NCBI GenBank assembly: GCA_018673485.1
Contig: JABHCP010000005.1
Location: 64,102 to 128,101 of the forward strand
Origin: Candidatus Uhrbacteria bacterium
GTDB taxonomy: Bacteria; Patescibacteriota; Patescibacteriia; UBA9934
Direction: 5' to 3'
DNA length: 64,000 bases
The notes under the pieces are model-generated. The model ran no database searches. It was not told the origin of the DNA and saw only the letters and a program-made list of their open reading frames with translations. Shown here one piece after another: positions 1 to 64,000 of this stretch. A program made the position numbers and the translations under genes. Numbering within the stretch: position 1 is the stretch's first letter; every line of letters begins with the position of its first letter.

Positions 1-138
1 GTGGCGCTTGAGAAAAAAGTCGAAGAAGTTGTCCATGTGATCCTCTGGTCTGTTGACCGGGGTGAAAGTCCACCAAAACCTAGAATCGAGTTCTAAACTT
101 TGGCGGACCCTGCGAGGTTCCATTGGTTCTCGCAGGAG

Positions 139-540
139 TTAGGGGTGACGGCGAGGATGGCCACGACCACCTCTACGCTGGTTGCCCATGTAGTAGTGGT
201 TGTGGACGGTCTGCCGACCATTTTGGCGGTTGCGACGTCGCGCCGGCTGACCAGTGGCCAGGCGGTACACGAATGGCACTCCATACCAGAGGGCGAGGAT
301 GGGGAGGGAGATGGGCAGCGAAGCTGCGATGGCGTTGACCATCACGGTGCGACGCACCAGAGTGCTGATAGCACCACCACTGACACCAAAGACCGAGAGG
401 CCAATGGCAATCAAGTAAATGGGTGAACACATCAGCACCGTCCAGATGGCCCAGCTTCCCCAAGCTGCGAAGGCCAGCGCCACGATCTCCATGAGGAGTT
501 GTGGAACCGATCCGACGAGCTGTCCAAGTTGAGCGATCAT
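139..540 (-). CDS. small polytopic membrane protein, 133 aa, in a high-GC island; C-terminal Arg/Gly/His-rich tail
   Basis: Long ORF in a 60+% GC segment; three or more hydrophobic helices; aaggagaatacgATG Shine-Dalgarno; conserved 40-nt upstream element shared with the 809..1018 gene. Confidence 0.5.
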   Translation of the reverse strand: MIAQLGQLVGSVPQLLMEIVALAFAAWGSWAIWTVLMCSPIYLIAIGLSVFGVSGGAISTLVRRTVMVNAIAASLPISLPILALWYGVPFVYRLATGQPARRRNRQNGRQTVHNHYYMGNQRRGGRGHPRRHP

Positions 541-647
541 CGTATTCTCCTTGTGAAAGATGTTGGCCCATCAGTACTCACAATCTAGTTATGCGTATTG
601 ATAGGCCGCGGGGATATTGTCTCCCCGCTAGTTGAAGTGCAACCTCT

Positions 648-812
648 CTAGAGGTTTGAGGGCGGTCCCTTGCTACCGTGACCGGTGGCGCCGTGCCAGC
701 ATTCGCCGGCAATGTCGCTCAAGGGGAGGTTTCCGCTGAGCCACCACAGGATCAGGATCCCTGCAGTAAGGGTGACCTCACCCAGTGTGCGCAGCTTTTT
801 CTTCAGATTCAT
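648..812 (-). CDS. small hydrophobic peptide (54 aa, MNLKKKLRTLGEV...), start overlaps the stop of the upstream gene (ATGA)
   Basis: ggaggcgaaATG Shine-Dalgarno; single TM helix; translationally coupled to 809..1018. The ORF track extends it to 920, but the internal ATG with the Shine-Dalgarno is preferred. Confidence 0.4.
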   Translation of the reverse strand: MNLKKKLRTLGEVTLTAGILILWWLSGNLPLSDIAGECWHGATGHGSKGPPSNL

Positions 813-1018
813 TTCGCCTCCGGGCGATAGTTGTCGAAGCTGCTGGAAGTCCCCAGCAGTGCCTCTATGAAGAGAACAAATGGCCACAGGCCAGTGCAGA
901 TCAGGAAGATCTGAAAGCACTCGTGCTTGAGCCTTTTCCCCAGGATGGGGTTGATCGAGATCAGTCCTACGAGTAGGCCAATCGCGATCGAAAACTGGTC
1001 GCTAATGAATTTGATCAA
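809..1018 (-). CDS. small membrane peptide, 69 aa, TTG start
   Basis: aaaggagacatcTTG Shine-Dalgarno; two hydrophobic helices; conserved upstream element. Confidence 0.5.
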   Translation of the reverse strand: MIKFISDQFSIAIGLLVGLISINPILGKRLKHECFQIFLICTGLWPFVLFIEALLGTSSSFDNYRPEAK

Positions 1019-1107
1019 GATGTCTCCTTTGAACCATCGATACTCACAAGCTAGTTATGCGTATTGATGGGCCGCCGGTCTAGTGAAGACCGGCGAGGGG
1101 AGGGGTG

Positions 1108-1371
1108 TTAGAACTTGTGATAGATCAGCAAGCCCCAGCGAAACCAGACGCCCATGATGAATAGGGCAATGCTCGAGAGCACCGTGGTGCTGTTGAGCGG
1201 GTCGGGTTGCACGTTCATCGCTGAGGCGATGAACGTGTCGTACGCGATGGCGCCAACGGCGCCTAGGAGGGCACCGGCGATGCCGGCGAGCATGAAGGTG
1301 AAGAAGAGCATCACCAACTTCCTGTCAGTCGAATCGGTCGCGACTTCCATGGGGGGTGTGGTGTTGTCCAT
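1108..1371 (-). CDS. small membrane protein, 87 aa
   Basis: High-GC ORF; two TM helices; TTGACT-17-TATGCT promoter upstream (minus strand) at about 1400-1440. Confidence 0.5.
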   Translation of the reverse strand: MDNTTPPMEVATDSTDRKLVMLFFTFMLAGIAGALLGAVGAIAYDTFIASAMNVQPDPLNSTTVLSSIALFIMGVWFRWGLLIYHKF

Positions 1372-1473
1372 TTCAGCTCCAGCTTCAGCATCAGCGGCCC
1401 TTCATCACGATAGACTTCGCAATAGGACTGCTAAGACTAGCATAGAATTAAGCTCTTGTCAAGTCAAGGAGCC

Positions 1474-1499
1474 AAAAAATCGACTAACTTTAGTCGATT
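1474..1499 (-). terminator. rho-independent terminator after the PilB-like gene (aatcgactaaagttagtcgatttttt on the minus strand)
   Basis: Inverted repeat followed by a T-run, directly downstream of the pilB stop. Confidence 0.6.
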
Positions 1500-1511
1500 A
1501 TATCAAGTCAC

Positions 1512-1550
1512 GGCAACCCCCTCCTGCTCCCCCTTGGGAAGGGGGAGGGT
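1512..1550. repeat. GC-rich hairpin element GGCAACCCCCTCCTGCTCCCCCTTGGGAAGGGGGAG, copy 1 of 3
   Basis: Near-identical copies at 51964..52002 and inverted at 35819..35851. Stem CTCCCCC/GGGGGAG with loop TTGGGAA. Confidence 0.7.
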
Positions 1551-1557
1551 TTTAGGC

Positions 1558-3381
1558 TCAGAATCCAGTTACTCGTGCGATCTCTTCGATTGATGTTTGA
1601 CCTTCCATGGCTTTCAAGAGTCCGTCTTGGGCCATGCTAATCATTCCTTGGGCTGTTGCAACTTCTCGCATTTTGTATTCAGAAACGTCGCCTTCAAGAA
1701 TAAATTTTTCAACGTTTTGATCTTTTACTAAGACTTCATAAATTCCGACTCTGCCCTTGTATCCAGTTTTATTACACACTTCGCACCCCGCTCCCTTGAA
1801 AAACTTCATCGCTTCAGTCTTTGGTTTTGGTTCGCCAGAATTTTCTGGAATGGCGTCGAGGAGTTCTTTCACTTTTGCTAGCACATCAGGTTCGATTGTA
1901 TCTTCTTGCTTGCAACTTTCACACACTCGGCGAACCAAGCGCTGACCCATGATGGCATTCAAAGATGGCGCCAACAGAAAAGGCTTCACGCCCATAGCTG
2001 TGAATCTTGGAATGGCTCCAGCTGCATCGTTGGTGTGAATGGTTGAAAGGAGTAGGTGGCCGGTGAGTGACGCTTGGATTGCAGTTTCAGCAGTTTCCAA
2101 GTCGCGGATCTCACCAACGAGCACAATGTCCGGATCTTGTCGAAGTATTGAACGCAGGCCTTTTGCAAATGTATACTCCTTTGAGTGATCGATTTGGCTT
2201 TGGTTAATTCCTTTAAGTTTGTATTCAACCGGATCTTCAAGTGTAATAATTTTAACACCAGGTTTGTTGAGTCGCTTTAAGATTGCGTAGAGCGTAGTGG
2301 TTTTACCAGATCCAGTTGGTCCAGTTGTAATTACCATTCCATGTGGTTTTTCGATTTCCTTTGCTAGGCGCTCAAACGCTGCTTTTCGGAATCCAAGTTG
2401 TTCAAATTCAAGCTCAATTGCATCAGGGTTCAAGATTCGCATTACAACAGACTCACCCCAAGCAGTCGGCAGGGTAGAGGTACGTACATCGATCTTTTTA
2501 TCTTTTTGATAAATCGTAAATCGTCCGTCTTGTGGTTTGTCGGTGATGTTTAATTTCAGTCCCGCGATCAATTTAATTCGATTGATGATTTTTTTCCATT
2601 GAGAAACATCAAGATTAGCAACATCTTGGAGGATTCCATCTACTCGCAGTCGAACAGCGATACCTTTTTCTTCAGCTTCAATATGAATATCAGATGATCC
2701 AAGTTTAACAGATGCGGCTACTACAACTGCGAGCACATCAGTAATGCTTGCTTGCTTTAGTATGCTGTCAATATCTTTAAAACTTTCCATTTGGCTTTGA
2801 TATTGTTCAAGTTCTTCCGCTTTAATTTGCACACCTTTCACAATAGTACGAATTTTTGGGAGCGTACGATAAAGTTTGACTGCATGATCAAAAGAATCCT
2901 CAGTGATTTTATATAAAACTGCATTTGTTTTAAAACGTTCACCAATACCAAACGCTATCTGTTTGATATCTTCGTTTTCAGGGTTCACGCTTGCGATTCT
3001 AAGCTCCGGGCCGGTGTAGAGAAAAGCAATTGTTTTATTCTCGATTGCTTTTTTTTCAGGAATGAGTCGTAGTGCATCTGGGCTAATTGCAAAACCTACC
3101 AAGTTTATATAAGGGATTCCTTGAACCTTTGCTAGACCCTCAGCTTCTTTTTCTTTAGATCCGATTTCGATTTTTGCCATTTTACGATCAAGCTTTTGAG
3201 CTGGTGACATTTCTTCCAATGTTTTCCCCTTTAGCTCTTCCTTGATGGGTTCCGGATCGCTCAGTACCTTCGGTGCTGTACTTGGCTTGCTAGGTGTTTT
3301 GTTTGAATCAGAAACAGGGTCCTTCGCCGGAGCGCTGGACTGTTTTAGCAAATCTTCAATTGATGGCAACCCACCCGTCAT
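1558..3381 (-). CDS. pilB: type IV pilus assembly / type II secretion ATPase (PilB/GspE family)
   Basis: Walker A GPTGSGKTT, Walker B and His-box region typical of GspE; the C-terminal CxxC pair of the family is present. Confidence 0.9.
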   Translation of the reverse strand: MTGGLPSIEDLLKQSSAPAKDPVSDSNKTPSKPSTAPKVLSDPEPIKEELKGKTLEEMSPAQKLDRKMAKIEIGSKEKEAEGLAKVQGIPYINLVGFAISPDALRLIPEKKAIENKTIAFLYTGPELRIASVNPENEDIKQIAFGIGERFKTNAVLYKITEDSFDHAVKLYRTLPKIRTIVKGVQIKAEELEQYQSQMESFKDIDSILKQASITDVLAVVVAASVKLGSSDIHIEAEEKGIAVRLRVDGILQDVANLDVSQWKKIINRIKLIAGLKLNITDKPQDGRFTIYQKDKKIDVRTSTLPTAWGESVVMRILNPDAIELEFEQLGFRKAAFERLAKEIEKPHGMVITTGPTGSGKTTTLYAILKRLNKPGVKIITLEDPVEYKLKGINQSQIDHSKEYTFAKGLRSILRQDPDIVLVGEIRDLETAETAIQASLTGHLLLSTIHTNDAAGAIPRFTAMGVKPFLLAPSLNAIMGQRLVRRVCESCKQEDTIEPDVLAKVKELLDAIPENSGEPKPKTEAMKFFKGAGCEVCNKTGYKGRVGIYEVLVKDQNVEKFILEGDVSEYKMREVATAQGMISMAQDGLLKAMEGQTSIEEIARVTGF

Positions 3382-3383
3382 AT

Positions 3384-4373
3384 TTATTTGAGAAGTTTTT
3401 TAAGAGCGTGTTCGATTGCGGGGAAGTGCTCGTACCTGCTTAAGTGATCTGAAAGTTTTGTCCATGCACTGTAATTGAAGGTTGTAATTGCCCCAGCGTA
3501 TACAAGAATGATCGCCGCAGTGATTAGAAGTGATAGGAACGTAACTATCGACATTAGAATATATGATCCAACTGCAAGTGCTACCTCAAAGGCGATACCT
3601 GCTAAGATTGCGAAGCAGATTAAAGCGGTGAATAGTATTCCTGACGTAATGAAATTTATTACAAAAAGTATAAGTGCTAACTCAAACGCTGCTAACCAGT
3701 GATCGCGCAGTAGACTTGTGACATTGTTCATCATTTTACCTAAGCTCATATCCTTTTTGACAAGCTGTATAAGGCAGAGCATTCCAAATATTTGGACGAT
3801 GAACGCGAGTGGTAATGCGATGGTATATATGCCAACGCTCCAAATGGCATCGAGGAATAAGACATCTGTAATTAGCATTCCAAGAGCTAGCGTTGTCAGC
3901 CCGATGATGATAGTGAAGAGAATTCTCATCATTGCATTCACGCTAAACAGTCTTAGGACATGAATGTGATGTAATTTTTTACGAATCATTTTCCAGGTGA
4001 TGTTCTTTGTTCCTTTTGAGATTATAAATAGAAGAATGTATTGCGCCACCAAAGCAAAGAGTGCGATTAATACTAATATCGTAATCGATACAAGGATGTA
4101 TGCAATAAGGTGTGGAGTCTCTAAGAGCGTTAGATTACGAGCGTAGCTAAGCACCCATGAAAAGAATGGGCTGATTTGTTGGAGTGCTGTTGCGTTAAGC
4201 TCTGCCGCGGGTTGCAAGTTTAAGAAGGAACGAATGAGCATGTTAAAAATCGCGCCCGTATGTACGAGTCCGGCAAGTGCGGCGAGTGCCCACCACTCTT
4301 TTTGCGCAAGCGTGATCTCGCAAGCCTTCTTAATAATTTTTATGTAAGTATTCATCGATTTAGCAAGATTCAT
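3384..4373 (-). CDS. polytopic integral membrane protein, 329 aa, immediately upstream of pilB and co-directional
   Basis: Eight to ten hydrophobic helices; no recognisable catalytic motif. Confidence 0.6.
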   Translation of the reverse strand: MNLAKSMNTYIKIIKKACEITLAQKEWWALAALAGLVHTGAIFNMLIRSFLNLQPAAELNATALQQISPFFSWVLSYARNLTLLETPHLIAYILVSITILVLIALFALVAQYILLFIISKGTKNITWKMIRKKLHHIHVLRLFSVNAMMRILFTIIIGLTTLALGMLITDVLFLDAIWSVGIYTIALPLAFIVQIFGMLCLIQLVKKDMSLGKMMNNVTSLLRDHWLAAFELALILFVINFITSGILFTALICFAILAGIAFEVALAVGSYILMSIVTFLSLLITAAIILVYAGAITTFNYSAWTKLSDHLSRYEHFPAIEHALKKLLK

Positions 4374-4520
4374 ATTCCTCCAATTTAAGTTGCTTTCATT
4401 ATATCAAACAATTGACATTTCGGTTAAAATGTTGTATGTTTATTCACTGTTAGTTTGTAAGTGATAGAGTTACAAGTGTTAAAGGTAGCCTTTTATTGTT
4501 AAAACTAAACGATAGAATGC

Positions 4521-4535
4521 CGCTTTTAACAAAAG
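4521..4535 (+). repeat. 15-nt direct repeat gcttttaacaaaaga, left flank of the high-GC cassette
   Basis: Identical 15-mer recurs at 5279..5293 on the other side of the 4604..5200 ORF. Confidence 0.6.
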
Positions 4536-4603
4536 ACAAAATGATAAACGAGGGTGTGCCTCGGAATCAGTGCGTCGGCGGTTCAACTGTAAAGGAGGTT
4601 GTC

Positions 4604-5200
4604 ATGGCGGGTAACTACCCTGTCACAGGCGACCAGTATCGCGACATCGATCGTCGCATGTCCGAGATCAAGCGCCAGCTCAACCAGGACGAAGGTAGTC
4701 CGTCGGATCCTGTAAGAATCCTTCTGGCACTGCAGGGCATCGTTGAAGGCAACTTCGACAACGTGCCCGTTGAGCGTCTGCCCATCATCGACTGCGACGC
4801 CATGCCCTTCATCCCTAACGGTTGGAGTGCAGTAGAGCACCGCAAGGGTGGTCAGATCGAGTTCGATCCGAGCAAGATCGTCCTTCACCTGGAGTCGGAG
4901 CAGCAGCGTAGCACGATCGTTGGCAATGAGCTTCGCAAGCGACTCGAGGGCCAGCCTGTGATGAACGCCAACGTTCTTGATCATCTGCTTGCTAACACCC
5001 GTCTCATCCCCGAGGACTGGAAGGCCGATGAGCAGGGGCGTATCCGCTGCATCTACTTCTGGGGCACCATCTACCGCGACTCCGGCGGCCGCCTGTACGT
5101 TCGTTACTTGTGCTGGAACGATGGTCAGTGGCGCTGGTACTGCAGCTGGCTCGACGATCCGTGGGACAGTCAGCGCCCGGCTGCCATTCTCGCGAGTTAG
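4604..5200 (+). CDS. hypothetical protein (198 aa) in a high-GC cassette; Trp/Cys-rich C-terminus
   Basis: aaaggaggttgtcATG Shine-Dalgarno; GC content far above neighbours; no recognised motif. Confidence 0.55.
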   Translation: MAGNYPVTGDQYRDIDRRMSEIKRQLNQDEGSPSDPVRILLALQGIVEGNFDNVPVERLPIIDCDAMPFIPNGWSAVEHRKGGQIEFDPSKIVLHLESEQQRSTIVGNELRKRLEGQPVMNANVLDHLLANTRLIPEDWKADEQGRIRCIYFWGTIYRDSGGRLYVRYLCWNDGQWRWYCSWLDDPWDSQRPAAILAS

Positions 5201-5249
5201 GCACTTAGGGCTTTGTGACTTGGTTCTTTGTTCTCTAGTTCGTACTTGA

Positions 5250-5325
5250 CCGGCGCAACGTTGTTGTGTCGGTCTCTGCTTTTAACAAAAGAAGCGCGTT
5301 TACGCTTCTTTATTTGTTGAGTGAT
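5250..5325. repeat. about 75-nt boundary module: GC-rich hairpin gaccggcgcaacgttgttgtgtcggtc followed by terminator hairpin aaagaagcgcg-ttta-cgcttcttt
   Basis: About 80% identical copy at 7070..7145. Both lie between a high-GC plus-strand ORF and a low-GC minus-strand gene. Confidence 0.7.
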
Positions 5326-6084
5326 TTACTTCAGTGGTTTGGACATTTTCCACAAGAAATCAAAATATTGTTTGTGGTACTTGGCGATTTCTTTACTACG
5401 AATCGTTGTGCCGATTGGTTGGCTTGTCCAAAGTACAAAGTCCACCTTATCATCGCGTATTTGCATACCCGCAACAGAGGCAAAGTCTGCTGGAAGGATA
5501 CGGACTTTTGTAAAAGGCATATCCTTAATTTGTTCTGCTCGTTTCATTGATCCTTTTGGAAAGATAAAACGTGCTGGTATCTCACGTTGTATGCGTCGCC
5601 TGTGAAAGTCTGCAAGTACAGTTGGAATAAATTCTTTGATGGTTTGTGCATCTTCTGCAAATCCTCCAATAACGTAAAATGTTCCTTTGGTACTAAGCGC
5701 ATCCTCAAATAATGTTTTTAAACCACGCTTGCCCTTGTAGTGAAATACCTCCTGATCTTCTTTGGAGAGCTTTCGCTTTGCCTCGAGCGCAGGGATTATC
5801 TTATTCAATTCTTTTTCTTGAGCCTCAAGCTCTTCTTGTTTTCTTTCAATTACTTTTTTGAGTCGCTTTGGAGTTACCGCTTCAAAGTATTTAGTGTTCG
5901 ACATGATTACATTTGAGACAAGCCCCTTTTTCGCTAGGGAACCAAGACAATCATAAACCTGACCTCGAGAGAGGTTGGTTTTGGAGATAATGTCCTTAGT
6001 CGTCACAGACCCAAGCTCAAGGAGGTTGAGATAGATCGTCGCCTCATTGCCTGTTAGCCCGATTTTCTTTAGAAGTTCTTTCAT
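5326..6084 (-). CDS. TrmB-family transcriptional regulator (N-terminal wHTH)
   Basis: N-terminus GLTGNEATIYLNLLELGSVTTKDIISKTNLSRGQVYDCL matches the TrmB HTH; low GC, native. Confidence 0.7.
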   Translation of the reverse strand: MKELLKKIGLTGNEATIYLNLLELGSVTTKDIISKTNLSRGQVYDCLGSLAKKGLVSNVIMSNTKYFEAVTPKRLKKVIERKQEELEAQEKELNKIIPALEAKRKLSKEDQEVFHYKGKRGLKTLFEDALSTKGTFYVIGGFAEDAQTIKEFIPTVLADFHRRRIQREIPARFIFPKGSMKRAEQIKDMPFTKVRILPADFASVAGMQIRDDKVDFVLWTSQPIGTTIRSKEIAKYHKQYFDFLWKMSKPLK

Positions 6085-6196
6085 ATATTGATTGTCATAC
6101 TACTCCAAGACGACAAGTTTGTCAATGATTCAAGGCTTTGATATCTTTCCAGGCTCGTCCCTTAACAACCGAGCAAAGAAGATGGGAGAGGAAAGC

Positions 6197-6865
6197 ATGT
6201 GTACTAAAAATCAAAATCCTTTCGAGCAGACGGTTGAGGAGCAGCTCGCTGCGCTTCGTCGTCAGAACAAACTTGGTAGTTGGGGCATAGAGGAGAGCGT
6301 ATTTGCACGTCTTGCCAAGACCGCTCCCGAGTGGCCAGAAGGGCGTGATGCTTATAGGAGTTTTCGTATTCGTTTTGGTGAGGGACGTGATGGTGTCATC
6401 AAGACCTTCGAGGCGCATGTCAATGCAGTTAAACATACTCATGACAATTTCTGGCGTTGGAATGGTTTGCTCTCTGGAGAGCATCCGTTCCTTGGAAAGC
6501 AAATAGACCGTCTGCGATTGCTGGCCGGCAATGGCAGTCATGCACCCATGATAGAGTGGATCATTATTCCCGACCTGTCGGCCAACCTGGGACATGGTTC
6601 AATCAACTCCGTACGTGGGGTAAAGTCTCTTGCAGATGCAGGACTTGTAGTGATTTGGCTTGTACCTGACCGGGTGCGTGCGATTGATTATAAAGAGTGG
6701 TGTGCATGGTTCCTTGCTGGCTATGAGGTGAATGAACCCAGAGATTATGTCCAATGGTGGACAAGTGTACCGTGCGTTCAATATAGCCCCCACACGGGGA
6801 CGGGTTTGCAAACTTGGTTGCGTTGCTATCCCAATCCAGGTTTTGCGGCGCCATCAGGCATATAG
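6197..6865 (+). CDS. hypothetical protein in a high-GC cassette, Trp-rich; possibly continued by frame 0 to 7016 through a frameshift
   Basis: ggagaggaaagcATG Shine-Dalgarno. The high-GC coding signal continues in another frame (6732..7016) up to the boundary module. Confidence 0.5.
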   Translation: MCTKNQNPFEQTVEEQLAALRRQNKLGSWGIEESVFARLAKTAPEWPEGRDAYRSFRIRFGEGRDGVIKTFEAHVNAVKHTHDNFWRWNGLLSGEHPFLGKQIDRLRLLAGNGSHAPMIEWIIIPDLSANLGHGSINSVRGVKSLADAGLVVIWLVPDRVRAIDYKEWCAWFLAGYEVNEPRDYVQWWTSVPCVQYSPHTGTGLQTWLRCYPNPGFAAPSGI

Positions 6866-7069
6866 TCTTTGGGGTCGCAACGTCCTTGAAGATCGCGATG
6901 AGTCGTGGAAGCACGTGGTGATCGTCAGCCGTGATCTGCGTGGTTACATGACAAGTCTAACAGCCCGCTTACGTAGTAATGTTTGTCCGTATTACCAAGT
7001 ACCCTCGTTTGAGTAGTATTGTCCGCGAGTGATATAATTGATAATACTTAAAACTTACCCGCTTTCTCA

Positions 7070-7145
7070 GACTGGCGTGACGTTGTTGCGTCGGTTTTTG
7101 TTTATATCAAAAGAAGCGCTTTCGCGCTTCTTTATTTGTTGAGTG
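7070..7145. repeat. about 75-nt boundary module, copy 2; also serves as the ftsH terminator
   Basis: See 5250..5325. Confidence 0.7.
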
Positions 7146-7147
7146 GG

Positions 7148-9043
7148 TTACTCCTTTGACTCTGTAGCTTTTGGTCCCATGAGCTCTTCGAATCTTTCTT
7201 TCTCGATAGTTTCTTTCTCCAGTAGTTCTGCAACTGTATTTTCTATCTTGTCTTGGTTTTCTTTAATCACCTTGTTTGCAGTTTCGAGTGCTTCGCTTAC
7301 TAGTCGTAGGATCTCTTCATCGATTAGTTGAGCGGTATTCTCGGAATAGTTGCGTCTGTCTTTGATTTCCTTTCCAAGGAACACTAGGTCTTCTCGTTCT
7401 CCGTATGTTCGTGGTCCCATTTTTTCACTCATTCCGTATTGAGTGATGAGGTTTTGTGCGAGTTTTGTTGCACGTTGCAAATCATTTGATGCACCAGTAG
7501 TAATGTCACCAAAAGTTGATTTCTCAACTGCGTACCCGGCAAGCATCATAGCGAGCTCATCGATAAATTCTGCACGGAAGTGCATCTTGCGGTCCTCACT
7601 TGGCAAACTCATTGTGTAACCAGCAGCTCGCCCGCGTGAGATTATTGATATCTTGTGCACGTCATCACAGTGCGGAAGCATGTGGCCAACAATCGCGTGT
7701 CCTGCCTCATGGTACGCAGTAATTTTCTTTTCTTTTTTAGAAAGGATGCTGCTCTTGCGCTCAGGTCCGAGCATAACTTTTTCAATAGCGTCCAAAATGT
7801 TCTTTTGTGCAATAATTTTTTTGTTGTGGCGTGCTGCGAGAATCGCACCTTCGTTCATGATGTTCATCAGGTCCGCTCCAGAGAATCCAACAGTACGTTC
7901 GGCAACGCGTTGAAGATCAACGCTTTCCTCGAGCGGTTTGCCTTTGGCATGAATTTCAAGAATCGCTTTTCTGTCTTTAAGTCCTGGGAAGTCAAGAGTG
8001 ATTCTTCGATCAAATCGTCCAGGTCTCAAAAGCGCTGGATCAAGTACGTCTGGTCGGTTGGTTGCGGCGATTACGATAATTCCGTTGTTTGGAGAGAACC
8101 CATCCATTTCTACCAAAATCTGGTTTAGTGTTTGCTCACGTTCATCATTTCCACCACCAAGCCCGGCGCCACGCTGACGTCCAACTGCATCAATCTCATC
8201 AATGAATACTATGCACGGTGATGCTTTCTTTGCTTTTGTAAATAAGTCACGCACACGTGATGCTCCAACTCCAACAAACATTTCTACAAACTCGGATCCG
8301 GAAATGTGGAAGAAGGGAACATTGGCTTCTCCTGCCACAGCTCTTGCGAGCAGTGTTTTACCAGTTCCTGGAGGACCCATCAGCAAAACTCCTTTTGGAA
8401 TTTTTGCTCCTACCTCTGCATACTTTTTTGGATGCTTTAGAAAGTCGACAACCTCAGTTAGTTCTTCTTTTGATTCTGCTTCTCCGGCCACGTCCTTAAA
8501 TGAAACACGATCTTTTTTACTAGTTACTTCTTTTGCTTTTGACTGACCAAATGTCATGGCCTTGTTGTTCGCTCCTTGCATTTGATTGATCAGGAACCAG
8601 AAGATTACCAAGAAACCAATTAGGAAAATCAGTGTTGGCAAAATTGATCGCAATAGTGAGATCCACATACTTGGCTCGACAACCTGAATGTTTACCGCTG
8701 AGAGTTCCTCACTAGTGATTCCGTAATTGGTAAGTAAATCAGAAAGTGATTCACCAGACTCTTTTTTTACTTCAAACTCAGTTTCATCAAGCGCGAAGAT
8801 CTTTAGTGTATTTTCCTCGATTTCAATGCGGTCGATTTCTTGATTGGTAATTTTCTCAACAAGAGTACTTGTACCGATTACTTCCGGTTCATCGCCGTTA
8901 AGGTTATATGATGAAAAAATGACTCCCAATGCTAATACGACAAGGAAGAAAATGATTAAGTTTTTTGATAGTGGCTTCATAGGTATTATAGTTATAGCGT
9001 CCTTTAGCGCCTGCATGATGCCAAAAAACAGGGGTTTTGGCAA
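7148..9043 (-). CDS. ftsH: ATP-dependent zinc metalloprotease FtsH
   Basis: N-terminal TM helices; AAA Walker [27 protein letters not shown] region; HEAGHAIVG zinc motif. Confidence 0.95.
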
Positions 9044-9120
9044 CCTTGATTAAAATGCACTTAATAAAGCAAGAGACACCCGGGGTGGGGTGTCGAGACG
9101 TGGGGCCGTTTGGTGGCTGG

Positions 9121-9396
9121 CTAGGTTGCCAGGTAGAGTTTGGCCCTATTTGCGTTGAGCTTGAAGCCACGGGAGAGAACGCCAAATACCTTGATGAGAA
9201 TCGCCGAGACGAGCAGGGTGCTTACCATGAAGCCGACAGTCGTGATTACCAGCGCTGGGTCGGCTTGTTGGATGACCATTGGGCTCATCAGTCCGATGAG
9301 GGCGAGTACGCCAATGACAACGCTTGTGCTGGTCGCGTAGACCGCGATGCTCACAAAGAGGCATAGGCCATCGATAATTTGGTTTGTGCGGTTCAA
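9121..9396 (-). CDS. small membrane protein (91 aa), TTG start, high-GC island
   Basis: aaaggagcgcaccTTG Shine-Dalgarno; two or three TM helices. Confidence 0.45.
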   Translation of the reverse strand: MNRTNQIIDGLCLFVSIAVYATSTSVVIGVLALIGLMSPMVIQQADPALVITTVGFMVSTLLVSAILIKVFGVLSRGFKLNANRAKLYLAT

Positions 9397-9883
9397 GGTG
9401 CGCTCCTTTGCAAATGTGAGGTATAGGCTGAATCCTTATTCAAATCATACCTCACTTTTGCAGACCAGGAAACTTAGCAGGAATGGGAGATTATGTCAAC
9501 CGTCTACGATGTATCTCATCTTTTTCAGCATTAGCCCTATTGGGGGTATTTCATCCCCCAAACCCCCTGACATACTTTCTTTGTTGGCTCAAAGAAAGTA
9601 TGCAAAGCCATGGCGGAGCCAGGTCCGGCTCCGCCGGAAAAAAGCCTTTTCAGAGTGTCCCACGGCCGCAAAGAATGATGCGGCCTGCAGTCAATGTTTT
9701 TTGGGTGACCATGAATGGACTGATTGCCAGTTCGGTCGGCAGGCTCCTTCTCAGACGGGGTGATTTGACAATGAATGAACGGGGGGCTAACTACTGAAAC
9801 ATTGCCGGGGGACTTGGATTGAAGAAATAAAAAGCAAAAGAACCGCCTTGGGGCGGTTCTTTTTAAGGTCTTGGATTCTGCGA

Positions 9884-11278
9884 TTACTCAGCCTTCGCTT
9901 CTTCTGTTTTTTCTACTTCAGCTTCAGCTGGTGCTTCAGTCTTTGCATCGTCGGCAGGAGCCTCTACTTCTGCCTCGGCTGGAGTTTCAGTCGCTTCAGA
10001 TGTTTCGGAAACCTCTTCCTTAACCTCCGCAACCTCTTGAGATCCCTCCTCCTTCGCTAAAGCTACGGCGGACAGGTCGGCTTCGCTCGGGATGACGGCT
10101 TCTGGAATACTATTATCCGCTACCGTCACCTTTTCTTCCTTTACAACCTCTTCTGCCTTTACCGCCTTCTTCTCTTCCAGTGCTCTTAGAGAAAGTCCTA
10201 GTCTGTGTTCTTTTGGTTCGATTGATACAATCTTGAACTTTAGCACCTCACCTGACTTTGCAACCTTTGAAGGGTGGTCAACAGGGGATTCTGAAAGTTC
10301 TGAAATGTGAGCTAGTCCATGAATGTCTTTATCAAGCTCCACAAAAAGTCCAAATGGGTTGCTCTTAAGTACTGTTCCTTCAACAACATCACCAATCTTG
10401 TACTTTGTTTCAACATCAGCCCATGGGTCAGTCTTTAGCTTCTTCATTGAAAGGAAGATCTTGCTTCCATCTATTCCAATAATTTCAGCCTTTGCAGTTT
10501 CACCTGCTTTTAGAAGATCTCGTGGGTGATCAATTCTTTGCCATGCAATTTCCGAGATGTGAACCAATCCTTCGAGTGCGCCACTTGCGTCTGATCCTGA
10601 TGGAATGAACTTTACGAAAGCTCCAAAGTCGGCAAGTGCTGTGATTTCACCCTCAACAACGTCTCCAACGTTGATCTGTGAAATAACATTCTTTTGCTCT
10701 GACTCCCAAATTGTCTTTTCTGAAACAATTAGCTTTTCATCATCTATGTTCATGTCTAGAATCTGTACTCGCATTTTCTTACCAACAAAGCTTTTAAGCT
10801 TGTCGAGAATCTTTCCTTTATCACCACCGCTAACACGTGGGTAGTTTTCAGGAGCGAGTTGTGAAACAGGAAGGAATCCAGTGACGTGTCCAAGCTGAAC
10901 GATAAGTCCACCTTTGTTTGCGTCGAGAACTTTAACCTCAACTGGTTCGTTCTTTTGGAATTGTTCCTGCATGTCTTCCCATGCTTTCTTGTTACCAGCA
11001 AAACGGAATGAAAGTTCCATTTCTCCATTTTCATTTTCAAGGTCAACTACAGTTGCCTCTACTTTGTCTCCACGCTTTATGTTTCCGTAAGTTCCACCCT
11101 CGGTGAAAAGCTCACGACCTCGTACAACACCAGTAGTTAGTCCATTGATATCCAAGCGCACCTCACGTCCTTTAATAGATAAAACGGTGGCCTCAATCAG
11201 CGCACCGAGCTCGGGGACGTTGAGATACTGATCATTTTCCAATAAAGCGGAAAGCTGTGAATTCTGTGTATCTGTCAT
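9884..11278 (-). CDS. rpsA: 30S ribosomal protein S1 (four S1 domains) with an acidic Glu/Ala/Lys-rich C-terminal tail
   Basis: Repeated S1 OB-fold motifs (G.V.G.V..I..FGAFV, GLVHISE / GLAHISEL). Confidence 0.9.
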   Translation of the reverse strand: MTDTQNSQLSALLENDQYLNVPELGALIEATVLSIKGREVRLDINGLTTGVVRGRELFTEGGTYGNIKRGDKVEATVVDLENENGEMELSFRFAGNKKAWEDMQEQFQKNEPVEVKVLDANKGGLIVQLGHVTGFLPVSQLAPENYPRVSGGDKGKILDKLKSFVGKKMRVQILDMNIDDEKLIVSEKTIWESEQKNVISQINVGDVVEGEITALADFGAFVKFIPSGSDASGALEGLVHISEIAWQRIDHPRDLLKAGETAKAEIIGIDGSKIFLSMKKLKTDPWADVETKYKIGDVVEGTVLKSNPFGLFVELDKDIHGLAHISELSESPVDHPSKVAKSGEVLKFKIVSIEPKEHRLGLSLRALEEKKAVKAEEVVKEEKVTVADNSIPEAVIPSEADLSAVALAKEEGSQEVAEVKEEVSETSEATETPAEAEVEAPADDAKTEAPAEAEVEKTEEAKAE

Positions 11279-11387
11279 ATATTGTGCCTGGCGCCGACAA
11301 TATATAGATATTGCGGGCAGCAGGTATTAATAATTAGTTATTTGTTGAACGTCGGAAGTGTAGCGTTTTGGCCAAATATTGTCAATA

Positions 11388-11448
11388 TGCTAAGGTTCAA
11401 CCAATCCTGATGCGCACCTTTGCGCACATGAACATGGAGGTCAGGATG
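11388..11448 (+). promoter_or_regulatory. conserved leader of HAD paralog 1: hairpin ATCCTGA...ggaggTCAGGATg that pairs the start codon region
   Basis: About 90% identical to 12433..12494; the inverted repeat includes the start codon. Confidence 0.55.
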
Positions 11449-12351
11449 TCCTTTAAGATCGTGGGCGTAAAGTCGCTTGCAGAGCTCGAGGAGCTTTTGT
11501 GCACGAAGGGTGAGGACGAGCAGATTCTGGCTGTCAACCTTACCCTTACCAGTATCCAGAAGTTCTTCGCGGCTTTTGTGGCGGCGGTAGTGGCCGCATT
11601 TGACTTCGATGGCACTGTAACGGCGCATAGTCAGTTTACAGCTCTTCGTAACAACACGAAGACCATGACACGGGCCATGGCAGAGGAGGATGAGGCAGAT
11701 GCAATGTCGTACTTCGGTGGCGGCATTCTCTCTGACTACGGCCACATCTCGTTCATCTTCCGTACAGTTCGGCGCATGCTGTCTGCACGGTTGGATCGCA
11801 ATGACTTCAGGGAAGCAGTTACGGAGATCAAGCCGCGTCCTGGGGCTATTGAGCTGATGCAGACGTTTTTGCCACGGATGGCTGGAGCGATCGCTATCAT
11901 TTCTTACGGACTGTGGGACGTGATTCGTATCTGGACAGACTTCTACGCTTACCATGTTGTGCGTAGCGATGCGATCCACGCTCTCAAGCTTGATTGGAAG
12001 CGTGACATGCTTGATGGGTGTCAGCTCACCACTGTTGTCAGCGATGGCAACAAGGGCCATCGATTCGCTGTGCACTGCGCGCTCAATGAAGTGGAACCTA
12101 AGACAGCGATCGTGATCGGCGATTCACCCATTACCGATTTGTCCATGCTCCGTATGGGAATTGGTGTTCTGCTGATCCCCAATACCGAGAAGGTGTTGAG
12201 GAATATCAAGAAGCAGGAGGCGGAGATGCGCGCTGACCACCGTGTTGGCCCCTTCCTTGCACCTGCGTTCATGCATGTGCAGGCGTTTTTCCTCTCGGAC
12301 GATCTGACCCCGCTTGCGAAGATTCGTTTGGGTGAGATCACGTGTGACTGA
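11446..12351 (+). CDS. HAD-superfamily hydrolase-like protein, paralog 1 (high GC)
   Basis: Motif I FDFDGTVT, motif IV-like VIGDSPITD; ggaggtcaggATG Shine-Dalgarno. Confidence 0.6.
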   Translation: MSFKIVGVKSLAELEELLCTKGEDEQILAVNLTLTSIQKFFAAFVAAVVAAFDFDGTVTAHSQFTALRNNTKTMTRAMAEEDEADAMSYFGGGILSDYGHISFIFRTVRRMLSARLDRNDFREAVTEIKPRPGAIELMQTFLPRMAGAIAIISYGLWDVIRIWTDFYAYHVVRSDAIHALKLDWKRDMLDGCQLTTVVSDGNKGHRFAVHCALNEVEPKTAIVIGDSPITDLSMLRMGIGVLLIPNTEKVLRNIKKQEAEMRADHRVGPFLAPAFMHVQAFFLSDDLTPLAKIRLGEITCD

Positions 12352-12432
12352 TCCGATCAGTCAATTTCTACCCCGTGCTAGCCTCTCAGGCCGGCGCGGG
12401 TCTTTCGCTTTTTTTTGGGAAATGAAAAGGCT

Positions 12433-12494
12433 ATGCTAAGGTTCAACCAATCCTGATGCGCATTGTCGCGCACATGAACACGGAGGTCAGGATG
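12433..12494 (+). promoter_or_regulatory. conserved leader of HAD paralog 2 (same hairpin)
   Basis: See 11388..11448. Confidence 0.55.
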
Positions 12495-13412
12495 TCCTTT
12501 GATATCGCTGAGGCACACAATTATCTTGCATTGATCAATCGGATTGGGGACATGAGGGAGGGTGAGGTTTTGCTGGTTGTTAACCGGCAGGTTACGACGC
12601 CTGAGATTGCGCTTGCGGGCATTCGTGATGCTGAACTGTGTGTCTCGGACTATGATGACACAATGACACTTAAGGGTCAGTATCTGATTATGGGCGAACA
12701 TTTGATGCGCGATGGTCGTGGTGATGAGGACCTTGCCGATGCGATGCGGGTCTTTCACGGTCAGCATGTGACTCCTTCGGATGTGATGAGACTCATTGGT
12801 CGTTCTATGGGGCGGTTGATCGAGTCGCGTCTTGGGATGGCTGAGTTTCAGCATGCCGTGCAGCATGCAAAGCCTCGGTCAGGAGTTCATGAGCTTATCC
12901 TAAGCTTTGAGGATCAATCCAAGGTTGACGATCCATTTGTAGTCGTTACCTCTGGAACGCGTGATTGGGTTCAAGCCTGGGAGACACACTATTTGTCATT
13001 ACCATCTACCCTTCGAGTGCATGGCTTGAAGCTCAAGTGGAGTAAGGCTGGCGCCCGTCAGCTGCTTGGCTGTGATATTGAGACCATGGTTTGCGTGCAG
13101 AACAAGGCGGTCAAGGTTGCTATGGAGGCTACGCGTTGCAACCTTTCGATAGGTCAGGTTATGACGGTTGGGGATTCGCCACTGATCGACCAGACCTTGT
13201 TGACAGCCGAGTTGATTCGAGGATCTGACGGGCAGGTGGTTCGCCCTGGTGTGCATGGTGTGCTGCTGATCGAGGATTGTCAGACAGCTCTAAACCATCC
13301 GCATGGAAAGCACCATATGCGTGCGGCATTCGATGCTGGCGTGCCTATGTTCTTGATCTCTCCGTCGCTCGTGCCCCTCGCGCAGATTCGGCGTGGTGAG
13401 ATCACCGCGTAA
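12492..13412 (+). CDS. HAD-superfamily hydrolase-like protein, paralog 2 (diverged from paralog 1)
   Basis: Motif I SDYDDTMT, motif IV TVGDSPLID; same C-terminal ...IRxGEIT; same 3' element cccgtgctagcctctcaggccggcgcggg after the stop. Confidence 0.6.
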   Translation: MSFDIAEAHNYLALINRIGDMREGEVLLVVNRQVTTPEIALAGIRDAELCVSDYDDTMTLKGQYLIMGEHLMRDGRGDEDLADAMRVFHGQHVTPSDVMRLIGRSMGRLIESRLGMAEFQHAVQHAKPRSGVHELILSFEDQSKVDDPFVVVTSGTRDWVQAWETHYLSLPSTLRVHGLKLKWSKAGARQLLGCDIETMVCVQNKAVKVAMEATRCNLSIGQVMTVGDSPLIDQTLLTAELIRGSDGQVVRPGVHGVLLIEDCQTALNHPHGKHHMRAAFDAGVPMFLISPSLVPLAQIRRGEITA

Positions 13413-13623
13413 GATCCAAGCCCTGCTTGGATTAAATATCGTTTCCCGTGCTAGCCTCTCAGGCCGGCGCGGGATTGTTGCTTATAAAACAGTAGGCAGT
13501 AGGCAGTATGCAGCTGCGCCCTTCCGTAGCTTTAGCGAAGGAGGGTAGGCGGTTTTGGTAGCTTGCTTTATCGACTGTCTACCGTCTACTGCATACTGCA
13601 TACTTTTGATATACTATTCACGT

Positions 13624-14301
13624 ATGAATCACCCACACAAATCTTATTTGGACGAGTATAAGATCTCGATTGATAAACTTGTTCCTTTGACCCCTCCTGA
13701 AATCAGAGAAGAAGCTTTGAAATATTACAAAGAGCTTTCGGAGAATAATGACTCAACTGCTAAGCAGATCCATCAGGCTTTGAGCTTGATTGGTCGTAAG
13801 GAATTTCCTTATCGTAAGGCTTATGATGAGTTGTGTGCAGGGGACGAAGAGCAACGCTTGCAGGTATTGGTTTACGATCGGATCGATGAGAGCGTTAAGA
13901 AGAAAGTTCACTCAGTGGTACAACACGGCGTGATGCTTGATGACTTTGTATCAAGTGATATGTTCGAGGCTTTGGAGCCAGAGGAAAGATTGCAGATCGA
14001 TCAGGCGATATTGCTCGCCGAGGATACGCTGGACCACCAGTGTGATGAACGCGCACATAAAAAACAACAGCAGTACGAGACTTTGGTTGAGAATTGGAAA
14101 CAGGAATCATCTCGTTTGCAGGGGTTGATTGATAACTTGCGAGCAATGGGAGATCAGGATCAAAAATGGAAAGGAGAGATCGATAGCGTGTGCGATCGTT
14201 TGGAAGAAGGATGGTCGATTGTAGAGCGCGATCCGTCTGAGGAAGAGGTTAAAAAAGAACTTGAGTATTGGAATACAGTTTTGCACGAGACAGAGGAGTA
14301 A
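13624..14301 (+). CDS. hypothetical acidic, coiled-coil-rich protein
   Basis: Long ORF with low-GC codon usage; flanked by heptad CAG repeats. Confidence 0.5.
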   Translation: MNHPHKSYLDEYKISIDKLVPLTPPEIREEALKYYKELSENNDSTAKQIHQALSLIGRKEFPYRKAYDELCAGDEEQRLQVLVYDRIDESVKKKVHSVVQHGVMLDDFVSSDMFEALEPEERLQIDQAILLAEDTLDHQCDERAHKKQQQYETLVENWKQESSRLQGLIDNLRAMGDQDQKWKGEIDSVCDRLEEGWSIVERDPSEEEVKKELEYWNTVLHETEE

Positions 14302-14331
14302 AGTACGCAGTTCACAGTGCTCAGTATGCAG
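14302..14331 (+). repeat. tandem heptamers agtacgcag-ttcacag-tgctcag-tatgcag between stop codon and terminator
   Basis: Same architecture after gyrA, trxA and fusA. Confidence 0.6.
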
Positions 14332-14362
14332 TTTTAAAACCGGCCTTACAGCCGGTTTTTAT
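14332..14362. terminator. bidirectional rho-independent terminator aaaaccggccttacagccggtttt between convergent genes
   Basis: Perfect stem flanked by A/T runs. Confidence 0.65.
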
Positions 14363-15553
14363 TTATAGCTCTCTTTGTAGAAAATCTTCTATCATATTTG
14401 TGTCGACGGTGAAAGATTCTGATCGTATCCCGTCTTTTTTTCTTACCCTACGACGTACTGTTAAAGGTCTTTTATTTATTTCCGATGTTTCGACGTCTGC
14501 TGCTTCAGGAATGCTGATTATACAATCTCCGTAATTGGTTTTTATGTGAATTTGTTTATTGCCAGAATATTCATGCACCTCCATTGGTATGTCTGGCATG
14601 CTTTGTACTAATAACGCATGCGTTTTTTCAAGTTGAACATTGCGCACGTCCTGCCTGCCTCGCTCTTCTCTTTCTCTTTGTATTCCTGCCGGTATTCCAT
14701 CCTTAAGTCTAAAAAATCCAGAAATATCTTTATGGTTAAATTCTGGAACATCTGGATAGAATTCTGCCATTGTATCAGCCAGTTGAGTTTTTCTATAAAA
14801 CGGATCAGCTTGAAGTTCCTCAACTGATTTACCGAGTATGTGGTGCTCTAGATAAAATAGCCAATATGAATTGCGTAATAAAAGACTTTGTTCATCAGCG
14901 TAGTCGCTATCTAAAGGGACAACGTAGTTAGTATCGAACATTCTAAGTACTGGCTTGCCGTCGATCATTTGGACAGATAGATTTCCAAGATGTGTTAAAT
15001 CTGGAATGGCATGTGAGAATTCTGGATCCTCAGGATCTTTCGCATCAACCATTGTTTTGGTGATTCTGATGAAATCACTAAGTTGTTCAAGAAGCTCTTC
15101 TTTTTTATCAGGCTCTAAATCATCAATTTTGAATTTATCGATTGTTTTAAAGTCTTTCATTCTTTCCTGTACAGAAATAATTGTTCCTGCTGGGTGTAAT
15201 TCCTCTTTTGGTGCAAGTCTAATGATTTTTTCTCTAGGAATTAAGTTGGGAAGTTCATTGTCATAAGACCTGTGAAGATGATCGCGCTCTCTTCTTAGAT
15301 AACTGGCAACTGTTTTTGTGAGTTCTGGGTCGCGGTGAGGGCCATATTCAGGAAAGATGAAATGTGACTTAAGTCGTTTGGCTACTAGATTATCACGCAC
15401 TTTTCCAGTTTTCCTGTCTGTGTAGTCAAAGACATGCCAAAATGCACCGCTCCCGCGATGTCGAAACTTTCTTTCCTGTCTTTCATCTGCGCCTTGCTCA
15501 GCAGGTTTTTCAGATGGTACGTCTGTTGTATTTCTTGAAAATGGATTCCACAT
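14363..15553 (-). CDS. hypothetical protein with a protein-kinase-like catalytic loop (DLTHLGN ... MFD)
   Basis: Resembles the HGDLHPGN / DFG arrangement of the APH/CotH-type kinase fold; weak. Confidence 0.5.
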   Translation of the reverse strand: MWNPFSRNTTDVPSEKPAEQGADERQERKFRHRGSGAFWHVFDYTDRKTGKVRDNLVAKRLKSHFIFPEYGPHRDPELTKTVASYLRRERDHLHRSYDNELPNLIPREKIIRLAPKEELHPAGTIISVQERMKDFKTIDKFKIDDLEPDKKEELLEQLSDFIRITKTMVDAKDPEDPEFSHAIPDLTHLGNLSVQMIDGKPVLRMFDTNYVVPLDSDYADEQSLLLRNSYWLFYLEHHILGKSVEELQADPFYRKTQLADTMAEFYPDVPEFNHKDISGFFRLKDGIPAGIQREREERGRQDVRNVQLEKTHALLVQSMPDIPMEVHEYSGNKQIHIKTNYGDCIISIPEAADVETSEINKRPLTVRRRVRKKDGIRSESFTVDTNMIEDFLQREL

Positions 15554-15641
15554 ATTGACGATATTTTACCATACTTGCCCTGTACTGTAGCCACTATACA
15601 TGCTACAATTAAGGCGCTAAATTTTGGTTTTTATAGATTTT

Positions 15642-16289
15642 ATGAATATAAGTTGGAACGGTTTTGGTAGCTTCACGATTACCGGGAAGCCGCTTGATGG
15701 AGAGGTAACATTAGCAACAGATCCATATCAGGGAACCTTGGGACTGCGTTTTCCACGTACCCTCAAGGCGTCTATCGCAGTACGGTCCCACGATGGCGAT
15801 TATGCAAATAATATAGATGCAATTGGACCCGAGGGCGACAATCGTATGTTTAAGATCACGCATGCCGGAGAATATGAGGTGCGTGGTATTTTTGTTAAAG
15901 GAATTACAGCACCAAAGAAAGATGAACCTAGTCATACTATCTACAAAATTACCCTCGAAGATGTTCGAATAGGATTTTTGGGTGGATTGGATCGGAAGCT
16001 TAAGGATGTCGAGCTTGAGGCCTTAGGTGAGATTGATGTTTTGATTGTTCCCGCAGGTGGAAAGAGCGTGATGGATTCAAGTATTGCCTCTGAGGTCGTT
16101 TCGCAGGTTGAGCCACGTCTTGTTATCCCATCATACATTGATGTTAAGGGAGCGAAGGAAAAATTTGCAGATGTAAAAGACTTTTGTAAAGAGATTGGAT
16201 GCGCTAGTGAGGAGGTTAATAAGGCTAAAATTTCAAAGAGTACTTTGCCACAAGAGGATATGAAGATGATGATACTTTCTCGAAGTTAA
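15642..16289 (+). CDS. metallo-beta-lactamase-fold hydrolase (UPF0173-like)
   Basis: Typical domain topology and size; HDGDYANN motif region. Confidence 0.6.
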   Translation: MNISWNGFGSFTITGKPLDGEVTLATDPYQGTLGLRFPRTLKASIAVRSHDGDYANNIDAIGPEGDNRMFKITHAGEYEVRGIFVKGITAPKKDEPSHTIYKITLEDVRIGFLGGLDRKLKDVELEALGEIDVLIVPAGGKSVMDSSIASEVVSQVEPRLVIPSYIDVKGAKEKFADVKDFCKEIGCASEEVNKAKISKSTLPQEDMKMMILSRS

Positions 16290-16291
16290 TT

Positions 16292-16684
16292 ATGAAGATG
16301 CATACCAAAGATAGAAAGAAAGAGCGTTTACTTGTTTTTTCAATTATCATTGGAATGGTTGTAGTCTTGGTGGTGTGGGGGTTCCAGCTTCACAATATGT
16401 TTACCAATACCGTTGCTAAAGAGGGAAGCGAATTATCGCAGGAGTATCAAGACACTATTGATGAGTTGGAGTTATTCACAGAAGAGTTTGATCAAAGATT
16501 CCCAGAGGTTACTCAAGATCTTGGTGGTATGCTTAATATGATCGAGCAAGAGCAGTTACAGCAAAAGCAGGCATTGCAAGAGGCGCAAGATGAAGTAATT
16601 GAAAGTGTGGCTTTGGAAGCAGCGCTTAAATTGCAGGAGCAGGCAGCGCAGGAGGTTCAAGATGCTATGGAGGACGAGGAGTAG
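16292..16684 (+). CDS. membrane-anchored coiled-coil protein
   Basis: N-terminal TM helix, Gln/Glu-rich C-terminus. Confidence 0.45.
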   Translation: MKMHTKDRKKERLLVFSIIIGMVVVLVVWGFQLHNMFTNTVAKEGSELSQEYQDTIDELELFTEEFDQRFPEVTQDLGGMLNMIEQEQLQQKQALQEAQDEVIESVALEAALKLQEQAAQEVQDAMEDEE

Positions 16685-16727
16685 AATAAAAAAATGAAGA
16701 ACTGGATTAGATAGTTACATAAAAATT

Positions 16728-19370
16728 ATGCCAAAGAAACAAAATAAGAAGTCAAAAGTAGAAAGCGAAAAGCCTCAGGAAGAAGAAATGATGACAAAGC
16801 TGATTCCGCAGGGGATTACAGATGAGATGAAGCGTTGCTACTTGGACTACGCGATGTCAGTTATTGTTTCGCGTGCTTTGCCAGATGTGCGTGACGGATT
16901 GAAGCCAGTACAGCGCAGAATTTTGTATGCGATGTGGACCATTGGTTTGCGATCAAATGCAAAGTTTAGAAAGTCAGCGAATGTAGTTGGAGAAGTGATG
17001 GCGAAGTATCACCCTCATGGAGACTCATCAATTTATGAAACAATGGTTCGAATGGCTCAGGATTTCTCATTTAGACATCCGCTAGTGAGAGGACAGGGAA
17101 ACTTTGGTTCAATGGACGGAGACTCAGCTGCCGCTATGCGTTACACCGAGGCAAAGCTCGAGACGATTGCTGAGGAGATGTTGCTCGACATTGAAAAAGA
17201 TACGGTTGATTTTAGACCTAACTACGATGGTTCAAACAAGGAGCCTAGTGTATTGCCGTCAAAGATGCCAAACCTTTTGATTAACGGAACGCTTGGAATT
17301 GCAGTGGGAATGGCGACCAACATCGCACCACATAACTTGCGTGAGGTTGGAAATGCAGTTTTAGAGTTAATTGATAATCCAAAGGCAACGCTTGATGATT
17401 TACTAAAGCATATTAAGGGTCCAGACTTTCCAACTGGCGCCATTGCGTATAGTTCAAAAGATATTAAAGCGGCTTATGCTACCGGAAAGGGAGGAGTGGT
17501 AGTTCGTGCAAAGGCCGAGGTAGTTGAGGCTAAGAAGGGCGCGCATAATATAATCGTGACAGAGGTGCCATACATGGTTAACAAGGCAACACTTTTAGAG
17601 AAGATTGCCAATGCAGTTCGTGAGAAAAAGATTGATGGTATTAGAGACCTTCGCGATGAATCCAATAAAGACGGAGTTCGTGTTGTTATTGAGCTTAAAA
17701 AAGATGCATATCCACGAAAGGTTCTTAATCGTTTGTACCAACTCACCCAATTGCAAACTGCGTTTCACTTTAACGTAGTGGCACTTGTTGATGGCGGAAC
17801 GCAGCCACGGACACTTGGACTCAAGGTAATGCTGGAAGAATTTTTAGCGCATCGTTTAGTGGTTGTGCGACGTCGTACTGAGTATGACTTGGCCCGCGCG
17901 CAAGAAAGAGCGCATATTTTGGAAGGATTAAGAATCGCTCTTACAAAAATCGATAAAGTAATTGCAACAATCAAGAAGTCAAAAGATAAGGATGTTGCGC
18001 GTACTAATTTGATGAAGTCATTCAAGATGAGCGAGCGCCAGGCGATTGCAATTTTGGAAATGCGACTACAAAGTTTGGCAAACCTTGAGAGATTAAAGAT
18101 TGAGCAAGAGTATAAGGAGAAGATGGTGATAATCAAGGCACTGGAAGCGATTTTGAAGTCAAAGAAGAAAATGATGAGCGTGATTCGAGAGGAGACAATG
18201 GCGGTCATGGAAAAGCATGGAGAAGATCGTCGCACTAAAATTGTCAAAACTGGAATTAAAGAATTCTCAATTGAAGATGTTATTCCAGATGAGCAGACAA
18301 TTGTGATGATGACCAAGGATGGTTACATCAAACGAATTTCACCTGATACTTTCAAACAGCAGACGCGTGGTGGTAAGGGTGTAGTTGGATTATCAACAAA
18401 GGAAGAAGACATGGTGGAGAGTATTTTCACAACCACTACTCACAAGGAGGTTATGTTCTTCACTTCAAGTGGTCGTGTATTTAAGTTGATGGTGCATGAG
18501 TTACCTGAGGCTTCACGAACAGCAAAGGGTCAAGCAATCGTAAACTTTTTGCAATTAGCTCCAGGTGAGTCAGTTACTGCAACGATGACTCCATCGGACT
18601 TGGAAGACGCGAAGTTTATTATCATGGTGACTTCAAAGGGAACTATTAAAAAGACTGAGCTGAGTGACTTTGAAAACGTACGCCGATCAGGATTAATCGC
18701 GATTAAGCTTAAAAATGGAGACGCGCTTGAGTGGGTTCGAATCTCATCTGGGAAAGATGACGTTGTTCTGGCAACTGCAAATGGAATGGCTATTAGATTC
18801 AATGAGAAAAATGTTAGATCTATGGGGCGTGTTGCATCAGGTGTGCGAGGATTGAAGTTAAAGATTGATGATCGCGTAGTTGGCATGGGCACTGTGCAAA
18901 ACGGTGACGAGAAGGATTTGCAACTTATGGTTGTCATGGAGAATGGTTATGGAAAACGAACTGCACTGCGAGAGTACAAGCAACAAGGTCGTGGAGGTAT
19001 GGGAATACGTACCGCAAAGATTACAAGTAAAACTGGAAAGCTGGTATCAGCTCGTGTTGTAAGGAAGAAGGATGGACGTGATTTGCTCGCCATTTCAGAA
19101 GGTGGACAGGTGATTAGAATGTCAGTAAATTCAATTTCTTCACTAAGTCGCGCAACGCAGGGAGTTCGAATAATGCGATTCAAAAAAGTCGACGACAAGG
19201 TTTCAAGTGTTACATTGATAGACGTTGATGAGGCCATGGAGGAAGTTGAGGAGGTGGTCGAGAAGGTTGCAAAGGAAATTCAGAAAGAGCCTGAGGCAAA
19301 AGAGAAGGCTAAAAAGCCAACTGCTAAAAAATCAGCTAAGAAAAAAGCTCCTGCAAAGAAAAAGAAGTAA
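16728..19370 (+). CDS. gyrA: DNA gyrase subunit A with a Lys-rich C-terminal tail
   Basis: [21 protein letters not shown] and [18 protein letters not shown] motifs; beta-pinwheel repeats in the C-terminal domain. Confidence 0.95.
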
Positions 19371-19375
19371 AACAA

Positions 19376-19398
19376 AGTACACAGTTCACAGATCACAT
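19376..19398 (+). repeat. heptamer CAG repeats (agtacacag-ttcacag-atcacat) after the gyrA stop
   Basis: Followed by terminator aaagaaccgctttcaagtggttcttttg. Confidence 0.5.
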
Positions 19399-19443
19399 AT
19401 CAAAGAACCGCTTTCAAGTGGTTCTTTTGATTTTTAGCACAGA

Positions 19444-19473
19444 TATTTTATTTTCGTGATTGGTCCGATCGGA
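19444..19473. promoter_or_regulatory. 30-nt near-perfect palindrome tcgtgattggTCCGATCGGAccaatcatga
   Basis: Palindrome centred on CGATCG; a second copy of the core is at 19548..19563 (atgTCCGATCGGAcat). Confidence 0.5.
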
Positions 19474-19747
19474 CCAATCATGAAAATTTTCATTGTTAAG
19501 TAAAGTCTTGAAATCGACTTAAAGGGCAGTTTTGAAAAATTCATGATATGTCCGATCGGACATAAAGTGGCAGGTAAAAAGTTGTGAAGAAAAAGGCGTT
19601 ATCAAAGAAAAAGAAACAAATTCAATTAAAAGCCGACTCGTAGGATTGTTTTTTTAGTATGTTTGATTTTATCGCTAAGGTTGATCTTCGCTTGACCTGT
19701 TTTTATTTTTAAGCTATTCTCACGGGCGCGATTCGGATGATCCAATC

Positions 19748-20248
19748 GTGTGTTCACATCAGAAACCAGAGGAGAGATTCTTGGCACTTATCGAAGTCGT
19801 TATCAAGACCCGCGTGGCTATCAGCTCCAAGCGAGCAGACTCCATCCGTCGTGGCCTACTCCACATCCTGTGCATGCGTACTGAGGGCCGTATTCGGCAA
19901 AGCCTCAGTGACATGCCTGATGAGCGGGTTCTGCGCGTGCGCTTCTTCAGACGCGACGCTATGCGCGTCACGGTCACTCAGACCGAACCTATCTTGGGGG
20001 ACCGCTGGCTGGTTACCAAGGACGGGCTGGTCGACGAGATCGATCGCTTCTTCCGTAGCGTGATCAACAGCGACCTGCACATGGTCTCTCAGTTCTCGGC
20101 GCAGTGGATCTTCAAGGGCGAAGGCGCATCTGACGACTCCGAGGAGGTCACTGAGCCGTCGATCGATACACCGATCTCCATTGGTGGTCGTCAGGCTTTC
20201 CGCAGGCGCATGGTCGGTGCATACAGCCGTCTGGGCAGTGAGGTTTAG
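19748..20248 (+). CDS. hypothetical protein, high-GC cassette
   Basis: Consistent high-GC coding frame; the true start may be the internal TTG near 19775 after aggagag. Confidence 0.45.
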   Translation: MCSHQKPEERFLALIEVVIKTRVAISSKRADSIRRGLLHILCMRTEGRIRQSLSDMPDERVLRVRFFRRDAMRVTVTQTEPILGDRWLVTKDGLVDEIDRFFRSVINSDLHMVSQFSAQWIFKGEGASDDSEEVTEPSIDTPISIGGRQAFRRRMVGAYSRLGSEV

Positions 20249-20251
20249 CCT

Positions 20252-20593
20252 ATGGTGGGGGAAGATACTCAAGTGCCCGTTTTCACTATCGAAGTTGCCG
20301 CTGCTAGAACAGGAGGCTCTGTAGAGCTACGCCTGGCTCTGATCGCGGTGATACGTGAAGAAGGTGGCTACCCAACTGATATCTGGACCAATGAGATGCT
20401 TTTGTCGCTTTTCTACAGGCGAAGGAAGGGGGTAAGACCTACTGCGGAGATTCGTCAGAACTACCGCCCAGGTGACATCTGGCTTGTAGGATTTGACGAT
20501 TCGACCCTGCTTGAGCTCATGCTCAAGCAGGTGTTGCAGGAGCGCCTCGACATTGGACCGACGTACATTTCCGTTAAGTGTGGGCGCAATTAG
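20252..20593 (+). CDS. hypothetical protein, high-GC cassette; start overlaps the previous stop
   Basis: Coding frame; terminator gccgacctccgggtcggcttt follows. Confidence 0.45.
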   Translation: MVGEDTQVPVFTIEVAAARTGGSVELRLALIAVIREEGGYPTDIWTNEMLLSLFYRRRKGVRPTAEIRQNYRPGDIWLVGFDDSTLLELMLKQVLQERLDIGPTYISVKCGRN

Positions 20594-20753
20594 CTCATAC
20601 ACTTACCGTTCTTGGCCGACCTCCGGGTCGGCTTTCGTGCATCTATTGACCTATTTGCTAATTTAAGCTACACTTCCGACATCAAAAAATTATTGATAAT
20701 GCGTCGCCAGCCGAAGCTTTATGCGAAGGTTGGGCGCGTTAATTACAGCAAAT

Positions 20754-21008
20754 ATGTCAGTACCAAAAAAGAGAAAATCTAGTTCAAGTGTTCGACGACG
20801 TCGATCACATCATGCGCTTAGCGCAACGAACGTACAGACGTGCCCGAATTGTAAGGCTCCAGCACTTTCGCACATCACGTGTAAGGAATGTGGACAGTAC
20901 AATGGACGTCAGGTTGTAGGTGGAATGGAAAAGGTAGAAAAGACTCTTGAAAAGAAGGTCGCCAAAAAGCCAGCCAAGCCCGCAGCAAGTAAAGAAGAAA
21001 AGAAGTAA
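20754..21008 (+). CDS. rpmF: 50S ribosomal protein L32 with a Lys-rich C-terminal extension
   Basis: MSVPKKRKSSSS..RRSHHAL plus CPNC..C.ECG zinc ribbon. Confidence 0.85.
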   Translation: MSVPKKRKSSSSVRRRRSHHALSATNVQTCPNCKAPALSHITCKECGQYNGRQVVGGMEKVEKTLEKKVAKKPAKPAASKEEKK

Positions 21009-21112
21009 GCAGAGGAAATCCTCTGCTTTTTCGATTAGCTTGAGTCTTCCTTGATCAATCGGTATACTGTGGAAGTAGAAAGCTCAAAGCATTTAAACTT
21101 ATATATTTTATT

Positions 21113-21646
21113 ATGTCCAACAGACATTTGGCACGAACCACGGTAATGCAGTGTTTATTCGAATGGGACTTTCAAGGGCAGGATTCAAAAAGGCTTGATG
21201 AGGTTATTGAATATATCAAGAATGAGTTTGCACCTGATTTTGATGATGAAGGATATATCGCAGGTCAGGCACATAACGTAATTAATAACGTTGATAAGGT
21301 CGACGCCTTGCTCGAAGAATTCGCGCCAGAATGGCCAGTCTCTGAAATGACAAATACAGATCGTAATATTTTACGTCTGGGAGTTTATGAGTTGATGTTC
21401 GATCAAGATATTCCTGCCAAGGTTGCAATCAACGAAGCAATTGAGCTTGGTAAGGCATTTGGAGGTGATGCATCTGGAAAGTTTGTAAACGGAGTGCTTG
21501 GCGCGATGTTTAGAGATATGGTTGCAAAAGGAAAGACAAAGAATGTCGACAAAGAAACGTCACCCGATCCAGTGTCAGGATCAAAGCCGAAGTCAGAACC
21601 CAGAATTCAGACTTCAGAACCCGATAAAGAAGAAAACGAAAATTAA
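21113..21646 (+). CDS. nusB: transcription antitermination factor NusB-like
   Basis: N-terminal ARxxVMQCLFEWDF motif. Confidence 0.75.
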   Translation: MSNRHLARTTVMQCLFEWDFQGQDSKRLDEVIEYIKNEFAPDFDDEGYIAGQAHNVINNVDKVDALLEEFAPEWPVSEMTNTDRNILRLGVYELMFDQDIPAKVAINEAIELGKAFGGDASGKFVNGVLGAMFRDMVAKGKTKNVDKETSPDPVSGSKPKSEPRIQTSEPDKEENEN

Positions 21647-21651
21647 TATTT

Positions 21652-22347
21652 ATGAGTGAAAAAGACATAGAAGGCTTTGCTAAGTCGATCGGTATCGAGT
21701 ACCTAGAGGATGGTCATCTTAAGCAGGCACTAGTGCACCGGTCATATTTAAATGAACATGCAGATTTTCCATTGGGTCACAATGAGCGACTTGAGTTTTT
21801 GGGTGACGCTGTGCTCGAGTTGGTTGTCACTGAATATTTATTTCAGAATTTTGATGAACCGGAGGGTGAGCTGACTAATTATCGCGCAGCTTTGGTTAAC
21901 GGACATAACCTAGCTAAGGTAGCGCGTACAATCGATATCGAAGATCAGCTTTACTTGTCTAAGGGTGAAGCACAGGACAAAAATGAAAAGTCACGGAACT
22001 ACATTTTGGCAAACTCAATGGAATCCATCATTGGTGCTATTTATTTAGACTTTGGATGGGATGAAGTGAAACGATTTATCACCGACGTTGTAATTTCCAC
22101 CTTGCCAGAGATTTTGGAGAAAAAACTCTATATTGATCCAAAGAGTAGGTTTCAGGAAGAGTCGCAAGCTCGCATGTCTATTACACCAAGTTACAAAGTC
22201 CTGGAGGAGTCAGGACCGGATCATAAAAAGCTATTTAGAATTGGGGCATATCTTGGAAAGGAGTTGGTAGCCGAGGGAGCAGGAACTTCAAAGCAAGAAG
22301 CTCAAATCGACGCCGCTGCCAATTCACTTGAGGCTAAGAAGTGGTGA
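21652..22347 (+). CDS. rnc: ribonuclease III
   Basis: Signature ERLEFLGDAVLELVVTEYLF; C-terminal dsRBD. Confidence 0.9.
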   Translation: MSEKDIEGFAKSIGIEYLEDGHLKQALVHRSYLNEHADFPLGHNERLEFLGDAVLELVVTEYLFQNFDEPEGELTNYRAALVNGHNLAKVARTIDIEDQLYLSKGEAQDKNEKSRNYILANSMESIIGAIYLDFGWDEVKRFITDVVISTLPEILEKKLYIDPKSRFQEESQARMSITPSYKVLEESGPDHKKLFRIGAYLGKELVAEGAGTSKQEAQIDAAANSLEAKKW

Positions 22348-22456
22348 AATGATCAATTAAGAAAAACACGCCTGTAGGTGTGTTTTTTTGTTTGAAACCA
22401 TTGACAAAATCGGTATTTTGTGCTATTTTATTATTATAATAATCTAATATAACTAT

Positions 22457-23167
22457 ATGTTTGAACTTCACCTAGGAGAAAATCTCCAAGTATCTTCCGA
22501 GAAATTCAAGGAAGGTTTTTTTGTTACAGGAAACCCAGGGCAGGGTAAAACAGTTTTCCTTGTTCAACTTGCTTTAGAACTTATCAAAAATGGTCAAAAG
22601 GGTTTATTAATAGACCCATATGGTGATCTAGCAAAGACCGTTGAAGATCATATTAAAACTGAGCAAGCAAAGAAAGGAGTTGAGTTTATTTCACTTGATA
22701 TCGAGGGCTATGATTTGGCTGCAAAATTGCAAGATAAATTTGTGATTGTGTCTGGAAAATATTTTGACGATGGTCATAGGATGACAGCGAAAAAGATTCA
22801 GAGATTTGTTACGAAATATTATAAGCAGGCAAAAGATGATCAATGGCTTATTATCGATGAAGCTTTGAGTTGTGTGAATGATGAAATCTTTGAGTTATAT
22901 CTAGCTAGCGCTTCAAAGAATATTCATTACGTATTTTCTGGTATAGATTTTCTTCAACTTTCCAAAAAGGAACGTGCTGAGTTCGCCAATGTAGTGCAGA
23001 ACTATGTTATCTACAAGACTAGGAATATGGATGCGGTACTATTGTCACGAGAACGCGGGGAGTTAGACCCAAAGAAAATAAAAGCAATAGAACAGTATCA
23101 TTTTCAGGCCTTGATTGATGGAGGAATGAAGTATACAAAGGGACTACATCCACTTGGAGAGATATAA
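22457..23167 (+). CDS. P-loop NTPase of unknown function (Walker A GNPGQGKT, Walker B LIIDEA)
   Basis: Motifs only. Confidence 0.55.
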   Translation: MFELHLGENLQVSSEKFKEGFFVTGNPGQGKTVFLVQLALELIKNGQKGLLIDPYGDLAKTVEDHIKTEQAKKGVEFISLDIEGYDLAAKLQDKFVIVSGKYFDDGHRMTAKKIQRFVTKYYKQAKDDQWLIIDEALSCVNDEIFELYLASASKNIHYVFSGIDFLQLSKKERAEFANVVQNYVIYKTRNMDAVLLSRERGELDPKKIKAIEQYHFQALIDGGMKYTKGLHPLGEI

Positions 23168-23208
23168 AATAGACAAACAAAAAATCGCAGGTAAAACCTA
23201 CGATTTTT

Positions 23209-23285
23209 TGGTACACCGGGTGGGATTCGAACCCACGACCCACTGATTAAGAGTCAGTTGCTCTAACCAACTGAGCTACCGGTGC
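23209..23285 (-). tRNA. tRNA-Lys (anticodon CTT), CCA encoded
   Basis: Cloverleaf by eye: acceptor GCACCGG / CCGGTGT, D-arm TAGCTCAGTTGGTTAGAGC, anticodon loop CUCUUAA, T-arm GTGGGTTCGAATCCCAC. Confidence 0.8.
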
Positions 23286-23286
23286 C

Positions 23287-23363
23287 TGGTACGGCGTGAG
23301 GGGTTCGAACCCCCGACCTCCTGGTCCGAAGCCAGGCGCTCTATCCAGCTGAGCTAACGCCGC
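23287..23363 (-). tRNA. tRNA-Arg (anticodon TCG), CCA encoded
   Basis: Acceptor GCGGCGT / ACGCCGT, anticodon loop CUUCGGA, T-arm GGGGGTTCGAACCCCTC. Confidence 0.8.
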
Positions 23364-23520
23364 ATTGTATGGATAGCGTTAGCGAAGCTGGATAGATTTC
23401 CAGCTGCCTGTCCGCCGTAGCTCTGGAAGAGCGAAGGTGGAAGCTAACGCCGCATTGTTTGGATAACGTTAGCTAAGGTGTAGCTAACGTCGCATTGCAG
23501 CGAAATAATACGCTATTTTA
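23364..23520. repeat. three partial copies of the tRNA-Arg 5' acceptor/D-arm segment (aatgcg[g/a]cgttagct) upstream of the tRNA, forming hairpins
   Basis: gctaacgccgcattgt[a/t]tggata[g/a]cgttagc repeated twice, plus gtagctaacgtcgcattgcagcg. Confidence 0.5.
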
Positions 23521-23610
23521 TAGAAAAGGTCAACCCGTATTAGTGCGTGCAGATCTCGTACCTTGACACATGACTGCTTTCGAGTTAATCTGCTATACTT
23601 ATCAAAAGTT

Positions 23611-23808
23611 ATGTCAATGATATTATTTGTAGGAATTGTTTTAACAGTAGTGCCGGCAACCCTAATACTTGGGTTTGCTCTTGTTATTTTCTTTTCTTTT
23701 GCACGCGATGACAGTGTCGCGCAAGCTGCAGTTAACTTGGCACTTATAATTTTGTTTATTGGCTTGATGCTTATCGGTGGTCACTTCTTGGGTGGATATA
23801 TGGGCTAG
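23611..23808 (+). CDS. small membrane protein (66 aa)
   Basis: Two TM helices; no Shine-Dalgarno; weak. Confidence 0.3.
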   Translation: MSMILFVGIVLTVVPATLILGFALVIFFSFARDDSVAQAAVNLALIILFIGLMLIGGHFLGGYMG

Positions 23809-23857
23809 ATTTGCTCTACTACCTACCACCTACTATCTATACTATAATAAGAGGCGT

Positions 23858-24910
23858 ATGAAACGCCTACTTATTTTTACTTTTTCGATTTTACTGATTG
23901 CCCCGAGTTTTGCTTTTGCTCAGGAGACTCAAGACGTAAGAGCGACGGTCACCAATATCGTTCAAGAGCAAACTATTGATGGTCAGCAGTTGATTATATT
24001 TGAAGCTATCGATCAAGATGGTGAGAGTTATCGTGTCGATACAGCACAGGGGTACACTAAGGGGTTTGAATATCGAATAGATGAAGGCTCAAAAGTAACA
24101 CTACAGGTTATAAATAATGTTGATGGAACGCAGACGGTATTTTTAGCTGACATTATTCGCACACAGTATTTATTTTGGATGATTGGGCTTTTCGCATTGA
24201 TTACGATTATTGTAGGTATGAAACGCGGAGCGTTAGCACTTGTTGGATTATCAATTACTTTAGCGGTTTTATTTTTGTGGATCATGCCGCGTATTATCGC
24301 GGGTGGCGATCCGGTTCTTACAGTGATCCTGGGTGGAGCATTTATCATGTTGGTGAATATGCACCTAGTTCATGGATTTAAGAAAAAAACTTTTGTAGCC
24401 TTTGGTGGTATTATCGTTGGTTTGGGATTAGTGGCAGGACTCGCTGCGCTTTTCTCTTATTTTACTCAGCTCACAGGTTTGGCACACGAGGACGCGAGTT
24501 TTCTTTTCTTCCAGATGCCCGAGGTGATTGTGCCAAAAGGTGTATTGCTCGCCGGTATGATCTTGGGTGCTTTGGGAGTGCTTGATGATATTGCTATAAC
24601 TCAGCAAGAGGCAGTCTCTGAATTGATTGAGGCAAACGATGAATTAGACAGAAAAGAATTATTTAAGCGTGCCATGCGAATTGGACGTCATCACATTGCG
24701 TCGATGGTAAACACACTTGTGCTTGCCTATGCTGGTGCAGCGCTACCACTGTTTTTATTGTTTTATATAACCGGTTCAGTTGATTGGACAGGGTTTATAA
24801 ATACGGAAGTTGTGGCAGAAGAGATAATACGAACAATCGCCGGTACAACAGGGCTCGTCCTGCTAGTTCCGATCTCAACTTGGTTTGCGGTTTTGGCTCA
24901 GAAAAGGTAA
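23858..24910 (+). CDS. YibE/F-like integral membrane protein with an N-terminal signal peptide and extracellular domain
   Basis: Signal peptide MKRLLIFTFSILLIAPSFAFA, several TM helices, GVLDDIAITQ motif. Confidence 0.55.
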   Translation: MKRLLIFTFSILLIAPSFAFAQETQDVRATVTNIVQEQTIDGQQLIIFEAIDQDGESYRVDTAQGYTKGFEYRIDEGSKVTLQVINNVDGTQTVFLADIIRTQYLFWMIGLFALITIIVGMKRGALALVGLSITLAVLFLWIMPRIIAGGDPVLTVILGGAFIMLVNMHLVHGFKKKTFVAFGGIIVGLGLVAGLAALFSYFTQLTGLAHEDASFLFFQMPEVIVPKGVLLAGMILGALGVLDDIAITQQEAVSELIEANDELDRKELFKRAMRIGRHHIASMVNTLVLAYAGAALPLFLLFYITGSVDWTGFINTEVVAEEIIRTIAGTTGLVLLVPISTWFAVLAQKR

Positions 24911-24922
24911 TATTTTCAAAGT

Positions 24923-26194
24923 ATGAAACAATCAAAATTATTTACAAAGACCTCTAAGCAGGTTCCAGCAGACGCGGACAGCGCGAATGCAAAATTTTTA
25001 GTTCAAGCCGGATTTGTCGATCAAGTCATGGCAGGAGTTTACACATATTTGCCGCTTGGTCTTCGAACTTTGCAGAAGATCCAAAATATTGTTCGTGAAG
25101 AGATGAATGATATTGGTGGGCAAGAAATCTACATGCCAGCACTTGCTCCAAAAGAGAATTGGCAAGCAACTGGTCGTTGGGACGATCTTGATGTTTTGTT
25201 TAAACTTGATGGTGCGGGGGATAAGGAGTACGCGCTTGGTGCAACTCATGAAGAGATCGTTACACCACTTGCCAAAAAGTTTGCGCGTTCGTATAAAGAT
25301 TTTCCATTCGCTGTTTATCAAATTCAGGATAAGTTTAGAAATGAGTTGCGTTGCAAGTCAGGAATCTTGAGAGGACGCGAGTTTAACATGAAGGATTTGT
25401 ACAGTTTCCATACATCAGTTGAAGATATGGAAGCGTATTATCAAAAGGCACTCGAGGCGTATAAGAATGTATTCGTAAGATGTGGAATTAATGCGCTTGT
25501 AACTGAAGCCTCCGGTGGATCATTTTCAAAATGGAGCCACGAGTTCCAGATGCCGACCGAAAGCGGGGAGGATACAATCTACGTGAATGAGGCAGGAGAC
25601 TATGCGTGGAATAATGAATTGTTCCCAGATATGAAAGATGGTGATGACGCGCCTGATAAATCTGGAAAGGTCAAAGAGATAAAAGCAATCGAGGTTGGAA
25701 ATATTTTCCCGCTAAAGACAAAGTACTCAGAGGCTTTTAAATACAACTATATTGATGAAAATGGAGAAGAGAAGCCTGTGATGATGGGCTGCTACGGAAT
25801 CGGACCCTCAAGAACTATGGGAGCGATAGTAGAAGCAAATCATGACGATAAAGGAATGATCTGGCCAAAGAGTGTGGCGCCATTTGCTGTTCATCTTGTT
25901 TCTCTTGGTTCAAAAGACGAGACCATTCAAGATCGAATTGATACAGTTTCTGAAGCAGTGTATACCGATCTTCAAAAGGCTGGCATCGAGGTATTGTGGA
26001 ACGATCGAACCGATCAATCATTCGGAGAAAAGTTCGCAGACGCTGACCTCATTGGCTTACCACTTCGATTGGTAGTATCAGAAAAAACACTCGCAGAGGA
26101 CTCAATCGAGTGGAAAGAGCGAGCGTCCACTGACATGCGACTAGTAAAAATCCAAAGCGCCGTTGAAGAGGTTGCGAGTTGGGTGAAGGAATAA
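24923..26194 (+). CDS. proS: prolyl-tRNA synthetase, short bacterial form lacking the editing insertion
   Basis: Class II motifs, anticodon-binding C-terminal domain; 423 aa. Confidence 0.9.
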   Translation: MKQSKLFTKTSKQVPADADSANAKFLVQAGFVDQVMAGVYTYLPLGLRTLQKIQNIVREEMNDIGGQEIYMPALAPKENWQATGRWDDLDVLFKLDGAGDKEYALGATHEEIVTPLAKKFARSYKDFPFAVYQIQDKFRNELRCKSGILRGREFNMKDLYSFHTSVEDMEAYYQKALEAYKNVFVRCGINALVTEASGGSFSKWSHEFQMPTESGEDTIYVNEAGDYAWNNELFPDMKDGDDAPDKSGKVKEIKAIEVGNIFPLKTKYSEAFKYNYIDENGEEKPVMMGCYGIGPSRTMGAIVEANHDDKGMIWPKSVAPFAVHLVSLGSKDETIQDRIDTVSEAVYTDLQKAGIEVLWNDRTDQSFGEKFADADLIGLPLRLVVSEKTLAEDSIEWKERASTDMRLVKIQSAVEEVASWVKE

Positions 26195-26268
26195 TTCTAC
26201 TACAGCAAAACGAAAATATTGATTATATTATAGCGATCAATTTCATAACAAACGATAATAAAAGTTTT

Positions 26269-26880
26269 ATGCCAGAGATTGAAGTGAGTGAAATGCATCC
26301 TTATGCAGAGATAGATTTCTCAGGGGTCGAGGGAGAGTTAGATAATGTACAAAGAGACGAAGAGAAAGGAGTTTATACTGGTGAGTTTTCTGTGGGTGAT
26401 AACGCGATAACTATTGAGTTTACTAAAACAGATAAGGGCTGGGATGTGGTGATGACCGACTCAAATCCTGTAAAGAAGCTTGGAGGAGGCAGGGTTTCTC
26501 GAGGGGCAAAAAACTTAAAACTTGAATTGAAGGAAGCGCGTGAGCATGTAGAATGGTGTTTATCTGAAATGGAGCGACTAAATCCAAATATTGAGCAACT
26601 CAAGCAAGCGTTCGGTGAGTTTGGAGAAGTAGAAGAGTTCAAGTCAGAAGATGAGGATGGTAAAGCTCCAGGTTATGTAAATACAAAATATGAGGGAGCT
26701 ATAAATATTGATGGTGAAGCATACACTGTTCGTGCATTCGTTGATCGCGCCGCAGGAACAGCGCAATATCCAAGTATTTCACCATGGACAGTTAGATTGT
26801 TCGGCACAGATCGATCAGTTTCAAGAGCAGAAGGACAATCAATTCAAGAGGCAATGTCTAAGTTAGTAAAGAGTAGTTAA
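26269..26880 (+). CDS. hypothetical protein
   Basis: ORF with native codon usage; no motif recognised. Confidence 0.4.
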   Translation: MPEIEVSEMHPYAEIDFSGVEGELDNVQRDEEKGVYTGEFSVGDNAITIEFTKTDKGWDVVMTDSNPVKKLGGGRVSRGAKNLKLELKEAREHVEWCLSEMERLNPNIEQLKQAFGEFGEVEEFKSEDEDGKAPGYVNTKYEGAINIDGEAYTVRAFVDRAAGTAQYPSISPWTVRLFGTDRSVSRAEGQSIQEAMSKLVKSS

Positions 26881-27171
26881 ATATAGATATATTTGCAGTT
26901 CGAAACAAAAGAACCAGTCCACAGGCTGGTTCTTGACAAATGCATAAAAACACTGTAGATTTATAAAGTTATGGAATATCTAACCCGAAATATGACTAAG
27001 TTCGTCATCCCTACATCTCTCGATTGTGGGCGGAACTTTTGTTTGCCGGGTTTAATATGCGTTTAATGAATTAGAATACTGATTTTACATTTTGAGCGTA
27101 AGAATAACCCGGTAACCGCCGGGTTATTCTAATTCACCGTCTGATCTAATCAGACATAGCAGGAGGCGAAT

Positions 27172-28344
27172 ATGCGCTCAACAAAAGCGTTCTACATCTT
27201 CACGTTTCTCACCAGACTGGGAATGGGATCGATTTGTTCGGTCTACGTTCTCTATCTCTTGGATTTGGGATTGAGCTACAGTCAAGTAACTCTTGTTAAC
27301 GCATTGTTCTTTGTCTTTTTGATCTTGTTCGAGCTTCCAACTGGCATGCTCGCTGACGGTCGCGGTCGAGGGTATTCCGTAATAGGAGGAGCGCTCTTTA
27401 CAGCCCTTTCGGGTGCCGCGTACTGGCTAGCTGACGGACTTTGGATGGCAATCGTTGCAGAAGCACTTTGTGCCGTAGGTTCAGCATTCTTTACTGGAGC
27501 CTTGACGGCCTGGATAGCTGATGCGCCTGATCGAAAGATCTCACTGCAAAAGGTTTATGCAAATAGAACAATCATGGATGGCGCTGGAATGACGATTGGT
27601 ACATTGTTTGGAGTGTACATTGCAACTTGGTCAGATCGAGCGGATGCGTTCCTGTTCTTCATGGCTTGGTACTTCGTTGCCATGATCTTTGCCGGGATCT
27701 TCATGAGAGGCAAAGAGCCTGAACATACCCTTAGTGAGTTCGAGGCACTCAAACATGCAACAGATCATCTGAAAGGATCGGTTTCAATGCGCTGGGCACT
27801 TGGTGTCGAGTTGGTTACCGGGTTTTTTGGTGCTTACAACTTGTTTTGGGCGCCACTTATGATCACGCAGTTCTCACAGGTGGAGCTTGGATGGATTTGG
27901 ATCCTCATGTACGCCGTGTGTATTATTGCGGGATTGATTGTTCGCAAGCAGAGCGAAGACGAAGAGTCTGCACGTAACCATCTTGCAACAAGGACCGTTA
28001 AAGCACTTGTTTTGGTAGCAGTAGCGATGGCATTTATTTGGACAACTGGAAGCGGATTTGTCTGGATTGCCATGATCGCAGTTCACGAGTTTGGTCGTGG
28101 CTTGGTCACACCATATCTTGAGACCTACGTTCAGCAGCGTGTTGATACATCGTACCGTGCAACCTACGGATCCTTACAGTCCTTCCTTGGACTATTTGGA
28201 CTTGTAGCTGTGCAACTTACGTTAACTGGAGTTTTCAAGTTTGTTGGATCTGATATATCCATAATTCCTTGGCTCTGGTTAGTGACAAGTTGTTTGATGC
28301 TTGTTGCTTGTGCTGCGCTCTACAAATTCAGACCGAAGATGTAA
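27172..28344 (+). CDS. major facilitator superfamily transporter (intermediate GC, about 50%)
   Basis: 12 TM helices; MLADGRGRG motif A-like loop. Confidence 0.75.
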   Translation: MRSTKAFYIFTFLTRLGMGSICSVYVLYLLDLGLSYSQVTLVNALFFVFLILFELPTGMLADGRGRGYSVIGGALFTALSGAAYWLADGLWMAIVAEALCAVGSAFFTGALTAWIADAPDRKISLQKVYANRTIMDGAGMTIGTLFGVYIATWSDRADAFLFFMAWYFVAMIFAGIFMRGKEPEHTLSEFEALKHATDHLKGSVSMRWALGVELVTGFFGAYNLFWAPLMITQFSQVELGWIWILMYAVCIIAGLIVRKQSEDEESARNHLATRTVKALVLVAVAMAFIWTTGSGFVWIAMIAVHEFGRGLVTPYLETYVQQRVDTSYRATYGSLQSFLGLFGLVAVQLTLTGVFKFVGSDISIIPWLWLVTSCLMLVACAALYKFRPKM

Positions 28345-28388
28345 CCGTAAACCCCGTTGATAAGTTCAGCGGGGTTTGAGCTATAAAG

Positions 28389-28430
28389 AATGTTTCACAT
28401 AAGCGACGATCGTCGCTTATGTGAAACATT
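28389..28430. repeat. 42-nt perfect palindrome aatgtttcacataagCGACGATCGTCGcttatgtgaaacatt between two terminators
   Basis: Related copy at 46164..46201 with compensatory changes in the middle arm. Confidence 0.7.
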
Positions 28431-28509
28431 TAGAGATTGAAAAACCGACCCACGTGGGGCCGATTCTTTTTATATTTATTTTAACTCTACCCCTCGACGG
28501 GCTCGGGAC

Positions 28510-28875
28510 CTACGCCGTAGGCTCGGCTGGAGTGTCAACTGGCGCATCGTTAACTGGCGCTGGTTCTGTGGCTGGCGCGGGAGTTGAGCTTGCCATACTT
28601 GCTTTCAGATCGTCTTTCAATCGTTTTCCTGCTTTGAATTTTGGAACCTTTACTGCAGGAACGTCGATCATTTCATTTGGCTTGCGGGGGTTTACACCTT
28701 TACGCGCATGTCGAACGCGAGATGAGAATGTTCCGAAACCAGCGATTGTTACCTCTTCATCACGTTTTAGTGCCTCGATTACAACTTCTTGAAATGTTGC
28801 AATGAAATCTTCTGCGTTCTTTTTTGGAAGGTCTAGCCGTTCTGAAATTTTAAGAGCAAGTGTAGCTTTGTTCAT
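28510..28875 (-). CDS. hup: HU/IHF-family DNA-binding protein with a Pro/Ala-rich C-terminal extension
   Basis: N-terminal MNKATLALKISE...; beta-arm RNPRT-like GVNPRKPNE. Confidence 0.85.
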   Translation of the reverse strand: MNKATLALKISERLDLPKKNAEDFIATFQEVVIEALKRDEEVTIAGFGTFSSRVRHARKGVNPRKPNEMIDVPAVKVPKFKAGKRLKDDLKASMASSTPAPATEPAPVNDAPVDTPAEPTA

Positions 28876-28942
28876 AGTTGATCTTTATAACTTGATTACG
28901 TTGGATATGATACCAAGATTGGCGATTTTCAGCAACCCCTTG

Positions 28943-30508
28943 TTAGCGAGCGTATTCAGTCGCTCGTGTTTCACGAATAACTGTTACGCGCACCTCACCT
29001 GGATATGTGAGTTCTGATTCAATCTTTTTAGCAATGTCTCGTGCTAAATTCTCAGATGAAAATTCATCGATTTTGTCAGGCCGTACGAAAACTCGAACTT
29101 CACGTCCTGCCTGAATCGCGTAAGCTTTTTCAACTCCTTCAAATTCGCTGGCAGTTTGTTCTAGGTTTTGTAATCGTTGAATGTACTCCTCAAGAGTATT
29201 GCGTCGCGCTCCAGGTCGTGCACCACTGATCGCATCCGCTGCCTTAACAATGACACCTTCGATAGTCTTTGGCTTATCTTCATGATGAGCAATTGACTGG
29301 TAGCAAAGCTCTTCTGGGAATCCAAACTTTTTCATGATGTTGTAGCCAATCTCTGGGTGCGCACCCTGCATGTCGTGGTCAACTGCTTTTCCAATATCAT
29401 GGAACAGTCCACCCTTTTTGCAATCAAATACATTAGCTCCAAGCTCTTCGGCAAGCATTCCAGAAACTCGCGCTACCTCGATTGAGTGTTGCAGCACATT
29501 CTGACCATAACTTGTTCTGAATTTAAGTCGTCCCAAGATAGAGATCAGCTTAGGGTCAATTGATGAAACTGGAATTCCAAGTTCATATAATGCGTCCTCT
29601 CCAGACTTTTTCATTTCCTTTGCCAACCCTTTCTTCGCTTCCATTACAGCGTCCTCAATTCGTGCTGGTTGAATTCGACCGTCCTTAATAAGTGCGGTAA
29701 GTGCGCGGTTGGCAACCTGACGACGAACAGGGGAGAACCCACTAATCATAATTGCCTCCGGAGTATCATCAATGATGAGTTCGCAACCAGTGAGGCGCTC
29801 AAGAGTTTTGATGTTACGCCCTTCTTTACCAATGATCCGTCCTTTCATCTCATCTGAAGGAAGCGAAACCATTGTCGTAGTAGCGTCAGAAACGTGGCTA
29901 GCAGCAAAACGCTGTACAGCCAAAGAGATTATTGAGTTTGCACGCTTTTCGATTTCTTCTTCACTGACTTGTTCAAGCTTGTGCATTCGGTTAAGAAGCG
30001 TTTCTTTCTCCGCTTCTTCAACTGCACTGAGCAATTCCTCACGAGCTTGGTCATGAGTAAGTCCAGCAATTTTTTGCAACTTATCAATTTGTTCTTGCTT
30101 TACCTCATTGACCTTAATCTTGAGCTCTTCAAGTTGCTTTTGTTCCTTTTCAAGCTTGTTTTTTCGATCCTCAACTGCGAGCAGTTGCTGGTCAAACTTA
30201 TTTTCACGATGTTGCAATCGTGATTGCTGAGATTGAATCTCGCGCCTTCGCGCCTCGGCATCTTTTTTACCTTCTTCAAGTGTGGCGATTGCTTTTTCTT
30301 TTGCCTGGAGCAGGATCTCTTTTTCTTGTGATTTTGCCTTGTTTAGGATTTTTTCAGCTCGGGCCTCAACGGACTTTGCCTTGCCTTTCATGACAATTTT
30401 TCGGACAAAGTATCCAATCAAGATTCCAAGTAAAAAGACTCCCAACCCAATAGCAATCACCATTTCTAGTGTTGTCATAGAGTATTTAGGAGTTGGAAAT
30501 GAAAACAA
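28943..30508 (-). CDS. rny: ribonuclease Y (N-terminal TM, KH domain, HD domain)
   Basis: Coiled-coil, KH GKEGRNIK, HD motif HDIGK; the start may be the internal ATG at 30478. Confidence 0.85.
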   Translation of the reverse strand: MFSFPTPKYSMTTLEMVIAIGLGVFLLGILIGYFVRKIVMKGKAKSVEARAEKILNKAKSQEKEILLQAKEKAIATLEEGKKDAEARRREIQSQQSRLQHRENKFDQQLLAVEDRKNKLEKEQKQLEELKIKVNEVKQEQIDKLQKIAGLTHDQAREELLSAVEEAEKETLLNRMHKLEQVSEEEIEKRANSIISLAVQRFAASHVSDATTTMVSLPSDEMKGRIIGKEGRNIKTLERLTGCELIIDDTPEAIMISGFSPVRRQVANRALTALIKDGRIQPARIEDAVMEAKKGLAKEMKKSGEDALYELGIPVSSIDPKLISILGRLKFRTSYGQNVLQHSIEVARVSGMLAEELGANVFDCKKGGLFHDIGKAVDHDMQGAHPEIGYNIMKKFGFPEELCYQSIAHHEDKPKTIEGVIVKAADAISGARPGARRNTLEEYIQRLQNLEQTASEFEGVEKAYAIQAGREVRVFVRPDKIDEFSSENLARDIAKKIESELTYPGEVRVTVIRETRATEYAR

Positions 30509-30670
30509 GCAGGAGCTATTCCTGATGGTCTATTCTTCGATTGTTCACGGATGTTAGCTGAAAACCTTTTGTAAAGATTTTTGCGCTAGATGTGTATTTT
30601 GAAGTCATAGATACTGCCGGTTTTGCCTGATTTTCTTCCAAACTCAGTTAATTTTTACATGCTTAGATTA

Positions 30671-31396
30671 TCATGCTTGCCCCTTTTCGTCAATCACATC
30701 AATTTCAAGCTTTTTTACCAAGTTCTGCCAAGTTTCAGAATTAATCTGATCCATCTCGAGTGCATCGGAAACGTTGAAGTCGCCGATCTTTGATCTCCGT
30801 AGTGCGCGGCAGTAGCCTGTAGTGTTGAGTTTTTGAGCTAAGTCGCGCGCGAGTGCTCGAATGTAGGTGCCACTTGAGCATTGAATGCGGACTTCAAGGA
30901 TTAGCTGACCATTTTCTTTTTCAATGTCACTGATAAGTCTAAAATCCTCTATTCGAACTGGTCTTGGCTTGCGTTCGATTTCCTCACCCTTGCGAGCCAT
31001 TTTATATAATCGTTGACCACCGACTTTAATAGCGGAATGCATTGGGGGGATTTGTTTTATATCACCGATAAGTTCTTTCATTACCGTATCGATCTGTTCG
31101 TGTGTGATCTCTGGCATATTAGTATCGACCACTACTTCAGTTTCTGTGTCCAGGCTGTCAGTTGTAGCACCCAGTACAAACTCTGCAATGTATTCTTTTC
31201 CGAGCCCCATGAAGGAGTCGATTTGTTTTGTTGCGTCGCGGCCAATTGCAACTATCAAAAGACCAGTAGCAAATGGGTCAAGCGTTCCTGCGTGACCAAT
31301 TTTTTTGATTTGCGTAATGTTGCGTAATTTTGCAACAACGTCAAAGCTAGTCCACTCCTGTGGTTTATTGATTAGAAGAAATCCTGAGTTTGTCAT
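30671..31396 (-). CDS. truB: tRNA pseudouridine(55) synthase TruB
   Basis: GHAGTLDPFATGLLIVAIG catalytic motif. The N-terminal extension in the ORF track is rejected (see noticed_but_rejected). Confidence 0.85.
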   Translation of the reverse strand: MTNSGFLLINKPQEWTSFDVVAKLRNITQIKKIGHAGTLDPFATGLLIVAIGRDATKQIDSFMGLGKEYIAEFVLGATTDSLDTETEVVVDTNMPEITHEQIDTVMKELIGDIKQIPPMHSAIKVGGQRLYKMARKGEEIERKPRPVRIEDFRLISDIEKENGQLILEVRIQCSSGTYIRALARDLAQKLNTTGYCRALRRSKIGDFNVSDALEMDQINSETWQNLVKKLEIDVIDEKGQA

Positions 31397-31433
31397 ATAA
31401 TCGGAGTATAGATCGAAATAAAAGAATTTACTA

Positions 31434-31540
31434 CCCATCCAGAGGAGCCTAAAGGCGACGAAGGACCCCGTGCGTAATGATCGAACGTTGATCAATCTAC
31501 GGGATTCCTCACTCGCTTTGCTCGTTTCGGAATGGGGGAG
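31434..31540 (+). ncRNA. about 105-nt structured element, copy 1, ending at the Shine-Dalgarno of the pilin-like gene
   Basis: cccatccagaggagcctaaaggcgacgaagga...acgggattcctc...cggaatggg. P1 CCCAUCC/GGAAUGGG, P2 GAGGA/UCCUC, internal hairpin GCCUAAAGGC. Second copy at 34726..34830. Confidence 0.45.
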
Positions 31541-31544
31541 GCAT

Positions 31545-32036
31545 ATGAACAAACCACGAGGTTACACGATCATCGAAGTTATTGCAGCGGTTTTTGTTGT
31601 CGCGATGATTTTATTGATCGGCATCATTGTCGCGAATCCGAAAGACTCACTCGAAGGTGCATATCGCGAGCAGCAGCTCGATGGTGTGCGTGATTATATG
31701 GAAGTCATGTTAGGGCTTGAAATATCCGACCCCGATTTGTTTTATGAGATTGCACTGCAGGTGGAAGGTGAGAAGAAGATGATCGGAATGGGGCAGGGGT
31801 GCGATGGTTCTTTTGGGGATCAGTGCGAGGATGCTGAGCTATCAGATACTTGCTTGGATATTCAAAATTATTTACCCGAAGGGTTTTTGGAGGAATTACC
31901 TGTTGATTTATCAAATACAACATTTTCACGCGTCCGGACAGGATATTACATGTTATATGAGGATGATGTGCTCGAAGTCGGAGTCTGCGACCCCTCTGGT
32001 GCTGAAAGTGTAAGATTGATGAGTTTGATTCGATGA
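31545..32036 (+). CDS. type IV pilin / pseudopilin-like protein with an N-terminal prepilin motif
   Basis: MNKPRG-YTIIEVIAAVFVV matches the G/(F,Y)TLIE class III signal; gggggaggcatATG Shine-Dalgarno. Confidence 0.65.
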   Translation: MNKPRGYTIIEVIAAVFVVAMILLIGIIVANPKDSLEGAYREQQLDGVRDYMEVMLGLEISDPDLFYEIALQVEGEKKMIGMGQGCDGSFGDQCEDAELSDTCLDIQNYLPEGFLEELPVDLSNTTFSRVRTGYYMLYEDDVLEVGVCDPSGAESVRLMSLIR

Positions 32037-32068
32037 TTAAAAATCGAGGTCTGATCTCGTTTTTTTGT

Positions 32069-32100
32069 TTCACATTTGTCCCGATCGGGACAAATGTGAA
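32069..32100. promoter_or_regulatory. 32-nt perfect palindrome ttcacatttgTCCCGATCGGGAcaaatgtgaa upstream of the infB promoter (TTGACA-17-TATCCT)
   Basis: Same CCGATCGG core as 19444 and 19548. Confidence 0.5.
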
Positions 32101-32177
32101 AAATATGACTGGGCTCTGGAGTCTGTCGTCTGACCTCTGAAATTGACATTTTTCCCTAATTTTCGTATCCTTGCGCC

Positions 32178-34205
32178 ATGAATATCTCAGAATTAGCACG
32201 AAGATTACGAATCTCCACCGACGAGCTTAGAACCAAATTGCCTGAGCTCGGTTTTGATATTGGAGCCAAGGCCATCAAGATCCCAGATCGAGAGGCTGGA
32301 AGGATCCAATACGCATGGCGTCAGTATCAGAAACGTAAGTTTTTGGCAGGTAAACGTGATGAGCAACGCGCAAGAGCTGAGCGAAAACAAATGGTTGTAG
32401 AAGGAACTGCGCAGAAGATTTTTCTGCCAAACGCTATTACTGTGCGAGAGTTTGCAGATAAGGTGGAGATGCCGATTGCAAAGGTAATGCAAGAACTAAT
32501 GCGTGCAGGAATTTTGGCATCATTAAACGAACGAATTGACTTTGACAGTGCAGCAATTATCTCAGCTGATCTCGGATTCATTGCTGAGCAGGAAGATGCA
32601 GAGGCAAAAGCAGCTGATGAAGAGGGAATGGAAAAACTTGAAGGAATACTTGCCGATCAAGAAGGTGCACAGCCGCGACCGCCAGTTATTGTTGTTATGG
32701 GTCACGTTGACCACGGTAAGACAAAGTTGCTCGACGCTATTCGAGACACAAATGTAATTGATACCGAGCATGGTGGAATCACTCAGCACATCGGTGCTTA
32801 CCAAGTGGTGCGCAATGATCGTGAACTTACTTTTATTGATACTCCAGGACACGAAGCTTTTACAGTGATGCGTTCTCGTGGAGCAAAAGTTGCCGACATC
32901 GCAATCATTGTTGTGGCAGCTGACGACGGAGTGAAGCCACAGACTCGTGAGGTAATCGATATCGTGAAGGCTTCAAAGATGCCGTTTATTGTAGCGATCA
33001 ACAAAATAGATAAAGAGAATGCGAATATAGACATGGTAAAGAGCCAGCTCTCAGAGTTTGGGCTTATTCCAGAGGACTACGGTGGTGACACGGTGATGGT
33101 TCCAATCTCTGCAAAGCAAGGACAGAACATTGATCAGATTTTGGATATGTTGATCCTTGTAGCTGACATGGAAAAGGATAAGATCGTTGCTAATGCTGAC
33201 CGTAGAGGCATCGGAACAATTATTGAATCAAGAGTTGATAAGGCTCGTGGTCCAGTTGCGACAGTTCTAGTTCAGTCTGGAACATTAAAGTTAGGCAATG
33301 CAGTTGGTGTACGTGGTGCAGGTTACGGAAAAGTTCGTGCAATGCAGACTTGGGATGGTAAGGATATTAAAGAAGCAAAGCCATCAACTCCAGTTAGAAT
33401 TTTAGGATTTAAAGCAGCGCCTTCCATTGGAGACGTAATGGAAGTTCCAGAAGATCCAAAGTCACTTGAAAAGCTAAAGTCACAACCAACGCGTAAAGCA
33501 GGAGCAGATGAGATGCGAGTTCATACGTCGCAAGCCGAAGTTGGGACAGATGACGAGAATGATGGAGACAAGAAGGTAATGCTAAACATTATTATTCGCT
33601 CAGACGTACTCGGATCACTCGAAGCTGTACTTGGAATGATCGAGAAGATTGACAACCCTCATGTTGGAGTTAAGGTGATTTCCAAGGGACTTGGAAACGT
33701 AACTGATGCCGATATTATTAGTGCGGAAGCTGCAAAGGCGTGGGTGTTTGCATTCAATGTTAAACCACCGAGCGCTGTAGCAATGCTTGCACGTGAGAAG
33801 GATGTAAAGTTAAGCGAGTACACTGTTATTTACAAACTATTTGAAGATTTGGTAGAGCGCCTTCGTATTCTTATTCCTGCCGAGCAAATTTACACAGAGC
33901 TCGGAGCGGTCGAGATTCTTGCAACATTCCAAAAAATAGCAAAGGGAATGATTATTGGAGGAAAGGTAACCAAGGGTATTATTGCAGTCGGCGCCACAGC
34001 TCGTGTTGTGCGAGAAGAGGAAGTAATTGCCGAGGGAAAGATTAATAGCTTGCAGATGGGTAAGATGGATGTGAAGGATGTAGAGAAGGGTAACGAATGT
34101 GGAATTGAGTTTACTGGAAAAGCAAAGATCGAACCCGGTGACATACTCGAGATTTACCGCGAAGAAGAAAAGGCTCGAACACTCGAGGTCGAAGGATCTA
34201 AATAA
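32178..34205 (+). CDS. infB: translation initiation factor IF-2
   Basis: G-domain [21 protein letters not shown]. Confidence 0.95.
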
Positions 34206-34353
34206 GAGATTTATCAAAACCGCGCCTTATGCGCGGTTTTGTGTTTCAAGGTTGAACCTCTAGAGGCTCAACCTTGAACGAGAAAGTGTCTATTTATTGT
34301 CAATCTCATGCTATGTGGTAAAATACCTCTCGTCGATTCATAAATATAAAACT

Positions 34354-34665
34354 ATGGAGTTAACAACAGACAGCTTTGATGAAAAAGTTTTGCAAGCAGA
34401 TGGTCTTGTATTGGTAGATTTTTGGGCAGAGTGGTGTGGGCCTTGTAAGATGATGAGCCCGATCGTTGATGAGCTTGCCAGTGAGCTTGATGGAGTGGTG
34501 GTAGGAAAGGTGAATGTTGATAACGAACCAGATCTAGCGCGACAATTTAATATTCTTTCAATTCCAACATTTATAATTTTCAAATCAGGACAGGTCGTTG
34601 AGCAGTTCTCAGGATCAATGAATAAAGAGATGCTAAAGGAGAGAATTGGAAAGCACATGGAGTAG
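34354..34665 (+). CDS. trxA: thioredoxin
   Basis: WAEWCGPCK active site. Confidence 0.9.
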   Translation: MELTTDSFDEKVLQADGLVLVDFWAEWCGPCKMMSPIVDELASELDGVVVGKVNVDNEPDLARQFNILSIPTFIIFKSGQVVEQFSGSMNKEMLKERIGKHME

Positions 34666-34696
34666 CAGTACGCAGTGCTCAGTTCACAGTATGAAG
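34666..34696 (+). repeat. heptamer CAG repeats (cagtacgcag-tgctcag-ttcacag-tatgaag) after the trxA stop, before the terminator
   Basis: Same heptamers as at 14302, in a different order. Confidence 0.55.
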
Positions 34697-34725
34697 GAGT
34701 CGGCCAAAGTCGGCTCTTTTTTGTG

Positions 34726-34830
34726 CCCATCCAGAGGAGCCTAAAGGCGACGAAGGATCTCGTACATTGCCGATCGAACGTCGACGTAAACAACGGGATT
34801 CCTCGCAGAGCTCGGAATGGGTGGCGAGGG
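34726..34830 (+). ncRNA. about 105-nt structured element, copy 2, in the trxB leader
   Basis: See 31434..31540. The first 32 nt are identical; the stems are conserved and the loops vary. Confidence 0.45.
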
Positions 34831-34882
34831 GAGTGGATAAATCGAGCAAGGTAAGATCTTCTTGTGATAAAATAACTCACGT

Positions 34883-35806
34883 ATGGAAAAACGTCGATTG
34901 ATTATTGTTGGATCCGGTCCGGCCGGGTATACAGCTGCTATTTACGCTGCACGAGCTGATCTGCAGCCGCTTTTATTTACTGGCATTCAACCAGGTGGGC
35001 AACTCACAACGACAACTGACGTTGAGAATTGGCCCGGCGAGGTTGAGGGTATTATGGGCACGCAGCTCATGGAGAATCTTAAGGCACAGGCTTTGCGGTT
35101 TGGAACTGAGGTGGTGGACGCCACTGTTGCTGATATCGATTTGAGTGTTAGACCGTTTAAGATGAAAACTGAGCAGGGTGAGTATGAAGCTGATGCGGTG
35201 ATTGTTGCCACAGGTGCTTCTGCAAAGTGGTTGGGAGTTCCTGGCGAGGATAATCTAAAGGGTAAAGGAGTTTCAGCGTGCGCGACATGTGATGGTTTCT
35301 TTTTCCGTGATAAAAAAATAGTCATGGTCGGTGGAGGTGACTCTGCAATGGAAGAAGCAATTTTCTTAACTCGATTTGCTGAGACTGTGACCGTGCTAGT
35401 ACGACGTGATGAGTTGCGAGCTTCAAAGATCATGCAAAAGCGAGCAATGGATAATTCAAAGATTAAGTTTTTGTGGAATACGGAAACCAAGGAATTAATC
35501 GGAACTGATAAGTTGGAATCGGTTAAGGTTTTGAATAATAAAACTCAAGAGGAGACAGACGTTCCGGCTGATGGATTTTTTGTGGCCATTGGTCACAAGC
35601 CTAATACAGATTTTCTTAACGGTCAGATCGAATTGGATGAGAATGGTTATATTAAAAATATCCCAGGAACTTCAAAGACAAGCCTGGAAGGTGTATTTGC
35701 CTGTGGTGACGTGATTGATCCGTGGTACCGTCAAGCAATAACCTCAGCGGGTACAGGCTGTATTGCGGCACTCGACGCTGAGCGGTGGTTAATTAATCAG
35801 GAATAG
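34883..35806 (+). CDS. trxB: thioredoxin-disulfide reductase
   Basis: GSGPAGYTAAIYAARA FAD motif; CATCDGFF redox-active disulfide. Confidence 0.9.
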   Translation: MEKRRLIIVGSGPAGYTAAIYAARADLQPLLFTGIQPGGQLTTTTDVENWPGEVEGIMGTQLMENLKAQALRFGTEVVDATVADIDLSVRPFKMKTEQGEYEADAVIVATGASAKWLGVPGEDNLKGKGVSACATCDGFFFRDKKIVMVGGGDSAMEEAIFLTRFAETVTVLVRRDELRASKIMQKRAMDNSKIKFLWNTETKELIGTDKLESVKVLNNKTQEETDVPADGFFVAIGHKPNTDFLNGQIELDENGYIKNIPGTSKTSLEGVFACGDVIDPWYRQAITSAGTGCIAALDAERWLINQE

Positions 35807-35818
35807 CTTAATTAACGT

Positions 35819-35851
35819 CCCTCTTCCCAAGGGGGACAACAGGGGGTTGCC
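35819..35851. repeat. GC-rich hairpin element, inverted copy (ccctcttcccaagggggacaacagggggttgcc)
   Basis: Reverse complement of the element at 1512 and 51964. Followed by palindrome attcgatcgaat and a nested GC hairpin that ends in the gdh Shine-Dalgarno. Confidence 0.65.
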
Positions 35852-35956
35852 AGGATTCGATCGAATTCGATCAAACGGCAACCACCCCCAGCCCCTCCTT
35901 GCCCTTTCGACAAGCTCAGGGCACCCTGAGGAATCGAAGGGTGGGAAGGAGGGGAG

Positions 35957-37195
35957 ATGAATTACCACTTTAAACTTCTTGCTATGAATACAGCATTCGA
36001 CAACGCTTTGAATCAAATCAATCGAGCAGCAGAGCTTGCGAATATTGATGCGCAGGTTTTGGCAAAGCTTTTGGTTCCAATGAACGAGGTGAAGATCGAT
36101 ATCCCGGTAACTATGGATGATGGATCCGAGAAGACCTTTGAAGGTTTCCGCGTGCAACACAACAATTGGCGTGGGCCGTTTAAGGGTGGAATTCGTTATC
36201 ATCAACAGGTTGATATTCATGAGGTGAAAGCACTTGCTACTTGGATGACATTTAAGTGTGCAGTGGCTGGAATCCCAATGGGAGGCGGAAAGGGCGGAGT
36301 ACTTGTAAATCCAAAAGAACTTTCAGTTACTGAGTTGGAAAAGTTGACTCGCGGATGGGCACGTGGAATGAAGGACGTTATTGGTCCCGAGATTGATGTT
36401 CCAGCACCTGACGTTAACACATCACCACGTGAGATGGCGTGGATCGCAGATGAGTTTGGCCACCCTGCAGTTGTGACTGGAAAGCCAATTGAAGCTGGAG
36501 GAAGCGCTGGGCGAGGAGCAGCAACTGCAACTGGTGGATATTATGTTCTTGATACTTTGATTGATAGATTGCACTTGGAGCCAGAAATGCGCAGTGCAGT
36601 GATTCAAGGATTTGGGAACGCTGGGAGAATCATGGCGACGTTATTGCATCGACATGGATGGAAGATCATTGCAGTTTCTGATTCACGAGGTGGAATTTAC
36701 AATCCGCTCGGATTAGATGTTGAGGCACTCGAGGCGCACAAGGATGCAACGCGAACGGTGCAGGATTTTGAAGGCGCTGAGAATATTTCAAATGAAGAAT
36801 TACTTGAGCTTGAGTGCGGGCTATTAGTTCCAGCGGCACTTGAGAATCAGATCACAAAAGAAAATGCGGCAAGTATTAAAGCACGCGTGATATTAGAACT
36901 CGCCAACGGGCCAACGACTCCTGAGGCTGATGATATTTTACGTGAGCGTGGTATTGAGGTGATTCCTGATATCCTGGCAAACTCTGGAGGAGTAACCGTT
37001 AGTTATTACGAGTGGGATCAGAACATGAAGGGTGAGGTTTGGACCGAGGAGCAGGTTGATGACAAATTAAGAAAAGCAATGACAGAAGCTGCGGACGCTG
37101 TTTGGGAACAAAAAGAAAAATACAATACAGACTTCCGCCGCGCAGCATTCGTCCTCGCACTAGAACGTCTACAAGAATCAGCACCCAAAGAATAA
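35957..37195 (+). CDS. gdhA: Glu/Leu/Phe/Val-family dehydrogenase (glutamate dehydrogenase)
   Basis: FKGGIRYH, GGGKGG motifs; Rossmann GFGNAG. Confidence 0.9.
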   Translation: MNYHFKLLAMNTAFDNALNQINRAAELANIDAQVLAKLLVPMNEVKIDIPVTMDDGSEKTFEGFRVQHNNWRGPFKGGIRYHQQVDIHEVKALATWMTFKCAVAGIPMGGGKGGVLVNPKELSVTELEKLTRGWARGMKDVIGPEIDVPAPDVNTSPREMAWIADEFGHPAVVTGKPIEAGGSAGRGAATATGGYYVLDTLIDRLHLEPEMRSAVIQGFGNAGRIMATLLHRHGWKIIAVSDSRGGIYNPLGLDVEALEAHKDATRTVQDFEGAENISNEELLELECGLLVPAALENQITKENAASIKARVILELANGPTTPEADDILRERGIEVIPDILANSGGVTVSYYEWDQNMKGEVWTEEQVDDKLRKAMTEAADAVWEQKEKYNTDFRRAAFVLALERLQESAPKE

Positions 37196-37350
37196 TGATT
37201 CTATCGATTCGATTCCCCCTACTTTTTAAGGAGGGGATAGGGGTGGTTATTAAATAGTTTCATTTAAAAAAGCAACAATCCCGGACATTCAAGTCCGGGA
37301 CACGACTGACACCGCGAGGGTCAGTTTTTGATATTGTAGGTCGCGCGCTA

Positions 37351-37452
37351 GTTGCACACATAGACGTAGGTCACCAGACCAAGCCCCACGCACGCGAGGC
37401 TGATCGGGACGATGTTCGTGGTCACCCAGAGGCAAATGCGGTAGATCATGAG
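37351..37452 (-). CDS. possible 33-aa hydrophobic micropeptide (MIYRICLWVTTNIVPISLACVGLGLVTYVYVCN)
   Basis: ggag Shine-Dalgarno 7 nt upstream; own terminator downstream on the minus strand; speculative. Confidence 0.25.
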
Positions 37453-37581
37453 TAGCTCCAGGTAGGAGATTGGGAGGGGATACATTCACCTTGCCGTATA
37501 CAGGCGAGTTTGTCAAAAGCAAAAAACCACACCCGAGAGCGCAGTTCTTGCGCCTGTCCGATTCGATCGGACGGGGTGTGG

Positions 37582-37830
37582 TTAGGGGGTGCGGCCTCCC
37601 TTGAGGTTCATCCGTAGGAACACGATGAGAGCACATGCGGTGAGCAGGCCTGGGAAGAAGGCGGCCCAGCCGCAGGCCTCGGCGTAGCTCCCGGAGGTGT
37701 CCACCAGGTGCATCTGAGTGGTCAGACCACCGAGCATCTGCAACGGGACCTTGATGAAGAACAGGCAGAGCATGGCAACCACGAAGCCACCAACGAGGTC
37801 TACCAAGTGCTGAGTAATATCATGTGTCAT
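37582..37830 (-). CDS. small membrane protein (82 aa), high-GC cassette
   Basis: ggagggcttcATG Shine-Dalgarno; two TM helices. The terminator includes palindrome gtccgattcgatcggac (37577..37593). Confidence 0.45.
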   Translation of the reverse strand: MTHDITQHLVDLVGGFVVAMLCLFFIKVPLQMLGGLTTQMHLVDTSGSYAEACGWAAFFPGLLTACALIVFLRMNLKGGRTP

Positions 37831-37959
37831 GAAGCCCTCCAGGCTTTCAGGGTACCAAGCAAGCTATCATGATTTTTACCTTTTGTCAACCCCTAAAGGC
37901 ACGCAAAAAACAATCGATCGCACTCAGTTGAGCGCGATCGAGATGTGACATAGGTGTAC

Positions 37960-38346
37960 CTAGCCCTGGGGACATACGCGGAACTCTTCCGCGTCACCCA
38001 GGGTAAGGTGGCGTGAGTCGAGGCCGTTCTGGAGCCAAAGGCGAGCCTGGTGCCCGCAATGCACCGTGGTGCCAATGAAGCAGCCGTAGCCTGCGCTGCA
38101 TCCTAGCGACATAGCGGCATTGTAGATTCTGCCACTTGAGATCTCGTAGTACGAGGTCTCGTCGTTGAGGTAGACTGCTAGGCGGTTCGGCTCGCTATCA
38201 TTGTACTCGATGCCGGCCTTGCAGTTCTGCTTGCCCCACAAGCAGTTGGCGGTGCTGGTGTCGAGGACCAAGCGGGTCGTCTCGTCCATCGGCTTGTTAC
38301 AACCGACGAGCATGAGAAGGGCCATGGTCAGGAGTCGAAAGGTCAT
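37960..38346 (-). CDS. cysteine-rich secreted lipoprotein (lipobox LVGC), high GC
   Basis: Signal peptide MTFRLLTMALLMLVGC; 10+ cysteines in the mature part. Confidence 0.5.
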   Translation of the reverse strand: MTFRLLTMALLMLVGCNKPMDETTRLVLDTSTANCLWGKQNCKAGIEYNDSEPNRLAVYLNDETSYYEISSGRIYNAAMSLGCSAGYGCFIGTTVHCGHQARLWLQNGLDSRHLTLGDAEEFRVCPQG

Positions 38347-38489
38347 GTGGGCTCCGAAGAGAGGGGGTTGAAGAGAGGGCGTTGGGGTCGATGGTCGACA
38401 GCGAAGAATAGCAGATTTCATTGATTTTGTCAACGATTGTGGTGTAAAACCTTCCCAAATATCTGCATTTTCGATAAACTTAATCCATT

Positions 38490-41486
38490 ATGAACTACGA
38501 CCACAACAAGATTGAAAAGAAATGGCAAAAGCGCTGGATGGATTCTGGTGTTTTTGAAGCCAAGGATGACTCAGATAAGCCAAGAGAGTATCTGTTAATT
38601 GAGTTTCCATATCCATCAGGTGCGGGATTGCATATTGGTCATCCTCGTAGCTATACGGCACTCGACGTTATTGCTCGTAAAAAAAGAATGGAAGGTAAGA
38701 ACGTTTTGTATCCAATCGGTTGGGATGCGTTTGGTTTGCCAACGGAGAACTTTGCTATCAAGCATGGTCGCAAGCCTCAGGAGGTTACAAAAGAAAATAC
38801 AGATACATTCCGTCGTCAGCTTCAATCTTTGGGATTTAGTTTCGACTGGTCGCGCGAGATAAATACAACGGACCCAGAGTATTACAAGTGGACGCAGTGG
38901 ATTTTCATGCAAATGTTTAAGCACGGCTTGGCATATAAGGATAAGGTTGCCATTAACTGGTGTATAAATTGTAAGATCGGTCTTGCAAATGAGGAAGTTG
39001 TGGGTGGCGCTTGCGAGCGTTGTGGTGGGGAAGTTGAAAAGCGAAGTAAGGAACAGTGGATGTTGCGCATTACCCAGTACGCCGACAGGTTGATAGATGA
39101 TCTAAAATCTTTGGATTACATCGAACCTGTGAAGACTCAGCAAAAAAATTGGATAGGACGATCTGAGGGTGCGAGTATCAAGTTCTCTTTGCCTGATGTT
39201 GTTGAGGAGGAATATGGGCCAGAGCATGCTCAGAATTTTTTGGAAGTTTTCACTACCCGTCCAGACACTGTGTTTGGCGCAACGTACATGGTTATCGCCC
39301 CCGAGCATGACATGATAGAAAAGTATGCAGACCAGATCGAGAACATAAAAGAAATTCGTGACTATATAAGACAAGCTGGCAAGAAGTCGGACTTTGAACG
39401 TGCTGACGCTGGAAAGGAAAAAACAGGAGTCGAGCTTAAGGGCATGCAAGCACTCAATCCACTTACAGACGAAAGAATTTCAATTTGGGTTGCAGACTAC
39501 GTAATGGCAGGTTATGGAACTGGAGCAATTATGGCAGTGCCAGCCCACGATGAGCGTGATTTTGAATTCGCGACAAAGTTTGGAATAAAGATTGTTGATG
39601 TTGTCGAGCCGCAAGAAAAAGTAGAGGGGTGTTTTGCGGGCGAGGGAACTGCAGTTAATTCTGATTTCCTCAACGGATTATCGACAGTCGAGGCCAAGAA
39701 AAAGATTACAGACTGGTTAGAGAGTTACGGTATTGGGTCGGCAAAGGTTCAGTACAAATTACGTGACTGGGTTTTTTCACGTCAGCGTTATTGGGGGGAG
39801 CCTATTCCGATGGTTCATTGTGAAAATTGTAAAACTAAAAGTAAGTATGGCGACGGTTGGTTGCCACTTCCAGAGAGTGAGTTGCCGCTTACGTTACCCG
39901 AGGTAGATAAGTACGAGCCAACAGACACTGGTGAGAGTCCACTTTCTAAAATCGAAGACTGGGTAAACACTGAATGTCCTGAGTGTGGCGGTCCGGCAAA
40001 GCGAGAGACTGACGTTATGCCAAACTGGGCAGGGTCGAGTTGGTACTTTATGCGCTACGCAGCACCAAAGAGCGATGAGATGTTTGGCGTGAATAATTGG
40101 AAACGTACAGAGATTCAACCTGATGAACTTGATCACAGATTGTTCGACTTGTTCGAGCACATGCAGAGTTTGCTTGGTGAGCACGATGTTTCTATTTGGG
40201 CCTCAGGTTCACTGATGATCAATGGGATTAATAAGGAGCTGTGGCGCCACATGCACGATCTTGATTTGTTTGTGCTTGGGAGCGACTTTGATAAAGCGTT
40301 GAAGATTTTACGCGATGATGGATTTGTAGTGCACGAAGAAGATAGAGGTTGGAATCGGATTGAGAAGGATGGTTGCCAGGTGGAGCTAGTTCCTGCATAT
40401 CATTTGAGTGGAGATGTCTATACACACCTGCGTGATAAGAGTTTGCCACCAGAGATCAGGCAACAGACTTTGCATAAGCAAGACATGGAACTTTCAGATC
40501 GAGGATTCCTTTGGGGGACATCGTTTAAGACCTTGTCACCAAAGTCTATGTTAGAGCACTACGAATTCTTGCACGAGACATTCCCAGACACCAGGGAGGG
40601 CAAAGAAGACGATGAGAAGATTAAGTTTTTGCAAGATTACTTAAAGAGCCCACTTAATTATTGGGCACCGGTTACTTGGTATAACGGCGGAATGGAACAC
40701 ACTACTTTACATCTTTTGTATTCCCGATTTTGGAATAAGTTCTTGTTCGACATTGGTGCAGCGCCAACAAATGAGCCATATGAAAAACGAACATCTCATG
40801 GTTTGATATTGGCAGAAGACGGTCACAAGATGTCCAAGTCCAAAGGCAACGTTGTAAATCCTGATGAGATCGTAGAGAAGTTCGGGGCTGATGCATTGAG
40901 AATTTATGAAATGTTCATGGGACCGTTTGAAGAGCCTGTGCCATGGAATATGAATGGTTTGGTTGGAGCAAAGCGATTCCTGGATAAGATTGTTGGACTT
41001 TCGGGTGTATTTGTTGATGCAGAGCCAGACGATGTCACACGTGAGCTTCATAAAACAATCAAGAAAGTAACTGAGGATATTGAAAACATGCGGTTCAATA
41101 CCGCTGTGGCACAGATGATGATCTTTGTGAACAAATGCAAAGAGTCGGGAGCGGTCACAAAGGAATCGTTTGAAAAGTTCTTGCGAATACTTTGTCCATT
41201 TGCACCACACTTAGCTAATGAGTTAGCTGATCAGTTGGGGTATGACGGAATGTTGGAGGCAGGGGAGTGGCCTAAATATGACGCTGAGTTGGTAGTTGAT
41301 GAAGTTGTTAATATCGCAGTGCAGATTAATGGAAAATTGCGCGGTGAAGTTCAGGCCGCACCTGACGCATCGCAAGATGAGGTAGAGAGGCTCGCACGAG
41401 CTGACACAAATGCTGCTAAGTATCTAGAAGGTGATATCAAGAAAGTAATTTACGTTCCAGGCAGGTTGATAAACTTTGTTGTTTAG
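38490..41486 (+). CDS. leuS: leucyl-tRNA synthetase carrying an extra insertion of about 180 aa before the HLLYSRFW region
   Basis: HIGHPRSYT and KMSKSKGN motifs; CP1 editing domain present. The insert (nt about 40075..40680) has a GS-x15-DLDLFV nucleotidyltransferase-like motif. Confidence 0.95.
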   Translation: MNYDHNKIEKKWQKRWMDSGVFEAKDDSDKPREYLLIEFPYPSGAGLHIGHPRSYTALDVIARKKRMEGKNVLYPIGWDAFGLPTENFAIKHGRKPQEVTKENTDTFRRQLQSLGFSFDWSREINTTDPEYYKWTQWIFMQMFKHGLAYKDKVAINWCINCKIGLANEEVVGGACERCGGEVEKRSKEQWMLRITQYADRLIDDLKSLDYIEPVKTQQKNWIGRSEGASIKFSLPDVVEEEYGPEHAQNFLEVFTTRPDTVFGATYMVIAPEHDMIEKYADQIENIKEIRDYIRQAGKKSDFERADAGKEKTGVELKGMQALNPLTDERISIWVADYVMAGYGTGAIMAVPAHDERDFEFATKFGIKIVDVVEPQEKVEGCFAGEGTAVNSDFLNGLSTVEAKKKITDWLESYGIGSAKVQYKLRDWVFSRQRYWGEPIPMVHCENCKTKSKYGDGWLPLPESELPLTLPEVDKYEPTDTGESPLSKIEDWVNTECPECGGPAKRETDVMPNWAGSSWYFMRYAAPKSDEMFGVNNWKRTEIQPDELDHRLFDLFEHMQSLLGEHDVSIWASGSLMINGINKELWRHMHDLDLFVLGSDFDKALKILRDDGFVVHEEDRGWNRIEKDGCQVELVPAYHLSGDVYTHLRDKSLPPEIRQQTLHKQDMELSDRGFLWGTSFKTLSPKSMLEHYEFLHETFPDTREGKEDDEKIKFLQDYLKSPLNYWAPVTWYNGGMEHTTLHLLYSRFWNKFLFDIGAAPTNEPYEKRTSHGLILAEDGHKMSKSKGNVVNPDEIVEKFGADALRIYEMFMGPFEEPVPWNMNGLVGAKRFLDKIVGLSGVFVDAEPDDVTRELHKTIKKVTEDIENMRFNTAVAQMMIFVNKCKESGAVTKESFEKFLRILCPFAPHLANELADQLGYDGMLEAGEWPKYDAELVVDEVVNIAVQINGKLRGEVQAAPDASQDEVERLARADTNAAKYLEGDIKKVIYVPGRLINFVV

Positions 41487-41526
41487 AGTCTAATTTTGGC
41501 CAATAATCGCGCTTTTTGTCTTGACA

Positions 41527-41560
41527 AAAGCGCGATTTTATGTTATATTTATATCCACCT
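41527..41560 (+). promoter_or_regulatory. sigma70-like promoter TTGACA-17-TATATT overlapping the leuS terminator hairpin
   Basis: aatcgcgctttttgtcTTGACAaaagcgcgattttatgtTATATT. Confidence 0.5.
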
Positions 41561-41583
41561 TCAAAACCGGACCGGAGGAATTC

Positions 41584-41892
41584 ATGTCCATTCGTACTCT
41601 CACCACGCGCTTCATCTCAGGCGTCCATACGGCTCTTCTTGTTGGGCTGGCACTAGTGGCAGTGGTCTGCTTGCTGTTGTCGTTTAGCTCCGCCGTTGAC
41701 GTCGTGGGCGTTCAAGACATCACCTGGGACAAGTATGGAGCGATGTACTCTGCCTTTGCCGTAGTGATATGCTTTATCGCGACGATCGTGCTCGAGGGGG
41801 CGTCCTGGGCCATCGGTTTGTCGATCAAGCCCTCGCTCATCGCGCTGATCAAGGGGGCTGTGCGTAACACGACCCACAACGTGGGTCGCTGA
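41584..41892 (+). CDS. small membrane protein (102 aa), high-GC cassette
   Basis: ccggaggaattcATG Shine-Dalgarno; three TM helices; terminator ccgccctggttcaccccagggcggtttgttgtt at 41925..41957. Confidence 0.45.
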   Translation: MSIRTLTTRFISGVHTALLVGLALVAVVCLLLSFSSAVDVVGVQDITWDKYGAMYSAFAVVICFIATIVLEGASWAIGLSIKPSLIALIKGAVRNTTHNVGR

Positions 41893-42003
41893 CGCTCTTG
41901 CAGGCTCCACCTCGTTTCGCTTTGCCGCCCTGGTTCACCCCAGGGCGGTTTGTTGTTGAGCATTTCCAGTAATAAATGCGGTTGTTTGTTATAATGCTTT
42001 CAC

Positions 42004-43227
42004 ATGGCAAATCACCACAAGCAATCCCACACCCTAATGCATCATAAATTTGATGTTCGACATCTTGGTGCGTTACCGGAGTTGGCGAGTAGTAGACTTT
42101 TGGGGTTAGCGTCGGAGGTTATTATTGGAGTATTTTTTCCAATTTTTTTGTATGAGTTTTTTGGGCTTAGTTTGCAGTGGACACTATTCTGGTTTGCAGC
42201 GAGCTATCTAACGCGCATACCTCTTTTGATTCTTGGGGCAAAGATTTTTTCGCGCACCGGACTTGTGAAGAGTATGTTTATTGGATCTGCATTTTGGATT
42301 GGTTTTTATGCGATCGCATATGTATTGAATGTCGCGCCAGAGTTTCACACTTGGACATTTTTAGGACTCTTGATCGCATCGCTATCCTTGCATAATGCGT
42401 TTTATTGGGCGCCCTTTCATGTGGACTTTGCAAAGTTCACTTCAAAAAAGCGTAGAGGAAAGCAACTTGGAACATTGTATGCATTGCAAAGATTGATAGG
42501 GGTGGCAGGGCCGATAGTCGGTGGATTTCTAATTGCAACTTTTTCATATGGCGCTGCTTTCGCAGTTGGCATCGGTTGTATTTTAGCGTCATTAGTTCCG
42601 CTGTCATTTCTACCAAGAACGAACGTTCAATACGAGTATGGTTTCTTCGAGACTTTCAAGATGATGTTTGCGAAAAAATATCGGTACTTAACATTGTCGA
42701 TGATCGCCTATGGTGCAGATAGTGCAATCGGATATATCATCTGGCCTATCTTTTTATTCATAGTATTTGATGGTGCATATTTAAGTATTGGAATATTCGC
42801 TTCACTTTTAGTTGTAGTGAATGTAATTTTGCAATTGATCGTTGGTAAGCAGATAGATCATCATCATAAGCGTAAGATGATAAAATTTGGCGTTGACCTT
42901 TATGCTCTGGGATGGTTCTTTAAAGCCTTTGTGAGTTCTGTCGGTGGAGTATTTGCCGCTTCTACGTTCCATACGTTCGGATCGATTATGATGAGAACTC
43001 CGGTGGACGTGATGGTTTATGAAAAGGCGGCTGACTCGGGACACTACATTGATGAATTTACTGTGATACGAGAAATCGCACTATCGATGGGCCGATCTGG
43101 CGCGATAGCTGTATTGGCAATAGTGACAATCTTTGCACCAATTTGGACAGCGTTTATTTTTGCAGCAGTTATAGCTTTTGGAATTTCAACACTGACTAAA
43201 TTTACATTAGAAGAAGTCCACATCTAG
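42004..43227 (+). CDS. MFS-type transporter
   Basis: 12 predicted TM helices, low GC. Confidence 0.65.
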   Translation: MANHHKQSHTLMHHKFDVRHLGALPELASSRLLGLASEVIIGVFFPIFLYEFFGLSLQWTLFWFAASYLTRIPLLILGAKIFSRTGLVKSMFIGSAFWIGFYAIAYVLNVAPEFHTWTFLGLLIASLSLHNAFYWAPFHVDFAKFTSKKRRGKQLGTLYALQRLIGVAGPIVGGFLIATFSYGAAFAVGIGCILASLVPLSFLPRTNVQYEYGFFETFKMMFAKKYRYLTLSMIAYGADSAIGYIIWPIFLFIVFDGAYLSIGIFASLLVVVNVILQLIVGKQIDHHHKRKMIKFGVDLYALGWFFKAFVSSVGGVFAASTFHTFGSIMMRTPVDVMVYEKAADSGHYIDEFTVIREIALSMGRSGAIAVLAIVTIFAPIWTAFIFAAVIAFGISTLTKFTLEEVHI

Positions 43228-43313
43228 CATTGACATTGGGCTAGGTGCGTGCTGAAATGGAATAAGAAACTCCCTAATGATTGTTTATAACGATCACTGG
43301 GGAGTTTTTATTT

Positions 43314-44771
43314 ATGAAGATCACACCATCAAACATAACACGTGCACTTTGCATCGGATTCATTTTAGGGGTCTTGGTTTTGTCATGGGGCTTGAGTTTG
43401 GACAGGGAAGTGCAGTGGATTTGGTTGCTGACATTCATATTGATTATTTTAGGCGTGGCGTGGCGTGTGAGAGAAGTGGGAGTGGCACTGGTGTTGATTG
43501 CGATTTGCGGATGCGCATTCGGTAGCGTTAAATACATGCAAAGCTTTCCAACTGAGCTATCTGTCGCGAATTTTGCAGGACTAGAAATAGTCGTCGAAGG
43601 TGAAGTTAAGGATGTTGAAATTCGAAATGGTTGGCAGCGGATAGTTTTATCAGATTTGGTAATTGATGGTCAGTTAGTGAAAGACAATGCGCAGATTATT
43701 ACATTGCCGTATCCCGAGTTTGTGTATGGCGATTTTGTGCGGGCTCGATGCGAGCTTAAGGCCCCGGGAATGATTGAAGATTTTGCATATGACAGATATC
43801 TAGCTTCTAAAGATATTTATGCAACTTGTTTTACGTATAATGTTTTGTTTGAAAGTGGTGGGAAGGGTGGTTTAAAGTCGGCACTATTGGGTGCTAGGCA
43901 GGTATTTATCGATCGGCTGGATCGCGTGTTCGGTGAGCCGCATGGTTCATTGCTTGTTGGGCTGTTATTGGGTGAACAACGGTTTTCAGAAATTTGGCAA
44001 GAGCGATTTTTGCAAACTGGCACAACTCATATTGTTGCCGCATCTGGCTATAATATTTCCGTTGTGCTTTGGATTGCGATGGGATTCTTTGCATCGATCG
44101 GTGTAAAGAGACAGCGCGCGTTTGCATTTTTAGTTGCAGCAATCGCCGGTTACATTTTGCTCGCCGGAGCTGACGCTGCAGTATTCCGCGCTGGAGTAAT
44201 GGGGATCGTGTTGGTTATTGCGCGTCAGACAGGGAGGAGGACAAGTATGGTTAACATCTTGCTTCTGACAGCCTCGATCATGCTACTGATTAATCCCAGA
44301 TTACTTCGCGATGATGTTGGATTTCAGCTTTCTATGATGTCGACTATCGGACTCATATATTTATCGCCATCGATCGAGAAAGCGGTGAGATGGTTGCCAA
44401 AACAGTTGGTAATTCAGGAATCAGTTGTTGCAACGTGCGCGGCTACATTTATGAGTTTGCCGATTATACTTTTACAGTTTGGAGAGTTTTCACTGATAAG
44501 TTTGTTTGCGAATGTGTTTGTTCTGCCGTGGATTCCTTTAGCGATGGCGGGTGGATCTATTGCAACGTTGGTTGGATTCATTAGCGTCAAAGTCGCCGCG
44601 ATTATTTCAGGTCCCGCATGGCTCGCATTGTCTGTGATGCTTTGGATCGTTGAAGTATTTGCGAGCTTAGATTTATTCATGCGTGCGATTCATTGGCTTG
44701 TGGTTGGTTTGGTTCTTTTGGTATGGCTGATTATTAATTATAAAATATGGTTTTCAAAAATAAGCACGTAG
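43314..44771 (+). CDS. comEC: ComEC/Rec2 DNA-internalisation channel (DUF4131 plus competence domain)
   Basis: TGTTHIVAASGYNIS competence-domain motif; many TM helices. Confidence 0.85.
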   Translation: MKITPSNITRALCIGFILGVLVLSWGLSLDREVQWIWLLTFILIILGVAWRVREVGVALVLIAICGCAFGSVKYMQSFPTELSVANFAGLEIVVEGEVKDVEIRNGWQRIVLSDLVIDGQLVKDNAQIITLPYPEFVYGDFVRARCELKAPGMIEDFAYDRYLASKDIYATCFTYNVLFESGGKGGLKSALLGARQVFIDRLDRVFGEPHGSLLVGLLLGEQRFSEIWQERFLQTGTTHIVAASGYNISVVLWIAMGFFASIGVKRQRAFAFLVAAIAGYILLAGADAAVFRAGVMGIVLVIARQTGRRTSMVNILLLTASIMLLINPRLLRDDVGFQLSMMSTIGLIYLSPSIEKAVRWLPKQLVIQESVVATCAATFMSLPIILLQFGEFSLISLFANVFVLPWIPLAMAGGSIATLVGFISVKVAAIISGPAWLALSVMLWIVEVFASLDLFMRAIHWLVVGLVLLVWLIINYKIWFSKIST

Positions 44772-45595
44772 TGAGCATTGCGATTTTTACAGCGCTTTTG
44801 ATTTTTGTTGTTTCGATTCAAGCGTTTCGATATCAGTCATGGTGGAACGATAATGTTTCGATTTGGGTTTTCGATGTAGGGCAAGGGGATGCGATTTTTA
44901 TTGACGCCGATCAGAATATACTAATTGATGGCGGGCCCAGCGACGTGATAATTGAAAAGCTGTCGATGGTTTTGCCGTTTTGGGATCGTTCGATTGATTA
45001 TATCGTGAATACGCATCCGCACGCAGATCACCTTACGGGTCTGATTGATGTTTTGAATAGATATTTGATCGGCGAAGTATGGGTTAGCGGGCAGAATTAT
45101 GAAACAAGTTTTCATGATGCATTTAGCACTTCGAGTGAAGATCTGAGTTCTATTATTGTCGCCGGACATTCAGTTGAATTAAGCCATGATGTGGTAGCTA
45201 CAGTATTGTGGCCAATGTCGAGCCTCGATGGAGTCAGACTTGATGATCCCAACGATGGCTCCATAGTTATGTTGGTTGAATGTTTTGAAACTCGAATGTT
45301 ACTCACTGGTGATATTGGCACCAATCAAGAGCTTGCAATTATGGAGCGAGCGGGGGACATTAATATTTTGAAAGTCGGACATCAGGGAGGCTCAACATCT
45401 TCGCACATCGATTTTTTAAATACCATTGACCCCGAGGTTGCGATCATAGCGGTCGGAGAAAATGATTATGGTCACCCACATGCCGAGGTCATTGATCGAT
45501 TAAATCAAGTCGACGCTGAAATATATCGAACCGACTTGCACGGCGACGTTCGAATCATTTGTTCACCGGAGGGATATGAAATTAAATTATATTAA
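44747..45595 (+). CDS. ComEC C-terminal metallo-beta-lactamase domain encoded as a separate ORF
   Basis: VFDVGQGDAIFID ... HPHADHLTGL; overlaps the comEC stop by 25 nt. Confidence 0.8.
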   Translation: MVFKNKHVVSIAIFTALLIFVVSIQAFRYQSWWNDNVSIWVFDVGQGDAIFIDADQNILIDGGPSDVIIEKLSMVLPFWDRSIDYIVNTHPHADHLTGLIDVLNRYLIGEVWVSGQNYETSFHDAFSTSSEDLSSIIVAGHSVELSHDVVATVLWPMSSLDGVRLDDPNDGSIVMLVECFETRMLLTGDIGTNQELAIMERAGDINILKVGHQGGSTSSHIDFLNTIDPEVAIIAVGENDYGHPHAEVIDRLNQVDAEIYRTDLHGDVRIICSPEGYEIKLY

Positions 45596-45606
45596 ATTTA
45601 CATGAT

Positions 45607-46164
45607 ATGAAGTTTCATGAATTAGACGATCGTTTAATTAGTGAAGAAGCTAGGCCTCTTCGGCCACACTCTAGAACGTCAAAAATATTAGTCGATATAG
45701 GAAAGGCTATTGAGGATGCTCATTTTGGTTTATCTAGACCTGGATTGGTTGTCAGGTTTGGTTTAGAGGGTGCACGTGAATTTTTGAATAGAAAAGAAAT
45801 GAGACTAAGAAGGCAGGAATTAAAGAGGCTAGAGCAAAGAAAAATGATACAGAGGAAAAAAATAGAAGGTGAGTACTGGACTTCATTTTCTAAGTCAGGT
45901 TTTGAAGAGTATATAGCGCAGCTTTCGATAAATGCAGATAAGTTGCCGGTTGGTCAGCTTTGTTTAGTTTCATTTGATATTCCTGAAAATCAGAAACGTT
46001 TACGAAATAAAGTAAGGCGAATATTGAAAAGGTTGGGTTTTCGACAGATACATAGAAGCGTATGGTGTTGTTCAAGCAATGTTAGTAATTACGTGGCAAA
46101 ATTATTTTCTTCAAAATTTAAGGCAGATAATTGGTTTAAGATTTATCTGGCATCAGAGTTATAG
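45607..46164 (+). CDS. hypothetical protein with a Cas2/VapD-like C-terminal segment (LCLVSFDIPENQKRLRNKVRRILKRLGFRQIHRSVW); possibly PaaX-like
   Basis: Pattern resembles Cas2 LVxYDI...RR.KV.K.L...G.RVQ.SV.; no cas1 or CRISPR array nearby. Confidence 0.35.
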   Translation: MKFHELDDRLISEEARPLRPHSRTSKILVDIGKAIEDAHFGLSRPGLVVRFGLEGAREFLNRKEMRLRRQELKRLEQRKMIQRKKIEGEYWTSFSKSGFEEYIAQLSINADKLPVGQLCLVSFDIPENQKRLRNKVRRILKRLGFRQIHRSVWCCSSNVSNYVAKLFSSKFKADNWFKIYLASEL

Positions 46165-46201
46165 GTTTCACTAACTCGACGATCGTCGAGTTAGTGAAAC
46201 C
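46164..46201. repeat. 38-nt perfect palindrome ggtttcactaactCGACGATCGTCGagttagtgaaacc directly after the stop codon
   Basis: Related to 28389..28430. Confidence 0.7.
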
Positions 46202-46272
46202 TTGTGTGCTTGATTGTTTTGTGTATTATTGCTATATTTCGGGCGAAAATAATGTGAAATTAAATATATTTT

Positions 46273-46740
46273 ATGTCAGATGTACAAAAGACATTGGTGT
46301 TGGTTAAGCCTGATGCATTGCAGCGTGAGTTGGTAGGTAAAGTAGTAAGTCGATTTGAGCAGAAGGGTCTTAAGATCGTTGCTATGAAGCTTGCTCATTT
46401 GGATGAGGCGACGCTTACCGAGCACTATGGCCATCTTAAAGAAAAGCCATTTTTTGGAGATTTGGTGAAGTTTATGATGCAGACTCCGGTTGTTGCCATG
46501 ATTCTTGAGGGAATTGAAGCGATCGAGGAAGTTCGAAAAATTGTGGGGTCAACAAACCCTCGTGAGGCGGATGCTGGAACGATTCGTGCAGACCTTTCAA
46601 TGAACGTTCCATCAAATATGGTTCATGCGTCAGACTCTGCAGAAGCATCAGAGATTGAAGTCGCTCGATTCTTTAATGAAAATGAGATTTTTGCTTACGA
46701 AAAGTTAACAGATAAGTTCCATTTTGGAGAGGGAATCTAA
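46273..46740 (+). CDS. ndk: nucleoside diphosphate kinase
   Basis: LVKPDALQR, NMVHASDS (active-site His). Confidence 0.9.
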   Translation: MSDVQKTLVLVKPDALQRELVGKVVSRFEQKGLKIVAMKLAHLDEATLTEHYGHLKEKPFFGDLVKFMMQTPVVAMILEGIEAIEEVRKIVGSTNPREADAGTIRADLSMNVPSNMVHASDSAEASEIEVARFFNENEIFAYEKLTDKFHFGEGI

Positions 46741-47152
46741 ATTGTGGAAAAACTATGGATAACGGGTGGACAAGTCCGCCCGTTTTTCTTTGCAAAAGTA
46801 GCTAATTCTGGGATACTATATATAGCTTCATGGCGGTAGAACGTAATTAGCCAATTACAACAAGAAAGGGTCCACCGATTCGAAAGAATTATCTACGAGA
46901 TTACGTAGTCTAGCTGTTCGCACAAGAAGCGGTGCGCGCATGCGGGGATCCAGCGGTTCTCTTGCGACTTAGGAACGTTCAACTAGGCTTCGGCTTACTT
47001 GTCCGCCACCTGAAATCGCGTAGCCCACATGTGGCAGAGGACTAATTCGTACTACCGTCCGGAGCTGCAAAAAATATCCATCTTTGATGGGTCTTTTTTG
47101 ATGTTGAATTTTGTGTCGATTTGTGCGACCCTGTAAGTATCAATTCGATAAA

Positions 47153-47761
47153 ATGACTATGAAAAAAATATCTTATTTGATTGGAGGATTCGTTGTGATA
47201 GCGCTTGCTTTTTTTGTATGGAGCAGTGTGAGCAAGGACGCTATTAATGTTGAGGATATTGTTTGGCTAGAGTATCAGAGTGAAAATTTTGATATAGCCT
47301 TTGAGTATCCTGAAATTGCTTCTGTTTCTGAGGTGGGATCAGGTGAGTTTTCTGATTTGAGCGATTCTGAGTTTGAGTATCTTGGAAGTATTGATGTAAG
47401 TGCTGGTGAAGAATACTTACAAACAACTAAGACTGGAGATTTTAGTTTATCAATCAGTATTTTTACGAATCCAGGATTTTTAGAACCGCAGGAGTGGGCA
47501 CAGGGGTATCGAACGCATGAAGTCAATGGGGTTGGCCTTAGTGGACTGCTTACAGAATTTCAGATTAGTGATTACGTAGGATACGCGGGTAAATGGGGAT
47601 GTTGCGCGACTTATCGAAAGGTTGTCCTGGTCCCAATTAATGATCAGATGTATGTAATTACATATGGATCAGGCGGGGGGATATATGAAATTCTAGATGA
47701 AGAATTAGATGATATGTATTTTATCCCGCGTATTTTTGATACACTTTTATTTAAACAGTAG
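47153..47761 (+). CDS. hypothetical exported protein (N-terminal TM or signal sequence)
   Basis: MTMKKISYLIGGFVVIALAFFVW. Confidence 0.45.
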   Translation: MTMKKISYLIGGFVVIALAFFVWSSVSKDAINVEDIVWLEYQSENFDIAFEYPEIASVSEVGSGEFSDLSDSEFEYLGSIDVSAGEEYLQTTKTGDFSLSISIFTNPGFLEPQEWAQGYRTHEVNGVGLSGLLTEFQISDYVGYAGKWGCCATYRKVVLVPINDQMYVITYGSGGGIYEILDEELDDMYFIPRIFDTLLFKQ

Positions 47762-47765
47762 AGTT

Positions 47766-49067
47766 ATGAAAAAAATCTTTATTACCGGTGGAAAGCCACT
47801 TAGTGGGGAAGTACAAATTGTGGGTGCTAAAAATGGTGCATCAAAAATGATTCTCGCTTCTTTGCTTACCGACGAGGAAGTCATTTTGCACAACGTGCCG
47901 TTGCAGCAAGAAACAGATATTGCGCGTGAGATGATTCACACCTTTGGTGGTGAAAGTTCCGTGAGTGATCATTCACTTTCAATCAAGGTTCCTGAGATTA
48001 CTCAAACATCGGCTATAGAAATGTCACGGCGTAATAGGCTGTCGATTTTAACAGTTGCACCTTTGTTGCACCGCGCTGGTGAGGCTTATGTTCCAAAGCC
48101 AGAGGGTGATCAGATCGGACCGCGACCAGTGAATTTTCACCTAGACGCTTTGGAGAAGATGGGTGCTGTAATCGAGGATTCGCCAGAGGCTCATGTGGTG
48201 AAAGCTCCAAACGGACTTAAGGGTGCAAAGATCGAACTCCCATATCCTTCAGTCGGAGCTACTGAGACTGTTTTGTTCGCCGCAGTACTTGCAGAGGGGA
48301 GAACCGTAATTAAGAATTCTGCGATCGAACCAGAAATCATTTCGCTTATCATGATGTTGCAGAAGATGGGCGCAATTATCCAGCGAGGAGTTGGACGTTA
48401 CATTGAAGTGATTGGAGTTGAGAAGTTAAACGGATGCACTCATCGGGTTTTGCCCGACAGGCTTGAGGCCGCATCTTACGCATGCATTGCACTTGCAACA
48501 CGTGGAGAAATTTATTGTCGTGGCGCTGGGCATTCGAGCATGATCACATTCCTTAATGCAGTTCGCAGAATCGGTGGTGAGTATGTGGTTGATCAGGATG
48601 GAATTTTGTTTAAGGGATCGGATAAATATAAGGGGATTGAACTTGAAACAGATACACATCCCGGATTTGCAACAGATTGGCAGCAGCCGTTTGTTGTAGC
48701 GCTTACTCAGGCAGAGGGTACATCGGTTGTGCACGAAACTGTCTATCAAGAAAGATTTGGATATACTGAGTCATTGAACGAGATGGGTGCAGATATTACT
48801 CTTTCAGAAAAATGTTTAGGTGAGATGCCATGTCGATTTGCTGGGGAGAACTATAAGCACTCAGCTGTTATTAAAGGGCCGACTCCGTTGAAGGCTTCAA
48901 AGATGACAGTGCCGGATATTCGAGCTGGGCTTGCTTATGTGGCGGCAGCGCTTGCTGCTGAAGGGACGTCAGAGATTGATGGAGTAGGTCACCTGGAGCG
49001 TGGATACGAAAATTTGTACGGAAAACTTAAATCAATTGGAGCGGATCTTGAGATCCGGGAGGAATAA
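47766..49067 (+). CDS. murA: UDP-N-acetylglucosamine 1-carboxyvinyltransferase
   Basis: N-terminal KIFITGGKPLSGEVQIVGAKN; EPT fold length. Confidence 0.9.
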   Translation: MKKIFITGGKPLSGEVQIVGAKNGASKMILASLLTDEEVILHNVPLQQETDIAREMIHTFGGESSVSDHSLSIKVPEITQTSAIEMSRRNRLSILTVAPLLHRAGEAYVPKPEGDQIGPRPVNFHLDALEKMGAVIEDSPEAHVVKAPNGLKGAKIELPYPSVGATETVLFAAVLAEGRTVIKNSAIEPEIISLIMMLQKMGAIIQRGVGRYIEVIGVEKLNGCTHRVLPDRLEAASYACIALATRGEIYCRGAGHSSMITFLNAVRRIGGEYVVDQDGILFKGSDKYKGIELETDTHPGFATDWQQPFVVALTQAEGTSVVHETVYQERFGYTESLNEMGADITLSEKCLGEMPCRFAGENYKHSAVIKGPTPLKASKMTVPDIRAGLAYVAAALAAEGTSEIDGVGHLERGYENLYGKLKSIGADLEIREE

Positions 49068-49069
49068 TT

Positions 49070-49744
49070 ATGATCTTATCTTTAATAGCCCAGCAACCAA
49101 TGTTGCTCGTTGTTTGGCTGGCAGCAATTTTGATCTCGTTAACTGTGCATGAGTTTTCTCACGCATGGATGGCGAATATGAAGGGGGATAAAACAGCGGA
49201 GCTTGCTGGAAGGCTAACCTTGAACCCTTTAGCGCACATCGACTGGATGGGAATGCTTTTGCTCGTTACGTTTGGATTTGGTTGGGCAAAGCCAGTGCCA
49301 TTCAACCCTTACAATTTGAAGGACCCAAAAATCGATGCTTTGTGGATTGCCCTTGCCGGACCGATTTCCAATTTGGTAATGGCGACCTTGGCCGCGACCG
49401 TGCTGCGTGGTTTGCTTACCGCCGGGATGTTCGCGCAAGTTGATATGCTTTTTGCGTTTTTGGTATTGCTCATCATTATCAATTTGTTCCTGATGTTCTT
49501 TAACTTGATCCCAATTTATCCGTTAGATGGCTCAAAGATTCTTGATGCAATACTTATAAAGCCAGAGCATCAAAAAATAAAAATCCAGATCATGACATAT
49601 GGTCCACGCGTACTATTTGGACTAGTAATTTTATCAATAGTAACTTCATTCAACATTTTCTTTTTCGTAAGCGCCCCATCGTACGGAGTTTGTTCTGCTT
49701 TGGTCGGACAAAATTGTCAGTACTTACTAGCGTTGATTTTTTAA
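49070..49744 (+). CDS. site-2 protease-family (M50) membrane metalloprotease
   Basis: HEFSHAWMA (HExxH) and NLIPIYPLDG motifs. Confidence 0.75.
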   Translation: MILSLIAQQPMLLVVWLAAILISLTVHEFSHAWMANMKGDKTAELAGRLTLNPLAHIDWMGMLLLVTFGFGWAKPVPFNPYNLKDPKIDALWIALAGPISNLVMATLAATVLRGLLTAGMFAQVDMLFAFLVLLIIINLFLMFFNLIPIYPLDGSKILDAILIKPEHQKIKIQIMTYGPRVLFGLVILSIVTSFNIFFFVSAPSYGVCSALVGQNCQYLLALIF

Positions 49745-50140
49745 AAAGTAATACCCACCGGACACGAGGTCCGGTGGGTGAAGTTTTGCGGTGCCTTTCG
49801 GCGCCGCGTGTACCATCTGGGCATGATCTCGATCAGGCCGATCCATTCAGACTTCCACATCACGACTTTGCTGTGTGGCTTTTTTTGTTTTGCCTACGGT
49901 TTATCCGATTCACAGTTATTACGCTCAGTTTCGGTCAACGCCTGCCTCTGACTTTAGCGGGCTGTCGAAGTTCGTGCTCAGTAAGGTGATACGGCTTTCT
50001 CGGGCGGGGTTGGGCTAGTTCCCAGTGCGGTCGCTTTCGCAATGCAACGCGTTCGCGCTGACGCCCCAAAGGGCGATTTCCATGTAGTTGCTCATGGCTC
50101 GATTAGTATAAATCGAAATGTATAAAGATTCAATAAAAGC

Positions 50141-50196
50141 AGAACGACCCCACAGCGCTTAGTAGCGGTGCGGGGTCGGAGTCGTAGAGATGTTCG
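50141..50196 (-). terminator. terminator module agcagaacgaccccac with hairpin ccccacagcgcttagtagcggtgcgggg
   Basis: Second copy of the module at 51404..51445, after the next minus-strand gene. Confidence 0.6.
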
Positions 50197-51342
50197 CTAG
50201 AACATCATGGCGTTGCCCGTGAGAGGGATGCCATCGATGAGGTCGCCGTAGAAGGTGTCGCTGCCAGCGGCGTAGTAGCTCCACTCCAGATCGGTGACGT
50301 TGAACTGGGTCGAATCATCGCTGGCAGCACTTGCTCCTGTGGAGTCGAAGTACAGCGAGTAAGTGTACGTAATGCCAGCATTGACGATCTCGCCGAGGTT
50401 TCCGATCACGGCGTAGTCCAGGATGTCACTAGGTGCCGAGGAGCACTCGGTGCCGTCGGCGGTGTGGAAGCTCCAGTCGAGGTCGGCGTCGAGCTCCAAG
50501 CTGGTGCCGTACATGTTCAGGTTGTAGACCGCAAACCAGGCGGGGTCGGCGAGCATGGCACAGGTGTTCCAGCCAGTACCGGCGTTGTCCGTGGAGTTGA
50601 ACTCGAAGGTGAAGCCATCGAGCGGGTCAATGTCGCCACCGGAGTCGGCGCTGAGGTTGAACCGCAGTACTTCTTGCATACCGGGGATGCTCGTGCCCGA
50701 GGGGCTGTAGGAACTCAGAGCGATCGTCGGCTCGGTGATGTGCCAAACCATCTCGGTACCCTCGACGTAGTCGGTCATGGCGCGGTGGTTGTAGCTGTTT
50801 CCGCTGTAGATGCCCGTGGCCACGGCTCCTGCGTCGGACCAGTTGAGCTGCATGGTCATGCCGGGTGTGGCGACGGTCTCGGCGGTGGCGACCACGTAGA
50901 CTGCCATGATCGCGCGGCTACGTGCACAGCGCGGGATGTACATGTCCTCGTTGATGAAGGTAGCGGTGCCTCCCGAGGAGAGCGCCGCACTTGACGTGAC
51001 CAGCGATCCGCTGGTGTCCCTGTATTCCACGGTCACCGCATAGACGGTCTGGTGATCACCGTCGTTCTCGAGCACGAAGTCCATGAGTCCCAGTCGCTCG
51101 CCACTCGAGCAGAATTGGAAGATGCTCACGACCTGTCTGTCACCTGCGAGGATGATGTTCTCGCTCATGGCCGGGTGGCCAGAGACGCGCATACGCGACC
51201 GACGTGGCGGCGGCGCTGCAGTCGGCGCGGACTTCTCGTTCGCGACTGACTCATCAGCGTAGTGGTTGAACATCGGCTCGATCGGGCTGCACGCGACAGC
51301 CAGGATCAGGACCAGGAAGGAGAGAAGGGTCAGGTGTCGCAT
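50197..51342 (-). CDS. secreted lipoprotein (lipobox LAVAC), Ser/Thr/Gly-rich, high-GC cassette
   Basis: Signal peptide MRHLTLLSFLVLILAVAC; no catalytic motif recognised. Confidence 0.55.
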   Translation of the reverse strand: MRHLTLLSFLVLILAVACSPIEPMFNHYADESVANEKSAPTAAPPPRRSRMRVSGHPAMSENIILAGDRQVVSIFQFCSSGERLGLMDFVLENDGDHQTVYAVTVEYRDTSGSLVTSSAALSSGGTATFINEDMYIPRCARSRAIMAVYVVATAETVATPGMTMQLNWSDAGAVATGIYSGNSYNHRAMTDYVEGTEMVWHITEPTIALSSYSPSGTSIPGMQEVLRFNLSADSGGDIDPLDGFTFEFNSTDNAGTGWNTCAMLADPAWFAVYNLNMYGTSLELDADLDWSFHTADGTECSSAPSDILDYAVIGNLGEIVNAGITYTYSLYFDSTGASAASDDSTQFNVTDLEWSYYAAGSDTFYGDLIDGIPLTGNAMMF

Positions 51343-51472
51343 GACGTTCCTTAGTCAAGCTCGGCATTGAGCGCGCTAAAAATAGCGCTTTTTTTGCTTT
51401 TTGTCAATGCTAGAAGCAGAACGACCCCACGCCGTGTGTGGCGGGAGGTCGAGGGGAGTGGTGATCGAGTTT

Positions 51473-51841
51473 CTAGCCCAGCGGCAACTGTTCGGGCGGG
51501 CCTTCGGATTCGTAGTCGTTGACGAAGTCATCCTGCGGCAGTGTGGGCGGGCCTTCACTCGGGATGCACTGTTCCATGAGCTTGGGGCGGTGTTTCTCGA
51601 ACGCTGTGATGACGAGCTTGATGTGGTTCGTGAAGTTCTGATCTGACATGTAGTTGGACATGAACCAGCCCCACATCTCATCGATAATCTCATCGGTGAT
51701 GTACCAAGATTCAACCATCATGGCGAAATCTTTGGCTGCATGCTCGCAGCTATATTTCTTTCCTTTATACTTGAGTTGAGCTTTGCGTCTGCTCAGGTAG
51801 ACATCGACGAGTAGTCTGATTAACCAGTTGATGAGTTTCAT
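51473..51841 (-). CDS. hypothetical protein; 5' half AT-rich, 3' half GC-rich
   Basis: ORF with a composition shift in the middle; weak. Confidence 0.35.
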   Translation of the reverse strand: MKLINWLIRLLVDVYLSRRKAQLKYKGKKYSCEHAAKDFAMMVESWYITDEIIDEMWGWFMSNYMSDQNFTNHIKLVITAFEKHRPKLMEQCIPSEGPPTLPQDDFVNDYESEGPPEQLPLG

Positions 51842-51963
51842 GTGTACCTCAGGGTTGGGGGGAAGAGCAGTTTTGCGAACAGAGCAATGTAGCCTAATTT
51901 TAGCATAAAGTCAAGGGAATGCTAGCGGTACTCGTAGGGTCGATAGGATAGCCGAAAAGTGCC

Positions 51964-52002
51964 GGCAACCCCCTCCAGCTCCCCCTTGGGAAGGGGGAGA
52001 GT
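51964..52002. repeat. GC-rich hairpin element, copy 3 (ggcaaccccctccagctcccccttgggaagggggag), upstream of rpsL
   Basis: See 1512..1550. Confidence 0.7.
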
Positions 52003-52082
52003 CGTGTTCACAGTTAAGACATTGACCTATTTTAGGGCCCGTGGTACTCTACCGCCGTATTTTCATGAAATCTTAGACCATT

Positions 52083-52502
52083 ATGCCAACAATCAATCAA
52101 TTGATTCGAAAGGGACGAAAGCAGGTAAAGACCAAGTCAAAAGCACCTGCAATGCAGTTCACTACAGATACACTTCACCGAAAGCGCACAGAGTTGCGTC
52201 GTGGAGCTCCATTTAAGCGTGGAGTATGTGTTCGTGTATATACAACTACTCCAAAGAAACCGAACTCAGCTTTGCGAAAAGTTGCACGTGTTCGACTTTC
52301 AAACGGGTCTGAAGTTATCGCTTATATTCCAGGAGAAGGTCACAACTTGCAGGAGCACTCTATTGTAATGATTCGTGGAGGAAAGATTAAAGATCTTCCA
52401 GGTGTGCGTTACACAATTGTGCGTGGACGATATGATACAACTGGAATCGAAGGACGAACAAAGTCTCGTTCTCGTTACGGAACGAAGAAGCCTAAGAAAT
52501 AG
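52083..52502 (+). CDS. rpsL: 30S ribosomal protein S12
   Basis: [12 protein letters not shown]...[16 protein letters not shown]. Confidence 0.95.
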
Positions 52503-52628
52503 ATCTGAGGTGTAGGTCAGATAGGACCTATAAGACTAGTAGGACCAGTGATAAAAGTAAAAAATTATTCATCGCTCTAGTACTGCCACTACGCGGCAGG
52601 AAATTACAGAGCAAACTAACATAAAAAT

Positions 52629-53099
52629 ATGCGTGGAAAGCAAGCCCCAAAGCGAAATTTGTTGCCGGACTATAAGTACGGCAATGTTTTAGTTACAAAA
52701 CTTATTAACTACGTGATGCTTGATGGTAAGAAAATTGCTGCCGAGAAGATCGTATACCGAGCACTTGAGATCGCGGCTGAGAAGTCAAAGAAGGAAGCAA
52801 TGGATGTGTTTGATGAGGCAATGAAGAACATTATGCCGTCAGTTGAGGTTCGATCACGTCGTGTTGGAGGAGCAAACTATCAGATTCCAATGCCAGTTCG
52901 TGCAGAGCGACGAGTTGCTCTTGCATACCGATGGATTTTGGAAGCTGCTCGAGCAAAAAAGGGAAAGCCAATGGCAGAAAAGTTGGCTGGAGAATTATTG
53001 GCTGCTGCAGAGGGTGAGGGTGAAGCAGTAAAGAAGAAGCTTGACGTTCAACGAATGGCAGAGGCAAACAAGGCGTTTGCTCACTTTGCTCGAAGATAA
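52629..53099 (+). CDS. rpsG: 30S ribosomal protein S7
   Basis: Typical S7 sequence. Confidence 0.95.
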   Translation: MRGKQAPKRNLLPDYKYGNVLVTKLINYVMLDGKKIAAEKIVYRALEIAAEKSKKEAMDVFDEAMKNIMPSVEVRSRRVGGANYQIPMPVRAERRVALAYRWILEAARAKKGKPMAEKLAGELLAAAEGEGEAVKKKLDVQRMAEANKAFAHFARR

Positions 53100-53122
53100 T
53101 CTTTTCAAATTAAACATTTTTT

Positions 53123-55225
<2,103 letters not shown>

Positions 55226-55230
55226 AAATA

Positions 55231-55263
55231 GTACGCAGTTCGCAGTGCTCAGTACACAGACAG
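55231..55263 (+). repeat. heptamer CAG repeats (gtacgcag-ttcgcag-tgctcag-tacacag-acag) after the fusA stop
   Basis: See 14302. Confidence 0.55.
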
Positions 55264-55429
55264 AATAAAAGAACTCGTCGAGTGATCGGCGGGTTTTTTG
55301 TATACGCACTTGTTATCCCCGACCCCGAGCGGGGATCCATCAGCTATCGATCTTGATCTTGGTTTTATTACGTGCTAATCTCACTTTCCGTTCCATGTGG
55401 TGCAAACCACGCAACTCAAGGAGGCTTTC

Positions 55430-55837
55430 ATGCCTATCGTCAAGGTTTATGGTGTTCCTAACAGCATCGATGAGAATGTGTTGGAGATATTTGTAGCAGG
55501 GGTCCGAAATGTTCTTCCGCTCGTGACTCAGCTTGGCATTACGAGCGAGAACGTTACTGTCTTTCTGGTCCCCGATATGCTTCAGAAGGGGCTTGGTGAG
55601 GAGGTTTGCGTCGAGGTGGTTGGTCTCTTCGACAAGCCTGAAAGGAGTGACGCGGTGCGTCAGCGAGTCGCGATTCATCTGGCTTATACCGTACACACTC
55701 ATCTTGCTTCTCATCTGCCACAGCTCGAGCTCATAGAGGTGCTTGTGCCCAAGTTTGATCAGGCCGAGAGCGGCTTTGGTCGCTGGCACAAGGCTGATGG
55801 CTTCTCCCGTGAAAAAGACGACGGTTTTCCGCGGTAA
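55430..55837 (+). CDS. tautomerase-superfamily-like protein (Met-Pro N-terminus), high-GC cassette inserted between fusA and tuf
   Basis: aaggaggctttcATG Shine-Dalgarno; MPIVKVYGVP resembles the 4-OT/MIF N-terminus with catalytic Pro1; tentative. Confidence 0.4.
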   Translation: MPIVKVYGVPNSIDENVLEIFVAGVRNVLPLVTQLGITSENVTVFLVPDMLQKGLGEEVCVEVVGLFDKPERSDAVRQRVAIHLAYTVHTHLASHLPQLELIEVLVPKFDQAESGFGRWHKADGFSREKDDGFPR

Positions 55838-56156
55838 GGATAGACCTAGTTCTAAAAGATCTTTCAGCGCTCCGCTCTCATGCGGGCGCTTTTGCTTCTA
55901 TGAAAATATTTTTCATTAAGGTCGCGATCGGCCCTTTAGTGAAAAATATTCATGCTTCAAATGTGTAACGATCGCGTCAAATGTGAAGCATGAAGAAAAA
56001 AAGTTTTCCACACTTTGTTTTTGATTTTTGAGTTAACTTTATACAATGAATAGTGCTGACTGGGTCAATGTAGTGGGAAAACCCTTGCTGGGGTTTATTG
56101 TCAAACAGGCCAACGTGGCAGTGGTAGGGTTCAACCCAGCGATCTAGGAGGTCGTT

Positions 56157-56405
56157 ATGACGAGAGCCAGACTCACTGCCCGTAATCGAGAAGTAACCTG
56201 TGGTGCTGGCGGCTTAGTACCACCGGGGGTTCGCATACCTCCACCAGTTCACTGTCCCGATCGACCCACGGTTCGGAATACAGGAGAACGAAGCAATCGC
56301 GAAAAGCCGAATGCCTGGGAGGAGATCTGGGGTGCACGTGACATGATCGCTCTCGCTGAGCTGTCTTCCGTGTTCGCTAGTGGTACACCTCCACCGATTG
56401 CCTGA
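56157..56405 (+). CDS. hypothetical Pro/Arg-rich protein, high GC
   Basis: ctaggaggtcgttATG Shine-Dalgarno. Confidence 0.35.
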   Translation: MTRARLTARNREVTCGAGGLVPPGVRIPPPVHCPDRPTVRNTGERSNREKPNAWEEIWGARDMIALAELSSVFASGTPPPIA

Positions 56406-56518
56406 CCTGGTTCTTGCGTCCTTCTTGGGAGATCCCTCGGAGGACGTTAGCTTATCCAAAAGTTTTTTCAGCTAGCGTGCTCTTGATTTTTTATCTAAGT
56501 GATATAATATTGGCTTAT

Positions 56519-56902
56519 ATGGAAAAGCATCAATTAGATCGTATAATGCGCATCGCGCAAAAAACTCAATCACCGGTAATTGTACTGGATGAAAATCAGG
56601 AGGAAGTCGTTATTTTGCCACTCACTGCCTATGAAGAGCTCATAGATGGTTATAGCGAAGATGAGATGGAATTACCTGCCGAGTTCTTTACCGACGAAGA
56701 TTTTCAGGAAATTTTGGAAGACTCTGGAACCGAAGAGTTGTTAAGTGAGCCGGTTTTGGAATCGTCAGAAATGGCATTTGAGGGATCGGAAGGGGAGACT
56801 GAGGATCTAGGTGGTGCAAATAAGGGCTTTGAAGTTGAAAAAGAGCTTGAAGAAGGGCATGATTTGTCTGAAGAACAGTTCTACTTGGAACCTGTAGAAT
56901 AG
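56519..56902 (+). CDS. acidic protein with a Phd/YefM-like N-terminal segment
   Basis: SPVIVLDENQEEVVILPLTAYEEL resembles the antitoxin N-terminus; Glu/Asp-rich tail; TTGATT..TATAAT promoter; no toxin partner. Confidence 0.45.
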   Translation: MEKHQLDRIMRIAQKTQSPVIVLDENQEEVVILPLTAYEELIDGYSEDEMELPAEFFTDEDFQEILEDSGTEELLSEPVLESSEMAFEGSEGETEDLGGANKGFEVEKELEEGHDLSEEQFYLEPVE

Positions 56903-57067
56903 CGCTGAAATTCGCCAAGAATTTGGGAATAAACCTATTCACAGGCAATGCACAGTCTGGGGCTTGCATAATTCCGCCAACTTTGTTATCATCTCGGCGT
57001 TTGATGGGTATGTTTATTTGCCCAAAAATGAGCCAAAAATTAATATATTACTCTTAGTTTAAATAAT

Positions 57068-58243
57068 ATGGCAGAACAGTTTGACCGTTCTAAACCAAAC
57101 GTTAACGTTGGAACAATCGGGCACGTTGACCATGGTAAGACTACGCTAACAGCAGCGTTGTCAAGTCTTTTTTCACCAGCAGATCAGAAGAAAGCTTTTG
57201 ATCAGATCGATAAGGCTCCAGAGGAGCGAGAGCGTGGAATTACAATTTCTACATCTCACGTAGAGTATGAGTCAGAGGCTCGTCACTTTGCACACGTTGA
57301 CTGTCCAGGACACGCTGACTACGTAAAGAACATGATTACGGGTGCAGCGCAGATGGATGGTGCTATTTTAGTTGTATCAGCTGCTGATGGACCTATGCCA
57401 CAGACCCGAGAGCACATTTTGCTAGCGCGTCAGGTTGGAGTACCAGCAATGGTTGTTTACATGAACAAGACTGACATGGTTGATGATCCAGAGCTAGTTG
57501 ATCTTGTTGAAGAAGAGATTCGAGATCTATTGAAGCAGTATGAATTCCCTGGAGATGAAACTCCAATTATTCGTGGATCAGCTCTTAAGGCAATTGAAGG
57601 TGACGAGGAAGCTGTTAACTCAATCAAGGAGCTTGTAAAGGTTCTTGATGAGTACATTCCAGAGCCAACTCGTGATACTGACAAGCCTTTCCTAATGCCT
57701 ATTGAGGATGTTTTCTCAATTGAAGGACGTGGAACGGTTGTAACTGGACGAATTGACCGTGGAATTTTGAACTTAAACGATGAAGTTGAAATCATCGGAT
57801 TGGGTGAAACTCGAAAGACAGTTATCACTGGAATCGAGATGTTTAACAAGATGCTTGATAAAGGAATGGCCGGAGATAACGCTGGAATTCTATTGCGTGG
57901 AATCAAAAAGGAAGAAGTTGAGCGCGGAATGGTGCTTGCAGCTATTGGATCAGTAAAACCTCATACTAAGTTTGAAGCTAAAGTATATGCTTTGACTAAG
58001 GAAGAAGGTGGACGACACAAGCCATTTTTCAAGGGATACAAGCCACAGTTCTATATTCGAACAACAGATGTAACAGGAGAGGTATCTGAGTTAACTGGAG
58101 CAGAAATGGTAATGCCTGGTGACACTACAAACCTTACTGTTGAGCTTGGTAAAGCAGTAGCGATTGAGGAGCAAATGCGTTTCGCTATCCGAGAGGGTGG
58201 ACGAACCGTTGGAGCTGGAACAGTAACAAAGATTATTGAGTAA
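57068..58243 (+). CDS. tuf: elongation factor Tu
   Basis: [25 protein letters not shown]. Confidence 0.95.
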
Positions 58244-58307
58244 TATGCATTGCGAGGAAAGGCCTGAATTGGCCTTTCCTCGCTTGGCTTAATCACACGT
58301 ACCTTGT

Positions 58308-58637
58308 ATGGCAAACGCAGAGAAAAAAGAACAGAAGACACGAATTCGAATAAAGATTCGTGCTTATGATCACAAGTTGATCGACACAGCGGCAGAGACA
58401 ATCATCAAGACTGTCAAAAGAAGTGGAGCAGATGCAATTGGTCCAGTACCACTTCCAACTGAGCGGCGTCGATATACAGTGAACCGATCAACATTCGTTC
58501 ACAAGAAATCTCGTGATCAGTATGAAATGCGTATTCACAAACGTCTCATTGACATAGTTAATTCTGGAGAGACAACAATCGACTCACTCACATCATTGAA
58601 CCTACCGTCAGGAGTGGATGTCGAGATAAAAATGTAA
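58308..58637 (+). CDS. rpsJ: 30S ribosomal protein S10
   Basis: IRIKIRAYDHKLID. Confidence 0.9.
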   Translation: MANAEKKEQKTRIRIKIRAYDHKLIDTAAETIIKTVKRSGADAIGPVPLPTERRRYTVNRSTFVHKKSRDQYEMRIHKRLIDIVNSGETTIDSLTSLNLPSGVDVEIKM

Positions 58638-58943
58638 TTAATTAGGCTTGATCTGTGAGCCTGCAAGAGTATAGAGAGAAATTCTTGTAGGCTTATAGGA
58701 AAGCGCAACGATCATTTTGAATCTGAACCGGGAAGAAAGATCTATATGAAAACCTTCCTGACGATTTAGACAAAGTGCGAAAGGACCCCGCCTCATAAAA
58801 ATCAAGATCCCCTAAAGTTTAACTATACTTAAGGGCTAGAAGCCTTTTAATGCATGTAATAGCGCGTTGAAAGACTTCTGGTTTTTATGTAACTCAAGCA
58901 CTAGCTTGTAGAAAACCTCTAAAGATCAAGTTTAATGAAATGT

Positions 58944-59564
58944 ATGAAAGCCATCATCGGAAAAAAAATCGAGATGACACAGGTATTTAAGGACGATGGA
59001 ACAGTCGTACCTGTTACACTCGTGCAAGCAGGACCTTGCATTGTTATTGAGGTTCGTGAGTACCAAGACAGAAAAGCAGTTGTCGTTGGTTTCGGAAACA
59101 GAAATAAGATTGCTAAGCCTCAGCAAAAGCAGTGGGGTGATTTGGGATCTTTTTCACATGTTTGTGAGCTTGGAATACCAGAAGGTGAAGAGTTGAAAAG
59201 AGGAGATGAAATCAACCTTTCGGTATTTGAACAAGGAGATACAGTGGATGCAGTTGGAATCTCTAAAGGAAAAGGATTTCAAGGTGTTGTAAAACGACAT
59301 AGATTCAAAGGAGGCCCAGCATCTCATGGACATAAAGATCAGTTGCGTATGCCAGGATCTATTGGAGCAGGTGGTCCACAACATGTTTTTAAAGGAAAGA
59401 AGATGCCAGGTCGAATGGGAGGAGAGCGCGTAACAGTTAAGAATCTTGAAATAGTACAGGTTAATGAGAAAGATGGCGTTCTGGCAATTAAAGGTGCTAT
59501 TCCAGGTTCTCGTGGAAGTATTATTCAAATTATTGGAACTCAAGGAAGTATATGGCAAAAGTAG
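58944..59564 (+). CDS. rplC: 50S ribosomal protein L3
   Basis: MKAIIGKKIEMTQVF; an alternative ATG lies at 58935. Confidence 0.9.
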   Translation: MKAIIGKKIEMTQVFKDDGTVVPVTLVQAGPCIVIEVREYQDRKAVVVGFGNRNKIAKPQQKQWGDLGSFSHVCELGIPEGEELKRGDEINLSVFEQGDTVDAVGISKGKGFQGVVKRHRFKGGPASHGHKDQLRMPGSIGAGGPQHVFKGKKMPGRMGGERVTVKNLEIVQVNEKDGVLAIKGAIPGSRGSIIQIIGTQGSIWQK

Positions 59565-60178
59565 ACGTATATAAAATCGATGGATCCAAGACAGAAACTT
59601 TCGAGTTGCCTGATCACTTGTTTAAAGTGAAGGCATCAAACGATATAGTTGCTGAAGCTTTGCGAGCCCAGGAAGCAAATTCACGGATCACATACGCTGA
59701 CACCAAAGATCGAAGTGAAGTTCGTGGTGGTGGAAGAAAGCCGTGGAAGCAGAAGGGAACTGGACGAGCACGACACGGATCTAGCCGATCTCCAATTTGG
59801 ATTGGTGGTGGAGTTACCTTTGGACCAACTAAATTCCGAAACTTTACGCTAAAGATCAATAAGAAAGCACGGAAGAAAGCTTTGGCTGTGGTTCTATCAG
59901 ATAAGGTTTCATCAGGCTTATTGATTGTTGTAGAGGGTCTGTCAGATGTTAATGCAACAAGTGTAGCTGCTAAGATGCGAAAGGCATTACCTGGATCAGA
60001 TTCATCAGCTGTAATAGTTTGCGCAGGGGACGAAAAGGTTGCTGTTCGAGCATCTCGAAATCTGCCAAAAACAGGATCAATTGCAGCTCATAGCTTGAAT
60101 GTACGAGATCTTCTCAAGTATGAATATGTTATTGCATCAAAGGCAGCGGTTCAGAAAATGATTGAAGTATACGCATAA
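59552..60178 (+). CDS. rplD: 50S ribosomal protein L4
   Basis: Sequence typical of L4. Confidence 0.9.
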   Translation: MAKVDVYKIDGSKTETFELPDHLFKVKASNDIVAEALRAQEANSRITYADTKDRSEVRGGGRKPWKQKGTGRARHGSSRSPIWIGGGVTFGPTKFRNFTLKINKKARKKALAVVLSDKVSSGLLIVVEGLSDVNATSVAAKMRKALPGSDSSAVIVCAGDEKVAVRASRNLPKTGSIAAHSLNVRDLLKYEYVIASKAAVQKMIEVYA

Positions 60179-60179
60179 T

Positions 60180-60611
60180 ATGGCACTTCTAAAAAAGAAA
60201 AAGCAGGAAATCAAAGAGGAGGTCGCAGCAAAAGCTGAGGCTGAGCCTAAGGTTGAGAAAAAAACTATTGCAAAACCAGCTGCAAAAAAAGCTGTTGCTA
60301 AAAAGAAGAGTAAGCGTGGGATCTCAAAGAAAGCATTGACTATATTTGTGCGACCACTTGTTACTGAGAAAACTGCGGCATTGTCTGACAAGAATGTAAT
60401 GGTATTTGAAGTAGCTCGTGGATCAAATAGAGTTGAAATTAAAAATGCATTTAACGAACTTTACGGAGTTGTGCCAACAAAGGTAAATGTGCTAAATATG
60501 CGTGGAAAGCGTGTACTATTTGGCCGAGTGATTGGAAAGCGAAAGGATTGGAGGAAGGCCATGATTACACTTCCAAAGGGCGTTAATGTAGATATTTTTG
60601 AAGGAATTTAA
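60180..60611 (+). CDS. rplW: 50S ribosomal protein L23 with a Lys/Ala-rich N-terminal extension
   Basis: C-terminal L23 core. Confidence 0.85.
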   Translation: MALLKKKKQEIKEEVAAKAEAEPKVEKKTIAKPAAKKAVAKKKSKRGISKKALTIFVRPLVTEKTAALSDKNVMVFEVARGSNRVEIKNAFNELYGVVPTKVNVLNMRGKRVLFGRVIGKRKDWRKAMITLPKGVNVDIFEGI

Positions 60612-60614
60612 AGT

Positions 60615-61451
60615 ATGGGAATTAGAGTACACAAACCAACAACCCCAGGAAGGCGCAAGTCAAGCGTTCAGACTTTTGATGATGTAACTTGCACAACGCC
60701 GTACAAGAAGCTTATTAAGAGCAAGAAGCAGATGGCTGGGCGTACCAAGGGAAAGATCACTGTTCGTCACCGTGGAGGTGGAGCAAAGCGTAATGTGCGT
60801 ATTATTGACTGGAAGTTCGACAAGTTCGAGATTCCTGCAGTTGTGCAAACCATTGAGTATGATCCAAACCGTGGAGCGCGTATTGCTCTTGTTGCTTATG
60901 AAGATGGTGAAAAGCGATATATTTTGGCTCCAAAGGGATTGGACAAAGGAATGAAGATCGTATCTTCAAAGAGTAAAGGTGAGCCACAAATTGGTAATCG
61001 ATTTACATTGGATAACATTCCTCTTGGAGTAGAAATTTACAACATTGAATTGCAGCCAGGAAAAGGAGGGCAACTTGTTAGAGGTGCTGGAACTGGTGCG
61101 ACATTAATGGCTGTAGAAGGAAACTACGCAACATTGCGAATGCCATCAAGTGAGGTTCGAATGGTGCTCAAAGAGTGCATGGCGTCCATTGGAAACGTTT
61201 CAAACCCAGATTGGCGCCTTATTCGATGGGGAAAAGCTGGACGAACAAGACATCGCAGTGTGCGACCAACTGTCCGTGGTAAGGCTATGAACCCGTGCGA
61301 CCACCCTCATGGTGGAGGAGAGGCGCGAAACTCAATCGGTCTAACTCATCCAAAGACACCTACTGGAAAGCATGCTCTTGGTGTGAAGACTCGTCGACAA
61401 AATGTATCAGATAAACTCATTCTTTCACGACGTAAGCGTAAGAAAAGATAG
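60615..61451 (+). CDS. rplB: 50S ribosomal protein L2
   Basis: GGG..R and HPHGGGEA motifs. Confidence 0.95.
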   Translation: MGIRVHKPTTPGRRKSSVQTFDDVTCTTPYKKLIKSKKQMAGRTKGKITVRHRGGGAKRNVRIIDWKFDKFEIPAVVQTIEYDPNRGARIALVAYEDGEKRYILAPKGLDKGMKIVSSKSKGEPQIGNRFTLDNIPLGVEIYNIELQPGKGGQLVRGAGTGATLMAVEGNYATLRMPSSEVRMVLKECMASIGNVSNPDWRLIRWGKAGRTRHRSVRPTVRGKAMNPCDHPHGGGEARNSIGLTHPKTPTGKHALGVKTRRQNVSDKLILSRRKRKKR

Positions 61452-61454
61452 CAT

Positions 61455-61730
61455 ATGGCAAGAAGTTTAAAAAAAGGTCCATTCGTTGCTCAATCTTTGT
61501 TAAAAAAGGTTCAAGCAAACAAGGGAAGTTTAAAACCAATCAAAACTTGGTCTCGATCTTCAGCTATCACACCAGAAATGGTTGGAATGGTGATGTCAGT
61601 TCATGACGGAAAGCGTTTTATCGACGTGAATATTGTAGAGAACATGGTTGGTCATAAGTTGGGTGAATTCGCTCCAACTCGAAAGTTTGTCCGACATGGT
61701 GGTAAGGCAGTAGATGCTGCAAAGAAATAA
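61455..61730 (+). CDS. rpsS: 30S ribosomal protein S19
   Basis: [10 protein letters not shown]. Confidence 0.95.
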
Positions 61731-61740
61731 GGCTTAAAAT

Positions 61741-62100
61741 ATGCAAGTTCAAGCAACAGCAAAATATATTCACATGTCACCGCGTAAGGTGCGACTCGTA
61801 GCTGATTTGGTGCGTGGCCTTGGAATTGATCAAGCCCAAAAGCAGTTGCAGTTTAGTCAGAAGTTAGCAGCACAGCCAGTATTAAAGGTGCTAAATTCTG
61901 CAATTGCAAACGCGAAAAATAACAATTCAATCAATGTTGAGTCGTATAAGGTTGCGAGTATTACAGTAGATGAGGGACCAACTATCAAACGATTTAGACC
62001 AAGAGCGCACGGAAAGTCAGCCCCTATTAGAAAGCGCACATCACACATTACAGTGAAGATTGGTCCGACGCAGATAAAGACTAAAGTACAAGAAAAGTAA
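61741..62100 (+). CDS. rplV: 50S ribosomal protein L22
   Basis: Sequence typical of L22. Confidence 0.9.
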   Translation: MQVQATAKYIHMSPRKVRLVADLVRGLGIDQAQKQLQFSQKLAAQPVLKVLNSAIANAKNNNSINVESYKVASITVDEGPTIKRFRPRAHGKSAPIRKRTSHITVKIGPTQIKTKVQEK

Positions 62101-62104
62101 TCAT

Positions 62105-62794
62105 ATGGGACGTAAGATACATCCAAAATTGTTTCGACTTGCAACCATTTACACTTGGGATTCAAAGTGGTTTGGAAGCAAGAAAAACTACATCTCTCAA
62201 TTAAGTGATGATGTTCGCATTCGAGATTTCCTAAGAAAGGAGCTCAGAGATGCGGGATCAGACTTGATTGAAATTGATAGAAATGCGAACAAGGTTACTA
62301 TCACGATTCACGCTGCAAAGCCTGGAGTTATTATTGGACGATCAGGAGCAGGAATCGAAGATTTGCGATCAAAAATGATGAAGCAGTTTTACCGTGGAAG
62401 AAAGGTTAATATAGTTATCAATGTTCAAGAGATTTCTCAGCCATCACTAAGCGCTAATGTTGTAGCAACTCAAATTGCACAGGATATTGAAAAGCGTTTA
62501 CCATTCCGTCGTTCAATGAAGATGGCAATGGAGCGTGTTATGAAAGCTGGAGCTAAGGGAGTGAAGATTCAGGTTGGTGGACGACTCAACGGTGCTGATA
62601 TTGCGCGTAAGGAGCGAGTTCATCAGGGAAGTATCCCTTTGCATAACCTGCGAGCAGATATAAGCTACTCGCGTGTACAGTCAAATACAATTTACGGTGC
62701 TATTGGTGTTAAGGTTTGGATTTACCGTGGAGAAGTGTTCGATGATGCTAAAAAGTCAGCTCCTGTGACTGCGCGTGATAATAGACGAGCGTAA
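62105..62794 (+). CDS. rpsC: 30S ribosomal protein S3
   Basis: KH domain GRSGAGIE. Confidence 0.95.
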   Translation: MGRKIHPKLFRLATIYTWDSKWFGSKKNYISQLSDDVRIRDFLRKELRDAGSDLIEIDRNANKVTITIHAAKPGVIIGRSGAGIEDLRSKMMKQFYRGRKVNIVINVQEISQPSLSANVVATQIAQDIEKRLPFRRSMKMAMERVMKAGAKGVKIQVGGRLNGADIARKERVHQGSIPLHNLRADISYSRVQSNTIYGAIGVKVWIYRGEVFDDAKKSAPVTARDNRRA

Positions 62795-62806
62795 TAGAAA
62801 GATTGT

Positions 62807-63220
62807 ATGTTAGTTCCAAAAAAGATGAAATTTAGAAAGTGGCATAAGCGACGCACAAAGGGCGACCGAGTGGCTACTCAGAAAACAAGTGTTGATTTTG
62901 GCGCTTATGGCTTGAAAGCTATGACAGAGTCTTGGGTGACATCTCGTCAGATTGAGGCTGCACGTCGTGCAATGACTCGTTATGTAAAGCGTGGTGGTAA
63001 GATTTGGATTCGTATTTTCCCAGATCACCCAATTACTTCTCATGGATCAGAAGCCCCGATGGGTAAAGGAAAGGGAGGAGTAGATTATTACATGACACCA
63101 GTTCGAGCAGGTACAGTTATGTTTGAAATGGACGGAGTGGACGAGGATATTGCGCGTGAGGCATTGCGACTCGCTGCTCACAAGCTTCCAATGAAGACCA
63201 AAGTTGTAACCCGAAAATAA
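62807..63220 (+). CDS. rplP: 50S ribosomal protein L16
   Basis: [11 protein letters not shown]. Confidence 0.95.
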
Positions 63221-63221
63221 T

Positions 63222-63410
63222 ATGGAATTTAAGGAATTAGAAAAAAAGACAGAAAAAGAGCTACAAAAGCTCTTGTCTCAAGAGCGCGCAACTCTATACG
63301 ATCTACGCACAAAGGTAGCTGTGAATCAGCTTAAGGATGTGCGTGAAATTCGCGAAGTTAGAGTTAGCATTGCACGGATTCTTACTCAATTGCAGAAAGT
63401 GACAAAATAA
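63222..63410 (+). CDS. rpmC: 50S ribosomal protein L29
   Basis: Sequence typical of L29. Confidence 0.85.
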   Translation: MEFKELEKKTEKELQKLLSQERATLYDLRTKVAVNQLKDVREIREVRVSIARILTQLQKVTK

Positions 63411-63415
63411 ATAGT

Positions 63416-63664
63416 ATGGAAAAGAAAGAAAACAAACGTCGTCAACTTACAGGAGTTGTTGTCTCGAACAAAATGGAGAAGACAGCAGTTGTTAAAGTTG
63501 ATCGAACTGTTGTGCACTCAAAGTACTTAAAGCGATTCACCAAGAGTAAGAAGTACAAAGCGCACGATCCAGAGAATAAGGCTGTGGTTGGAGATAAGGT
63601 TATAATTGAGGAGTGCCGACCGCTTTCAAAAGATAAGTCATGGAGAATTATTGAGGCTAAGTAG
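63416..63664 (+). CDS. rpsQ: 30S ribosomal protein S17
   Basis: Sequence typical of S17. Confidence 0.9.
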
Positions 63665-63666
63665 AT

Positions 63667-64000
63667 ATGTTGCAACATTTATCAAAAATGAACGTGGCTG
63701 ACAACACAGGTGCTAAAAAGCTGATGGTTATTCGCGTACTCGGTGGATACCAGAAGCGTTATGCGCGAATCGGTGACGTTGTTACAGCTGTAATCAAAGA
63801 GGCTGTTCCGCATAGTAATGTCAAAAAAAGTGACATTGTTCATGTTGTAATTGTACGAACAAGAAAGGAAATTCGGCGTGCGGATGGTTCATATATTCGC
63901 TTTGATGAAAACGCTGGAGTCATTATCGATAAGGAAAATAAAGAGCCAAAGGGAACTCGAATTTTTGGACCAGTACCACGTGAATTGCGTGATCTTGGGT
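63667..64000 (+). CDS. rplN: 50S ribosomal protein L14 (3' end truncated by the window edge)
   Basis: [18 protein letters not shown]. Confidence 0.9.

Follow-up and report, generated by a model that had tools for sequence, protein, structure and literature searches.

The window analysed here is 64 kb of chromosomal DNA from a marine, uncultured Candidatus Uhrbacteria bacterium (CPR/Patescibacteria), and its housekeeping backbone of about 42% GC is interrupted by short genes of much higher GC content. How such genes came to lie between the housekeeping genes of a genome estimated at ~1 Mb, and how they keep a composition of their own, are the questions raised by this locus. A previous sequence-only reading had described them as self-contained cassettes and proposed an uncharacterised mode of acquisition.

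GC-rich segments of the window

Two-state GC segmentation and 300-nt GC profiles delineated nine to ten GC-rich segments of 0.35-2.2 kb, with means of 53-59% GC, among backbone segments of 40-45% GC: 1-1400 (56%), 4549-5211 (59%), 9069-9369 (58%), 11406-13552 (53%), 19807-20632 (57%), 37280-38403 (57%), 41567-41948 (59%), 49754-51617 (59%) and 56106-56446 (58%). Both methods place sharp GC boundaries at the cassette edges, with no decay into the flanking core genes. The 60-65% GC first ascribed to the segments is true of peak 300-nt windows only (60-63%). Most of the coordinates proposed by the sequence-only reading match the segmentation, while two of its 11 segments are not gene cassettes. 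The stretch 6180-7020, listed as a high-GC cassette, has a GC content of no more than 49-51%, and tetranucleotides place its gene with the backbone. The short spike at 35810-35956 was rejected as a gene cassette, as it consists of the third, inverted copy of a REP-like hairpin (D11) and the ribosome-binding region of GDH. A further GC peak at 23210-23453 was likewise rejected, since it corresponds to two tRNA genes; these sole tRNAs of the window (23209-23363) adjoin no island.

The islands and their features are as follows.

1-1400, minus strand: accessory module of the PilB/Smr junction with small GC-rich membrane-protein genes, extending past the left window edge; database gene calls at 139-540 (133 aa), 648-812, 809-1018 and 1108-1371 (87 aa, GC3 0.84)
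1505-1550, plus strand: GC-rich D11 hairpin module with a CCCCCTTGGGAAGGGGGA core, found by repeat search; further copies at 51957-52002 and, inverted, 35818-35836
4412-5330, plus strand: single-gene cassette with a promoter-like sequence (4412-4440), an AAGGAGG Shine-Dalgarno (SD) site and the 198-aa gene (4604-5200, 59% GC, GC3 0.70)
5248-5330, plus strand: D4 double-hairpin terminator module, copy 1, ending the 198-aa cassette
6092-7152, plus strand: accessory gene of 246 aa (6125-6865, 49% GC), weakly GC-elevated and backbone-like in tetranucleotides
7070-7152, plus strand: D4 terminator module, copy 2, 3' of the 246-aa gene
9044-9883, no strand assigned: GC-rich S1/FtsH spacer; one possible ORF at 9055-9366, conserved ~100-nt element with a hairpin at 9391-9500
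11368-13552, plus strand: two tandem genes for putative HAD-IB-type phosphatases (11446-12351 and 12492-13412), 53% GC
19371-20720, plus strand: GyrA/L32 insert; 5' part with D8 motif (19376-19391), terminator (19402-19427), palindromes (19450-19561) and promoter-like sequence (19692-19720); ORFan genes at ~19781-20248 and 20252-20593 (57% GC), terminator near 20612-20640
37260-38440, minus strand: GDH/LeuRS junction, three tandem units, each with TTGACA box, GGAG-type SD, ORF and terminator; as read from the sequence, the ORFs encode a Cys-rich lipoprotein with an LVGC lipobox (37960-38346), a membrane protein of 82 aa (37582-37830) and a hydrophobic ~33-aa peptide (near 37350-37450)
41500-41960, plus strand: unit 3' of LeuRS with TTGACA-N17-TATATT, GGAGG SD, a 102-aa membrane protein (41584-41892, GC3 0.68) and a terminator (41925-41955)
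49750-51920, minus strand: M50-peptidase/S12 junction, three tandem units; unit 1, 122-aa gene (51473-51841); unit 2, 381-aa lipoprotein (50197-51342, 61% GC, GC3 0.82) with two beta-sandwich adhesin/cohesin-like domains; unit 3, short, ~340 nt (49753-50133)
55226-56460, plus strand: fusA/tuf insert; D8 motif (55230-55259) followed by a terminator; ORFan gene of 135 aa (55430-55837), preceded by an AAGGAGG SD and ended by a terminator of its own (55871-55888); 3' part with palindromes (55921-55993) and 340 GC-rich nt (56106-56446) lacking a coding signature

Two of the listed regions are composite. That at 9050-9830 combines one plausible ORF with GC-rich sequence devoid of coding signature, and the same holds for 55290-56460, presented earlier as one segment, in which one ORF is plausible and the GC-rich stretch at 56106-56446 may be a structured RNA.

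The products of 11446-12351 and 12492-13412 are predicted HAD-superfamily phosphatases. Pfam HAD scores 31.4 bits (cutoff 27) for HAD1 and 18.8 bits, below cutoff, for HAD2; NCBIfam gives weak HAD-IB/SerB-like matches, and the D-x-D-x-T nucleophile and GDSP-x-x-D columns are invariant in the HAD alignment. The two genes are 32% identical to each other and have duplicated 5' (D5) and 3' (D15, D19) modules in common. The cargo as a whole seems to be of envelope or interaction character, comprising a lipoprotein of adhesin type, the HAD phosphatases, small membrane proteins and a ligand-binding protein of the DGR type. The cargo bias noted earlier is thus broadly right and has to be extended by the possibly C-type-lectin-like protein of a DGR-target family and the beta-sandwich adhesin-like lipoprotein.

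Expression signals and shared modules

Most cassettes read as stand-alone units with a sigma-70-like promoter, an SD, a short ORF and a hairpin terminator, arranged as one to four units per module at 53-61% GC. Since promoters and terminators were called by consensus-level sequence reading (TTGACA boxes, SD, hairpin plus T-run), the cassettes are described as predicted autonomous transcription units. SD sites of at least 5 nt precede 13 of the 17 island genes against 6 of the 34 backbone genes (Fisher p=1e-4), a mean of 1.0 being found in shuffled upstream regions; the strong SD sites reported previously are therefore real, as are the own terminators and the reused boundary modules, both seen in the sequence. 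The frequent TTG starts reported with them turned out to be a product of mechanical ORF extension, most starts being ATG once gene calls are SD-anchored or database-derived. In the 198-aa family, the AGGAGGTTGTC-ATG initiation region is unchanged in a 64% GC genome whose backbone is SD-less.

Repeats among cassettes are limited to pairwise-shared terminator modules (D4, D5/D15 and D11), and the repeat search found neither a motif common to all cassettes nor island-flanking direct repeats. The terminator module GTGGGGTCGTTCTGCTT is reused by the 122-aa and 381-aa units.

Composition of the island genes

Island genes have a GC3 of 0.67+-0.10 against 0.375+-0.05 in the backbone, where the maximum is 0.48 (Mann-Whitney p=2e-8), and tetranucleotides assign 15 of the 16 island genes and all 20 backbone genes to their own class, which bears out the description of the cassettes as compositionally distinct. 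Island codon usage correlates with that of sibling islands (r=0.83) and of high-GC Uhrbacteria (0.74-0.79), as opposed to -0.16 with its own backbone. Furthermore, the cassettes exceed their surroundings in GC at any backbone GC, in genomes of 41%, 49% and 57%. Acquired genes are usually AT-richer than the core; the accessory DNA here deviates in the reverse direction.

Mobile elements, phages and the 198-aa family

No integrase, transposase or other mobile gene was found among the island and backbone ORFs with Pfam, PHROGs, NCBIfam and PADLOC, very small ORFs being partly scanned, in agreement with the initial observation. The window contains no tyrosine recombinase, attI or attC, and neither the 64 kb nor the ~100 kb sibling loci contain phage structural, integrase or repressor genes.

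The 198-aa product (4604-5200) is, from its modelled fold and its homologues, a predicted orphan member of a C-type-lectin-like DGR variable-protein family. The predicted fold matches C-type-lectin-like proteins weakly, TvpA among them, and the homologue in genome L088 carries a 133-nt VR/TR pair with 23 internal mismatches, all on TR adenines, next to an RVT_1 reverse transcriptase gene. Within the 64 kb, the window gene has no TR, no second copy of its 3' end and no reverse transcriptase (tblastn E>0.6); this copy would be an orphan, a relic or a target that is served in trans. The family occurs in three different chromosomal contexts as well as on phage-like contigs. These contigs carry genes for a replication initiator, a methyltransferase and an annealase of the RecT type, and a contig among them, at 55% GC, is near the islands in composition.

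These contigs lend some substance to the idea that the cassettes were brought by temperate Uhrbacteria phages and left behind after prophage decay or deletion. The moron-like architecture, with own promoter, SD and terminator and a composition unlike the flanks, would be expected of such units, and DGRs are often phage-carried. Searching the cassette proteins against phage databases, as had been suggested, gave a divided answer: phage relatives are demonstrated for the 198-aa family only, PHROGs returned nothing for the cassette proteins save a weak HAD match, and viral scans with three other cassette proteins, like PADLOC, were negative. Moreover, each of about nine junctions would need an integration followed by near-complete decay, and phage genes are missing from the window and the sibling loci. 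As a general explanation, phage delivery seems unlikely to us.

Same junctions, other content in sibling genomes

Five syntenic Uhrbacteria siblings (L105, L092, L108, L094/95 and L107), whose GyrA and other core proteins are 75-92% identical, were compared with the window. The gene order RNaseIII-NusB-L32-GyrA-...-S1-FtsH-329aa-PilB-...-Smr/TsaE/TsaD is kept in all of them, and the order IF2-Trx-(TrxB)-GDH-LeuRS is kept in L006, L007, L008 and L088; for the four right-hand islands the comparison genomes are distant relatives or none. The GyrA/L32 junction exists in five states, four different contents and one empty site (77 bp, L105), with unrelated GC-rich genes in L092, L094 and L107. Both S1/FtsH and FtsH/329-aa lack an insert in L094 and L107, and other genes fill the two junctions in L092; S1/FtsH measures 134 bp in L094, where the FtsH/329-aa site, filled in the window by the 198-aa cassette, trmB (5326-6084) and the 246-aa gene, is empty. 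No two genomes agree at PilB/Smr, L094 and L095 included. GDH/LeuRS is empty in L006, absent in L007 and L008 and occupied by a DGR cassette in L088, and the post-LeuRS junction has different content in L006. The comparison with siblings called for by the sequence-only reading thus revealed empty sites or other cargo at the same junctions, the opposite of the same genes in uniform composition that it had named as a refutation. Intergenic DNA is unalignable among the siblings because divergence is too high (dS saturated), which limits the resolution of the insertion boundaries to coarser than single nucleotides.

Some families are resident at a junction. Five genomes have HAD genes at one and the same junction, and in four, including L094, L092 and L108, PilB/Smr carries the 133-aa membrane gene, whose similarities are in conflict with the core tree. 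At the 248aa/S1 HAD junction, core genes that are 80-92% identical enclose four or more classes of deeply divergent alleles (24-36% identity), and this junction behaves as a putative replacement-type locus. Core synonymous sites are saturated (pS 0.63-0.86; HAD1 pS 0.68), the dN of HAD1 is 2-6x that of core genes, and both resident families are GC-rich in all siblings (GC3 0.52-0.81) despite complete synonymous turnover, a persistence not expected from a single acquisition with subsequent amelioration.

Such persistence, together with the fast evolution of HAD1 and the GC excess whatever the backbone GC, could mean that the islands are old, vertically inherited and fast-evolving residents whose GC is held high by a local force, either GC-biased gene conversion at recombination hotspots or selection on the codons or mRNA of envelope-protein genes. 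Against this speak junctions that are empty or filled with clearly unrelated genes, HAD and 133-aa trees in conflict with the core tree, a 198-aa family found at different loci and on phage contigs, a contrast of the islands with the backbone in SD usage besides GC, and GC edges that do not decay into the flanks. We consider maintenance in place improbable.

Origin of the cassettes

The reading that we favour, and regard as probable, is that the junctions are hotspots of horizontal transfer lacking mobile elements, into which moron-like cassettes arrive from a GC-rich pool shared by Uhrbacteria and their phages. About nine intergenic junctions would act as hotspots, relatives having other GC-rich genes, divergent alleles or nothing in their place. 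The source would be a GC-rich, SD-using flexible pool circulating among Uhrbacteria of very different backbone GC, at least partly on phages. In spread and replacement between relatives, DNA would enter via the type IV pilus/ComEC system, the window encoding both PilB (pilus ATPase) and ComEC (DNA-uptake channel), and double crossovers in the conserved core genes on either side would exchange it with no dedicated recombinase. The first arrival of a GC-rich gene from very different donor DNA is beyond the reach of homologous recombination, and illegitimate recombination and a phage-mediated route are both candidates for it.

There is also a small chance that the cassettes, rather than being ordinary transferred genes undergoing amelioration, form a separate self-sustaining pool, either re-seeded at the same gene-end hotspots by an unseen GC-rich replicon or phage lineage (integrase-independent or trans-acting) or held GC-rich in place by biased gene conversion at recombination hotspots. 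If so, two compositional and translational dialects would persist in a small genome through evolutionary time, an SD-led, GC-rich one and an AT-rich one without SD. A chimera of a low-GC and a high-GC organism, produced in assembly or binning and conceivable for metagenome-derived sequence with sharp composition changes, is excluded by the recovery of the sequence, islands and their junctions with the backbone included, at 99.9-100% identity in more than 10 independent assemblies made with different assemblers from separate samples and projects, with syntenic core genes on both sides of the islands and the equivalent phenomenon, with different cargo, in siblings. Equally negligible is a shift merely due to Ala/Gly/Leu-rich membrane or secreted proteins, one of the refutations envisaged at the outset: several cargo proteins are of this kind and GC1/GC2 are slightly up in islands (0.57/0.42 vs 0.535/0.366), but the bulk of the shift lies at synonymous third positions and hence in codon usage, and soluble cargo (HAD proteins, 198-aa protein) is shifted as well.

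Transfer into hotspots from a shared GC-rich pool would matter in organisms with tiny genomes that depend on other cells, where surface and interaction genes presumably decide partner specificity. Dense single-gene hotspots between housekeeping genes would be kept across a family-level clade; about nine junctions are filled in the 64 kb of the window. High GC3 and SD-led translation, two independent signatures, offer a sequence handle for the flexible genome in metagenomes and make a competence-plus-recombination model of gene acquisition testable. The GC-richness of resident families after synonymous saturation contradicts the standard amelioration picture.

Comparison with known systems

Morons, reportedly described by Juhala et al. 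in 2000 and by Hendrix and colleagues, are said to be independent transcription units between prophage genes. The cassettes resemble them as stand-alone units of deviant composition, present or absent in collinear relatives and often with membrane or surface cargo. However, they lie between housekeeping genes (gyrA/rpmF, fusA/tuf, gdh/leuS and others) with no phage genes nearby and, being outside a prophage, are not morons in the strict sense; the moron analogy drawn previously holds for architecture and for the one family on phage-like contigs.

Replacement-type flexible islands, O-antigen loci and hypervariable regions in streamlined marine bacteria among them, are reportedly known from Rodriguez-Valera and colleagues and from Coleman et al. 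in 2006. The HAD junction shares with them divergent alleles, conflict with the core tree and atypical composition, whereas HAD-type loci comprise 1-2 genes instead of a multi-gene cluster, are GC-rich rather than AT-rich and are not located by tRNA genes.

Like integron gene cassettes, the units are small, mostly single-gene, obscure in function and heterogeneous in composition, but integron cassettes are ruled out by the lack of IntI, attI, attC or an array in the window and by the dispersal of units with own promoters and terminators. A classical genomic island is ruled out as well, for want of tRNA-adjacent insertion, flanking direct repeats or an integrase. With DGR variable proteins, the likeness resides in the VR/TR pair and reverse transcriptase of the L088 homologue and the difference in a window copy devoid of both in 64 kb.

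Hotspots of horizontal gene transfer without mobile elements have already been described (Oliveira et al. 2017, PMC5635113), with accessory genes between syntenic core genes, fast turnover, no integrase or transposase, and DNA-uptake machinery. By synteny, content turnover and mobile-gene absence, the Uhrbacteria junctions appear to fit this class, and an uncharacterised mode of acquisition, as first proposed, is not demonstrated: hotspots of the described kind and DNA-uptake genes are consistent with what is seen (PMC5635113). The Uhrbacteria loci differ from these hotspots in being far smaller (0.35-2.2 kb, single genes) and spread over many junctions, in accessory DNA that is GC-richer than the core, and in cassettes that carry another translation-initiation signal.

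A GC-rich coding mosaic in a low-GC backbone

Overall GC content of the window is 44.9% over 64 kb, and its backbone encodes a PilB-type ATPase, FtsH, ribosomal protein S1, GyrA, RNase III, NusB, RNase Y, TruB, IF-2, GDH, LeuRS, ComEC, NDK, and the str/S10 ribosomal operons; proteins matching it exactly are recorded under Candidatus Uhrbacteria. Ten high-GC segments were delimited by two-state GC segmentation, with means of 53–59% GC versus 40–45% in the remaining sequence.

High-GC segments from two-state segmentation
Left part: 1–1400, 4549–5211, 9069–9369, 11406–13552, 19807–20632
Right part: 23210–23453, 37280–38403, 41567–41948, 49754–51617, 56106–56446

The sequence-only reading had put such segments at 60–65% GC, a value that holds solely for peak 300-nt windows (60–63%) and not for segment means. 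Most of the segments it listed stand, except that 6180–7020 is barely raised (49–51%) and 35810–35956 is a short hairpin repeat with no gene; 9050–9830 and 55290–56460 are each composite. The peak at 23210–23453 was rejected as a cassette, as it corresponds to two tRNA genes. Chimerism as the source of the mosaic is refuted, since island-bearing DNA was found again at 99.9–100% identity in more than 10 contigs from different samples and assemblers, a recurrence which also indicates a clonal population for these loci. Strain-level island variation behind assembly breaks was discarded as well, the short contigs all matching the window at 100%.

GC in the island ORFs follows a coding-type pattern and is very high at third codon positions (GC3), 0.67 ± 0.10 versus 0.375 ± 0.05 in the backbone, whose maximum is 0.48 (Mann–Whitney p = 2e-8). 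Because the contrast sits in GC3, and GC1 and GC2 differ only slightly between islands and backbone, amino-acid bias is refuted as the cause of the GC shift. Furthermore, tetranucleotide composition placed 15 of 16 island genes and all 20 backbone genes in their own class, the exception being 6125–6865, and codon usage of the islands correlates with that of sibling islands (r = 0.83) and of high-GC Uhrbacteria (0.74–0.79), but not with that of their own backbone (−0.16). Structured RNA was rejected as an explanation of the islands given the clear coding signature of most of them; a search of the window against Rfam, at gathering cutoff and at E ≤ 1, yielded nothing beyond two tRNAs. The sole remaining RNA candidates among the islands are possibly 56106–56446 and part of 9044–9883.

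Cassette structure

On the coding strand, the sequence of the islands breaks up into what appear to be stand-alone units.

Units legible in the islands
37260–38440: three tandem units, each with a TTGACA box, a GGAG-type Shine–Dalgarno sequence (SD), a short ORF, and a GC-rich hairpin with a T-run; the ORFs specify an LVGC-lipobox lipoprotein, an 82-aa membrane protein, and a 33-aa hydrophobic peptide
41500–41960: unit of like layout
49750–51920: three units of like layout
55226–55890: unit of like layout
19371–20720: unit of like layout
4412–5330: unit of like layout

With promoter box, SD, ORF, and terminator legible in sequence, and with distinct GC3 and tetranucleotides, the proposal of self-contained, compositionally distinct cassettes is upheld, as is that of reused boundary modules. 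Indeed, repeat D4, an 83-nt double-hairpin terminator, lies 3' of both 4604–5200 and 6125–6865; a terminator core, GTGGGGTCGTTCTGCTT, is common to two unit ends in 49750–51920; the 5' and 3' modules of the two HAD genes (11446–12351 and 12492–13412) are duplicated; and the CCCCCTTGGGAAGGGGGA hairpin occurs in three copies in the window. For the two cassette proteins with a common terminator module, of 198 aa and 257 aa, there is no homology (hhalign probability 0.1).

Two further repeat families were noted. A heptad-like motif of about 30 nt (AGTACGC AGTTCAC AGTGCTC AGTATGC AG) is present in four copies, all on the + strand.

Copies of the heptad-like motif
14302–14331, +
19376–19391, +
34667–34696, +
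55230–55259, +

Each copy lies 0–7 nt past the stop codon of a backbone gene (GyrA, EF-G, the 248-aa gene, and the thioredoxin-like gene), upstream of that gene's terminator in the three copies read in sequence; in three cases the motif marks the left boundary of a variable segment, and none was found in any sibling locus. It may act as a 3'-UTR element or a recombination target, or be an array bound by protein. The second family consists of intergenic CGATCG-core palindromes with GTTTCAC...GTGAAAC or TGAAAA arms, several of which adjoin islands (28389–28432, 46163–46202, 19450–19561, 32078–32106, and 55921–55993 in the window), and a related palindrome lies at 2858–2871 of the sibling locus L094/L095; these could serve as operators or bidirectional terminators.

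The fusA and tuf genes are neighbours in most bacteria. In the window they are separated by 1.84 kb (55226–57067) containing a GC-rich ORFan cassette, the RNA candidate 56106–56446, and a low-GC 127-aa gene (about 56520–56902) with a faint PhdYeFM-antitoxin match and nothing else. The candidate, with the fusA-side cassette on one side and the antitoxin-like gene on the other, spans 340 nt at 58% GC and is closed by a terminator-like hairpin; its single ORF has GC3 below GC1 and GC2 and is not coding-like. It folds better than shuffled controls on the + strand (z = −2.7) and not on the − strand (z = −0.7), and is possibly a structured RNA with no Rfam match.

Translation initiation

An SD was scored where 5 nt or more matched at a suitable distance upstream of the start. 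By this measure 13 of 17 island genes have one, versus 6 of 34 in the backbone (Fisher p = 1e-4); after shuffling of the island upstream regions the mean fell to 1.0 and the maximum was 5. SD usage is a second, independent contrast between islands and backbone. The upstream regions of the backbone are AT-rich and mostly devoid of an SD (no match in 25/34, less than 5 nt in 28/34), including those of ribosomal-protein and elongation-factor genes (e.g., upstream of 16728, 38490, 53123, and 57068). The backbones of L092, L094, L107, and the 64% GC genome L086 are likewise mostly without SD, which suggests that initiation in these Uhrbacteria is mainly SD-independent. The frequent TTG starts initially ascribed to the cassettes find no support when starts are anchored on SDs or database gene calls.

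Island junctions differ among siblings

Using S1 homologues as anchors, syntenic loci were retrieved from five relatives, whose GyrA is 92% (L105), 89% (L092), 89% (L108), 81% (L094/L095), and 75% (L107) identical to that of the window. The core order RNaseIII-NusB-L32-GyrA-...-S1-FtsH-329aa-PilB-...-Smr/TsaE/TsaD is kept, with core GC3 of 0.3–0.4 in four siblings and 0.55 in L107. L006, L007, L008, and L088 are more distant loci.

Content of core-gene junctions
GyrA/L32: window, 166-aa and 113-aa genes; L092, unrelated 160-aa gene (54% GC); L094, unrelated 193-aa gene (64% GC, GC3 0.84); L107, GGDEF gene (59% GC); L105, empty (77-bp spacer)
S1/FtsH: window, GC-rich spacer of 841 bp; L092, two unrelated GC-rich ORFs; L094, 134 bp; L107, 188 bp
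FtsH/329aa: window, 257-aa gene, trmB, and 198-aa gene; L092, different trio; L094 and L107, empty
PilB/Smr: window, four small membrane genes; no two genomes alike, L094 and L095 included
GDH/LeuRS: window, three-unit island; L006, 7 bp; L007 and L008, island absent; L088, DGR cassette

Content at the junctions is thus different or missing in siblings, the reverse of the uniform gene content and composition that would have spoken against acquisition. Variable genes at the hotspots are not all GC-rich, since the P-loop NTPase/helicase-like gene 22457–23167 (36% GC), between RNase III and the tRNA pair, is missing from the closest sibling, L105; L108 also has low-GC inserts. The close-sibling comparison covers the islands to the left of the four right-hand ones, since EF-Tu, S12, and the 381-aa protein, when looked up as exact proteins, led to the same strain only or to no match; a LeuRS scan of species-representative genomes gave distant relatives only (≤63% identity), and a TrmB scan of metagenome contigs one non-syntenic relative. 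In a search for insertion end-points and target duplications, intergenic DNA proved unalignable at the nucleotide level with the empty sites of siblings.

The S1/FtsH spacer contains an element of about 100 nt (window 9391–9500; L092, 11848–11939; L108, 11449–11558) with frame-independent nucleotide identity of 74–80% despite saturated synonymous sites, a hairpin (about 45 nt) in which three pairs are compensatory, and an invariant TTGACA-N17-TAAGTT on the minus strand. Missing from the short spacers of L094 and L107 and with no Rfam match, it may be a small RNA or an ftsH leader.

L006 (CAZVIA010000001.1) is a 36% GC contig labelled 'uncultured Gammaproteobacteria bacterium'; this label is probably wrong because the synteny it has in common with the window (RNase Y, TruB, IF-2, GDH, long LeuRS, split ComEC) is CPR-type. 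It carries at 1–1255 its own unrelated island (60% GC, GC3 0.83). LeuRS comprises 998 aa in the window (38490–41486) and 995 aa in L006 (9938–12925), whereas the enzymes of the CPR relatives L007 and L008 are shorter (830–842 aa); residues 586–634, within the extra region, give a weak NTP_transf_5-like match.

A probable GC-rich gene pool

The family of the 198-aa protein (4604–5200) is spread through Patescibacteria (140 matches), in a chromosomal context that differs in each genome examined. In L086, a CPR genome, the gene resembles its surroundings in composition; L088, an Uhrbacteria relative of 57% GC, again has it in GC-elevated form (GC3 0.93 versus 0.65). The AGGAGGTTGTC-ATG initiation region is identical in the L086 homologue and the window copy, and since the L086 backbone lacks SDs, the ribosome-binding site travels with the gene. 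More generally, accessory genes are at about 52–68% GC in genomes of 41%, 49%, and 57% backbone GC, which points to a common GC-rich pool supplying the cassettes rather than a fixed offset from each host.

The 198-aa family appears to be a DGR variable-protein family. Indeed, L088 harbors a complete DGR (9194–11713) inserted between GDH and LeuRS.

DGR of L088
9194–11713: complete DGR, with a target gene of the 198-aa family
9654–9786: VR
10135–10267: TR
10667–11713: reverse transcriptase

The VR/TR pair spans 133 nt, with differences confined to 23 TR adenines. Neither TR nor reverse transcriptase was found within the 64 kb of the window, whose copy appears to be an orphan as far as that stretch goes. 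The predicted model of the 198-aa protein (pLDDT 92) gave C-type-lectin-type matches, TvpA included, all weak.

Both HAD genes have catalytic motifs, and the remaining cargo consists of small membrane or hydrophobic proteins and ORFans. For the cargo, PHROGs, PADLOC, and NCBIfam gave no matches other than weak HAD ones, Pfam none for ten members of the 381-aa family (some about 1,300 aa), and viral-contig scans with the 381-aa, 166-aa, and 257-aa proteins no relatives, by a search that needs shared 8-mers and is weak for single sequences. Delivery of this cargo by phages, as morons or prophage remnants, is improbable in our view. Phage-like IMG/VR contigs do carry the 198-aa family, one of them (55% GC) together with a RecT-type annealase, a replication initiator, and a methyltransferase; when SD usage was examined on such contigs, their start codons proved ambiguous.

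Origin and persistence of the islands

For the islands in the window we detected neither an integrase or transposase nor an attC-like site or a link to tRNA genes. Many horizontal-transfer hotspots have no mobile elements; in these, recombination occurs at flanking core genes, and they are commoner in transformable species (Oliveira et al., PMC5635113). The pattern of the window matches these hotspots, and the 'uncharacterised mode of acquisition' first proposed finds no support. Furthermore, two resident families behave as putative replacement alleles: the HAD junction comprises at least four classes, with 24–36% identity between classes, of which class B unites L108 with L094 and contradicts the core tree, and the 133-aa membrane protein (139–540) is 73% identical to that of L094 and only 52–55% to those of the closer relatives L092 and L108. 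Because of this match and of these replacement-like families, we favor, with some reservation, hotspots that contain no mobile elements and are repeatedly stocked from a flexible pool of genes that are GC-rich and SD-led. DNA would be taken up by competence and integrated by double crossover in flanking core genes. PilB and ComEC are both encoded in the window. ComEC occurs there as two ORFs with a 25-nt overlap (Competence/DUF4131 part, 43281–44771; metallo-beta-lactamase part, 44747–45595), and is split likewise in L006; this would reflect a natural split or else a programmed frameshift.

Even the comparison of the window with its closest sibling shows saturated synonymous sites (core pS 0.63–0.86). 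The syntenic HAD1 pair has a pS of 0.68, yet GC3 stays at about 0.63 in both copies while adjacent genes are at 0.36; it is thus above the value of at most about 0.47 given by a rough amelioration estimate even from a donor at 0.9. This persistence therefore calls for either continual replacement from a GC-rich pool or an in-place force, i.e., biased gene conversion or selection. Maintenance in place of GC-rich genes at the junctions would account for the HAD1 values, but we regard it as unlikely.

We found no description of GC-rich islands in CPR or Uhrbacteria in the literature. Compared with known horizontal-transfer hotspots and moron-like units, the window represents a kindred case in a CPR bacterium, from which it differs in that the GC polarity of its cassettes is opposite to the usual one and in that translation signals are split between cassettes and core.

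Follow-up and report, generated by a model that had tools for sequence, protein, structure and literature searches.

The window (the whole 64,000-nucleotide stretch of Candidatus Uhrbacteria DNA that was analysed) contained an array of small ORFs on the minus strand, next to its left edge. The host context upstream of the array, outside the array itself, was a gene for a pilB-like T2SS/T4P ATPase (1558–3381, minus strand; 607 aa; Pfam T2SSE, E = 5e-122; GC3 0.34). The intrinsic terminator of pilB was found at 1478–1499 of the same strand, with a 9-bp stem followed by TTTTTT, and was kept in L010, one of the related loci (labelled by L numbers) used for comparison. Directly after this terminator, the array promoter TTGACT-17-TATGCT was present at 1467–1439 (minus strand). 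No other sigma-70-like site was present on the sense strand of the region, and an equivalent promoter also preceded the arrays of L010, L011, L012, L013, L022, L024, and L145. An earlier note on this DNA had placed the promoter behind pilB, which was confirmed, and had read the genes as one operon with its own promoter following pilB, which our results support. The 5' leader (1372–1438, minus strand) contained a tract, GCTGAWGCTGGAG, conserved in the sequence comparison with relatives, and the Shine-Dalgarno sequence of ORF A.

Four co-directional minus-strand ORFs of 87, 69, 54, and 133 aa were present, as had been described: ORF A (1108–1371; ATG start), ORF B (809–1018; TTG start), ORF C (648–812; ATG start), and ORF D (139–540; ATG start), respectively. 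An ATGA overlap at 809–812 coupled ORF C to ORF B, also as claimed. Two TTG starts had been proposed; we found a single one, that of ORF B, and it was kept in L010 and L013. The operon was not limited to four genes as had been thought. The start of a fifth ORF was found at 1–36 (minus strand), truncated by the window edge, and the array continued past that edge. Contig L001 of the same strain contained seven ORFs before the terminator; in it the fifth ORF encoded 75 aa and was followed by ORFs of 65 and 92 aa, with two more copies of the hairpin described below, and then by the terminator. Terminators were found on both sides of the array. About ten contigs of the window strain showed the same gene arrangement, and an assembly chimera was excluded by identical junctions in independent NCBI, JGI, ENA, and Logan assemblies. 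It is well supported that seven or more small orphan ORFs, mostly encoding membrane proteins, form one transcription unit running from promoter through ORFs to terminator, and that the array belongs to a Candidatus Uhrbacteria (CPR) genome and is kept within a narrow clade.

The GC3 of ORFs A, B, C, and D was 0.84, 0.73, 0.75, and 0.66, respectively, against 0.34 in pilB, which is a strong coding signal. The dN/dS against orthologues was 0.11–0.39 for ORF D and 0.23–0.56 for ORF B, and was 0.27 for ORF C against L010. ORF A was fast-evolving, with 25–36% identity to its positional counterparts. ORFs A and B each encoded two TM segments, ORF C one weak hydrophobic segment, and ORF D three TM segments with an Arg-rich tail. 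ORF D was present in eight of the eight arrays examined (arrays that had themselves been found via D or pilB), and its homologues fell into only seven clusters of the 1.84 billion representatives searched; with the 75-aa ORF as query, nothing but that ORF was recovered. None of the seven array peptides had a significant match in Pfam, PHROGs, PADLOC, or NCBIfam, the four window peptides matched nothing in Pfam at E ≤ 0.1, and no holin family was matched by the array peptides. The earlier description of small membrane peptides that belong to no nameable family therefore holds. Holin, bacteriocin-immunity, and defence families are very diverse, and the peptides may belong to them in spite of the absent database matches; the bacteriocin/immunity, holin-like, and pilus-accessory roles suggested in the earlier note are guesses. 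No type IV pilin N-methylation motif (class III signal peptide, G|FTLIE, Pfam N_methyl) was detected in the four peptides; on inspection, the 54-aa peptide carried LG-EVTLTAG, which is devoid of the conserved Glu5. The AlphaFold2 model of ORF D contained two long helices and a disordered tail (pLDDT 61, pTM 0.31) and was too poor to serve as the basis for a fold search.

An element of about 40 nt had previously been noticed upstream of two of the genes. Its 28-nt core occurred twice, at 575–602 and 1041–1068, against 0.00 expected from shuffles. The covariance model R1 found the corresponding hairpin, here termed E, in three copies on the minus strand: copy 1 at 1029–1074 (43.6 bits, E = 1.6e-10; fold z = -6.1), copy 2 at 563–608 (48.4 bits, E = 5.9e-12; fold z = -6.0), and copy 3 at 65–110 (46.9 bits, E = 1.7e-11; fold z = -5.2). 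Both copies recognised earlier were real. The restriction to two genes did not stand: the overlooked copy 3 is a diverged, fully paired subtype of about 20 bp, and E was found in nearly every gap of the array. The E hairpin of about 42 nt was built of an outer, a middle, and an inner stem, set apart from each other by two 1x1 mismatches and closed by a loop of 3–5 nt; the stems ranged from 17 to 20 bp, with 20 bp in copy 3. The positions of both 1x1 mismatches were conserved. In the copy alignment the outer arms were conserved in sequence too, as CCATCA...TGATGG or CCGCCAAAG...CTTTGGYGG. The E loops of L011 were found to take insertions of about 40 nt (nested palindromes) while the stem base was retained. 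These inserted sequences were other host palindromes, centred on CGATCG. The motif CTTTCA, with a short UUU, was frequent just after E, in about one third of the copies. By eye, the core of the E1 subtype (CGCATAA-5 nt-TTGTGAG) resembled a Xer dif site, which we take as a coincidence because the likeness was missing from the other E subtypes. A role of E as an internal promoter was ruled out by the lack of a sigma-70-like site and by the variable loop length. Rfam searches gave two tRNAs only in the window, and in the array, at E ≤ 5, chance matches far below the gathering scores. The E sequence family is new, and the principle of an intercistronic hairpin is familiar.

The gaps followed a common order, in which the stop codon was followed by a C-rich linker, a GC-clamp hairpin (h1), the abutting E hairpin, a spacer, the Shine-Dalgarno sequence, and the start codon. 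The GC-rich hairpins lay 9–48 nt past each stop codon, the spacer from E to the start codon ranged from 10 to 52 nt, and the distance from E to the Shine-Dalgarno sequence had a median of 26 nt. The Shine-Dalgarno sequence and the start codon were neither contained in E nor masked by it. The short, separate h1 hairpin ahead of each element had also gone unremarked in the earlier note. On the minus strand, h1 was found by folding after ORF A at 1073–1095 (CGCCGGTC-7 nt-GACCGGCG, with no U-tract following; likewise in L010, L012, and L013), upstream of ORF D at 608–628 (GCGGGGA-7 nt-TCCCCGC; kept in five lineages), and after ORF D at 109–136 (CCTGCGAG-12 nt-CTCGCAGG; kept in six lineages). The comparison of sense and antisense folds gave no strand preference for h1. 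The promoter and terminator scans found one promoter for the array and no intrinsic-terminator-like site (GC hairpin with U-tract) at any h1 or E copy. Pairing of the C-rich linker with the downstream Shine-Dalgarno sequence across the hairpins was also considered and rejected: the mean pairing probability was 0.37 against 0.36 in the linker-shuffle control (p = 0.55), and such pairing, found in 11 of 30 units, showed no excess over that control.

In the 64-kb window, R1 found exactly three copies, all within 1.1 kb, and the next-best match scored 9.8 bits. Across the roughly 95 kb of related loci, E was present in the related arrays and all strong matches (32 bits or more, sense) lay within them; the sole significant match outside the arrays scored 21 bits (L011, 15142–15187). 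The orientation of E was always sense relative to the ORFs. It occupied the intergenic gaps except those of ATGA-coupled pairs, and one short gap of L022 contained no significant copy. In the pilB-linked arrays E was also present after the last ORF; this terminal copy was degenerate in L010 and in the window strain, where it lies beyond the window in L001 and scored 13 bits, which is not significant (13 bits also in L010). Its presence in nearly every gap and after the last ORF makes E look like punctuation between cistrons rather than a gene-specific regulator.

Covariation was studied in 34 distinct E copies from seven related arrays. In these copies 83.2% of the cells were paired, whereas the slid controls gave 30.7–44.4%. 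Changes on both sides were found in 18 of 20 pairs, with a covariation score of 0.49 against 0.125 or less in the controls. RNAalifold independently predicted the same three-segment hairpin, with compensated pairs in 15 of 16. The earlier suggestion of a real hairpin gains support from both analyses. In the core stem columns of the sense strand G·U was found 57 times and A·C 8 times, which indicates that the sense strand folds; the compensatory substitutions in the stems passed through G·U on the sense strand and not on the other. In 20 of 31 copies the sense fold was favoured over the antisense fold, by about 2 kcal/mol (p = 0.009), and the covariance model scored the sense strand about 20 bits above the antisense strand for every copy. 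In the two mismatch columns A·C was common (13 cells), which corresponds to G·U on the opposite strand. The G·T pair is the mildest mismatch in single-stranded DNA as well, so the strand bias cannot strictly tell mRNA from DNA of the non-template strand. The alternative reading of the element in the earlier note, as an operator bound by a protein in double-stranded DNA, fits poorly with the tolerated loop insertions of about 40 nt and with the sense-only G·U compensation.

The GC content of the array was 11–16 points above that of the flanking host DNA in eight of eight lineages, and its GC3 rose to as much as 0.9, against a genomic GC content of about 42%. A GC anomaly was likewise present in other islands of this genome. 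The seven arrays contained 43 ORFs, of which about half were singletons, and the differences in gene content between lineages fell at E hairpin boundaries, as gain or loss of units. After ORF D, the window strain contained E-[75 aa]-E-[65 aa]-E-[92 aa], L145 contained E followed by a homologue of the 65-aa ORF, and L010 contained E followed by an unrelated ORF of 77 aa. The gene order (A first, then D, then the 75-aa family) was largely conserved. Linkage to pilB was not universal, as the L022 array came after a class-I tRNA-synthetase gene (Pfam tRNA-synt_1b) instead. The E copies of L024 were far more alike one another than like the window copies. The 96-nt terminus of the array was 100% identical between L001 and L010, whereas host genes were 73–81% identical and the array as a whole 82% at the nucleotide level; the dS of array genes was 0.32–0.68, and that of pilB was 2.25. 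Recent horizontal transfer is an unlikely source of the high GC content, given an order and context common to eight lineages and a divergence close to that of host genes. Nothing pointed to an origin in phages, plasmids, or viruses: blastn against phages, tblastn against plasmids, and a search for an ORF D homologue in IMG/VR found none, and a loose E pattern gave single chance hairpins only in IMG/VR, with one model match among 80 loci.

The most likely explanation, a tentative one with somewhat less than even odds, is that the E hairpins are intercistronic signals for mRNA processing or stability. The hairpins would fold in the sense polycistronic mRNA and serve as punctuation between cistrons. 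The helix of about 17–20 bp may be recognised or cut by an endoribonuclease that is specific for double strands or guided by structure; genes for RNase III (21652–22347) and RNase Y (28943–30508) were both present in the window, and the helix, which reached 20 bp in copy 3, has sufficient length for RNase III. Once cut, the mRNA would have its new 3' and 5' ends capped by h1 and the half-hairpins, and each small cistron would thereby gain its own stability and translation, as in the early and late mRNAs of phage T7. Secondarily, the E copies are direct repeats, and recombination between them may add or remove [ORF-h1-E] units, which would explain the mosaic of genes found from lineage to lineage. 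Cleavage at E, the resulting transcript ends, and any effect on stability are proposals drawn from the sequence. The punctuation model leaves the high GC content and the low synonymous divergence unexplained.

A close known parallel is found in the RNase III signals of phage T7 (R0.3 to R18.5), which are similar irregular hairpins of about 20 bp between the cistrons of one long sense transcript, with internal mismatches at fixed positions and an RNase III encoded by the host. E was likewise an irregular hairpin of about two turns in a polycistronic transcript with one promoter and one terminator. In contrast to the T7 signals, E is unrelated in sequence, has a GC-clamp hairpin before each site, and belongs to a cellular operon, in a CPR bacterium, that encodes orphan membrane peptides; cleavage by RNase III is putative here. 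In the hairpin-guided cleavage by RNase Y of Bacillus subtilis cggR-gapA and Staphylococcus aureus saePQRS, the operon mRNA is split between cistrons beside a stable stem-loop, as would be the case at E. Those are single sites, whereas E is a repeated and conserved family of putative processing sites.

Some of these features could also suit an RNA operator, in line with the regulatory hairpin suggested in the earlier note, at which a protein or small RNA would coordinate translation or antitermination of each downstream cistron. The outer arms conserved in sequence as well as structure, the fixed mismatch positions, the fixed short distance from E to the Shine-Dalgarno sequence, and the frequent CTTTCA are in its favour. 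However, the Shine-Dalgarno sequence and start codon lie unmasked outside E, the spacing to the start codon is variable, a copy of E also stands after the last ORF, with no gene beyond it to control, and the array encodes no candidate binding protein; we regard this reading as unlikely. The hairpins, with h1, might instead be leaky terminators (attenuators) that grade expression along the array. Terminators without a U-tract are described for high-GC Actinobacteria, and the GC-rich hairpins beyond each stop codon and the short UUU behind some E copies are consistent with this. Yet no site passed the terminator scan, the true terminators of these genomes have clear U-tracts, and six or more attenuators in series would nearly silence the distal genes, although ORF D, the third or fourth, is under purifying selection. 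We consider attenuation very improbable. Least probable of all, with only a slim chance, is that E represents palindromic repeats of a selfish or neutral kind (REP-, MITE-, or Correia-like), which spread in the locus with no role in the operon. E copies are imperfect palindromes with apparent concerted evolution within an array, and palindromes of the host have entered the L011 loops. E resembles REP/BIME elements (e.g., Escherichia coli malE-malF) in being transcribed within operons downstream of a cistron, and REP elements have been proposed to shield the stretch of mRNA upstream of them. REP elements, however, occur genome-wide in hundreds of copies, with a 5' GTAG and RAYT transposases. 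The E copies are limited to one array (three of three in the window, with 64 kb and the related flanks scanned) rather than dispersed, keep a single orientation and position relative to the ORFs, show no 5' GTAG in the copy alignment, and are maintained with compensatory changes across saturated divergence (pilB dS above 2).

A different kind of reading takes E, with h1, as a DNA recombination site and the [ORF-h1-E] units as mobile cassettes moved by a hypothetical recombinase, like those of integrons or CALIN arrays. The small, co-oriented, mostly orphan ORFs behind a single promoter, the mosaic content, the imperfect palindromes homogenised within an array and different between lineages (as in L024), the two genomic contexts (after pilB or the class-I tRNA-synthetase gene), the identical 96-nt terminus with low dS, and the anomalous GC in all eight lineages agree with it. 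Against it, no tyrosine recombinase (Phage_integrase) or transposase was found among the genes listed for nine related loci or in the approximately 36 window ORFs scanned; since CALIN arrays are devoid of IntI, this alone is not decisive. On inspection of the copy alignment, the outer arms of E fitted the R'' (RYYYAAC) and R' (GTTRRRY) boxes of attC on neither strand, and symmetric 1x1 mismatches were present instead of extrahelical bases. The wobble bias of E points to the sense (top) strand, whereas attC folds on the bottom strand. The gene order is largely syntenic, about ten strain contigs are identically arranged, and conserved h1 and E units travel with ORF D on both its sides, unlike in integron cassettes. 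Deletions between direct repeats can account for the differences, and nothing alike was found in phage, plasmid, or viral collections. We judge mobile cassettes to be rather improbable. It is more doubtful still that the array is a new CPR cassette system, integron-like with another site and no IntI, in which accessory genes bounded by h1 and E are shuffled, lost, and exchanged among related Uhrbacteria by a hypothetical recombination route. Within the cassette reading, frequent recombination or gene conversion would keep GC3 persistently high and synonymous divergence low, and would explain why the terminus is 100% identical.

The CPR comprises a large share of bacterial diversity, and most of its small genes and non-coding elements are uncharacterised. 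E is a well-delimited structured element, strongly backed by covariation and tied to variable orphan membrane peptides, in an array that adjoins the pilus machinery thought to mediate contact between CPR bacteria and their hosts. The stable GC anomaly across lineages with saturated synonymous sites in host genes is an unexplained evolutionary signal. If the hairpins are recombination sites, the E arrays would be a new kind of gene-cassette array. If they are processing signals, E would exemplify the punctuation of an operon mRNA in a bacterium whose RNA-decay toolkit is minimal.

The left end of the window was found to contain, on the minus strand, ORFs A, B, C and D of 87, 69, 54 and 133 aa (1108-1371, 809-1018, 648-812 and 139-540), at the sizes given in the earlier note, and an ORF of 75 aa, which starts at position 36 and runs past the left window edge. 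B and C overlap by ATGA, as had been noticed, whereas of the two TTG starts claimed earlier only that of B was present. The promoter TTGACT-17-TATGCT (1467-1439, sense to the ORFs) was the sole sense-strand sigma-70-like site of the region, and it lies 3' of the pilB terminator (1499-1478). The array had been taken as an operon of four genes; however, the same-strain contig L001 (9,180 bp), found among contigs bearing peptides identical to those of the window, continues beyond D with ORFs of 75, 65 and 92 aa, followed by a terminator, Smr, TsaE, a GIY-YIG protein and TsaD. The same arrangement was present in about ten window-strain contigs from different samples. A 45-nt GC-rich repeat with the core CCCCCTTCCCAAGGGGGAGCNGGAGGGGGTTGCCG was found at 1505-1550 and 51957-52002 (two copies against 0 expected), in both cases just upstream of a promoter region opening a high-GC island. 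It was missing at the corresponding pilB/array site in the related loci L010-L013.

The earlier note had described a repeated element of about 40 nt. Its 28-nt core does occur twice, against a chance expectation of 0.00, but the two copies belong to one hairpin family (E, about 42 nt) with a differently spelled third copy. With filters off, a covariance model of E (R1) detected exactly three copies across the 64 kb of the window, at 1029-1074, 563-608 and 65-110 on the minus strand, with scores of 43-48 bits; the next-best match scored 9.8 bits. The third copy lies downstream of D, in the gap that precedes the 75-aa ORF (37-138) and carries the palindrome TCCGCCAAAG...TTTTGGTGGA (E2). Intermediate spellings were present in relatives, e.g., CCCGTCAAAG...CTTTGATGGG in L013, and therefore E2 and the element first described (E1) form a single family. 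Across related loci totalling about 95 kb, every strong match was within an array and in sense orientation, and the sole significant match outside the arrays was weak (21 bits, L011 15142-15187). Over the window and these loci, the proposed search for the element elsewhere found strong copies in arrays only. No Rfam family matched E.

The earlier suggestion of a hairpin was borne out by an alignment of 34 distinct copies from seven arrays (57 columns). The common fold consisted of an outer stem, a 1x1 mismatch, a short middle stem, a second 1x1 mismatch and an inner stem closed by a 3-5-nt loop. Standard pairs filled 83.2% of the alignment cells, against 30.7-44.4% when the 3' partners were slid, and both sides had changed at 18 of 20 pairs. 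The covariation score was 0.49, compared with at most 0.125 in controls, and none of 500 shuffles matched any observed measure. RNAalifold independently gave the identical structure, with compensation at 15 of 16 pairs. The core stem columns contained 57 G·U against 8 A·C, and folding of the sense strand was favoured over that of the antisense strand by 2 kcal/mol on average (20 of 31 copies, p=0.009). The structural constraint therefore acts on the strand sense to the ORFs. Palindromes centred on CGATCG form a separate, host-wide family (window 19462-19490, 28392-28440, 32078-32106, 46165-46213 and 55921-56002; L011 7864-7948, 8786-8867 and 9019-9100). Those of L011 are nested in E loops, which therefore tolerate insertions of about 40 nt.

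The gaps between ORFs (31 units) measured 89-185 nt, with a median of 110. In each, the stop codon is followed by a linker rich in C (43%), the short GC-clamp hairpin h1 and an abutting E; then come 10-52 nt of spacer, the Shine-Dalgarno sequence and, last, the start codon. The h1 hairpin was 6-9 bp long, variable in sequence and without a U-tract. Fold z-scores of the three window gaps were -5.2 to -6.1. Counted by eye, CTTTCA was present 0-8 nt 3' of E in about one third of the units (e.g., window 57-62, L024 1370-1375). Other repeats were seen elsewhere in the window: an 83-nt repeat, 83% identical, holding two terminator-like hairpins (5248-5330, 7070-7152; one copy after a 234-aa high-GC ORF, the other about 1.8 kb off beside the 3' end of the FtsH gene), and three intergenic copies of the 30-nt AGTACGCAGTTCACAGTGCTCAGTATGCAG with 83-90% identity (14302-14331, 34667-34696, 55230-55259).

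Such arrays were found in eight lineages. The array follows pilB in the window strain, L010, L011 (UBA12070), L012, L013, L145 and also L024; in L013 and L024 one or two further genes stand in between. In L022 the genes ahead of it are those of RNase J and a class-I tRNA synthetase (Pfam tRNA-synt_1b). The 5' end was always a terminator and a sigma-70-type promoter, and all arrays that were followed as far as the 3' end (including L013, L022 and L024) close with a terminator, usually just past a final E-like hairpin. L012 (CAYVLY010000001.1, 709,517 bp) is labelled 'uncultured Gammaproteobacteria bacterium', a label that is probably wrong because the contig shows Uhrbacteria synteny (329-aa protein, pilB, array, TsaE, TsaD) and a pilB that shares 85-86% identity with that of the window.

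At least one hydrophobic segment was present in 32 of the 43 ORFs of the seven arrays. D was found in all seven and in L145; the A, B, C and 75-aa families each occurred in two or three, and about half of the 43 ORFs were singletons. A to D are deposited as hypothetical protein (exact look-ups), and the seven peptides of the window strain's array had no match in Pfam, PHROGs, PADLOC or NCBIfam. An exhaustive HMMER search found D homologues in only 7 clusters among 1.84 billion representatives. D contains three hydrophobic helices, its tail is charged and of low complexity, and its AlphaFold2 model was poor (pLDDT 61). An immunity-type or pilus-associated role for these peptides would be a guess.

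The doubt that the ORFs lack a codon signal was answered by their third-position GC and by selection. The GC content was 56% at positions 1-1371, against a window mean of 45% and 42% in the pilB-like gene and its neighbour, and third-position GC (GC3) was 0.84, 0.73, 0.75 and 0.66 in A, B, C and D, compared with 0.34 in pilB. Against orthologues, dN/dS was 0.11-0.39 for D, 0.27 for C and 0.23-0.56 for B; A and the fifth, 75-aa ORF were under weak constraint (0.5-0.9). Because of this high GC3 and purifying selection, A to D are read as coding. Across the arrays GC was 53-62%, against 40-49% in the flanks, and GC3 was 0.57-0.95 in all 43 ORFs, remaining high across all lineages. Between L001 and L010, dS was 0.32-0.68 in D, B and C versus 2.25 in the adjacent pilB, and DNA identity of the window strain to L010 was 73-81% in host genes and 82% in the B-C-D block. 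The terminal 96 nt of the array, comprising the h1 GC clamp, a terminal E-like hairpin and the terminator, were 100% identical (L001 5705-5800, L010 7328-7423), and the DNA on either side was non-homologous. The low dS, identical terminus and lasting GC3 point either to synonymous-site constraint or to recombination or gene conversion inside the array.

The genome was also seen to be a GC mosaic, in which ORFs with GC3 of 0.63-0.85 are scattered over a background of about 42% GC (4496-5200, 9121-9396, 11368-13412, 19748-20248, 37582-38433, 41521-41892, 50197-51841 and 55340-55789). Among those scanned no Pfam match was found, bar one HAD-like pair; several resemble lipoproteins or membrane proteins, and E was absent from all these regions. 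Tandem paralogous high-GC genes of 327 and 318 aa are flanked by repeats of 90-91% identity (5', 11386-11461 and 12432-12507; 3', 12372-12410 and 13445-13483), the copies of which lie about 1.05 kb apart.

The differences in content between lineages fall at hairpin boundaries. Past D-h1-E come the 75-, 65- and 92-aa units in the window strain, directly a homologue of the 65-aa ORF in L145, and unrelated ORFs in L010 and L013. The h1 and E modules flanking D on both sides are kept with D regardless of the neighbouring gene. To account for this pattern it therefore suffices that ORF-h1-E units were differentially lost or gained between direct E repeats. Less likely readings are that E would be a DNA-level cassette site, an RNA operator or a selfish palindrome, or that h1 and E would be attenuators without a U-tract. 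No terminator-like or promoter-like site was found at any h1 or E copy.

Of all readings, the best supported takes h1 and E as intercistronic punctuation of a polycistronic mRNA. Repeated intercistronic hairpins are already known as a principle from T7, REP/BIME and attC; new here are an element outside Rfam and array proteins outside known families. The observed parts of the mechanism are the single transcription unit, the covariation of the hairpin, the sense-strand bias, the array specificity, the position in the gaps and the genes of RNase III (21652-22347, canonical, with RNase III domain and dsRBD) and RNase Y (28943-30508). We infer that E is cleaved and that the cut affects stability or translation: h1 and E would fold within the polycistronic mRNA, a structure-dependent endoribonuclease would recognise or cut the long helix of E, and the separate small cistrons would be stabilised by the hairpins that remain on their new ends.

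Follow-up and report, generated by a model that had tools for sequence, protein, structure and literature searches.

Two GC-rich genes lie on the plus strand of the window (the whole stretch of DNA that was analysed, 64,000 nt), and each is convergent with a native minus-strand gene across a copy of the same 83-nt block. The genes adjoining these two cassettes encode a TrmB-family regulator, FtsH, a T2SSE ATPase, and a 329-aa protein of unassigned function, with the TrmB gene separating the cassettes. The features of the locus are as follows.

4412-4440, plus strand: promoter-like site TTGACA-17-TATGTT, from a consensus scan only, upstream of the leader.
4477-4531, plus strand: three-tiered leader hairpin at the 5' end of cassette 1, folding as RNA with -20.3 kcal/mol (z -5.0).
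4522-4536, plus strand: left copy of a 15-nt repeat (15-mer), its first 10 nt forming the 3' strand of the leader basal stem.
4604-5200, plus strand: cassette 1 CDS, 198 aa, a family-1 DGR variable-protein (target) gene.
5073-5196, plus strand: VR homologue of cassette 1; the TR of the related locus L011 aligns to 5073-5184 at 77%.
5201-5247, plus strand: spacer leading from the stop codon to hairpin 1, composed of CTTNG repeats with a period of 7-8 nt.
5248-5330, plus strand: module copy 1, ending at the TrmB stop codon (5326-5328).
5248-5274, plus strand: hairpin 1 (T1) of copy 1, a 12-bp stem with a 3-nt loop, then TCTGCTTTT.
5278-5292, plus strand: right copy of the 15-mer, comprising the T1 U-tract and the 5' flank of T2.
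5288-5311, both strands: T2 of copy 1, bidirectional, AAAGAAGCG...CGCTTCTTT.
5326-6084, minus strand: TrmB-family HTH regulator (PF01978, E 5.8e-16), native and convergent with cassette 1.
6197-6865, plus strand: cassette 2 CDS, an N-terminally truncated family-2 DGR target gene, 222 aa from the ATG.
6735-6878, plus strand: segment A, an insert of ~144 nt that supplies the present C terminus and the stop codon (6863-6865).
6879-7016, plus strand: segment B, the detached ancestral VR, out of frame and 3' of the stop codon.
7070-7152, plus strand: module copy 2, with hairpin 1' at 7069-7097 and T2' at 7110-7133, ending at the ftsH stop codon (7148-7150).
7148-9043, minus strand: ftsH (Peptidase_M41, AAA, and FtsH_ext domains), native and convergent with cassette 2.

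The GC content of the neighbouring genes was 0.41-0.43, versus 0.57 for cassette 1 (GC3 0.70; both values measured on the longer TTG-start ORF, 4496-5200) and 0.49 for the cassette 2 region (6092-6865). The GC-rich ORFs are discrete units of foreign appearance, in line with the earlier description of them as cassettes, and relatives carry the same gene families in different slots. The cassette 1 protein matched exactly the NCBI protein HN358_04495 of Candidatus Uhrbacteria; it gave no hit in Pfam and no sequence match among solved structures. Its AlphaFold2 model had a pLDDT of 88, the best Foldseek match against the PDB had an E value of 0.39, and several C-type lectins were among the top matches, none of them significant.

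The families to which the two genes belong are DGR target families. Family 1 comprised 315 homologues, all from Patescibacteria where the source names them, and family 2 comprised 78, mostly 263-292 aa long and nearly all from Patescibacteria on the same basis. In the alignments of both families, the C terminus was hypervariable, with the variation confined to the C-terminal ~40 residues and AAC/AAT-type TR codons. In the family-1 locus L011, 19 of the 23 mismatches between VR (6461-6593) and TR (6942-7074) fell at TR adenines, and the locus carried an RVT_1 reverse transcriptase (RT, 7474-8520) plus Avd on the minus strand. A full RT was located ~850-900 nt downstream of the target in 11 of the family-1 loci examined (L011 and 10 others), and most long family-1 loci had no RT. 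In the family-2 locus L099, which also carries bAvd (PF22296), 14 of 15 mismatches between VR (6703-6838) and TR (7164-7299) were at TR adenines.

Within the 64-kb window, no RT was detected (tblastn with the L011 RT, best E 0.69), nor any Avd, nor a TR for either 5073-5196 or 6879-7016; the window also had no copy of a motif that is conserved 3' of the targets in RT-linked loci. Cassettes 1 and 2 are therefore orphan or remote targets. As no cognate TR or RT was found in the window, either gene may or may not have been diversified in this genome, now or in the past. The variable regions are probably inactive at present. Remote DGR targets are known, and a CPR DGR set has been described (Wu et al. 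2018, PMC5758913), as has a Patescibacteria-restricted DGR clade 2 (Roux et al. 2021, PMC8144416); large-scale surveys of DGRs detect only those targets that lie beside an RT and explicitly miss remote ones (PMC8144416). Like remote targets such as the Treponema denticola tvpA paralogues, the genes described here have a 3' end that is a TR-homologous VR, belong to families tied elsewhere to RT, Avd, and a TR with adenine-specific differences, and can be distant from an RT or lack an adjacent one. Unlike those targets, they have no cognate TR or RT in the 64-kb window, the VR does not vary among assemblies, the VR of one gene has dropped out of the reading frame, and no Pfam model exists for either family. 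The C-type-lectin matches of the cassette 1 model were not significant.

Cassette 1 is an intact transcription unit, consisting of the promoter-like site, the leader hairpin, a CDS ending in the VR, the CTTNG spacer, and a putative terminator. The order of promoter and then leader hairpin was the same in L011, L099, and L095. The cassette 1 leader aligned with those of target genes of both DGR families in 7 other genomes (8 in all), and 12 of the 23 pairs of the consensus showed compensatory changes; Rfam had no match for this hairpin. When the cassette 1 VR was compared with the heterologous L011 TR, 50% of the TR A positions differed, versus 18% of the non-A positions. The last 140 nt of the CDS (5061-5200) contained 14% A on the sense strand, compared with 33-35% in three of the four native genes used for comparison. 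The VR and module copy 1 were identical in 8 other assembled contigs. After the stop codon, 4 CTTNG units were found in 50 nt (5201-5250); the 75 unique target loci gave 2.97 units per 50 nt, shuffled sequences 0.38, and control regions 0.23.

Cassette 2 is decayed: the N terminus and the leader are missing, and the insert of ~144 nt separates the VR from the frame. The first-pass annotation had placed this cassette at 6197-7016, a span that is not a single ORF: the frame stops at 6865, and 6879-7016 lies in another frame. The JGI call for this gene is 246 aa with a start at 6125, and the protein lacks the N-terminal ~45 aa of family 2. Segment B was recognized by a tblastn match to the family-2 C terminus in another frame and by its resemblance, at the nucleotide level, to the VRs of L094 and L095 and to the TR of L099 (z 9-10). 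Segment A was weakly VR-like (z 1.4-4.5) and had no homologue in any fetched related locus. The two segments were also considered as a VR/TR pair, which was rejected: they had no nucleotide similarity (score 37.0 vs a shuffle mean of 37.6).

The block that follows both genes recurs as an ungapped 83-nt module (5248-5330 and 7070-7152) with 83% identity, in agreement with the earlier estimate of about 80%. As had been noted, both copies stand directly before a native minus-strand gene, and each ends at its stop codon (TTA on the plus strand); the similarity stops ~2 nt past the stop codons of these two unrelated housekeeping genes, encoding the TrmB-family protein and FtsH. As plus-strand RNA, the whole module folded with -34.7 and -31.7 kcal/mol in the two copies (z -5.1 and -4.0), and both stem-loops were called terminator-like, consistent with the proposed make-up of a GC hairpin plus a terminator. 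A search for further copies found none beyond the two sites in the window, in related loci, or in viral contigs. Within the window, the hairpin pattern and the terminator tail each occurred only at these two sites with up to 3 mismatches allowed (~0 expected), a covariance model of the hairpin found only these two copies significant in 484 kb (window plus related loci), and Rfam gave no match for the module.

The T1 hairpins had plus-strand RNA folds of -19.2 kcal/mol in copy 1 (z -5.1) and -14.4 kcal/mol in copy 2 (z -4.3), followed by the tails TCTGCTTTTA and TTGTTTATAT. All five stem substitutions that distinguish copy 2 from copy 1 keep plus-strand pairing (G.U or G-C). The minus-strand RNA of copy 1 folded with -10.1 kcal/mol; in copy 2, neither the minus-strand RNA fold nor the DNA fold of either strand was significant, the DNA value being only -3.3 kcal/mol (z -0.7). 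Hairpin 1 is thus conserved as plus-strand RNA and not as DNA, which argues against a DNA recombination site. T2 has a stem of 9-10 bp, a plus-strand tail of ATTTGTTGAG, and a minus-strand tail of UUUUGUU. The terminator scan called T2 terminator-like on the plus strand only, and the minus-strand RNA fold showed the same stem followed by UUUUGUU; as it is placed between an A-run and a T-run, T2 can serve both strands. Both T1 and T2 have the features of intrinsic terminators, namely a stable stem-loop and then a U-rich tract, 3' of a stop codon, and by these features both would be expected to function as terminators. In having a stem-loop and then a T-run directly after stop codons, they resemble the intrinsic and bidirectional terminators of convergent genes. 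Unlike ordinary terminators, the two stand in tandem and were probably copied as one 83-nt block between unrelated gene pairs, which is unusual.

The 3' flanks of family 1 contained a strong hairpin in 41 of 71 cases, a median of 57 nt after the stop codon and with a 12-bp stem, and 88% of these strong hairpins had a T-rich tail. The layout of two hairpins after the VR was also found in L011. Sequence homology between hairpin 1 and the other family-1 3' hairpins was not significant (covariance-model E 0.1-0.2), and the likeness is positional and architectural only. The idea that the module homology continues 5' of hairpin 1 into a family-1 gene-end remnant (TCCGCGAGTGA ... ACTTAAAACTT) was also rejected, 395 of 500 shuffles scoring equally well. 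Other duplicated terminator or leader modules were present in the window (a 17-nt terminator tail at 50137 and 51414, and repeats D11 and D13), and tandem target arrays with such modules occurred in L081, L088, and L016. Neighbouring target or GC-rich genes thus repeatedly share duplicated modules of this kind.

We considered whether hairpin 1 is instead a DGR target-recognition hairpin, with one remote DGR serving both targets in trans and any terminator role secondary. In the Bordetella phage DGR, an inverted repeat after the VR is needed for efficient retrohoming, the structure of the stem matters and its sequence does not, and inverted repeats are nearly always present after VRs (Guo et al. 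2011, PMC3240598). Hairpin 1 is similar in being a GC-containing inverted repeat after the VR whose stem drifts while pairing is kept; it is shared by targets of two families at 83% identity with every stem change preserving pairing, and a remote location of such targets has precedent (PMC5758913). However, the published consensus is a GC-rich stem of 7-10 bp with a 4-nt GRNA loop, 4-34 bp after the VR, in the form of a DNA hairpin or cruciform (PMC3240598), whereas hairpin 1 has a longer stem of 12-13 bp, a 3-nt non-GRNA loop (GTT), a start 47-52 nt after the stop codon, and a U-tract behind it. It is also conserved as plus-strand RNA with G.U pairs rather than as DNA, with copy 2 lacking a DNA fold on either strand, and GRNA fits only 4 of the 22 four-nt loops in the family. 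Furthermore, each of the two VRs would require a TR of its own, translation no longer extends to the VR of cassette 2, and 8 other assemblies show no variation in the VR. Taken together, these observations make a recognition hairpin an unlikely explanation.

The 15-mer GCTTTTAACAAAAGA is an exact direct repeat on either side of the cassette 1 ORF, with copies at 4522-4536 and 5278-5292. The first-pass annotation was right that the repeat is perfect; its coordinates (4521-4535 and 5279-5293) were each 1 nt off, in opposite directions. The concern that the 15-mer might be a common genomic word does not apply, as only these two copies were found in 64 kb, even with 2 mismatches allowed. In block shuffles, the expected number of exact direct repeats (at least 15 nt, no more than 1.5 kb apart) was 0.105 per window; 7 were observed, the other 6 being paralogous or tandem duplications. 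At this expectation, a chance origin of the recurrence is unlikely. The left copy lies inside the leader hairpin, which is conserved in both families and 8 genomes and has the consensus GCTTTCAAC at this position in other genomes; the right copy, read on the minus strand, is the U-tract of the TrmB terminator. Being a strand of the leader hairpin, the left copy is internal to the cassette and not a duplicated native target, which speaks against its interpretation as a target-site duplication or att core. At the other cassette junction, no equivalent of the repeat was found, cassette 2 having no such flanking repeat. The leader 5' arm can pair with either copy, which would let the 5' end of the transcript pair with its 3' end. 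With ~0.1 expected per window, it is not entirely satisfactory to regard the repeat as two functional A/T-rich elements that happen to coincide.

In the surroundings of the locus, all contigs carrying it were from the same strain, at or near 100% identity. A slot that varies among strains was rejected: contigs with an identical TrmB were ~100% identical in DNA, and the apparent differences in neighbours were artefacts of gene calling, one an antisense 133-aa ORF and the other an alternative start. A search of genome contigs for an empty site with the TrmB gene as anchor returned only a 29%-identical Wolfebacteria match. L098, in which TrmB is 82% identical, has unrelated genes in both slots; its homology spans only 5325-6125, and the intergenic DNA is too diverged for comparison. 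Family-2 genes were found in different slots of one syntenic block in L094 and L095. L095 contains a truncated DGR cassette of 1475 bp between sharp 33-nt repeats, the left copy being the 3' end of the native ClpP gene. This insert includes its own promoter region, which disfavours insertion by retrocopying of an mRNA. Six loci had flanking repeats of at least 15 nt, versus 0 in a reversed control; as a general mark of target cassettes they were rejected, 4 of the 6 being leader or 3'UTR duplications of tandem paralogues, and L095 was the only one of the 6 to duplicate a native gene end.

These data bear on the proposal that cassette 1 is a mobile insert with a 15-bp target-site duplication or att core, the module marking a preferred insertion site at terminators. 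The exactness of the 15-mer, its two copies placed on either side of the ORF, and its low chance expectation agree with this proposal, as do the real duplication of this kind in L095, the different slots of family-2 genes within one syntenic block, and the other genes in both slots of L098. Against it, the cut would split a cassette-borne structure into a native and an inserted part, leaving the promoter and the leader 5' arm beyond the limits of the insert; no such repeat flanks cassette 2; and most loci with flanking repeats owe them to tandem paralogues. No inverted repeats were found from end to end of cassette 1 beyond those implied by the leader hairpin and the 15-mer, and the single ORF without a Pfam hit means that the cassette has no recombinase. 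Integron gene cassettes are similar in that each consists of one promoter-proximal ORF of foreign composition with an imperfect hairpin behind it. Unlike them, this locus has no integrase among the adjoining genes, no attI, and no one-orientation array; cassette 1 has its own promoter-like site and leader; and, unlike attC, the hairpin is without the R''/L''-L'/R' organization and copy 2 without a single-stranded DNA fold. We regard the mobile insert as very unlikely.

Even less credible is that the module represents a REP-, MITE-, or BIME-like small dispersed repeat inserting at gene 3' ends independently of the cassettes. This would fit a compact, structured, intergenic unit in more than one copy in a genome with several other short intergenic repeat families (D3, D8, and D11). 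We consider it extremely improbable: the 64 kb contain just two copies, no other copy was found in related loci (484 kb) or viral contigs, reading of the module sequences revealed neither terminal inverted repeats nor a flanking duplication, and both copies take the same functional position between a DGR target gene and a convergent gene.

The interpretation that we consider likely is that the cassettes are stand-alone DGR target genes, that the module is a convergent-terminator block, and that the 15-mer is not an insertion scar. In this model, both genes would be DGR target genes of the Patescibacteria type, and the variable slots that they occupy would lie among the housekeeping genes of a marine Candidatus Uhrbacteria. 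The T1 hairpin, formed in plus-strand RNA and followed by a U-tract, would end the target-gene mRNA, and the bidirectional T2 hairpin would end that of the convergent gene, which encodes the TrmB-family protein or FtsH. The two copies of the module probably arose by duplication: the 83-nt block may have been copied from one locus to the other, with later substitutions leaving both hairpins intact. Its presence at both loci may reflect an insertion hot spot at shared terminators or a piece carried by the cassettes.

A broader possibility, which we hold to be highly doubtful, is that Patescibacteria DGR targets are self-contained, mobile, GC-rich cassettes with structured ends, of which three repeats would be the footprints of dispersal or exchange. 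The 5' end would be the three-tier hairpin and the 3' end the CTTNG array plus hairpin, and the process would seed remote or orphan targets beside housekeeping genes. The footprints would be the leader 3' arm repeated after the terminator, the 83-nt block common to two unrelated targets, and the 33-nt duplication of the ClpP 3' end in L095.

Under the preferred interpretation of stand-alone target genes with a convergent-terminator block, cassette 1 serves as a warning that an exact 15-nt flanking repeat can occur where there is no insertion scar. The GC excess of target genes over their flanks had a median of 12 percentage points and exceeded 5 points in 29 of 39 loci; since this excess is general among targets, caution is warranted in reading GC islands of CPR genomes as recent transfers from high-GC donors. 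GC-rich ORFs without Pfam hits between the core genes of a streamlined CPR genome can be recognized as orphan DGR targets by family membership alone. The leader hairpin shared by two families, the CTTNG array directly after the VR, and the plus-strand RNA terminator may provide search handles for such genes and are candidates for a cis function in DGRs.

The two GC-rich ORFs, cassette 1 (4604-5200) and cassette 2 (6197-6865), are unrelated to each other, and neither has a Pfam match. Cassette 1 had 315 homologues, all from Patescibacteria wherever a source names the organism, and the annotation of a Candidatus Uhrbacteria MAG includes a protein identical to its product. The alignment of this family (family 1) showed a fixed scaffold and a hypervariable C-terminus, FWGTIYRDSxGxLxVRYLxWxxGxWxWxxxWLxxxWxxxxPAAVxAS. 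Cassette 2 belongs to a second family (family 2; 78 matches, mostly 263-292 aa, nearly all Patescibacteria), the C-terminus of which is also hypervariable. A homologue in the related locus L011, 66% identical to the cassette 1 product, lies within a textbook diversity-generating retroelement (DGR), and locus L099 carries a family-2 member. Their variable regions (VR), template repeats (TR), and accessory genes (Avd) are as follows.

L011 (family 1), VR 6461-6593 and TR 6942-7074, 19 of 23 mismatches at TR adenines
L011, minus strand, Avd
L011, reverse transcriptase (RT), 348 aa, RVT_1
L099 (family 2), VR 6703-6838 and TR 7164-7299, 14 of 15 mismatches at TR adenines
L099, adjacent bAvd

Because these family members sit with VR/TR pairs biased toward TR adenines, both cassettes are DGR target genes. 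The gene order in this DGR clade is target(+), TR(+), avd(-), RT(+), and a full RT was located approximately 850-900 nt downstream of the target in 11 loci (metagenome-scan loci and L011). Most long family-1 loci had no RT, and no RT, TR, or Avd was found within the 64-kb window. In RT-linked loci such as L048, L062, L091, and L099, a conserved motif, GGTAGTAGGTGAATAYGYG, lies 100-150 nt past the target stop codon (about 6915-7000 in L099), preceded by a TATACT or TAAAAT -10-like box. This motif, which was absent from the window, may indicate where the transcript carrying the TR begins. In L099, a tRNA gene (5619-5690) precedes the promoter-like site of the DGR target cassette by ~130 nt.

The L011 TR aligned to window positions 5073-5184 (77%). 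Compared with this heterologous TR, the cassette 1 VR differed at 50% of adenine positions versus 18% of others. A made up 14% of its sense strand, whereas the share was 33-35% in three of four native genes used for comparison. The excess of differences at adenine positions and the low A content are consistent with past adenine mutagenesis. Eight other contigs from several sequencing projects (L001-L006, L008, and L014) carried exactly this VR and the first module copy (5248-5330), and the single difference among the contigs checked for mismatches was at window position 2863. At the consensus level, the cassette 1 VR is frozen.

Cassette 2 has decayed: the leader and the N-terminal ~45 residues typical of the family are missing, and its true VR homologue (6879-7016; z 9-10 at the nucleotide level against family VRs and a TR) is out of frame, beyond the stop codon at 6863-6865. 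The present C-terminus is supplied by a ~144-nt segment (6735-6878), for which no relative was detected. This insert parts the family-2 gene body from the ancestral VR surviving downstream, and the C-terminus that it encodes is weakly VR-like.

Cassette 1 carries a three-tier leader hairpin at 4477-4531 (-20.3 kcal/mol, z -5.0). In seven other genomes, DGR target genes of both families, the proteins of which are unrelated, carry the same hairpin in their leaders, placed between a promoter-like site and the ribosome-binding site. The hairpins aligned were the following.

Window, 4478-4530
L011, 5878-5929
L012, 5880-5932
L015, 1312-1364
L081, 3133-3185
L094, 4868-4919
L095, 2322-2375
L099, 5878-5931

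The consensus structure, GTTGAAAGTGGCGTTTTG..GGC....GCC..CAAAACGCCGCTTTCAAC, comprises 23 pairs, of which 12 show compensatory changes; its G.U pairs are in the plus sense. Directly 3' of the VR (5201-5247 in the window) is an A-poor (16% A) CTTNG array with a 7-8-nt period. Over the first 50 nt past the target stop codon in 75 related loci, CTTNG occurred 2.97 times per 50 nt, compared with 0.38 for shuffled sequence and 0.23 for control regions. No such array was seen after the TR in L011 or L099 or after the surviving VR segment of cassette 2 (6879-7016). Neither the leader hairpin nor the array had an Rfam match.

The first-pass annotation had described a GC hairpin and terminator module that occurs twice, each time abutting a native minus-strand gene, and this anatomy was confirmed. 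The copies, 5248-5330 and 7070-7152, are 83 nt long and align ungapped with 83% identity; the abutting genes encode a TrmB-family HTH regulator (PF01978) and FtsH, and similarity dies out ~2 nt past the stop codon. Pattern searches allowing up to 3 mismatches revealed no more copies in the window, and with a covariance model, these two alone were significant in 484 kb (window and related loci). The parts of the module are as follows.

Hairpin 1, each module, stem of 12-13 bp with a GTT loop, then a T-rich tract
Hairpin 1 of copy 1, RNA, plus strand -19.2 kcal/mol (z -5.1), minus strand -10.1 kcal/mol; DNA, plus strand -9.7 kcal/mol, minus strand -6.0 kcal/mol
Hairpin 1 of copy 2, RNA, plus strand -14.4 kcal/mol (z -4.3), minus strand -4.2 kcal/mol; DNA, no fold (plus strand -3.3 kcal/mol, z -0.7)
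Hairpin 2, each module, AAAGAAGCG...CGCTTCTTT, with an A-run on one side and a T-run on the other
Module end, 15 more bases reaching the stop codon of the minus-strand gene

Hairpin 1 is a plus-strand RNA structure. Reading of the module alignment and folds showed that the copies differ at five stem positions, each time by a transition on one side of the stem (G-C to G.U or A-U to G.U) that preserves pairing in the plus sense only. Since TCTGCTTTT or TTTTGTTT comes after it, hairpin 1 is best read as a predicted intrinsic terminator that serves the target gene. Hairpin 2 is predicted to be able to terminate in both directions and is the sole terminator available to either trmB or ftsH. A hairpin after the target is typical for the family: a strong hairpin (12-bp stem, median 57 nt past the stop codon) was present in 41 of 71 family-1 3' flanks, 88% of these strong hairpins had a T-rich tail, and L011 likewise has two successive hairpins. 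The identity between the modules also covers non-structural spacer bases, suggesting that they share their origin by duplication, not convergence. The module could mark an insertion hot spot at shared terminators or be carried by the cassettes.

The window holds further cases in which neighbouring GC-rich genes share a duplicated terminator or leader module (a 17-nt tail and repeats D11 and D13), and tandem target arrays with similar duplicated modules were present in loci L081, L088, and L016. The 17-nt terminator tail, GTGGGGTCGTTCTGCTT (minus strand), follows two tandem GC-rich genes (50137-50153 and 51414-51430). A 46-nt hairpin, 91% identical, was observed at two islet borders 50 kb apart (1505-1550 and 51957-52002). 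Two intergenic elements have three copies each: palindromes GTTTCAC..CGATCG..GTGAAAC (28392-28440, 46165-46213, and 55954-56002) and the 30-mer AGTACGCAGTTCACAGTGCTCAGTATGCAG (14302-14331, 34667-34696, and 55230-55259).

The 15-nt repeat around cassette 1, GCTTTTAACAAAAGA, is real, direct, and exact (4522-4536 and 5278-5292), although its coordinates had been given 1 nt off. It is not a common genomic word in the window, in which no third copy was found with up to 2 mismatches permitted. Exact direct repeats of 15 nt or longer, with copies no more than 1.5 kb apart, numbered seven versus 0.105 expected from block-shuffled windows, and the remaining six are pieces of duplications, either paralogous or tandem. 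In the leader hairpin, the left copy makes up the 3' strand of the basal stem, where the alignment with the seven other genomes gave the consensus GCTTTCAAC; because this hairpin is conserved in target genes elsewhere, the left copy is internal to cassette 1. The right copy provides the hairpin 1 U-tract (GCTTTT) together with the A-rich sequence 5' of hairpin 2, and the TrmB terminator has its U-tract there on the minus strand. The proposed reading as a target-site duplication or att core is not supported, since the left copy is cassette-internal, cassette 2 has no flanking repeat, and neither a recombinase nor terminal inverted repeats independent of the leader hairpin were found. The repeat, with a chance expectation of ~0.1 per window, is accounted for only in part. 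Because the right copy has the sequence of the leader 3' arm, the leader 5' arm (4477-4504) is complementary to 5276-5294, 775 nt downstream (13/15 and 10/12), so that the cassette 1 transcript could pair its 5' end with its 3' end.

In a broad sense, the cassettes are mobile, as indicated by slot differences, a 33-nt repeat in L095, unrelated genes in a TrmB relative, and the GC excess of targets. Family-2 genes in two genomes occupy differing slots of the same SMC-DHH-ClpP-VanW-HSP20 block (L094 and L095). In L095, a 1475-bp truncated DGR cassette, comprising the target gene and apparently the initial ~150 nt of the stretch that precedes the TR, lies between sharp 33-nt direct repeats (2103-2135 and 3578-3610; 32/33 identical), the left copy being the native end of the ClpP gene, stop codon included. 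A ~110-nt intergenic block between ClpP and VanW is conserved (L094 ~7850-7965 and L095 ~3897-4007), and the L095 block had no Rfam match. The genome with an 82%-identical TrmB has unrelated genes in both slots. The GC contents of the two cassette ORFs are 0.57 and 0.49 versus 0.41-0.43 in neighbours, and in 29 of 39 loci from other genomes, target-gene GC was over 5 points above that of the flanks (median excess, 12 points). None of this evidence shows the route by which the window cassettes arrived, and the search of related contigs yielded no empty site. In this 45%-GC genome, the window has about 11 islets of small ORFs (49-61% GC, GC3 up to 0.82), most without a Pfam match and two being tandem HAD paralogues.

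GC islets, 139-1555; 4496-5200; 6092-7016; 9037-9763
GC islets, 11368-13412; 19748-20593; 37289-38433; 41521-41892
GC islets, 50197-51841; 55340-55789; 56157-56405

The published DGR hairpin/cruciform is formed by DNA, with a 7-10 bp stem and a GRNA tetraloop 4-34 bp from the VR (PMC3240598). The family-1 3' hairpins and hairpin 1 do not match this consensus, and GRNA was found in 4 of 22 family tetraloops; a second role of the hairpins in retrohoming is possible but not indicated. Non-adjacent DGR targets (PMC5758913) and a Patescibacteria-restricted DGR clade (PMC8144416) have been described, and the window cassettes are non-adjacent, or orphan, targets of this clade.

Follow-up and report, generated by a model that had tools for sequence, protein, structure and literature searches.

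Two tandem HAD genes in repeated flanks

The window, i.e., the whole 64,000-nt stretch of a Candidatus Uhrbacteria genome analyzed here, contains two adjacent genes in tandem, HAD-A (11446-12351, +) and HAD-B (12492-13412, +), each of which is framed by a copy of the same 5′ and 3′ modules. The features of the locus are listed below, with P1 and P2 denoting the two stems of the predicted leader fold, W_A and W_B the leaders of the window, and L001, L004 and L005 loci from other assemblies:

11386..11461, + strand: repeated 5′ module, copy A (direct repeat D1), comprising -10 box, 5′ UTR, SD, start codon and first codons; the same blocks are kept in L001, L004 and L005
11388..11396, + strand: TGCTAAGGT, candidate extended -10 element (TG-n-TAnnnT) for HAD-A; invariant across the five leaders save one G>A (TAAAGT, L005)
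11404..11410, + strand: P1 5′ arm ATCCTGA, copy A, complementary to 11441-11447; invariant in 4/5 leaders, with ATCCTGC in L004
11411..11426, + strand: P2 hairpin TGCGCA-CCTT-TGCGCA, copy A; present in every predicted fold
11436..11448, + strand: GGAGG SD, P1 3′ arm TCAGGAT (11441-11447) and ATG (11446-11448), copy A; 13-mer invariant in 5/5 leaders
11446..12351, + strand: HAD-A CDS, 301 aa, distant HAD-IB/phosphoserine-phosphatase-like protein; Pfam PF12710 at 31.7 bits (cut-off 27)
12372..12416, + strand: 3′ module copy A, with GC-rich hairpin 12372-12400, a small second stem and a U8 run at 12409-12416; fold -22 kcal/mol, z = -2.55
12432..12507, + strand: repeated 5′ module, copy B, with TGCTAAGGT at 12434-12442, P1 5′ arm 12450-12456, P2 12457-12472, SD 12482-12486, P1 3′ arm 12487-12493 and ATG 12492-12494
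12492..13412, + strand: HAD-B CDS, 306 aa, diverged paralogue with motif I DYDDT; 29% identical to HAD-A
13445..13483, + strand: 3′ module copy B, with the same hairpin at 13445-13473, followed by ATTGTTGCTT, a weaker U tract; fold -24.7 kcal/mol, z = -4.37

The direct repeat D1 (11386-11461 versus 12432-12507) spans 76 nt at 91% identity, and D2 (12372-12410 versus 13445-13483) spans 39 nt at 90%, with a 29-nt core, CCCGTGCTAGCCTCTCAGGCCGGCGCGGG, that is 100% identical between the copies; the leader copies are spaced 1046 bp apart. Pattern searches of the 64 kb allowing up to three mismatches recovered just these two copies of each repeat (0.00 expected from shuffles), and the 13-mer from SD to start codon likewise has only two exact copies in the window. 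An initial annotation of this DNA had described a leader of about 75 nt with about 90% identity, a conserved 3′ element and an inverted repeat, ATCCTGA/TCAGGAT; these descriptions are borne out, the inverted repeat being present in both copies and covering the A and U of the ATG. Its central observation, that similarity is much higher in the flanks than in the cargo, also holds. In a sliding nucleotide alignment of the two units, the coding sequences show ~30-55% identity versus 87-93% in the leader and hairpin windows, and a codon alignment of HAD-A and HAD-B gives 46% nucleotide identity, with 27% at 4-fold sites. The comparison of CDS and flanks that had been suggested as a check therefore shows that the flank identity (leader 91% and hairpin core 100%, versus ~46% nucleotide and 29% amino acid identity in the CDS) is not typical of the whole duplicated unit.

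Anciently diverged HAD paralogues at a conserved genomic position

As had been noted for these two ORFs of ~310 aa, their products are only distantly similar, with BLASTP aligning them at 29% identity (E = 1e-31); the lengths of 301 and 306 aa are counted from the SD-proximal ATG, the maximal ORFs being 327 and 318 aa. A hypothetical protein of Ca. Uhrbacteria, P0001, matches HAD-A at 100% identity. In addition to its Pfam match, HAD-A shows weak matches to the NCBIfam HAD-IB and SerB models and matches phosphoserine phosphatases by PDB profile. HAD-B scores 19 bits with the Pfam HAD model (PF12710), under the cut-off, and has an orthologue, P0005, at 72% identity. The motifs FDFDGT, DYDDT and GDSPxxD recorded earlier are all present: HAD-A displays DFDGT, K203 and GDSPITD, and HAD-B displays DYDDT and GDSPLID. 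With motif I DxDxT, motif II S/T, motif III K, motif IV GDxxxD and a profile match as the hallmarks of the HAD superfamily, the motifs and profile match identify HAD-A and HAD-B as predicted hydrolases of this superfamily, of the phosphoserine-phosphatase-like subfamily IB.

Word-index protein searches returned five proteins only, and an exhaustive HMMER search collected 56 representatives of the family at E <= 1e-10; a protein-motif scan of genome contigs with the five close proteins gave 246 pattern matches and 0 relatives. In the family tree A and B are not sister groups, and the protein identities cluster by orthology (A-A 64-71%, B-B 72%, A-B ~30%). An alignment of 11 sequences led to three distant syntenic loci without the leader (L009-L011), in which the order of an S1 gene (-), the HAD gene (+) and a gene for a 225-aa protein (+) is conserved. 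Judging by this synteny, the HAD gene is a resident gene.

A candidate promoter and a non-coding leader

The module is carried by three genomes with five leaders between them. Orthologues from two other assemblies keep TGCTAAGGT, AATCCTG, the GCGC hairpin and GGAGGTCAGGATG, and the blocks invariant across the leaders are TGCTAA.GT, AATCCTG, GCGCA, GCGC and GGAGGTCAGGATGT. Taking an extended -10 promoter to be a TG one base upstream of TAnnnT, with transcription starting 6-9 nt downstream, TGCTAAGGT or TGCTAAAGT provides this arrangement in 5/5 leaders. We consider it a candidate sigma-70 promoter of this type, with a predicted transcription start for HAD-A at 11403-11405. This reading is also backed by the adjacent 225-aa gene: in five genomes a -10-like hexamer (TAnnnT) stands exactly 8 nt ahead of the ATG, and in three of these TG-n lies upstream of it. 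A generic promoter scan requiring a -35 box did not call the leader -10. TATGCT was ruled out as a -10 box since its TA is not conserved, and TTGTCAAT, found upstream of copy A, was excluded from the module, being the -35 box of an S1-gene promoter (TTGACA-17-TACACT) on the minus strand. The leader had been regarded as non-coding, and we concur because neither a 7-codon uORF (MLRFNQS) nor an in-frame N-terminal extension (MRTFAHMNMEVR...), both of which were ruled out, is retained in L001 or L004.

The predicted fold of the leader

A fold combining P1 and P2 is the MFE structure of the predicted UTR in W_A, W_B, L001 and L005 (-15.1 to -16.6 kcal/mol), with P1 pair probabilities of 0.92-1.0 in the UTR-only fold of copy A. 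In L004, the P1-enforced fold reaches -13.7 kcal/mol, i.e., 1.1 kcal/mol above the MFE structure (-14.8), which keeps five P1 pairs. The P2 stem core GCGC/GCGC is invariant, its loop varying in sequence and length (4-6 nt), and GGAGG is unpaired in the P1/P2 fold. The predicted accessibility of the start region is 0.02 for both HAD genes versus 0.30-0.99 for the other 23 SD-bearing genes of the window, making them the least accessible of the 25. Shuffled upstream sequences occlude the start equally well in at most 2% of cases in L001 and L005; in L004 this is so for a 50-nt span only, the fraction being 0.485 with 60 nt.

Extending the sequence by 12-30 nt into the CDS often lets alternative folds replace P1 (pair probability 0.01-0.3 in W_A, W_B and L004), and in longer contexts P1 faces competition from a hairpin that joins the SD to codons 2-3. 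The helix over the start codon proposed in the initial annotation stands as the MFE fold of the isolated UTR (-15 to -16.6 kcal/mol, pair probability at least 0.9) but is unstable in RNAs extended into the CDS. The start-occluding helix is best described as the predicted fold of the isolated UTR, given the predicted transcription start; were transcription to start downstream of 11410, the P1 helix could not form. The covariation that had been suggested as a check does not materialize for the start-codon helix, both of whose arms are invariant. Across the five leaders P1 and P2 show none, as their stems do not vary and GCGC is its own complement, which leaves the RNA pairing of these stems a prediction. 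CsrA-type regulation, which the resemblance of AGGAUGU to a CsrA site might bring to mind, was rejected as tblastn finds no csrA gene within the window. The distant orthologues display start-occluding helices of different sequence, possibly upstream of their own promoters (0/200 shuffles in L010, weak in L009 and L011).

A terminator-like hairpin behind each gene

The 3′ element is a terminator-type RNA hairpin. Across genomes 92.9% of the cells of its 14 pairs are paired, two pairs have changed on both sides, and its U:G pairs are valid on the + strand only. The copy B hairpin is matched in stability by 0/200 shuffles, and a terminator scan reports 12388-12403 and 12396-12408, with T-rich tails. 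Copy A has the makings of an intrinsic terminator, and copy B and the orthologues do so in part, their U tract being weak. Like Rho-independent terminators in general, the element has a GC-rich hairpin of 12-13 bp, with a U8 run after copy A. It differs from them in the weak U tract (ATTGTTGCTT...) of copy B and the orthologues, and in a hairpin sequence that is unusually conserved both between paralogues and across genomes.

Selection and concerted evolution of the flanks

Between genomes the leaders are 64-81% identical, versus 29-51% for the 4-fold sites of the orthologous coding sequences, which are at or near saturation for the A orthologues. Because these sites retain so little identity, the leader is taken to be under purifying selection across genomes. 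Within the leader, eight parsimony-informative columns group the sequences by genome (W_A with W_B; L001_A with L005_B) and 0 by orthology; the variants of the 3′ hairpin are likewise genome-specific. That L001 and L005 represent one genome is inferred from their shared assembly, though they differ in coverage (6.2x versus 3.3x). Since the leader columns group by genome and never by orthology, while the proteins cluster by orthology, the pattern points to leaders evolving in concert, presumably by gene conversion. The strong selection originally invoked for the flanks is therefore only part of the picture: The leader is indeed kept across genomes well above neutral sites, but the near-identity of the paralogous copies owes much to concerted evolution (8 versus 0 columns) and does not require unusually strong selection. 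The locus is one where two anciently diverged genes are each framed by the same candidate promoter, predicted leader fold and terminator-like hairpin, a clear and precedented case of regulatory DNA evolving in concert.

A proposed common expression module and its alternatives

We propose, with a rough probability of 0.55, that HAD-A and HAD-B are separate transcription units equipped with the same “expression module”, which purifying selection and within-genome homogenization maintain. The tandem units would encode anciently diverged HAD-IB-like paralogues, and the module would consist of three parts: The first is the extended -10 promoter TGCTAAGGT. The second is a 5′ UTR of ~45 nt, the first bases of which, (A)AUCCUGA, would pair with UCAGGAU, i.e., the SD-to-start spacer and the AU of AUG, such that the P1 helix closes over the GC hairpin P2 and leaves GGAGG in a loop. 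The third is the GC-rich terminator-type hairpin at the 3′ end. Within a genome, the copies could be homogenized by gene conversion or unequal recombination using exact blocks of ~30 nt that lie 1046 bp apart, and selection together with this homogenization would explain the near-identical flanks around coding sequences of ~46% identity. If the helix forms in vivo from the predicted transcription start and has the supposed effect on translation or mRNA stability, the most likely consequence is that both paralogues share transcription, mRNA 5′-end protection, damping of translation initiation and termination, which would result in their lock-step expression.

The conserved blocks could also be read as a DNA operator, with AATCCTGA...TCAGGATG and/or the palindrome TGCGCA-N4-TGCGCA binding a factor that co-represses both genes and the RNA helix being incidental. 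The palindromic, GC-rich motif directly downstream of the candidate promoter, the invariance of both arms across the leaders (save ATCCTGC in L004), the lack of covariation demanding RNA pairing and the fragility of P1 in longer RNA contexts all fit such a reading. We nevertheless consider it unlikely, as the spacing of the arms varies between 31 and 35 nt while the stems stay invariant, and that of the palindrome half-sites between 4 and 6 nt, with a 1-nt register shift; such variation changes the helical phase for a DNA-bound dimer and is irrelevant to RNA stems. Moreover, the 3′ arm coincides exactly with the SD-to-start spacer, and no regulator gene was called beside the locus.

Could homogenization suffice by itself, with gene conversion copying short tracts of what is an ordinary promoter and RBS? 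The concerted pattern of eight columns versus none is what it predicts, and the blocks of exact identity, 31 and 29 nt long, are close to the shortest on which homologous recombination can act. Closed contigs of 1046 bp, each a cycle of the A unit, occur in three independent assemblies and hint at recombination between the leaders, suggesting that it is ongoing. Against such neutrality stand the cross-genome identity of the leaders (64-81%, versus 29-51% at 4-fold sites), the confinement of the conserved blocks specifically to the complementary arms, the GC stem, the -10 box and the SD-start region, and the 7-nt complementarity at the start codon, which is not expected by chance; we find this reading decidedly improbable. 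We are just as skeptical of a bolder combination, wherein the modules serve as recombination handles that amplify, delete or excise HAD units, with the 1046-bp contigs being real A-A arrays or circles, and the 5′-terminal helix is a lineage-specific CPR riboregulator with a putative trans factor; if true, it would amount to a combined copy-number and translation switch for the phosphatase pair.

The initial annotation had also entertained a riboswitch- or thermosensor-like control hairpin, i.e., a ligand- or temperature-dependent opening of the start-codon helix. A riboswitch would be recognized by conserved unpaired junction or loop nucleotides forming a ligand pocket and by covarying stems, and a ROSE or fourU thermometer by an SD paired in an imperfect, progressively melting helix. 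Here, the predicted helix does sequester the start codon, and its competition with the hairpin pairing SD and codons 2-3 would permit switching in principle. However, the junctions and loops vary in sequence and length, offering no candidate ligand pocket, and the SD is unpaired in the P1/P2 fold. On heating, predicted P1 occupancy increases in W_A and W_B and decreases in L001 and L005, i.e., orthologues respond in opposite ways. A search of 11280-13650 against Rfam 15 at E <= 10 gave nothing except a chance snoRNA match inside the HAD-B CDS, and across the whole window the gathering threshold admitted two tRNAs only. Both the riboswitch- and the thermosensor-like proposals are on these grounds very unlikely.

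Least credible of all is the cassette-boundary proposal in its mobile sense, wherein an integron-like or other system would shuffle HAD genes by recombining at the 5′ and 3′ modules, even though identical flanks enclose dissimilar cargo, the closed 1046-bp A-unit cycle recurs in three independent assemblies, and the array layout is different or ambiguous in L001/L005 and L004: A cassette system of this kind calls for a nearby site-specific recombinase, boundaries shared with unrelated cargo and a variable location, whereas here the HAD gene lies between the S1 gene and the 225-aa gene also in distant relatives lacking the modules, no integrase or recombinase Pfam match occurs among the called neighboring genes, the modules have no copies outside the HAD gene family in the window, the loci, the JGI metagenomes or the viral contigs, the G:U pairs of the 3′ hairpin are in keeping with an RNA element, and ordinary homologous recombination between the leaders explains the cycle. 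In the JGI metagenomes, the leader DNA pattern turned up in the organism of the window itself (L008) and otherwise only in two chance matches (one apparently coding, one in a high-GC contig); the viral contigs gave none.

Parallels and significance

The expression module that we favor has partial counterparts in better-known systems. In the erp loci of Borrelia burgdorferi (ospE/ospF-related, with an “upstream homology box”), dissimilar coding sequences are co-expressed from a conserved promoter, operator and leader, an arrangement ascribed to recombination that placed a single promoter/leader sequence in front of many different bodies (PMC10016077). The common feature is a conserved promoter/leader region serving dissimilar coding sequences. 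However, the erp genes reside on multiple cp32 prophage plasmids and code for surface lipoproteins, whereas the two genes described here are chromosomal, lie in tandem and encode cytoplasmic-type HAD hydrolases; what is conserved in the erp loci is a DNA operator to which BpaB, BpuR and EbfC are known to bind, whereas the present element looks RNA-structural and is accompanied by a conserved 3′ terminator common to both genes. The babA, babB and babC genes of Helicobacter pylori have homologous 5′ and 3′ regions around a divergent middle, which intragenomic gene conversion homogenizes or shuffles (PMC4552749). Paralogues with homologous ends and a divergent middle, homogenized by gene conversion, are thus seen in both cases. 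In the bab genes, however, the ends are coding, the loci are scattered, and adhesin and phase variation result, whereas here the genes are neighbors and their homologous ends consist almost wholly of non-coding regulatory DNA.

At the level of the RNA, the likeness is to 5′-terminal stem-loops. Helices at the 5′ end that cover the initiation region, such as the ompA 5′ hairpin of E. coli and translational operator hairpins, slow 5′-end-dependent decay and lower translation initiation. The helix predicted here likewise takes in the initiation region and starts within 0-2 nt of where the 5′ end of the mRNA is predicted. It differs in that the SD is single-stranded and only the spacer and the AU of AUG are paired, and in being known from sequence and predicted folds, in a CPR bacterium.

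To our knowledge, almost nothing is known experimentally of gene regulation in the CPR (Patescibacteria). The locus offers a compact, testable example from this group, combining a candidate promoter type (TG-n-TAnnnT), a 5′ UTR structure at the mRNA 5′ end and a conserved terminator hairpin, and the duplication of the module around two different genes constitutes a natural “same context, different cargo” experiment. With concerted evolution of regulatory DNA seen cleanly beside coding sequences that have diverged to the twilight zone, the locus could help calibrate comparative screens that take high non-coding conservation between paralogues as a sign of strong selection. The practical stakes are modest, with the element confined to a few genomes and the phenomenon having precedents.

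Two diverged HAD genes within near-identical flanks

The near-identity of the flanks around the two tandem, diverged HAD-hydrolase genes is real, and the evidence best supports a shared expression module comprising a promoter, a structured 5′ UTR and a terminator. Selection would maintain this module across genomes, and gene conversion would keep it nearly identical between the paralogues. In combining conserved regulatory and terminal regions with divergent gene bodies, the pair resembles the "upstream homology box" loci of the Borrelia erp genes (PMC10016077) and the bab paralogues of H. pylori (PMC4552749). Its main value is as a manageable system in which to begin studying how CPR bacteria regulate their genes. 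The central features of the locus are:

11446–12351, + strand: HAD-A, 301 aa, counted from the ATG after GGAGG
12492–13412, + strand: HAD-B, 306 aa, counted from the ATG after GGAGG
11386–11461 and 12432–12507: 5′ direct repeat, 76 nt, 91% identity (repeat search)
12372–12410 and 13445–13483: 3′ direct repeat, 39 nt, 90% identity, with a 29-nt core identical in both copies (repeat search)

A pattern search allowing up to 3 mismatches found just the two copies of each repeat in the 64 kb, where chance alone would give none. The initial annotation had held that the flanks are far more alike than the cargo, and the paralogue alignment bears this out: sliding nucleotide alignment of both units gives 87–93% identity over the leader and the hairpin against roughly 30–55% elsewhere, and the codon-aligned genes are 46% identical in nucleotides (27% at 4-fold sites; 29% in protein), so that flank identity is not typical of the whole unit.

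HAD-A scores above the Pfam PF12710 cut-off and displays the motifs DFDGT, K203 and GDSPITD; HAD-B, with DYDDT and GDSPLID, scores under it. The nearest families are the HAD-IB/phosphoserine phosphatases, with weak scores (NCBIfam; profile search of PDB). HAD-A has a 100% identical counterpart, annotated as hypothetical, in a Candidatus Uhrbacteria MAG, and the same gene is carried by contig JABGPN010000017.1 of GCA_018644925.1. Close relatives are very rare, with two A orthologues (P0002, 68%; P0003, 64%) and one B orthologue (P0005, 72%) among 5.8 billion clusters; an exhaustive profile search recovered 56 family representatives at E ≤ 1e-10, of about 270–315 aa. HAD-A and HAD-B are not sisters in the distance tree of the family, which makes their duplication old compared with the divergence of the genomes examined. 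Both paralogues share codons 1–3, ATG TCC TTT (MSF; 11446–11454 and 12492–12500); MSF also starts several distant family members (P0006, P0009, P0014, P0019 and P0022), and the UCCUUU of codons 2–3 can pair with the GGAGG Shine–Dalgarno (SD) sequence in predicted alternative folds.

Selection and probable gene conversion in the flanks

The same leader is present in the DNA around P0002 (loci L001–L003), P0003 (L004) and P0005 (L005). Its invariant blocks (TGCTAA.GT, AATCCTG, GCGCA, GCGC and GGAGGTCAGGATGT) are separated by stretches that differ in both length and sequence. L001 and L004 retain neither the window's seven-codon uORF nor its in-frame upstream ATG; hence, leader conservation is not protein-coding. 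Between genomes the leader is 64–81% identical as against 29–51% at four-fold degenerate sites of the orthologous coding regions, which indicates that it is under purifying selection across genomes.

Of 26 variable leader columns, 8 are parsimony-informative for the two window leaders, L001 (A) and L005 (B), the latter two coming from a single assembly, ERZ24794666 (coverage 6.2x and 3.3x), and, we infer, from the same genome. All eight place paralogues from the same assembly together and none follows orthology. The 3′ hairpin shows the same pattern: the two window copies do not differ from each other, nor does the copy in L001 from that at the head of L005, but 5 positions separate the two sources. 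The HAD proteins, unlike the leaders and 3′ hairpins, cluster by orthology. Discordance of this kind is what gene conversion between paralogous segments classically leaves behind. Exact A–B identity runs for at most 31 nt in the leader and 29 nt in the hairpin, lengths close to the lower limit for homologous recombination.

In ERZ24794666, contigs end at 55-nt overlaps within shared sequence, which leaves the gene order of that genome ambiguous. The final 55 nt of the B contig (L005 1074–1128) recur exactly after HAD-A in L001 (1025–1080). At its other end, L005 1–22 encodes the C-terminal residues of a further HAD protein (…RGEITV, stop), with the same terminator behind them, and the last residues of P0002 may be chimeric.

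Candidate promoter and terminator

The leader sequence TGCTAAGGT (TGCTAAAGT in L005) matches the extended −10 element TG-n-TAnnnT. Neither Pfam nor NCBIfam gives a match to the downstream 225-aa gene. In five genomes, two of them of distant relatives (L010 and L011), this gene lacks an SD sequence and is preceded by a −10-like hexamer whose end lies exactly 8 nt from the ATG; in three of them (window, L004, L010) a TG stands one base upstream of the hexamer.

Hexamers before the 225-aa gene and the regions containing them
Window: TATACT, 13607–13626 (gene 13624–14301)
L001: TATACT, ~1270–1291
L004: TATACT, ~1349–1370
L010: TAAAAT, ~4866–4886
L011: TAAGAT, ~4872–4893

The mRNA of this gene is thus probably leaderless, and the pattern suggests that the TG-n-TAnnnT promoter type is in use in this lineage. 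The same 8-nt geometry predicts HAD transcription starts at 11403–11405 (A) and 12449–12451 (B), the first bases of the 5′ arm AAUCCUGA. On the minus strand, a TTGACA-17-TACACT promoter-like sequence at 11357–11385 (10/12 consensus positions) faces the S1 ribosomal protein gene (9884–11278, −); its −35 box is the TTGTCAA that the window, L001 and L009 share directly ahead of the HAD-A leader, and the candidate S1 and HAD-A promoters form a divergent pair within ~40 bp.

The 3′ module is a GC-rich hairpin of 12–13 bp (−22 and −24.7 kcal/mol; z = −2.6 and −4.4), followed in copy A by a second small stem and U8. In four distinct sequences, standard base pairs make up 92.9% of the pair cells, two pairs are changed on both sides (G:C to A:U; C:G to U:A), one A.C mismatch becomes G:U, and an invariant U:G pair is valid on the + strand only. 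This fits an RNA terminator or 3′ stabiliser, four sequences not being statistically decisive. The interval from the HAD-B terminator to the 225-aa gene contains a long inverted repeat of CAGTAGG-like repeats at 13485–13612 (−50.5 kcal/mol, z = −3.75); equally placed long hairpins of unrelated sequence occur at L001 1196–1285 (z = −2.1) and L004 1290–1362 (z = −3.2), and a related "ctactgcctac" arm also lies upstream of the HAD-A leader in L004 (~100–125).

The predicted 5′ UTR fold

A hairpin over the start codon had been proposed initially. From the predicted start site to the AUG, the UTR has the same predicted MFE structure in four of five leaders (both window copies, L001 and L005; −15.1 to −16.6 kcal/mol): the helix P1 (AUCCUGA/UCAGGAU), covering the A and U of the AUG, the GCGC hairpin P2 stacked on it, and the SD sequence in a loop. 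For L004, the MFE structure (−14.8 kcal/mol) retains five P1 pairs and is 1.1 kcal/mol more stable than this fold (−13.7). Predicted start-region accessibility is 0.02 in both HAD genes versus 0.30–0.99 in the rest of the window's 25 SD-bearing genes, and at most 2% of shuffled upstream sequences occlude the start equally well in L001 and L005 (in L004 for a 50-nt window only). The arm-to-arm distance (31–35 nt) and P2 loop (4–6 nt) vary while the stems are fixed, which favours RNA stems over a DNA-bound dimer. On the other side, the invariant stems offer no compensatory changes, and in 85-nt contexts or with 12–30 nt of coding sequence added, competing folds appear, one pairing the SD with codons 2–3, and P1 probability drops to 0.01–0.3 in both window leaders and L004. 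The hairpin is the predicted MFE fold of the isolated UTR in four of the five leaders and is often displaced in longer contexts; as a component of the shared module it is reasonable but unproven. In the distant loci the start region can also pair with an upstream segment (0/200 shuffles in L010; weak in L009 and L011), which we do not count as covariation because candidate −10 boxes (TAAGGT in L011, TGATAGGGT in L009) would place these segments upstream of the transcript. The suggested thermosensor- or riboswitch-like control finds little favour: the predicted temperature response of P1 runs in opposite directions among orthologues, the leader region has no Rfam match even at E ≤ 10, and a ligand pocket is unlikely because the junctions are not conserved.

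Synteny and closed contigs

The flanks had also been read as cassette boundaries. The local order is FtsH(−), S1 protein(−), HAD-A(+), HAD-B(+), 225-aa gene(+) and 396-aa gene(−). Three distant relatives (L009–L011; 30–34% identical), from a family-profile scan of species-representative genomes, keep an S1-sized (−) ORF, a single HAD gene (+) and a 225-aa-gene homologue (+), and in L010 and L011 an FtsH-sized (−) ORF comes before the block; the leader and 3′ hairpin sequences are absent from all three. This retained synteny, and the lack of any recombinase Pfam match near the HAD locus among called genes in any source, speak against that reading. The GTDB records of L009–L011 are titled "uncultured Gammaproteobacteria bacterium" despite the Uhrbacteria-window ORF order; these MAGs may be mislabelled, or the block may have a wider distribution.

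Three independent metagenome assemblies hold closed cycles of exactly 1046 bp, the leader-to-leader spacing of HAD-A and HAD-B, corresponding to window 11386–12431:

L014 1–1187: end overlap 141 nt, equal to the assembler k
L015 1–1101: end overlap 55 nt, equal to k
L016 1–1101: end overlap 55 nt, equal to k

They could be an assembly artefact; simple graph collapse is unlikely because the exact A/B leader identity (≤31 nt) is shorter than k. The cycles hold the HAD-A unit only, with the junction running from A-terminator through spacer and A-type leader into the A coding sequence, and the obvious readings are tandem A–A copies or a circle from recombination between leaders.
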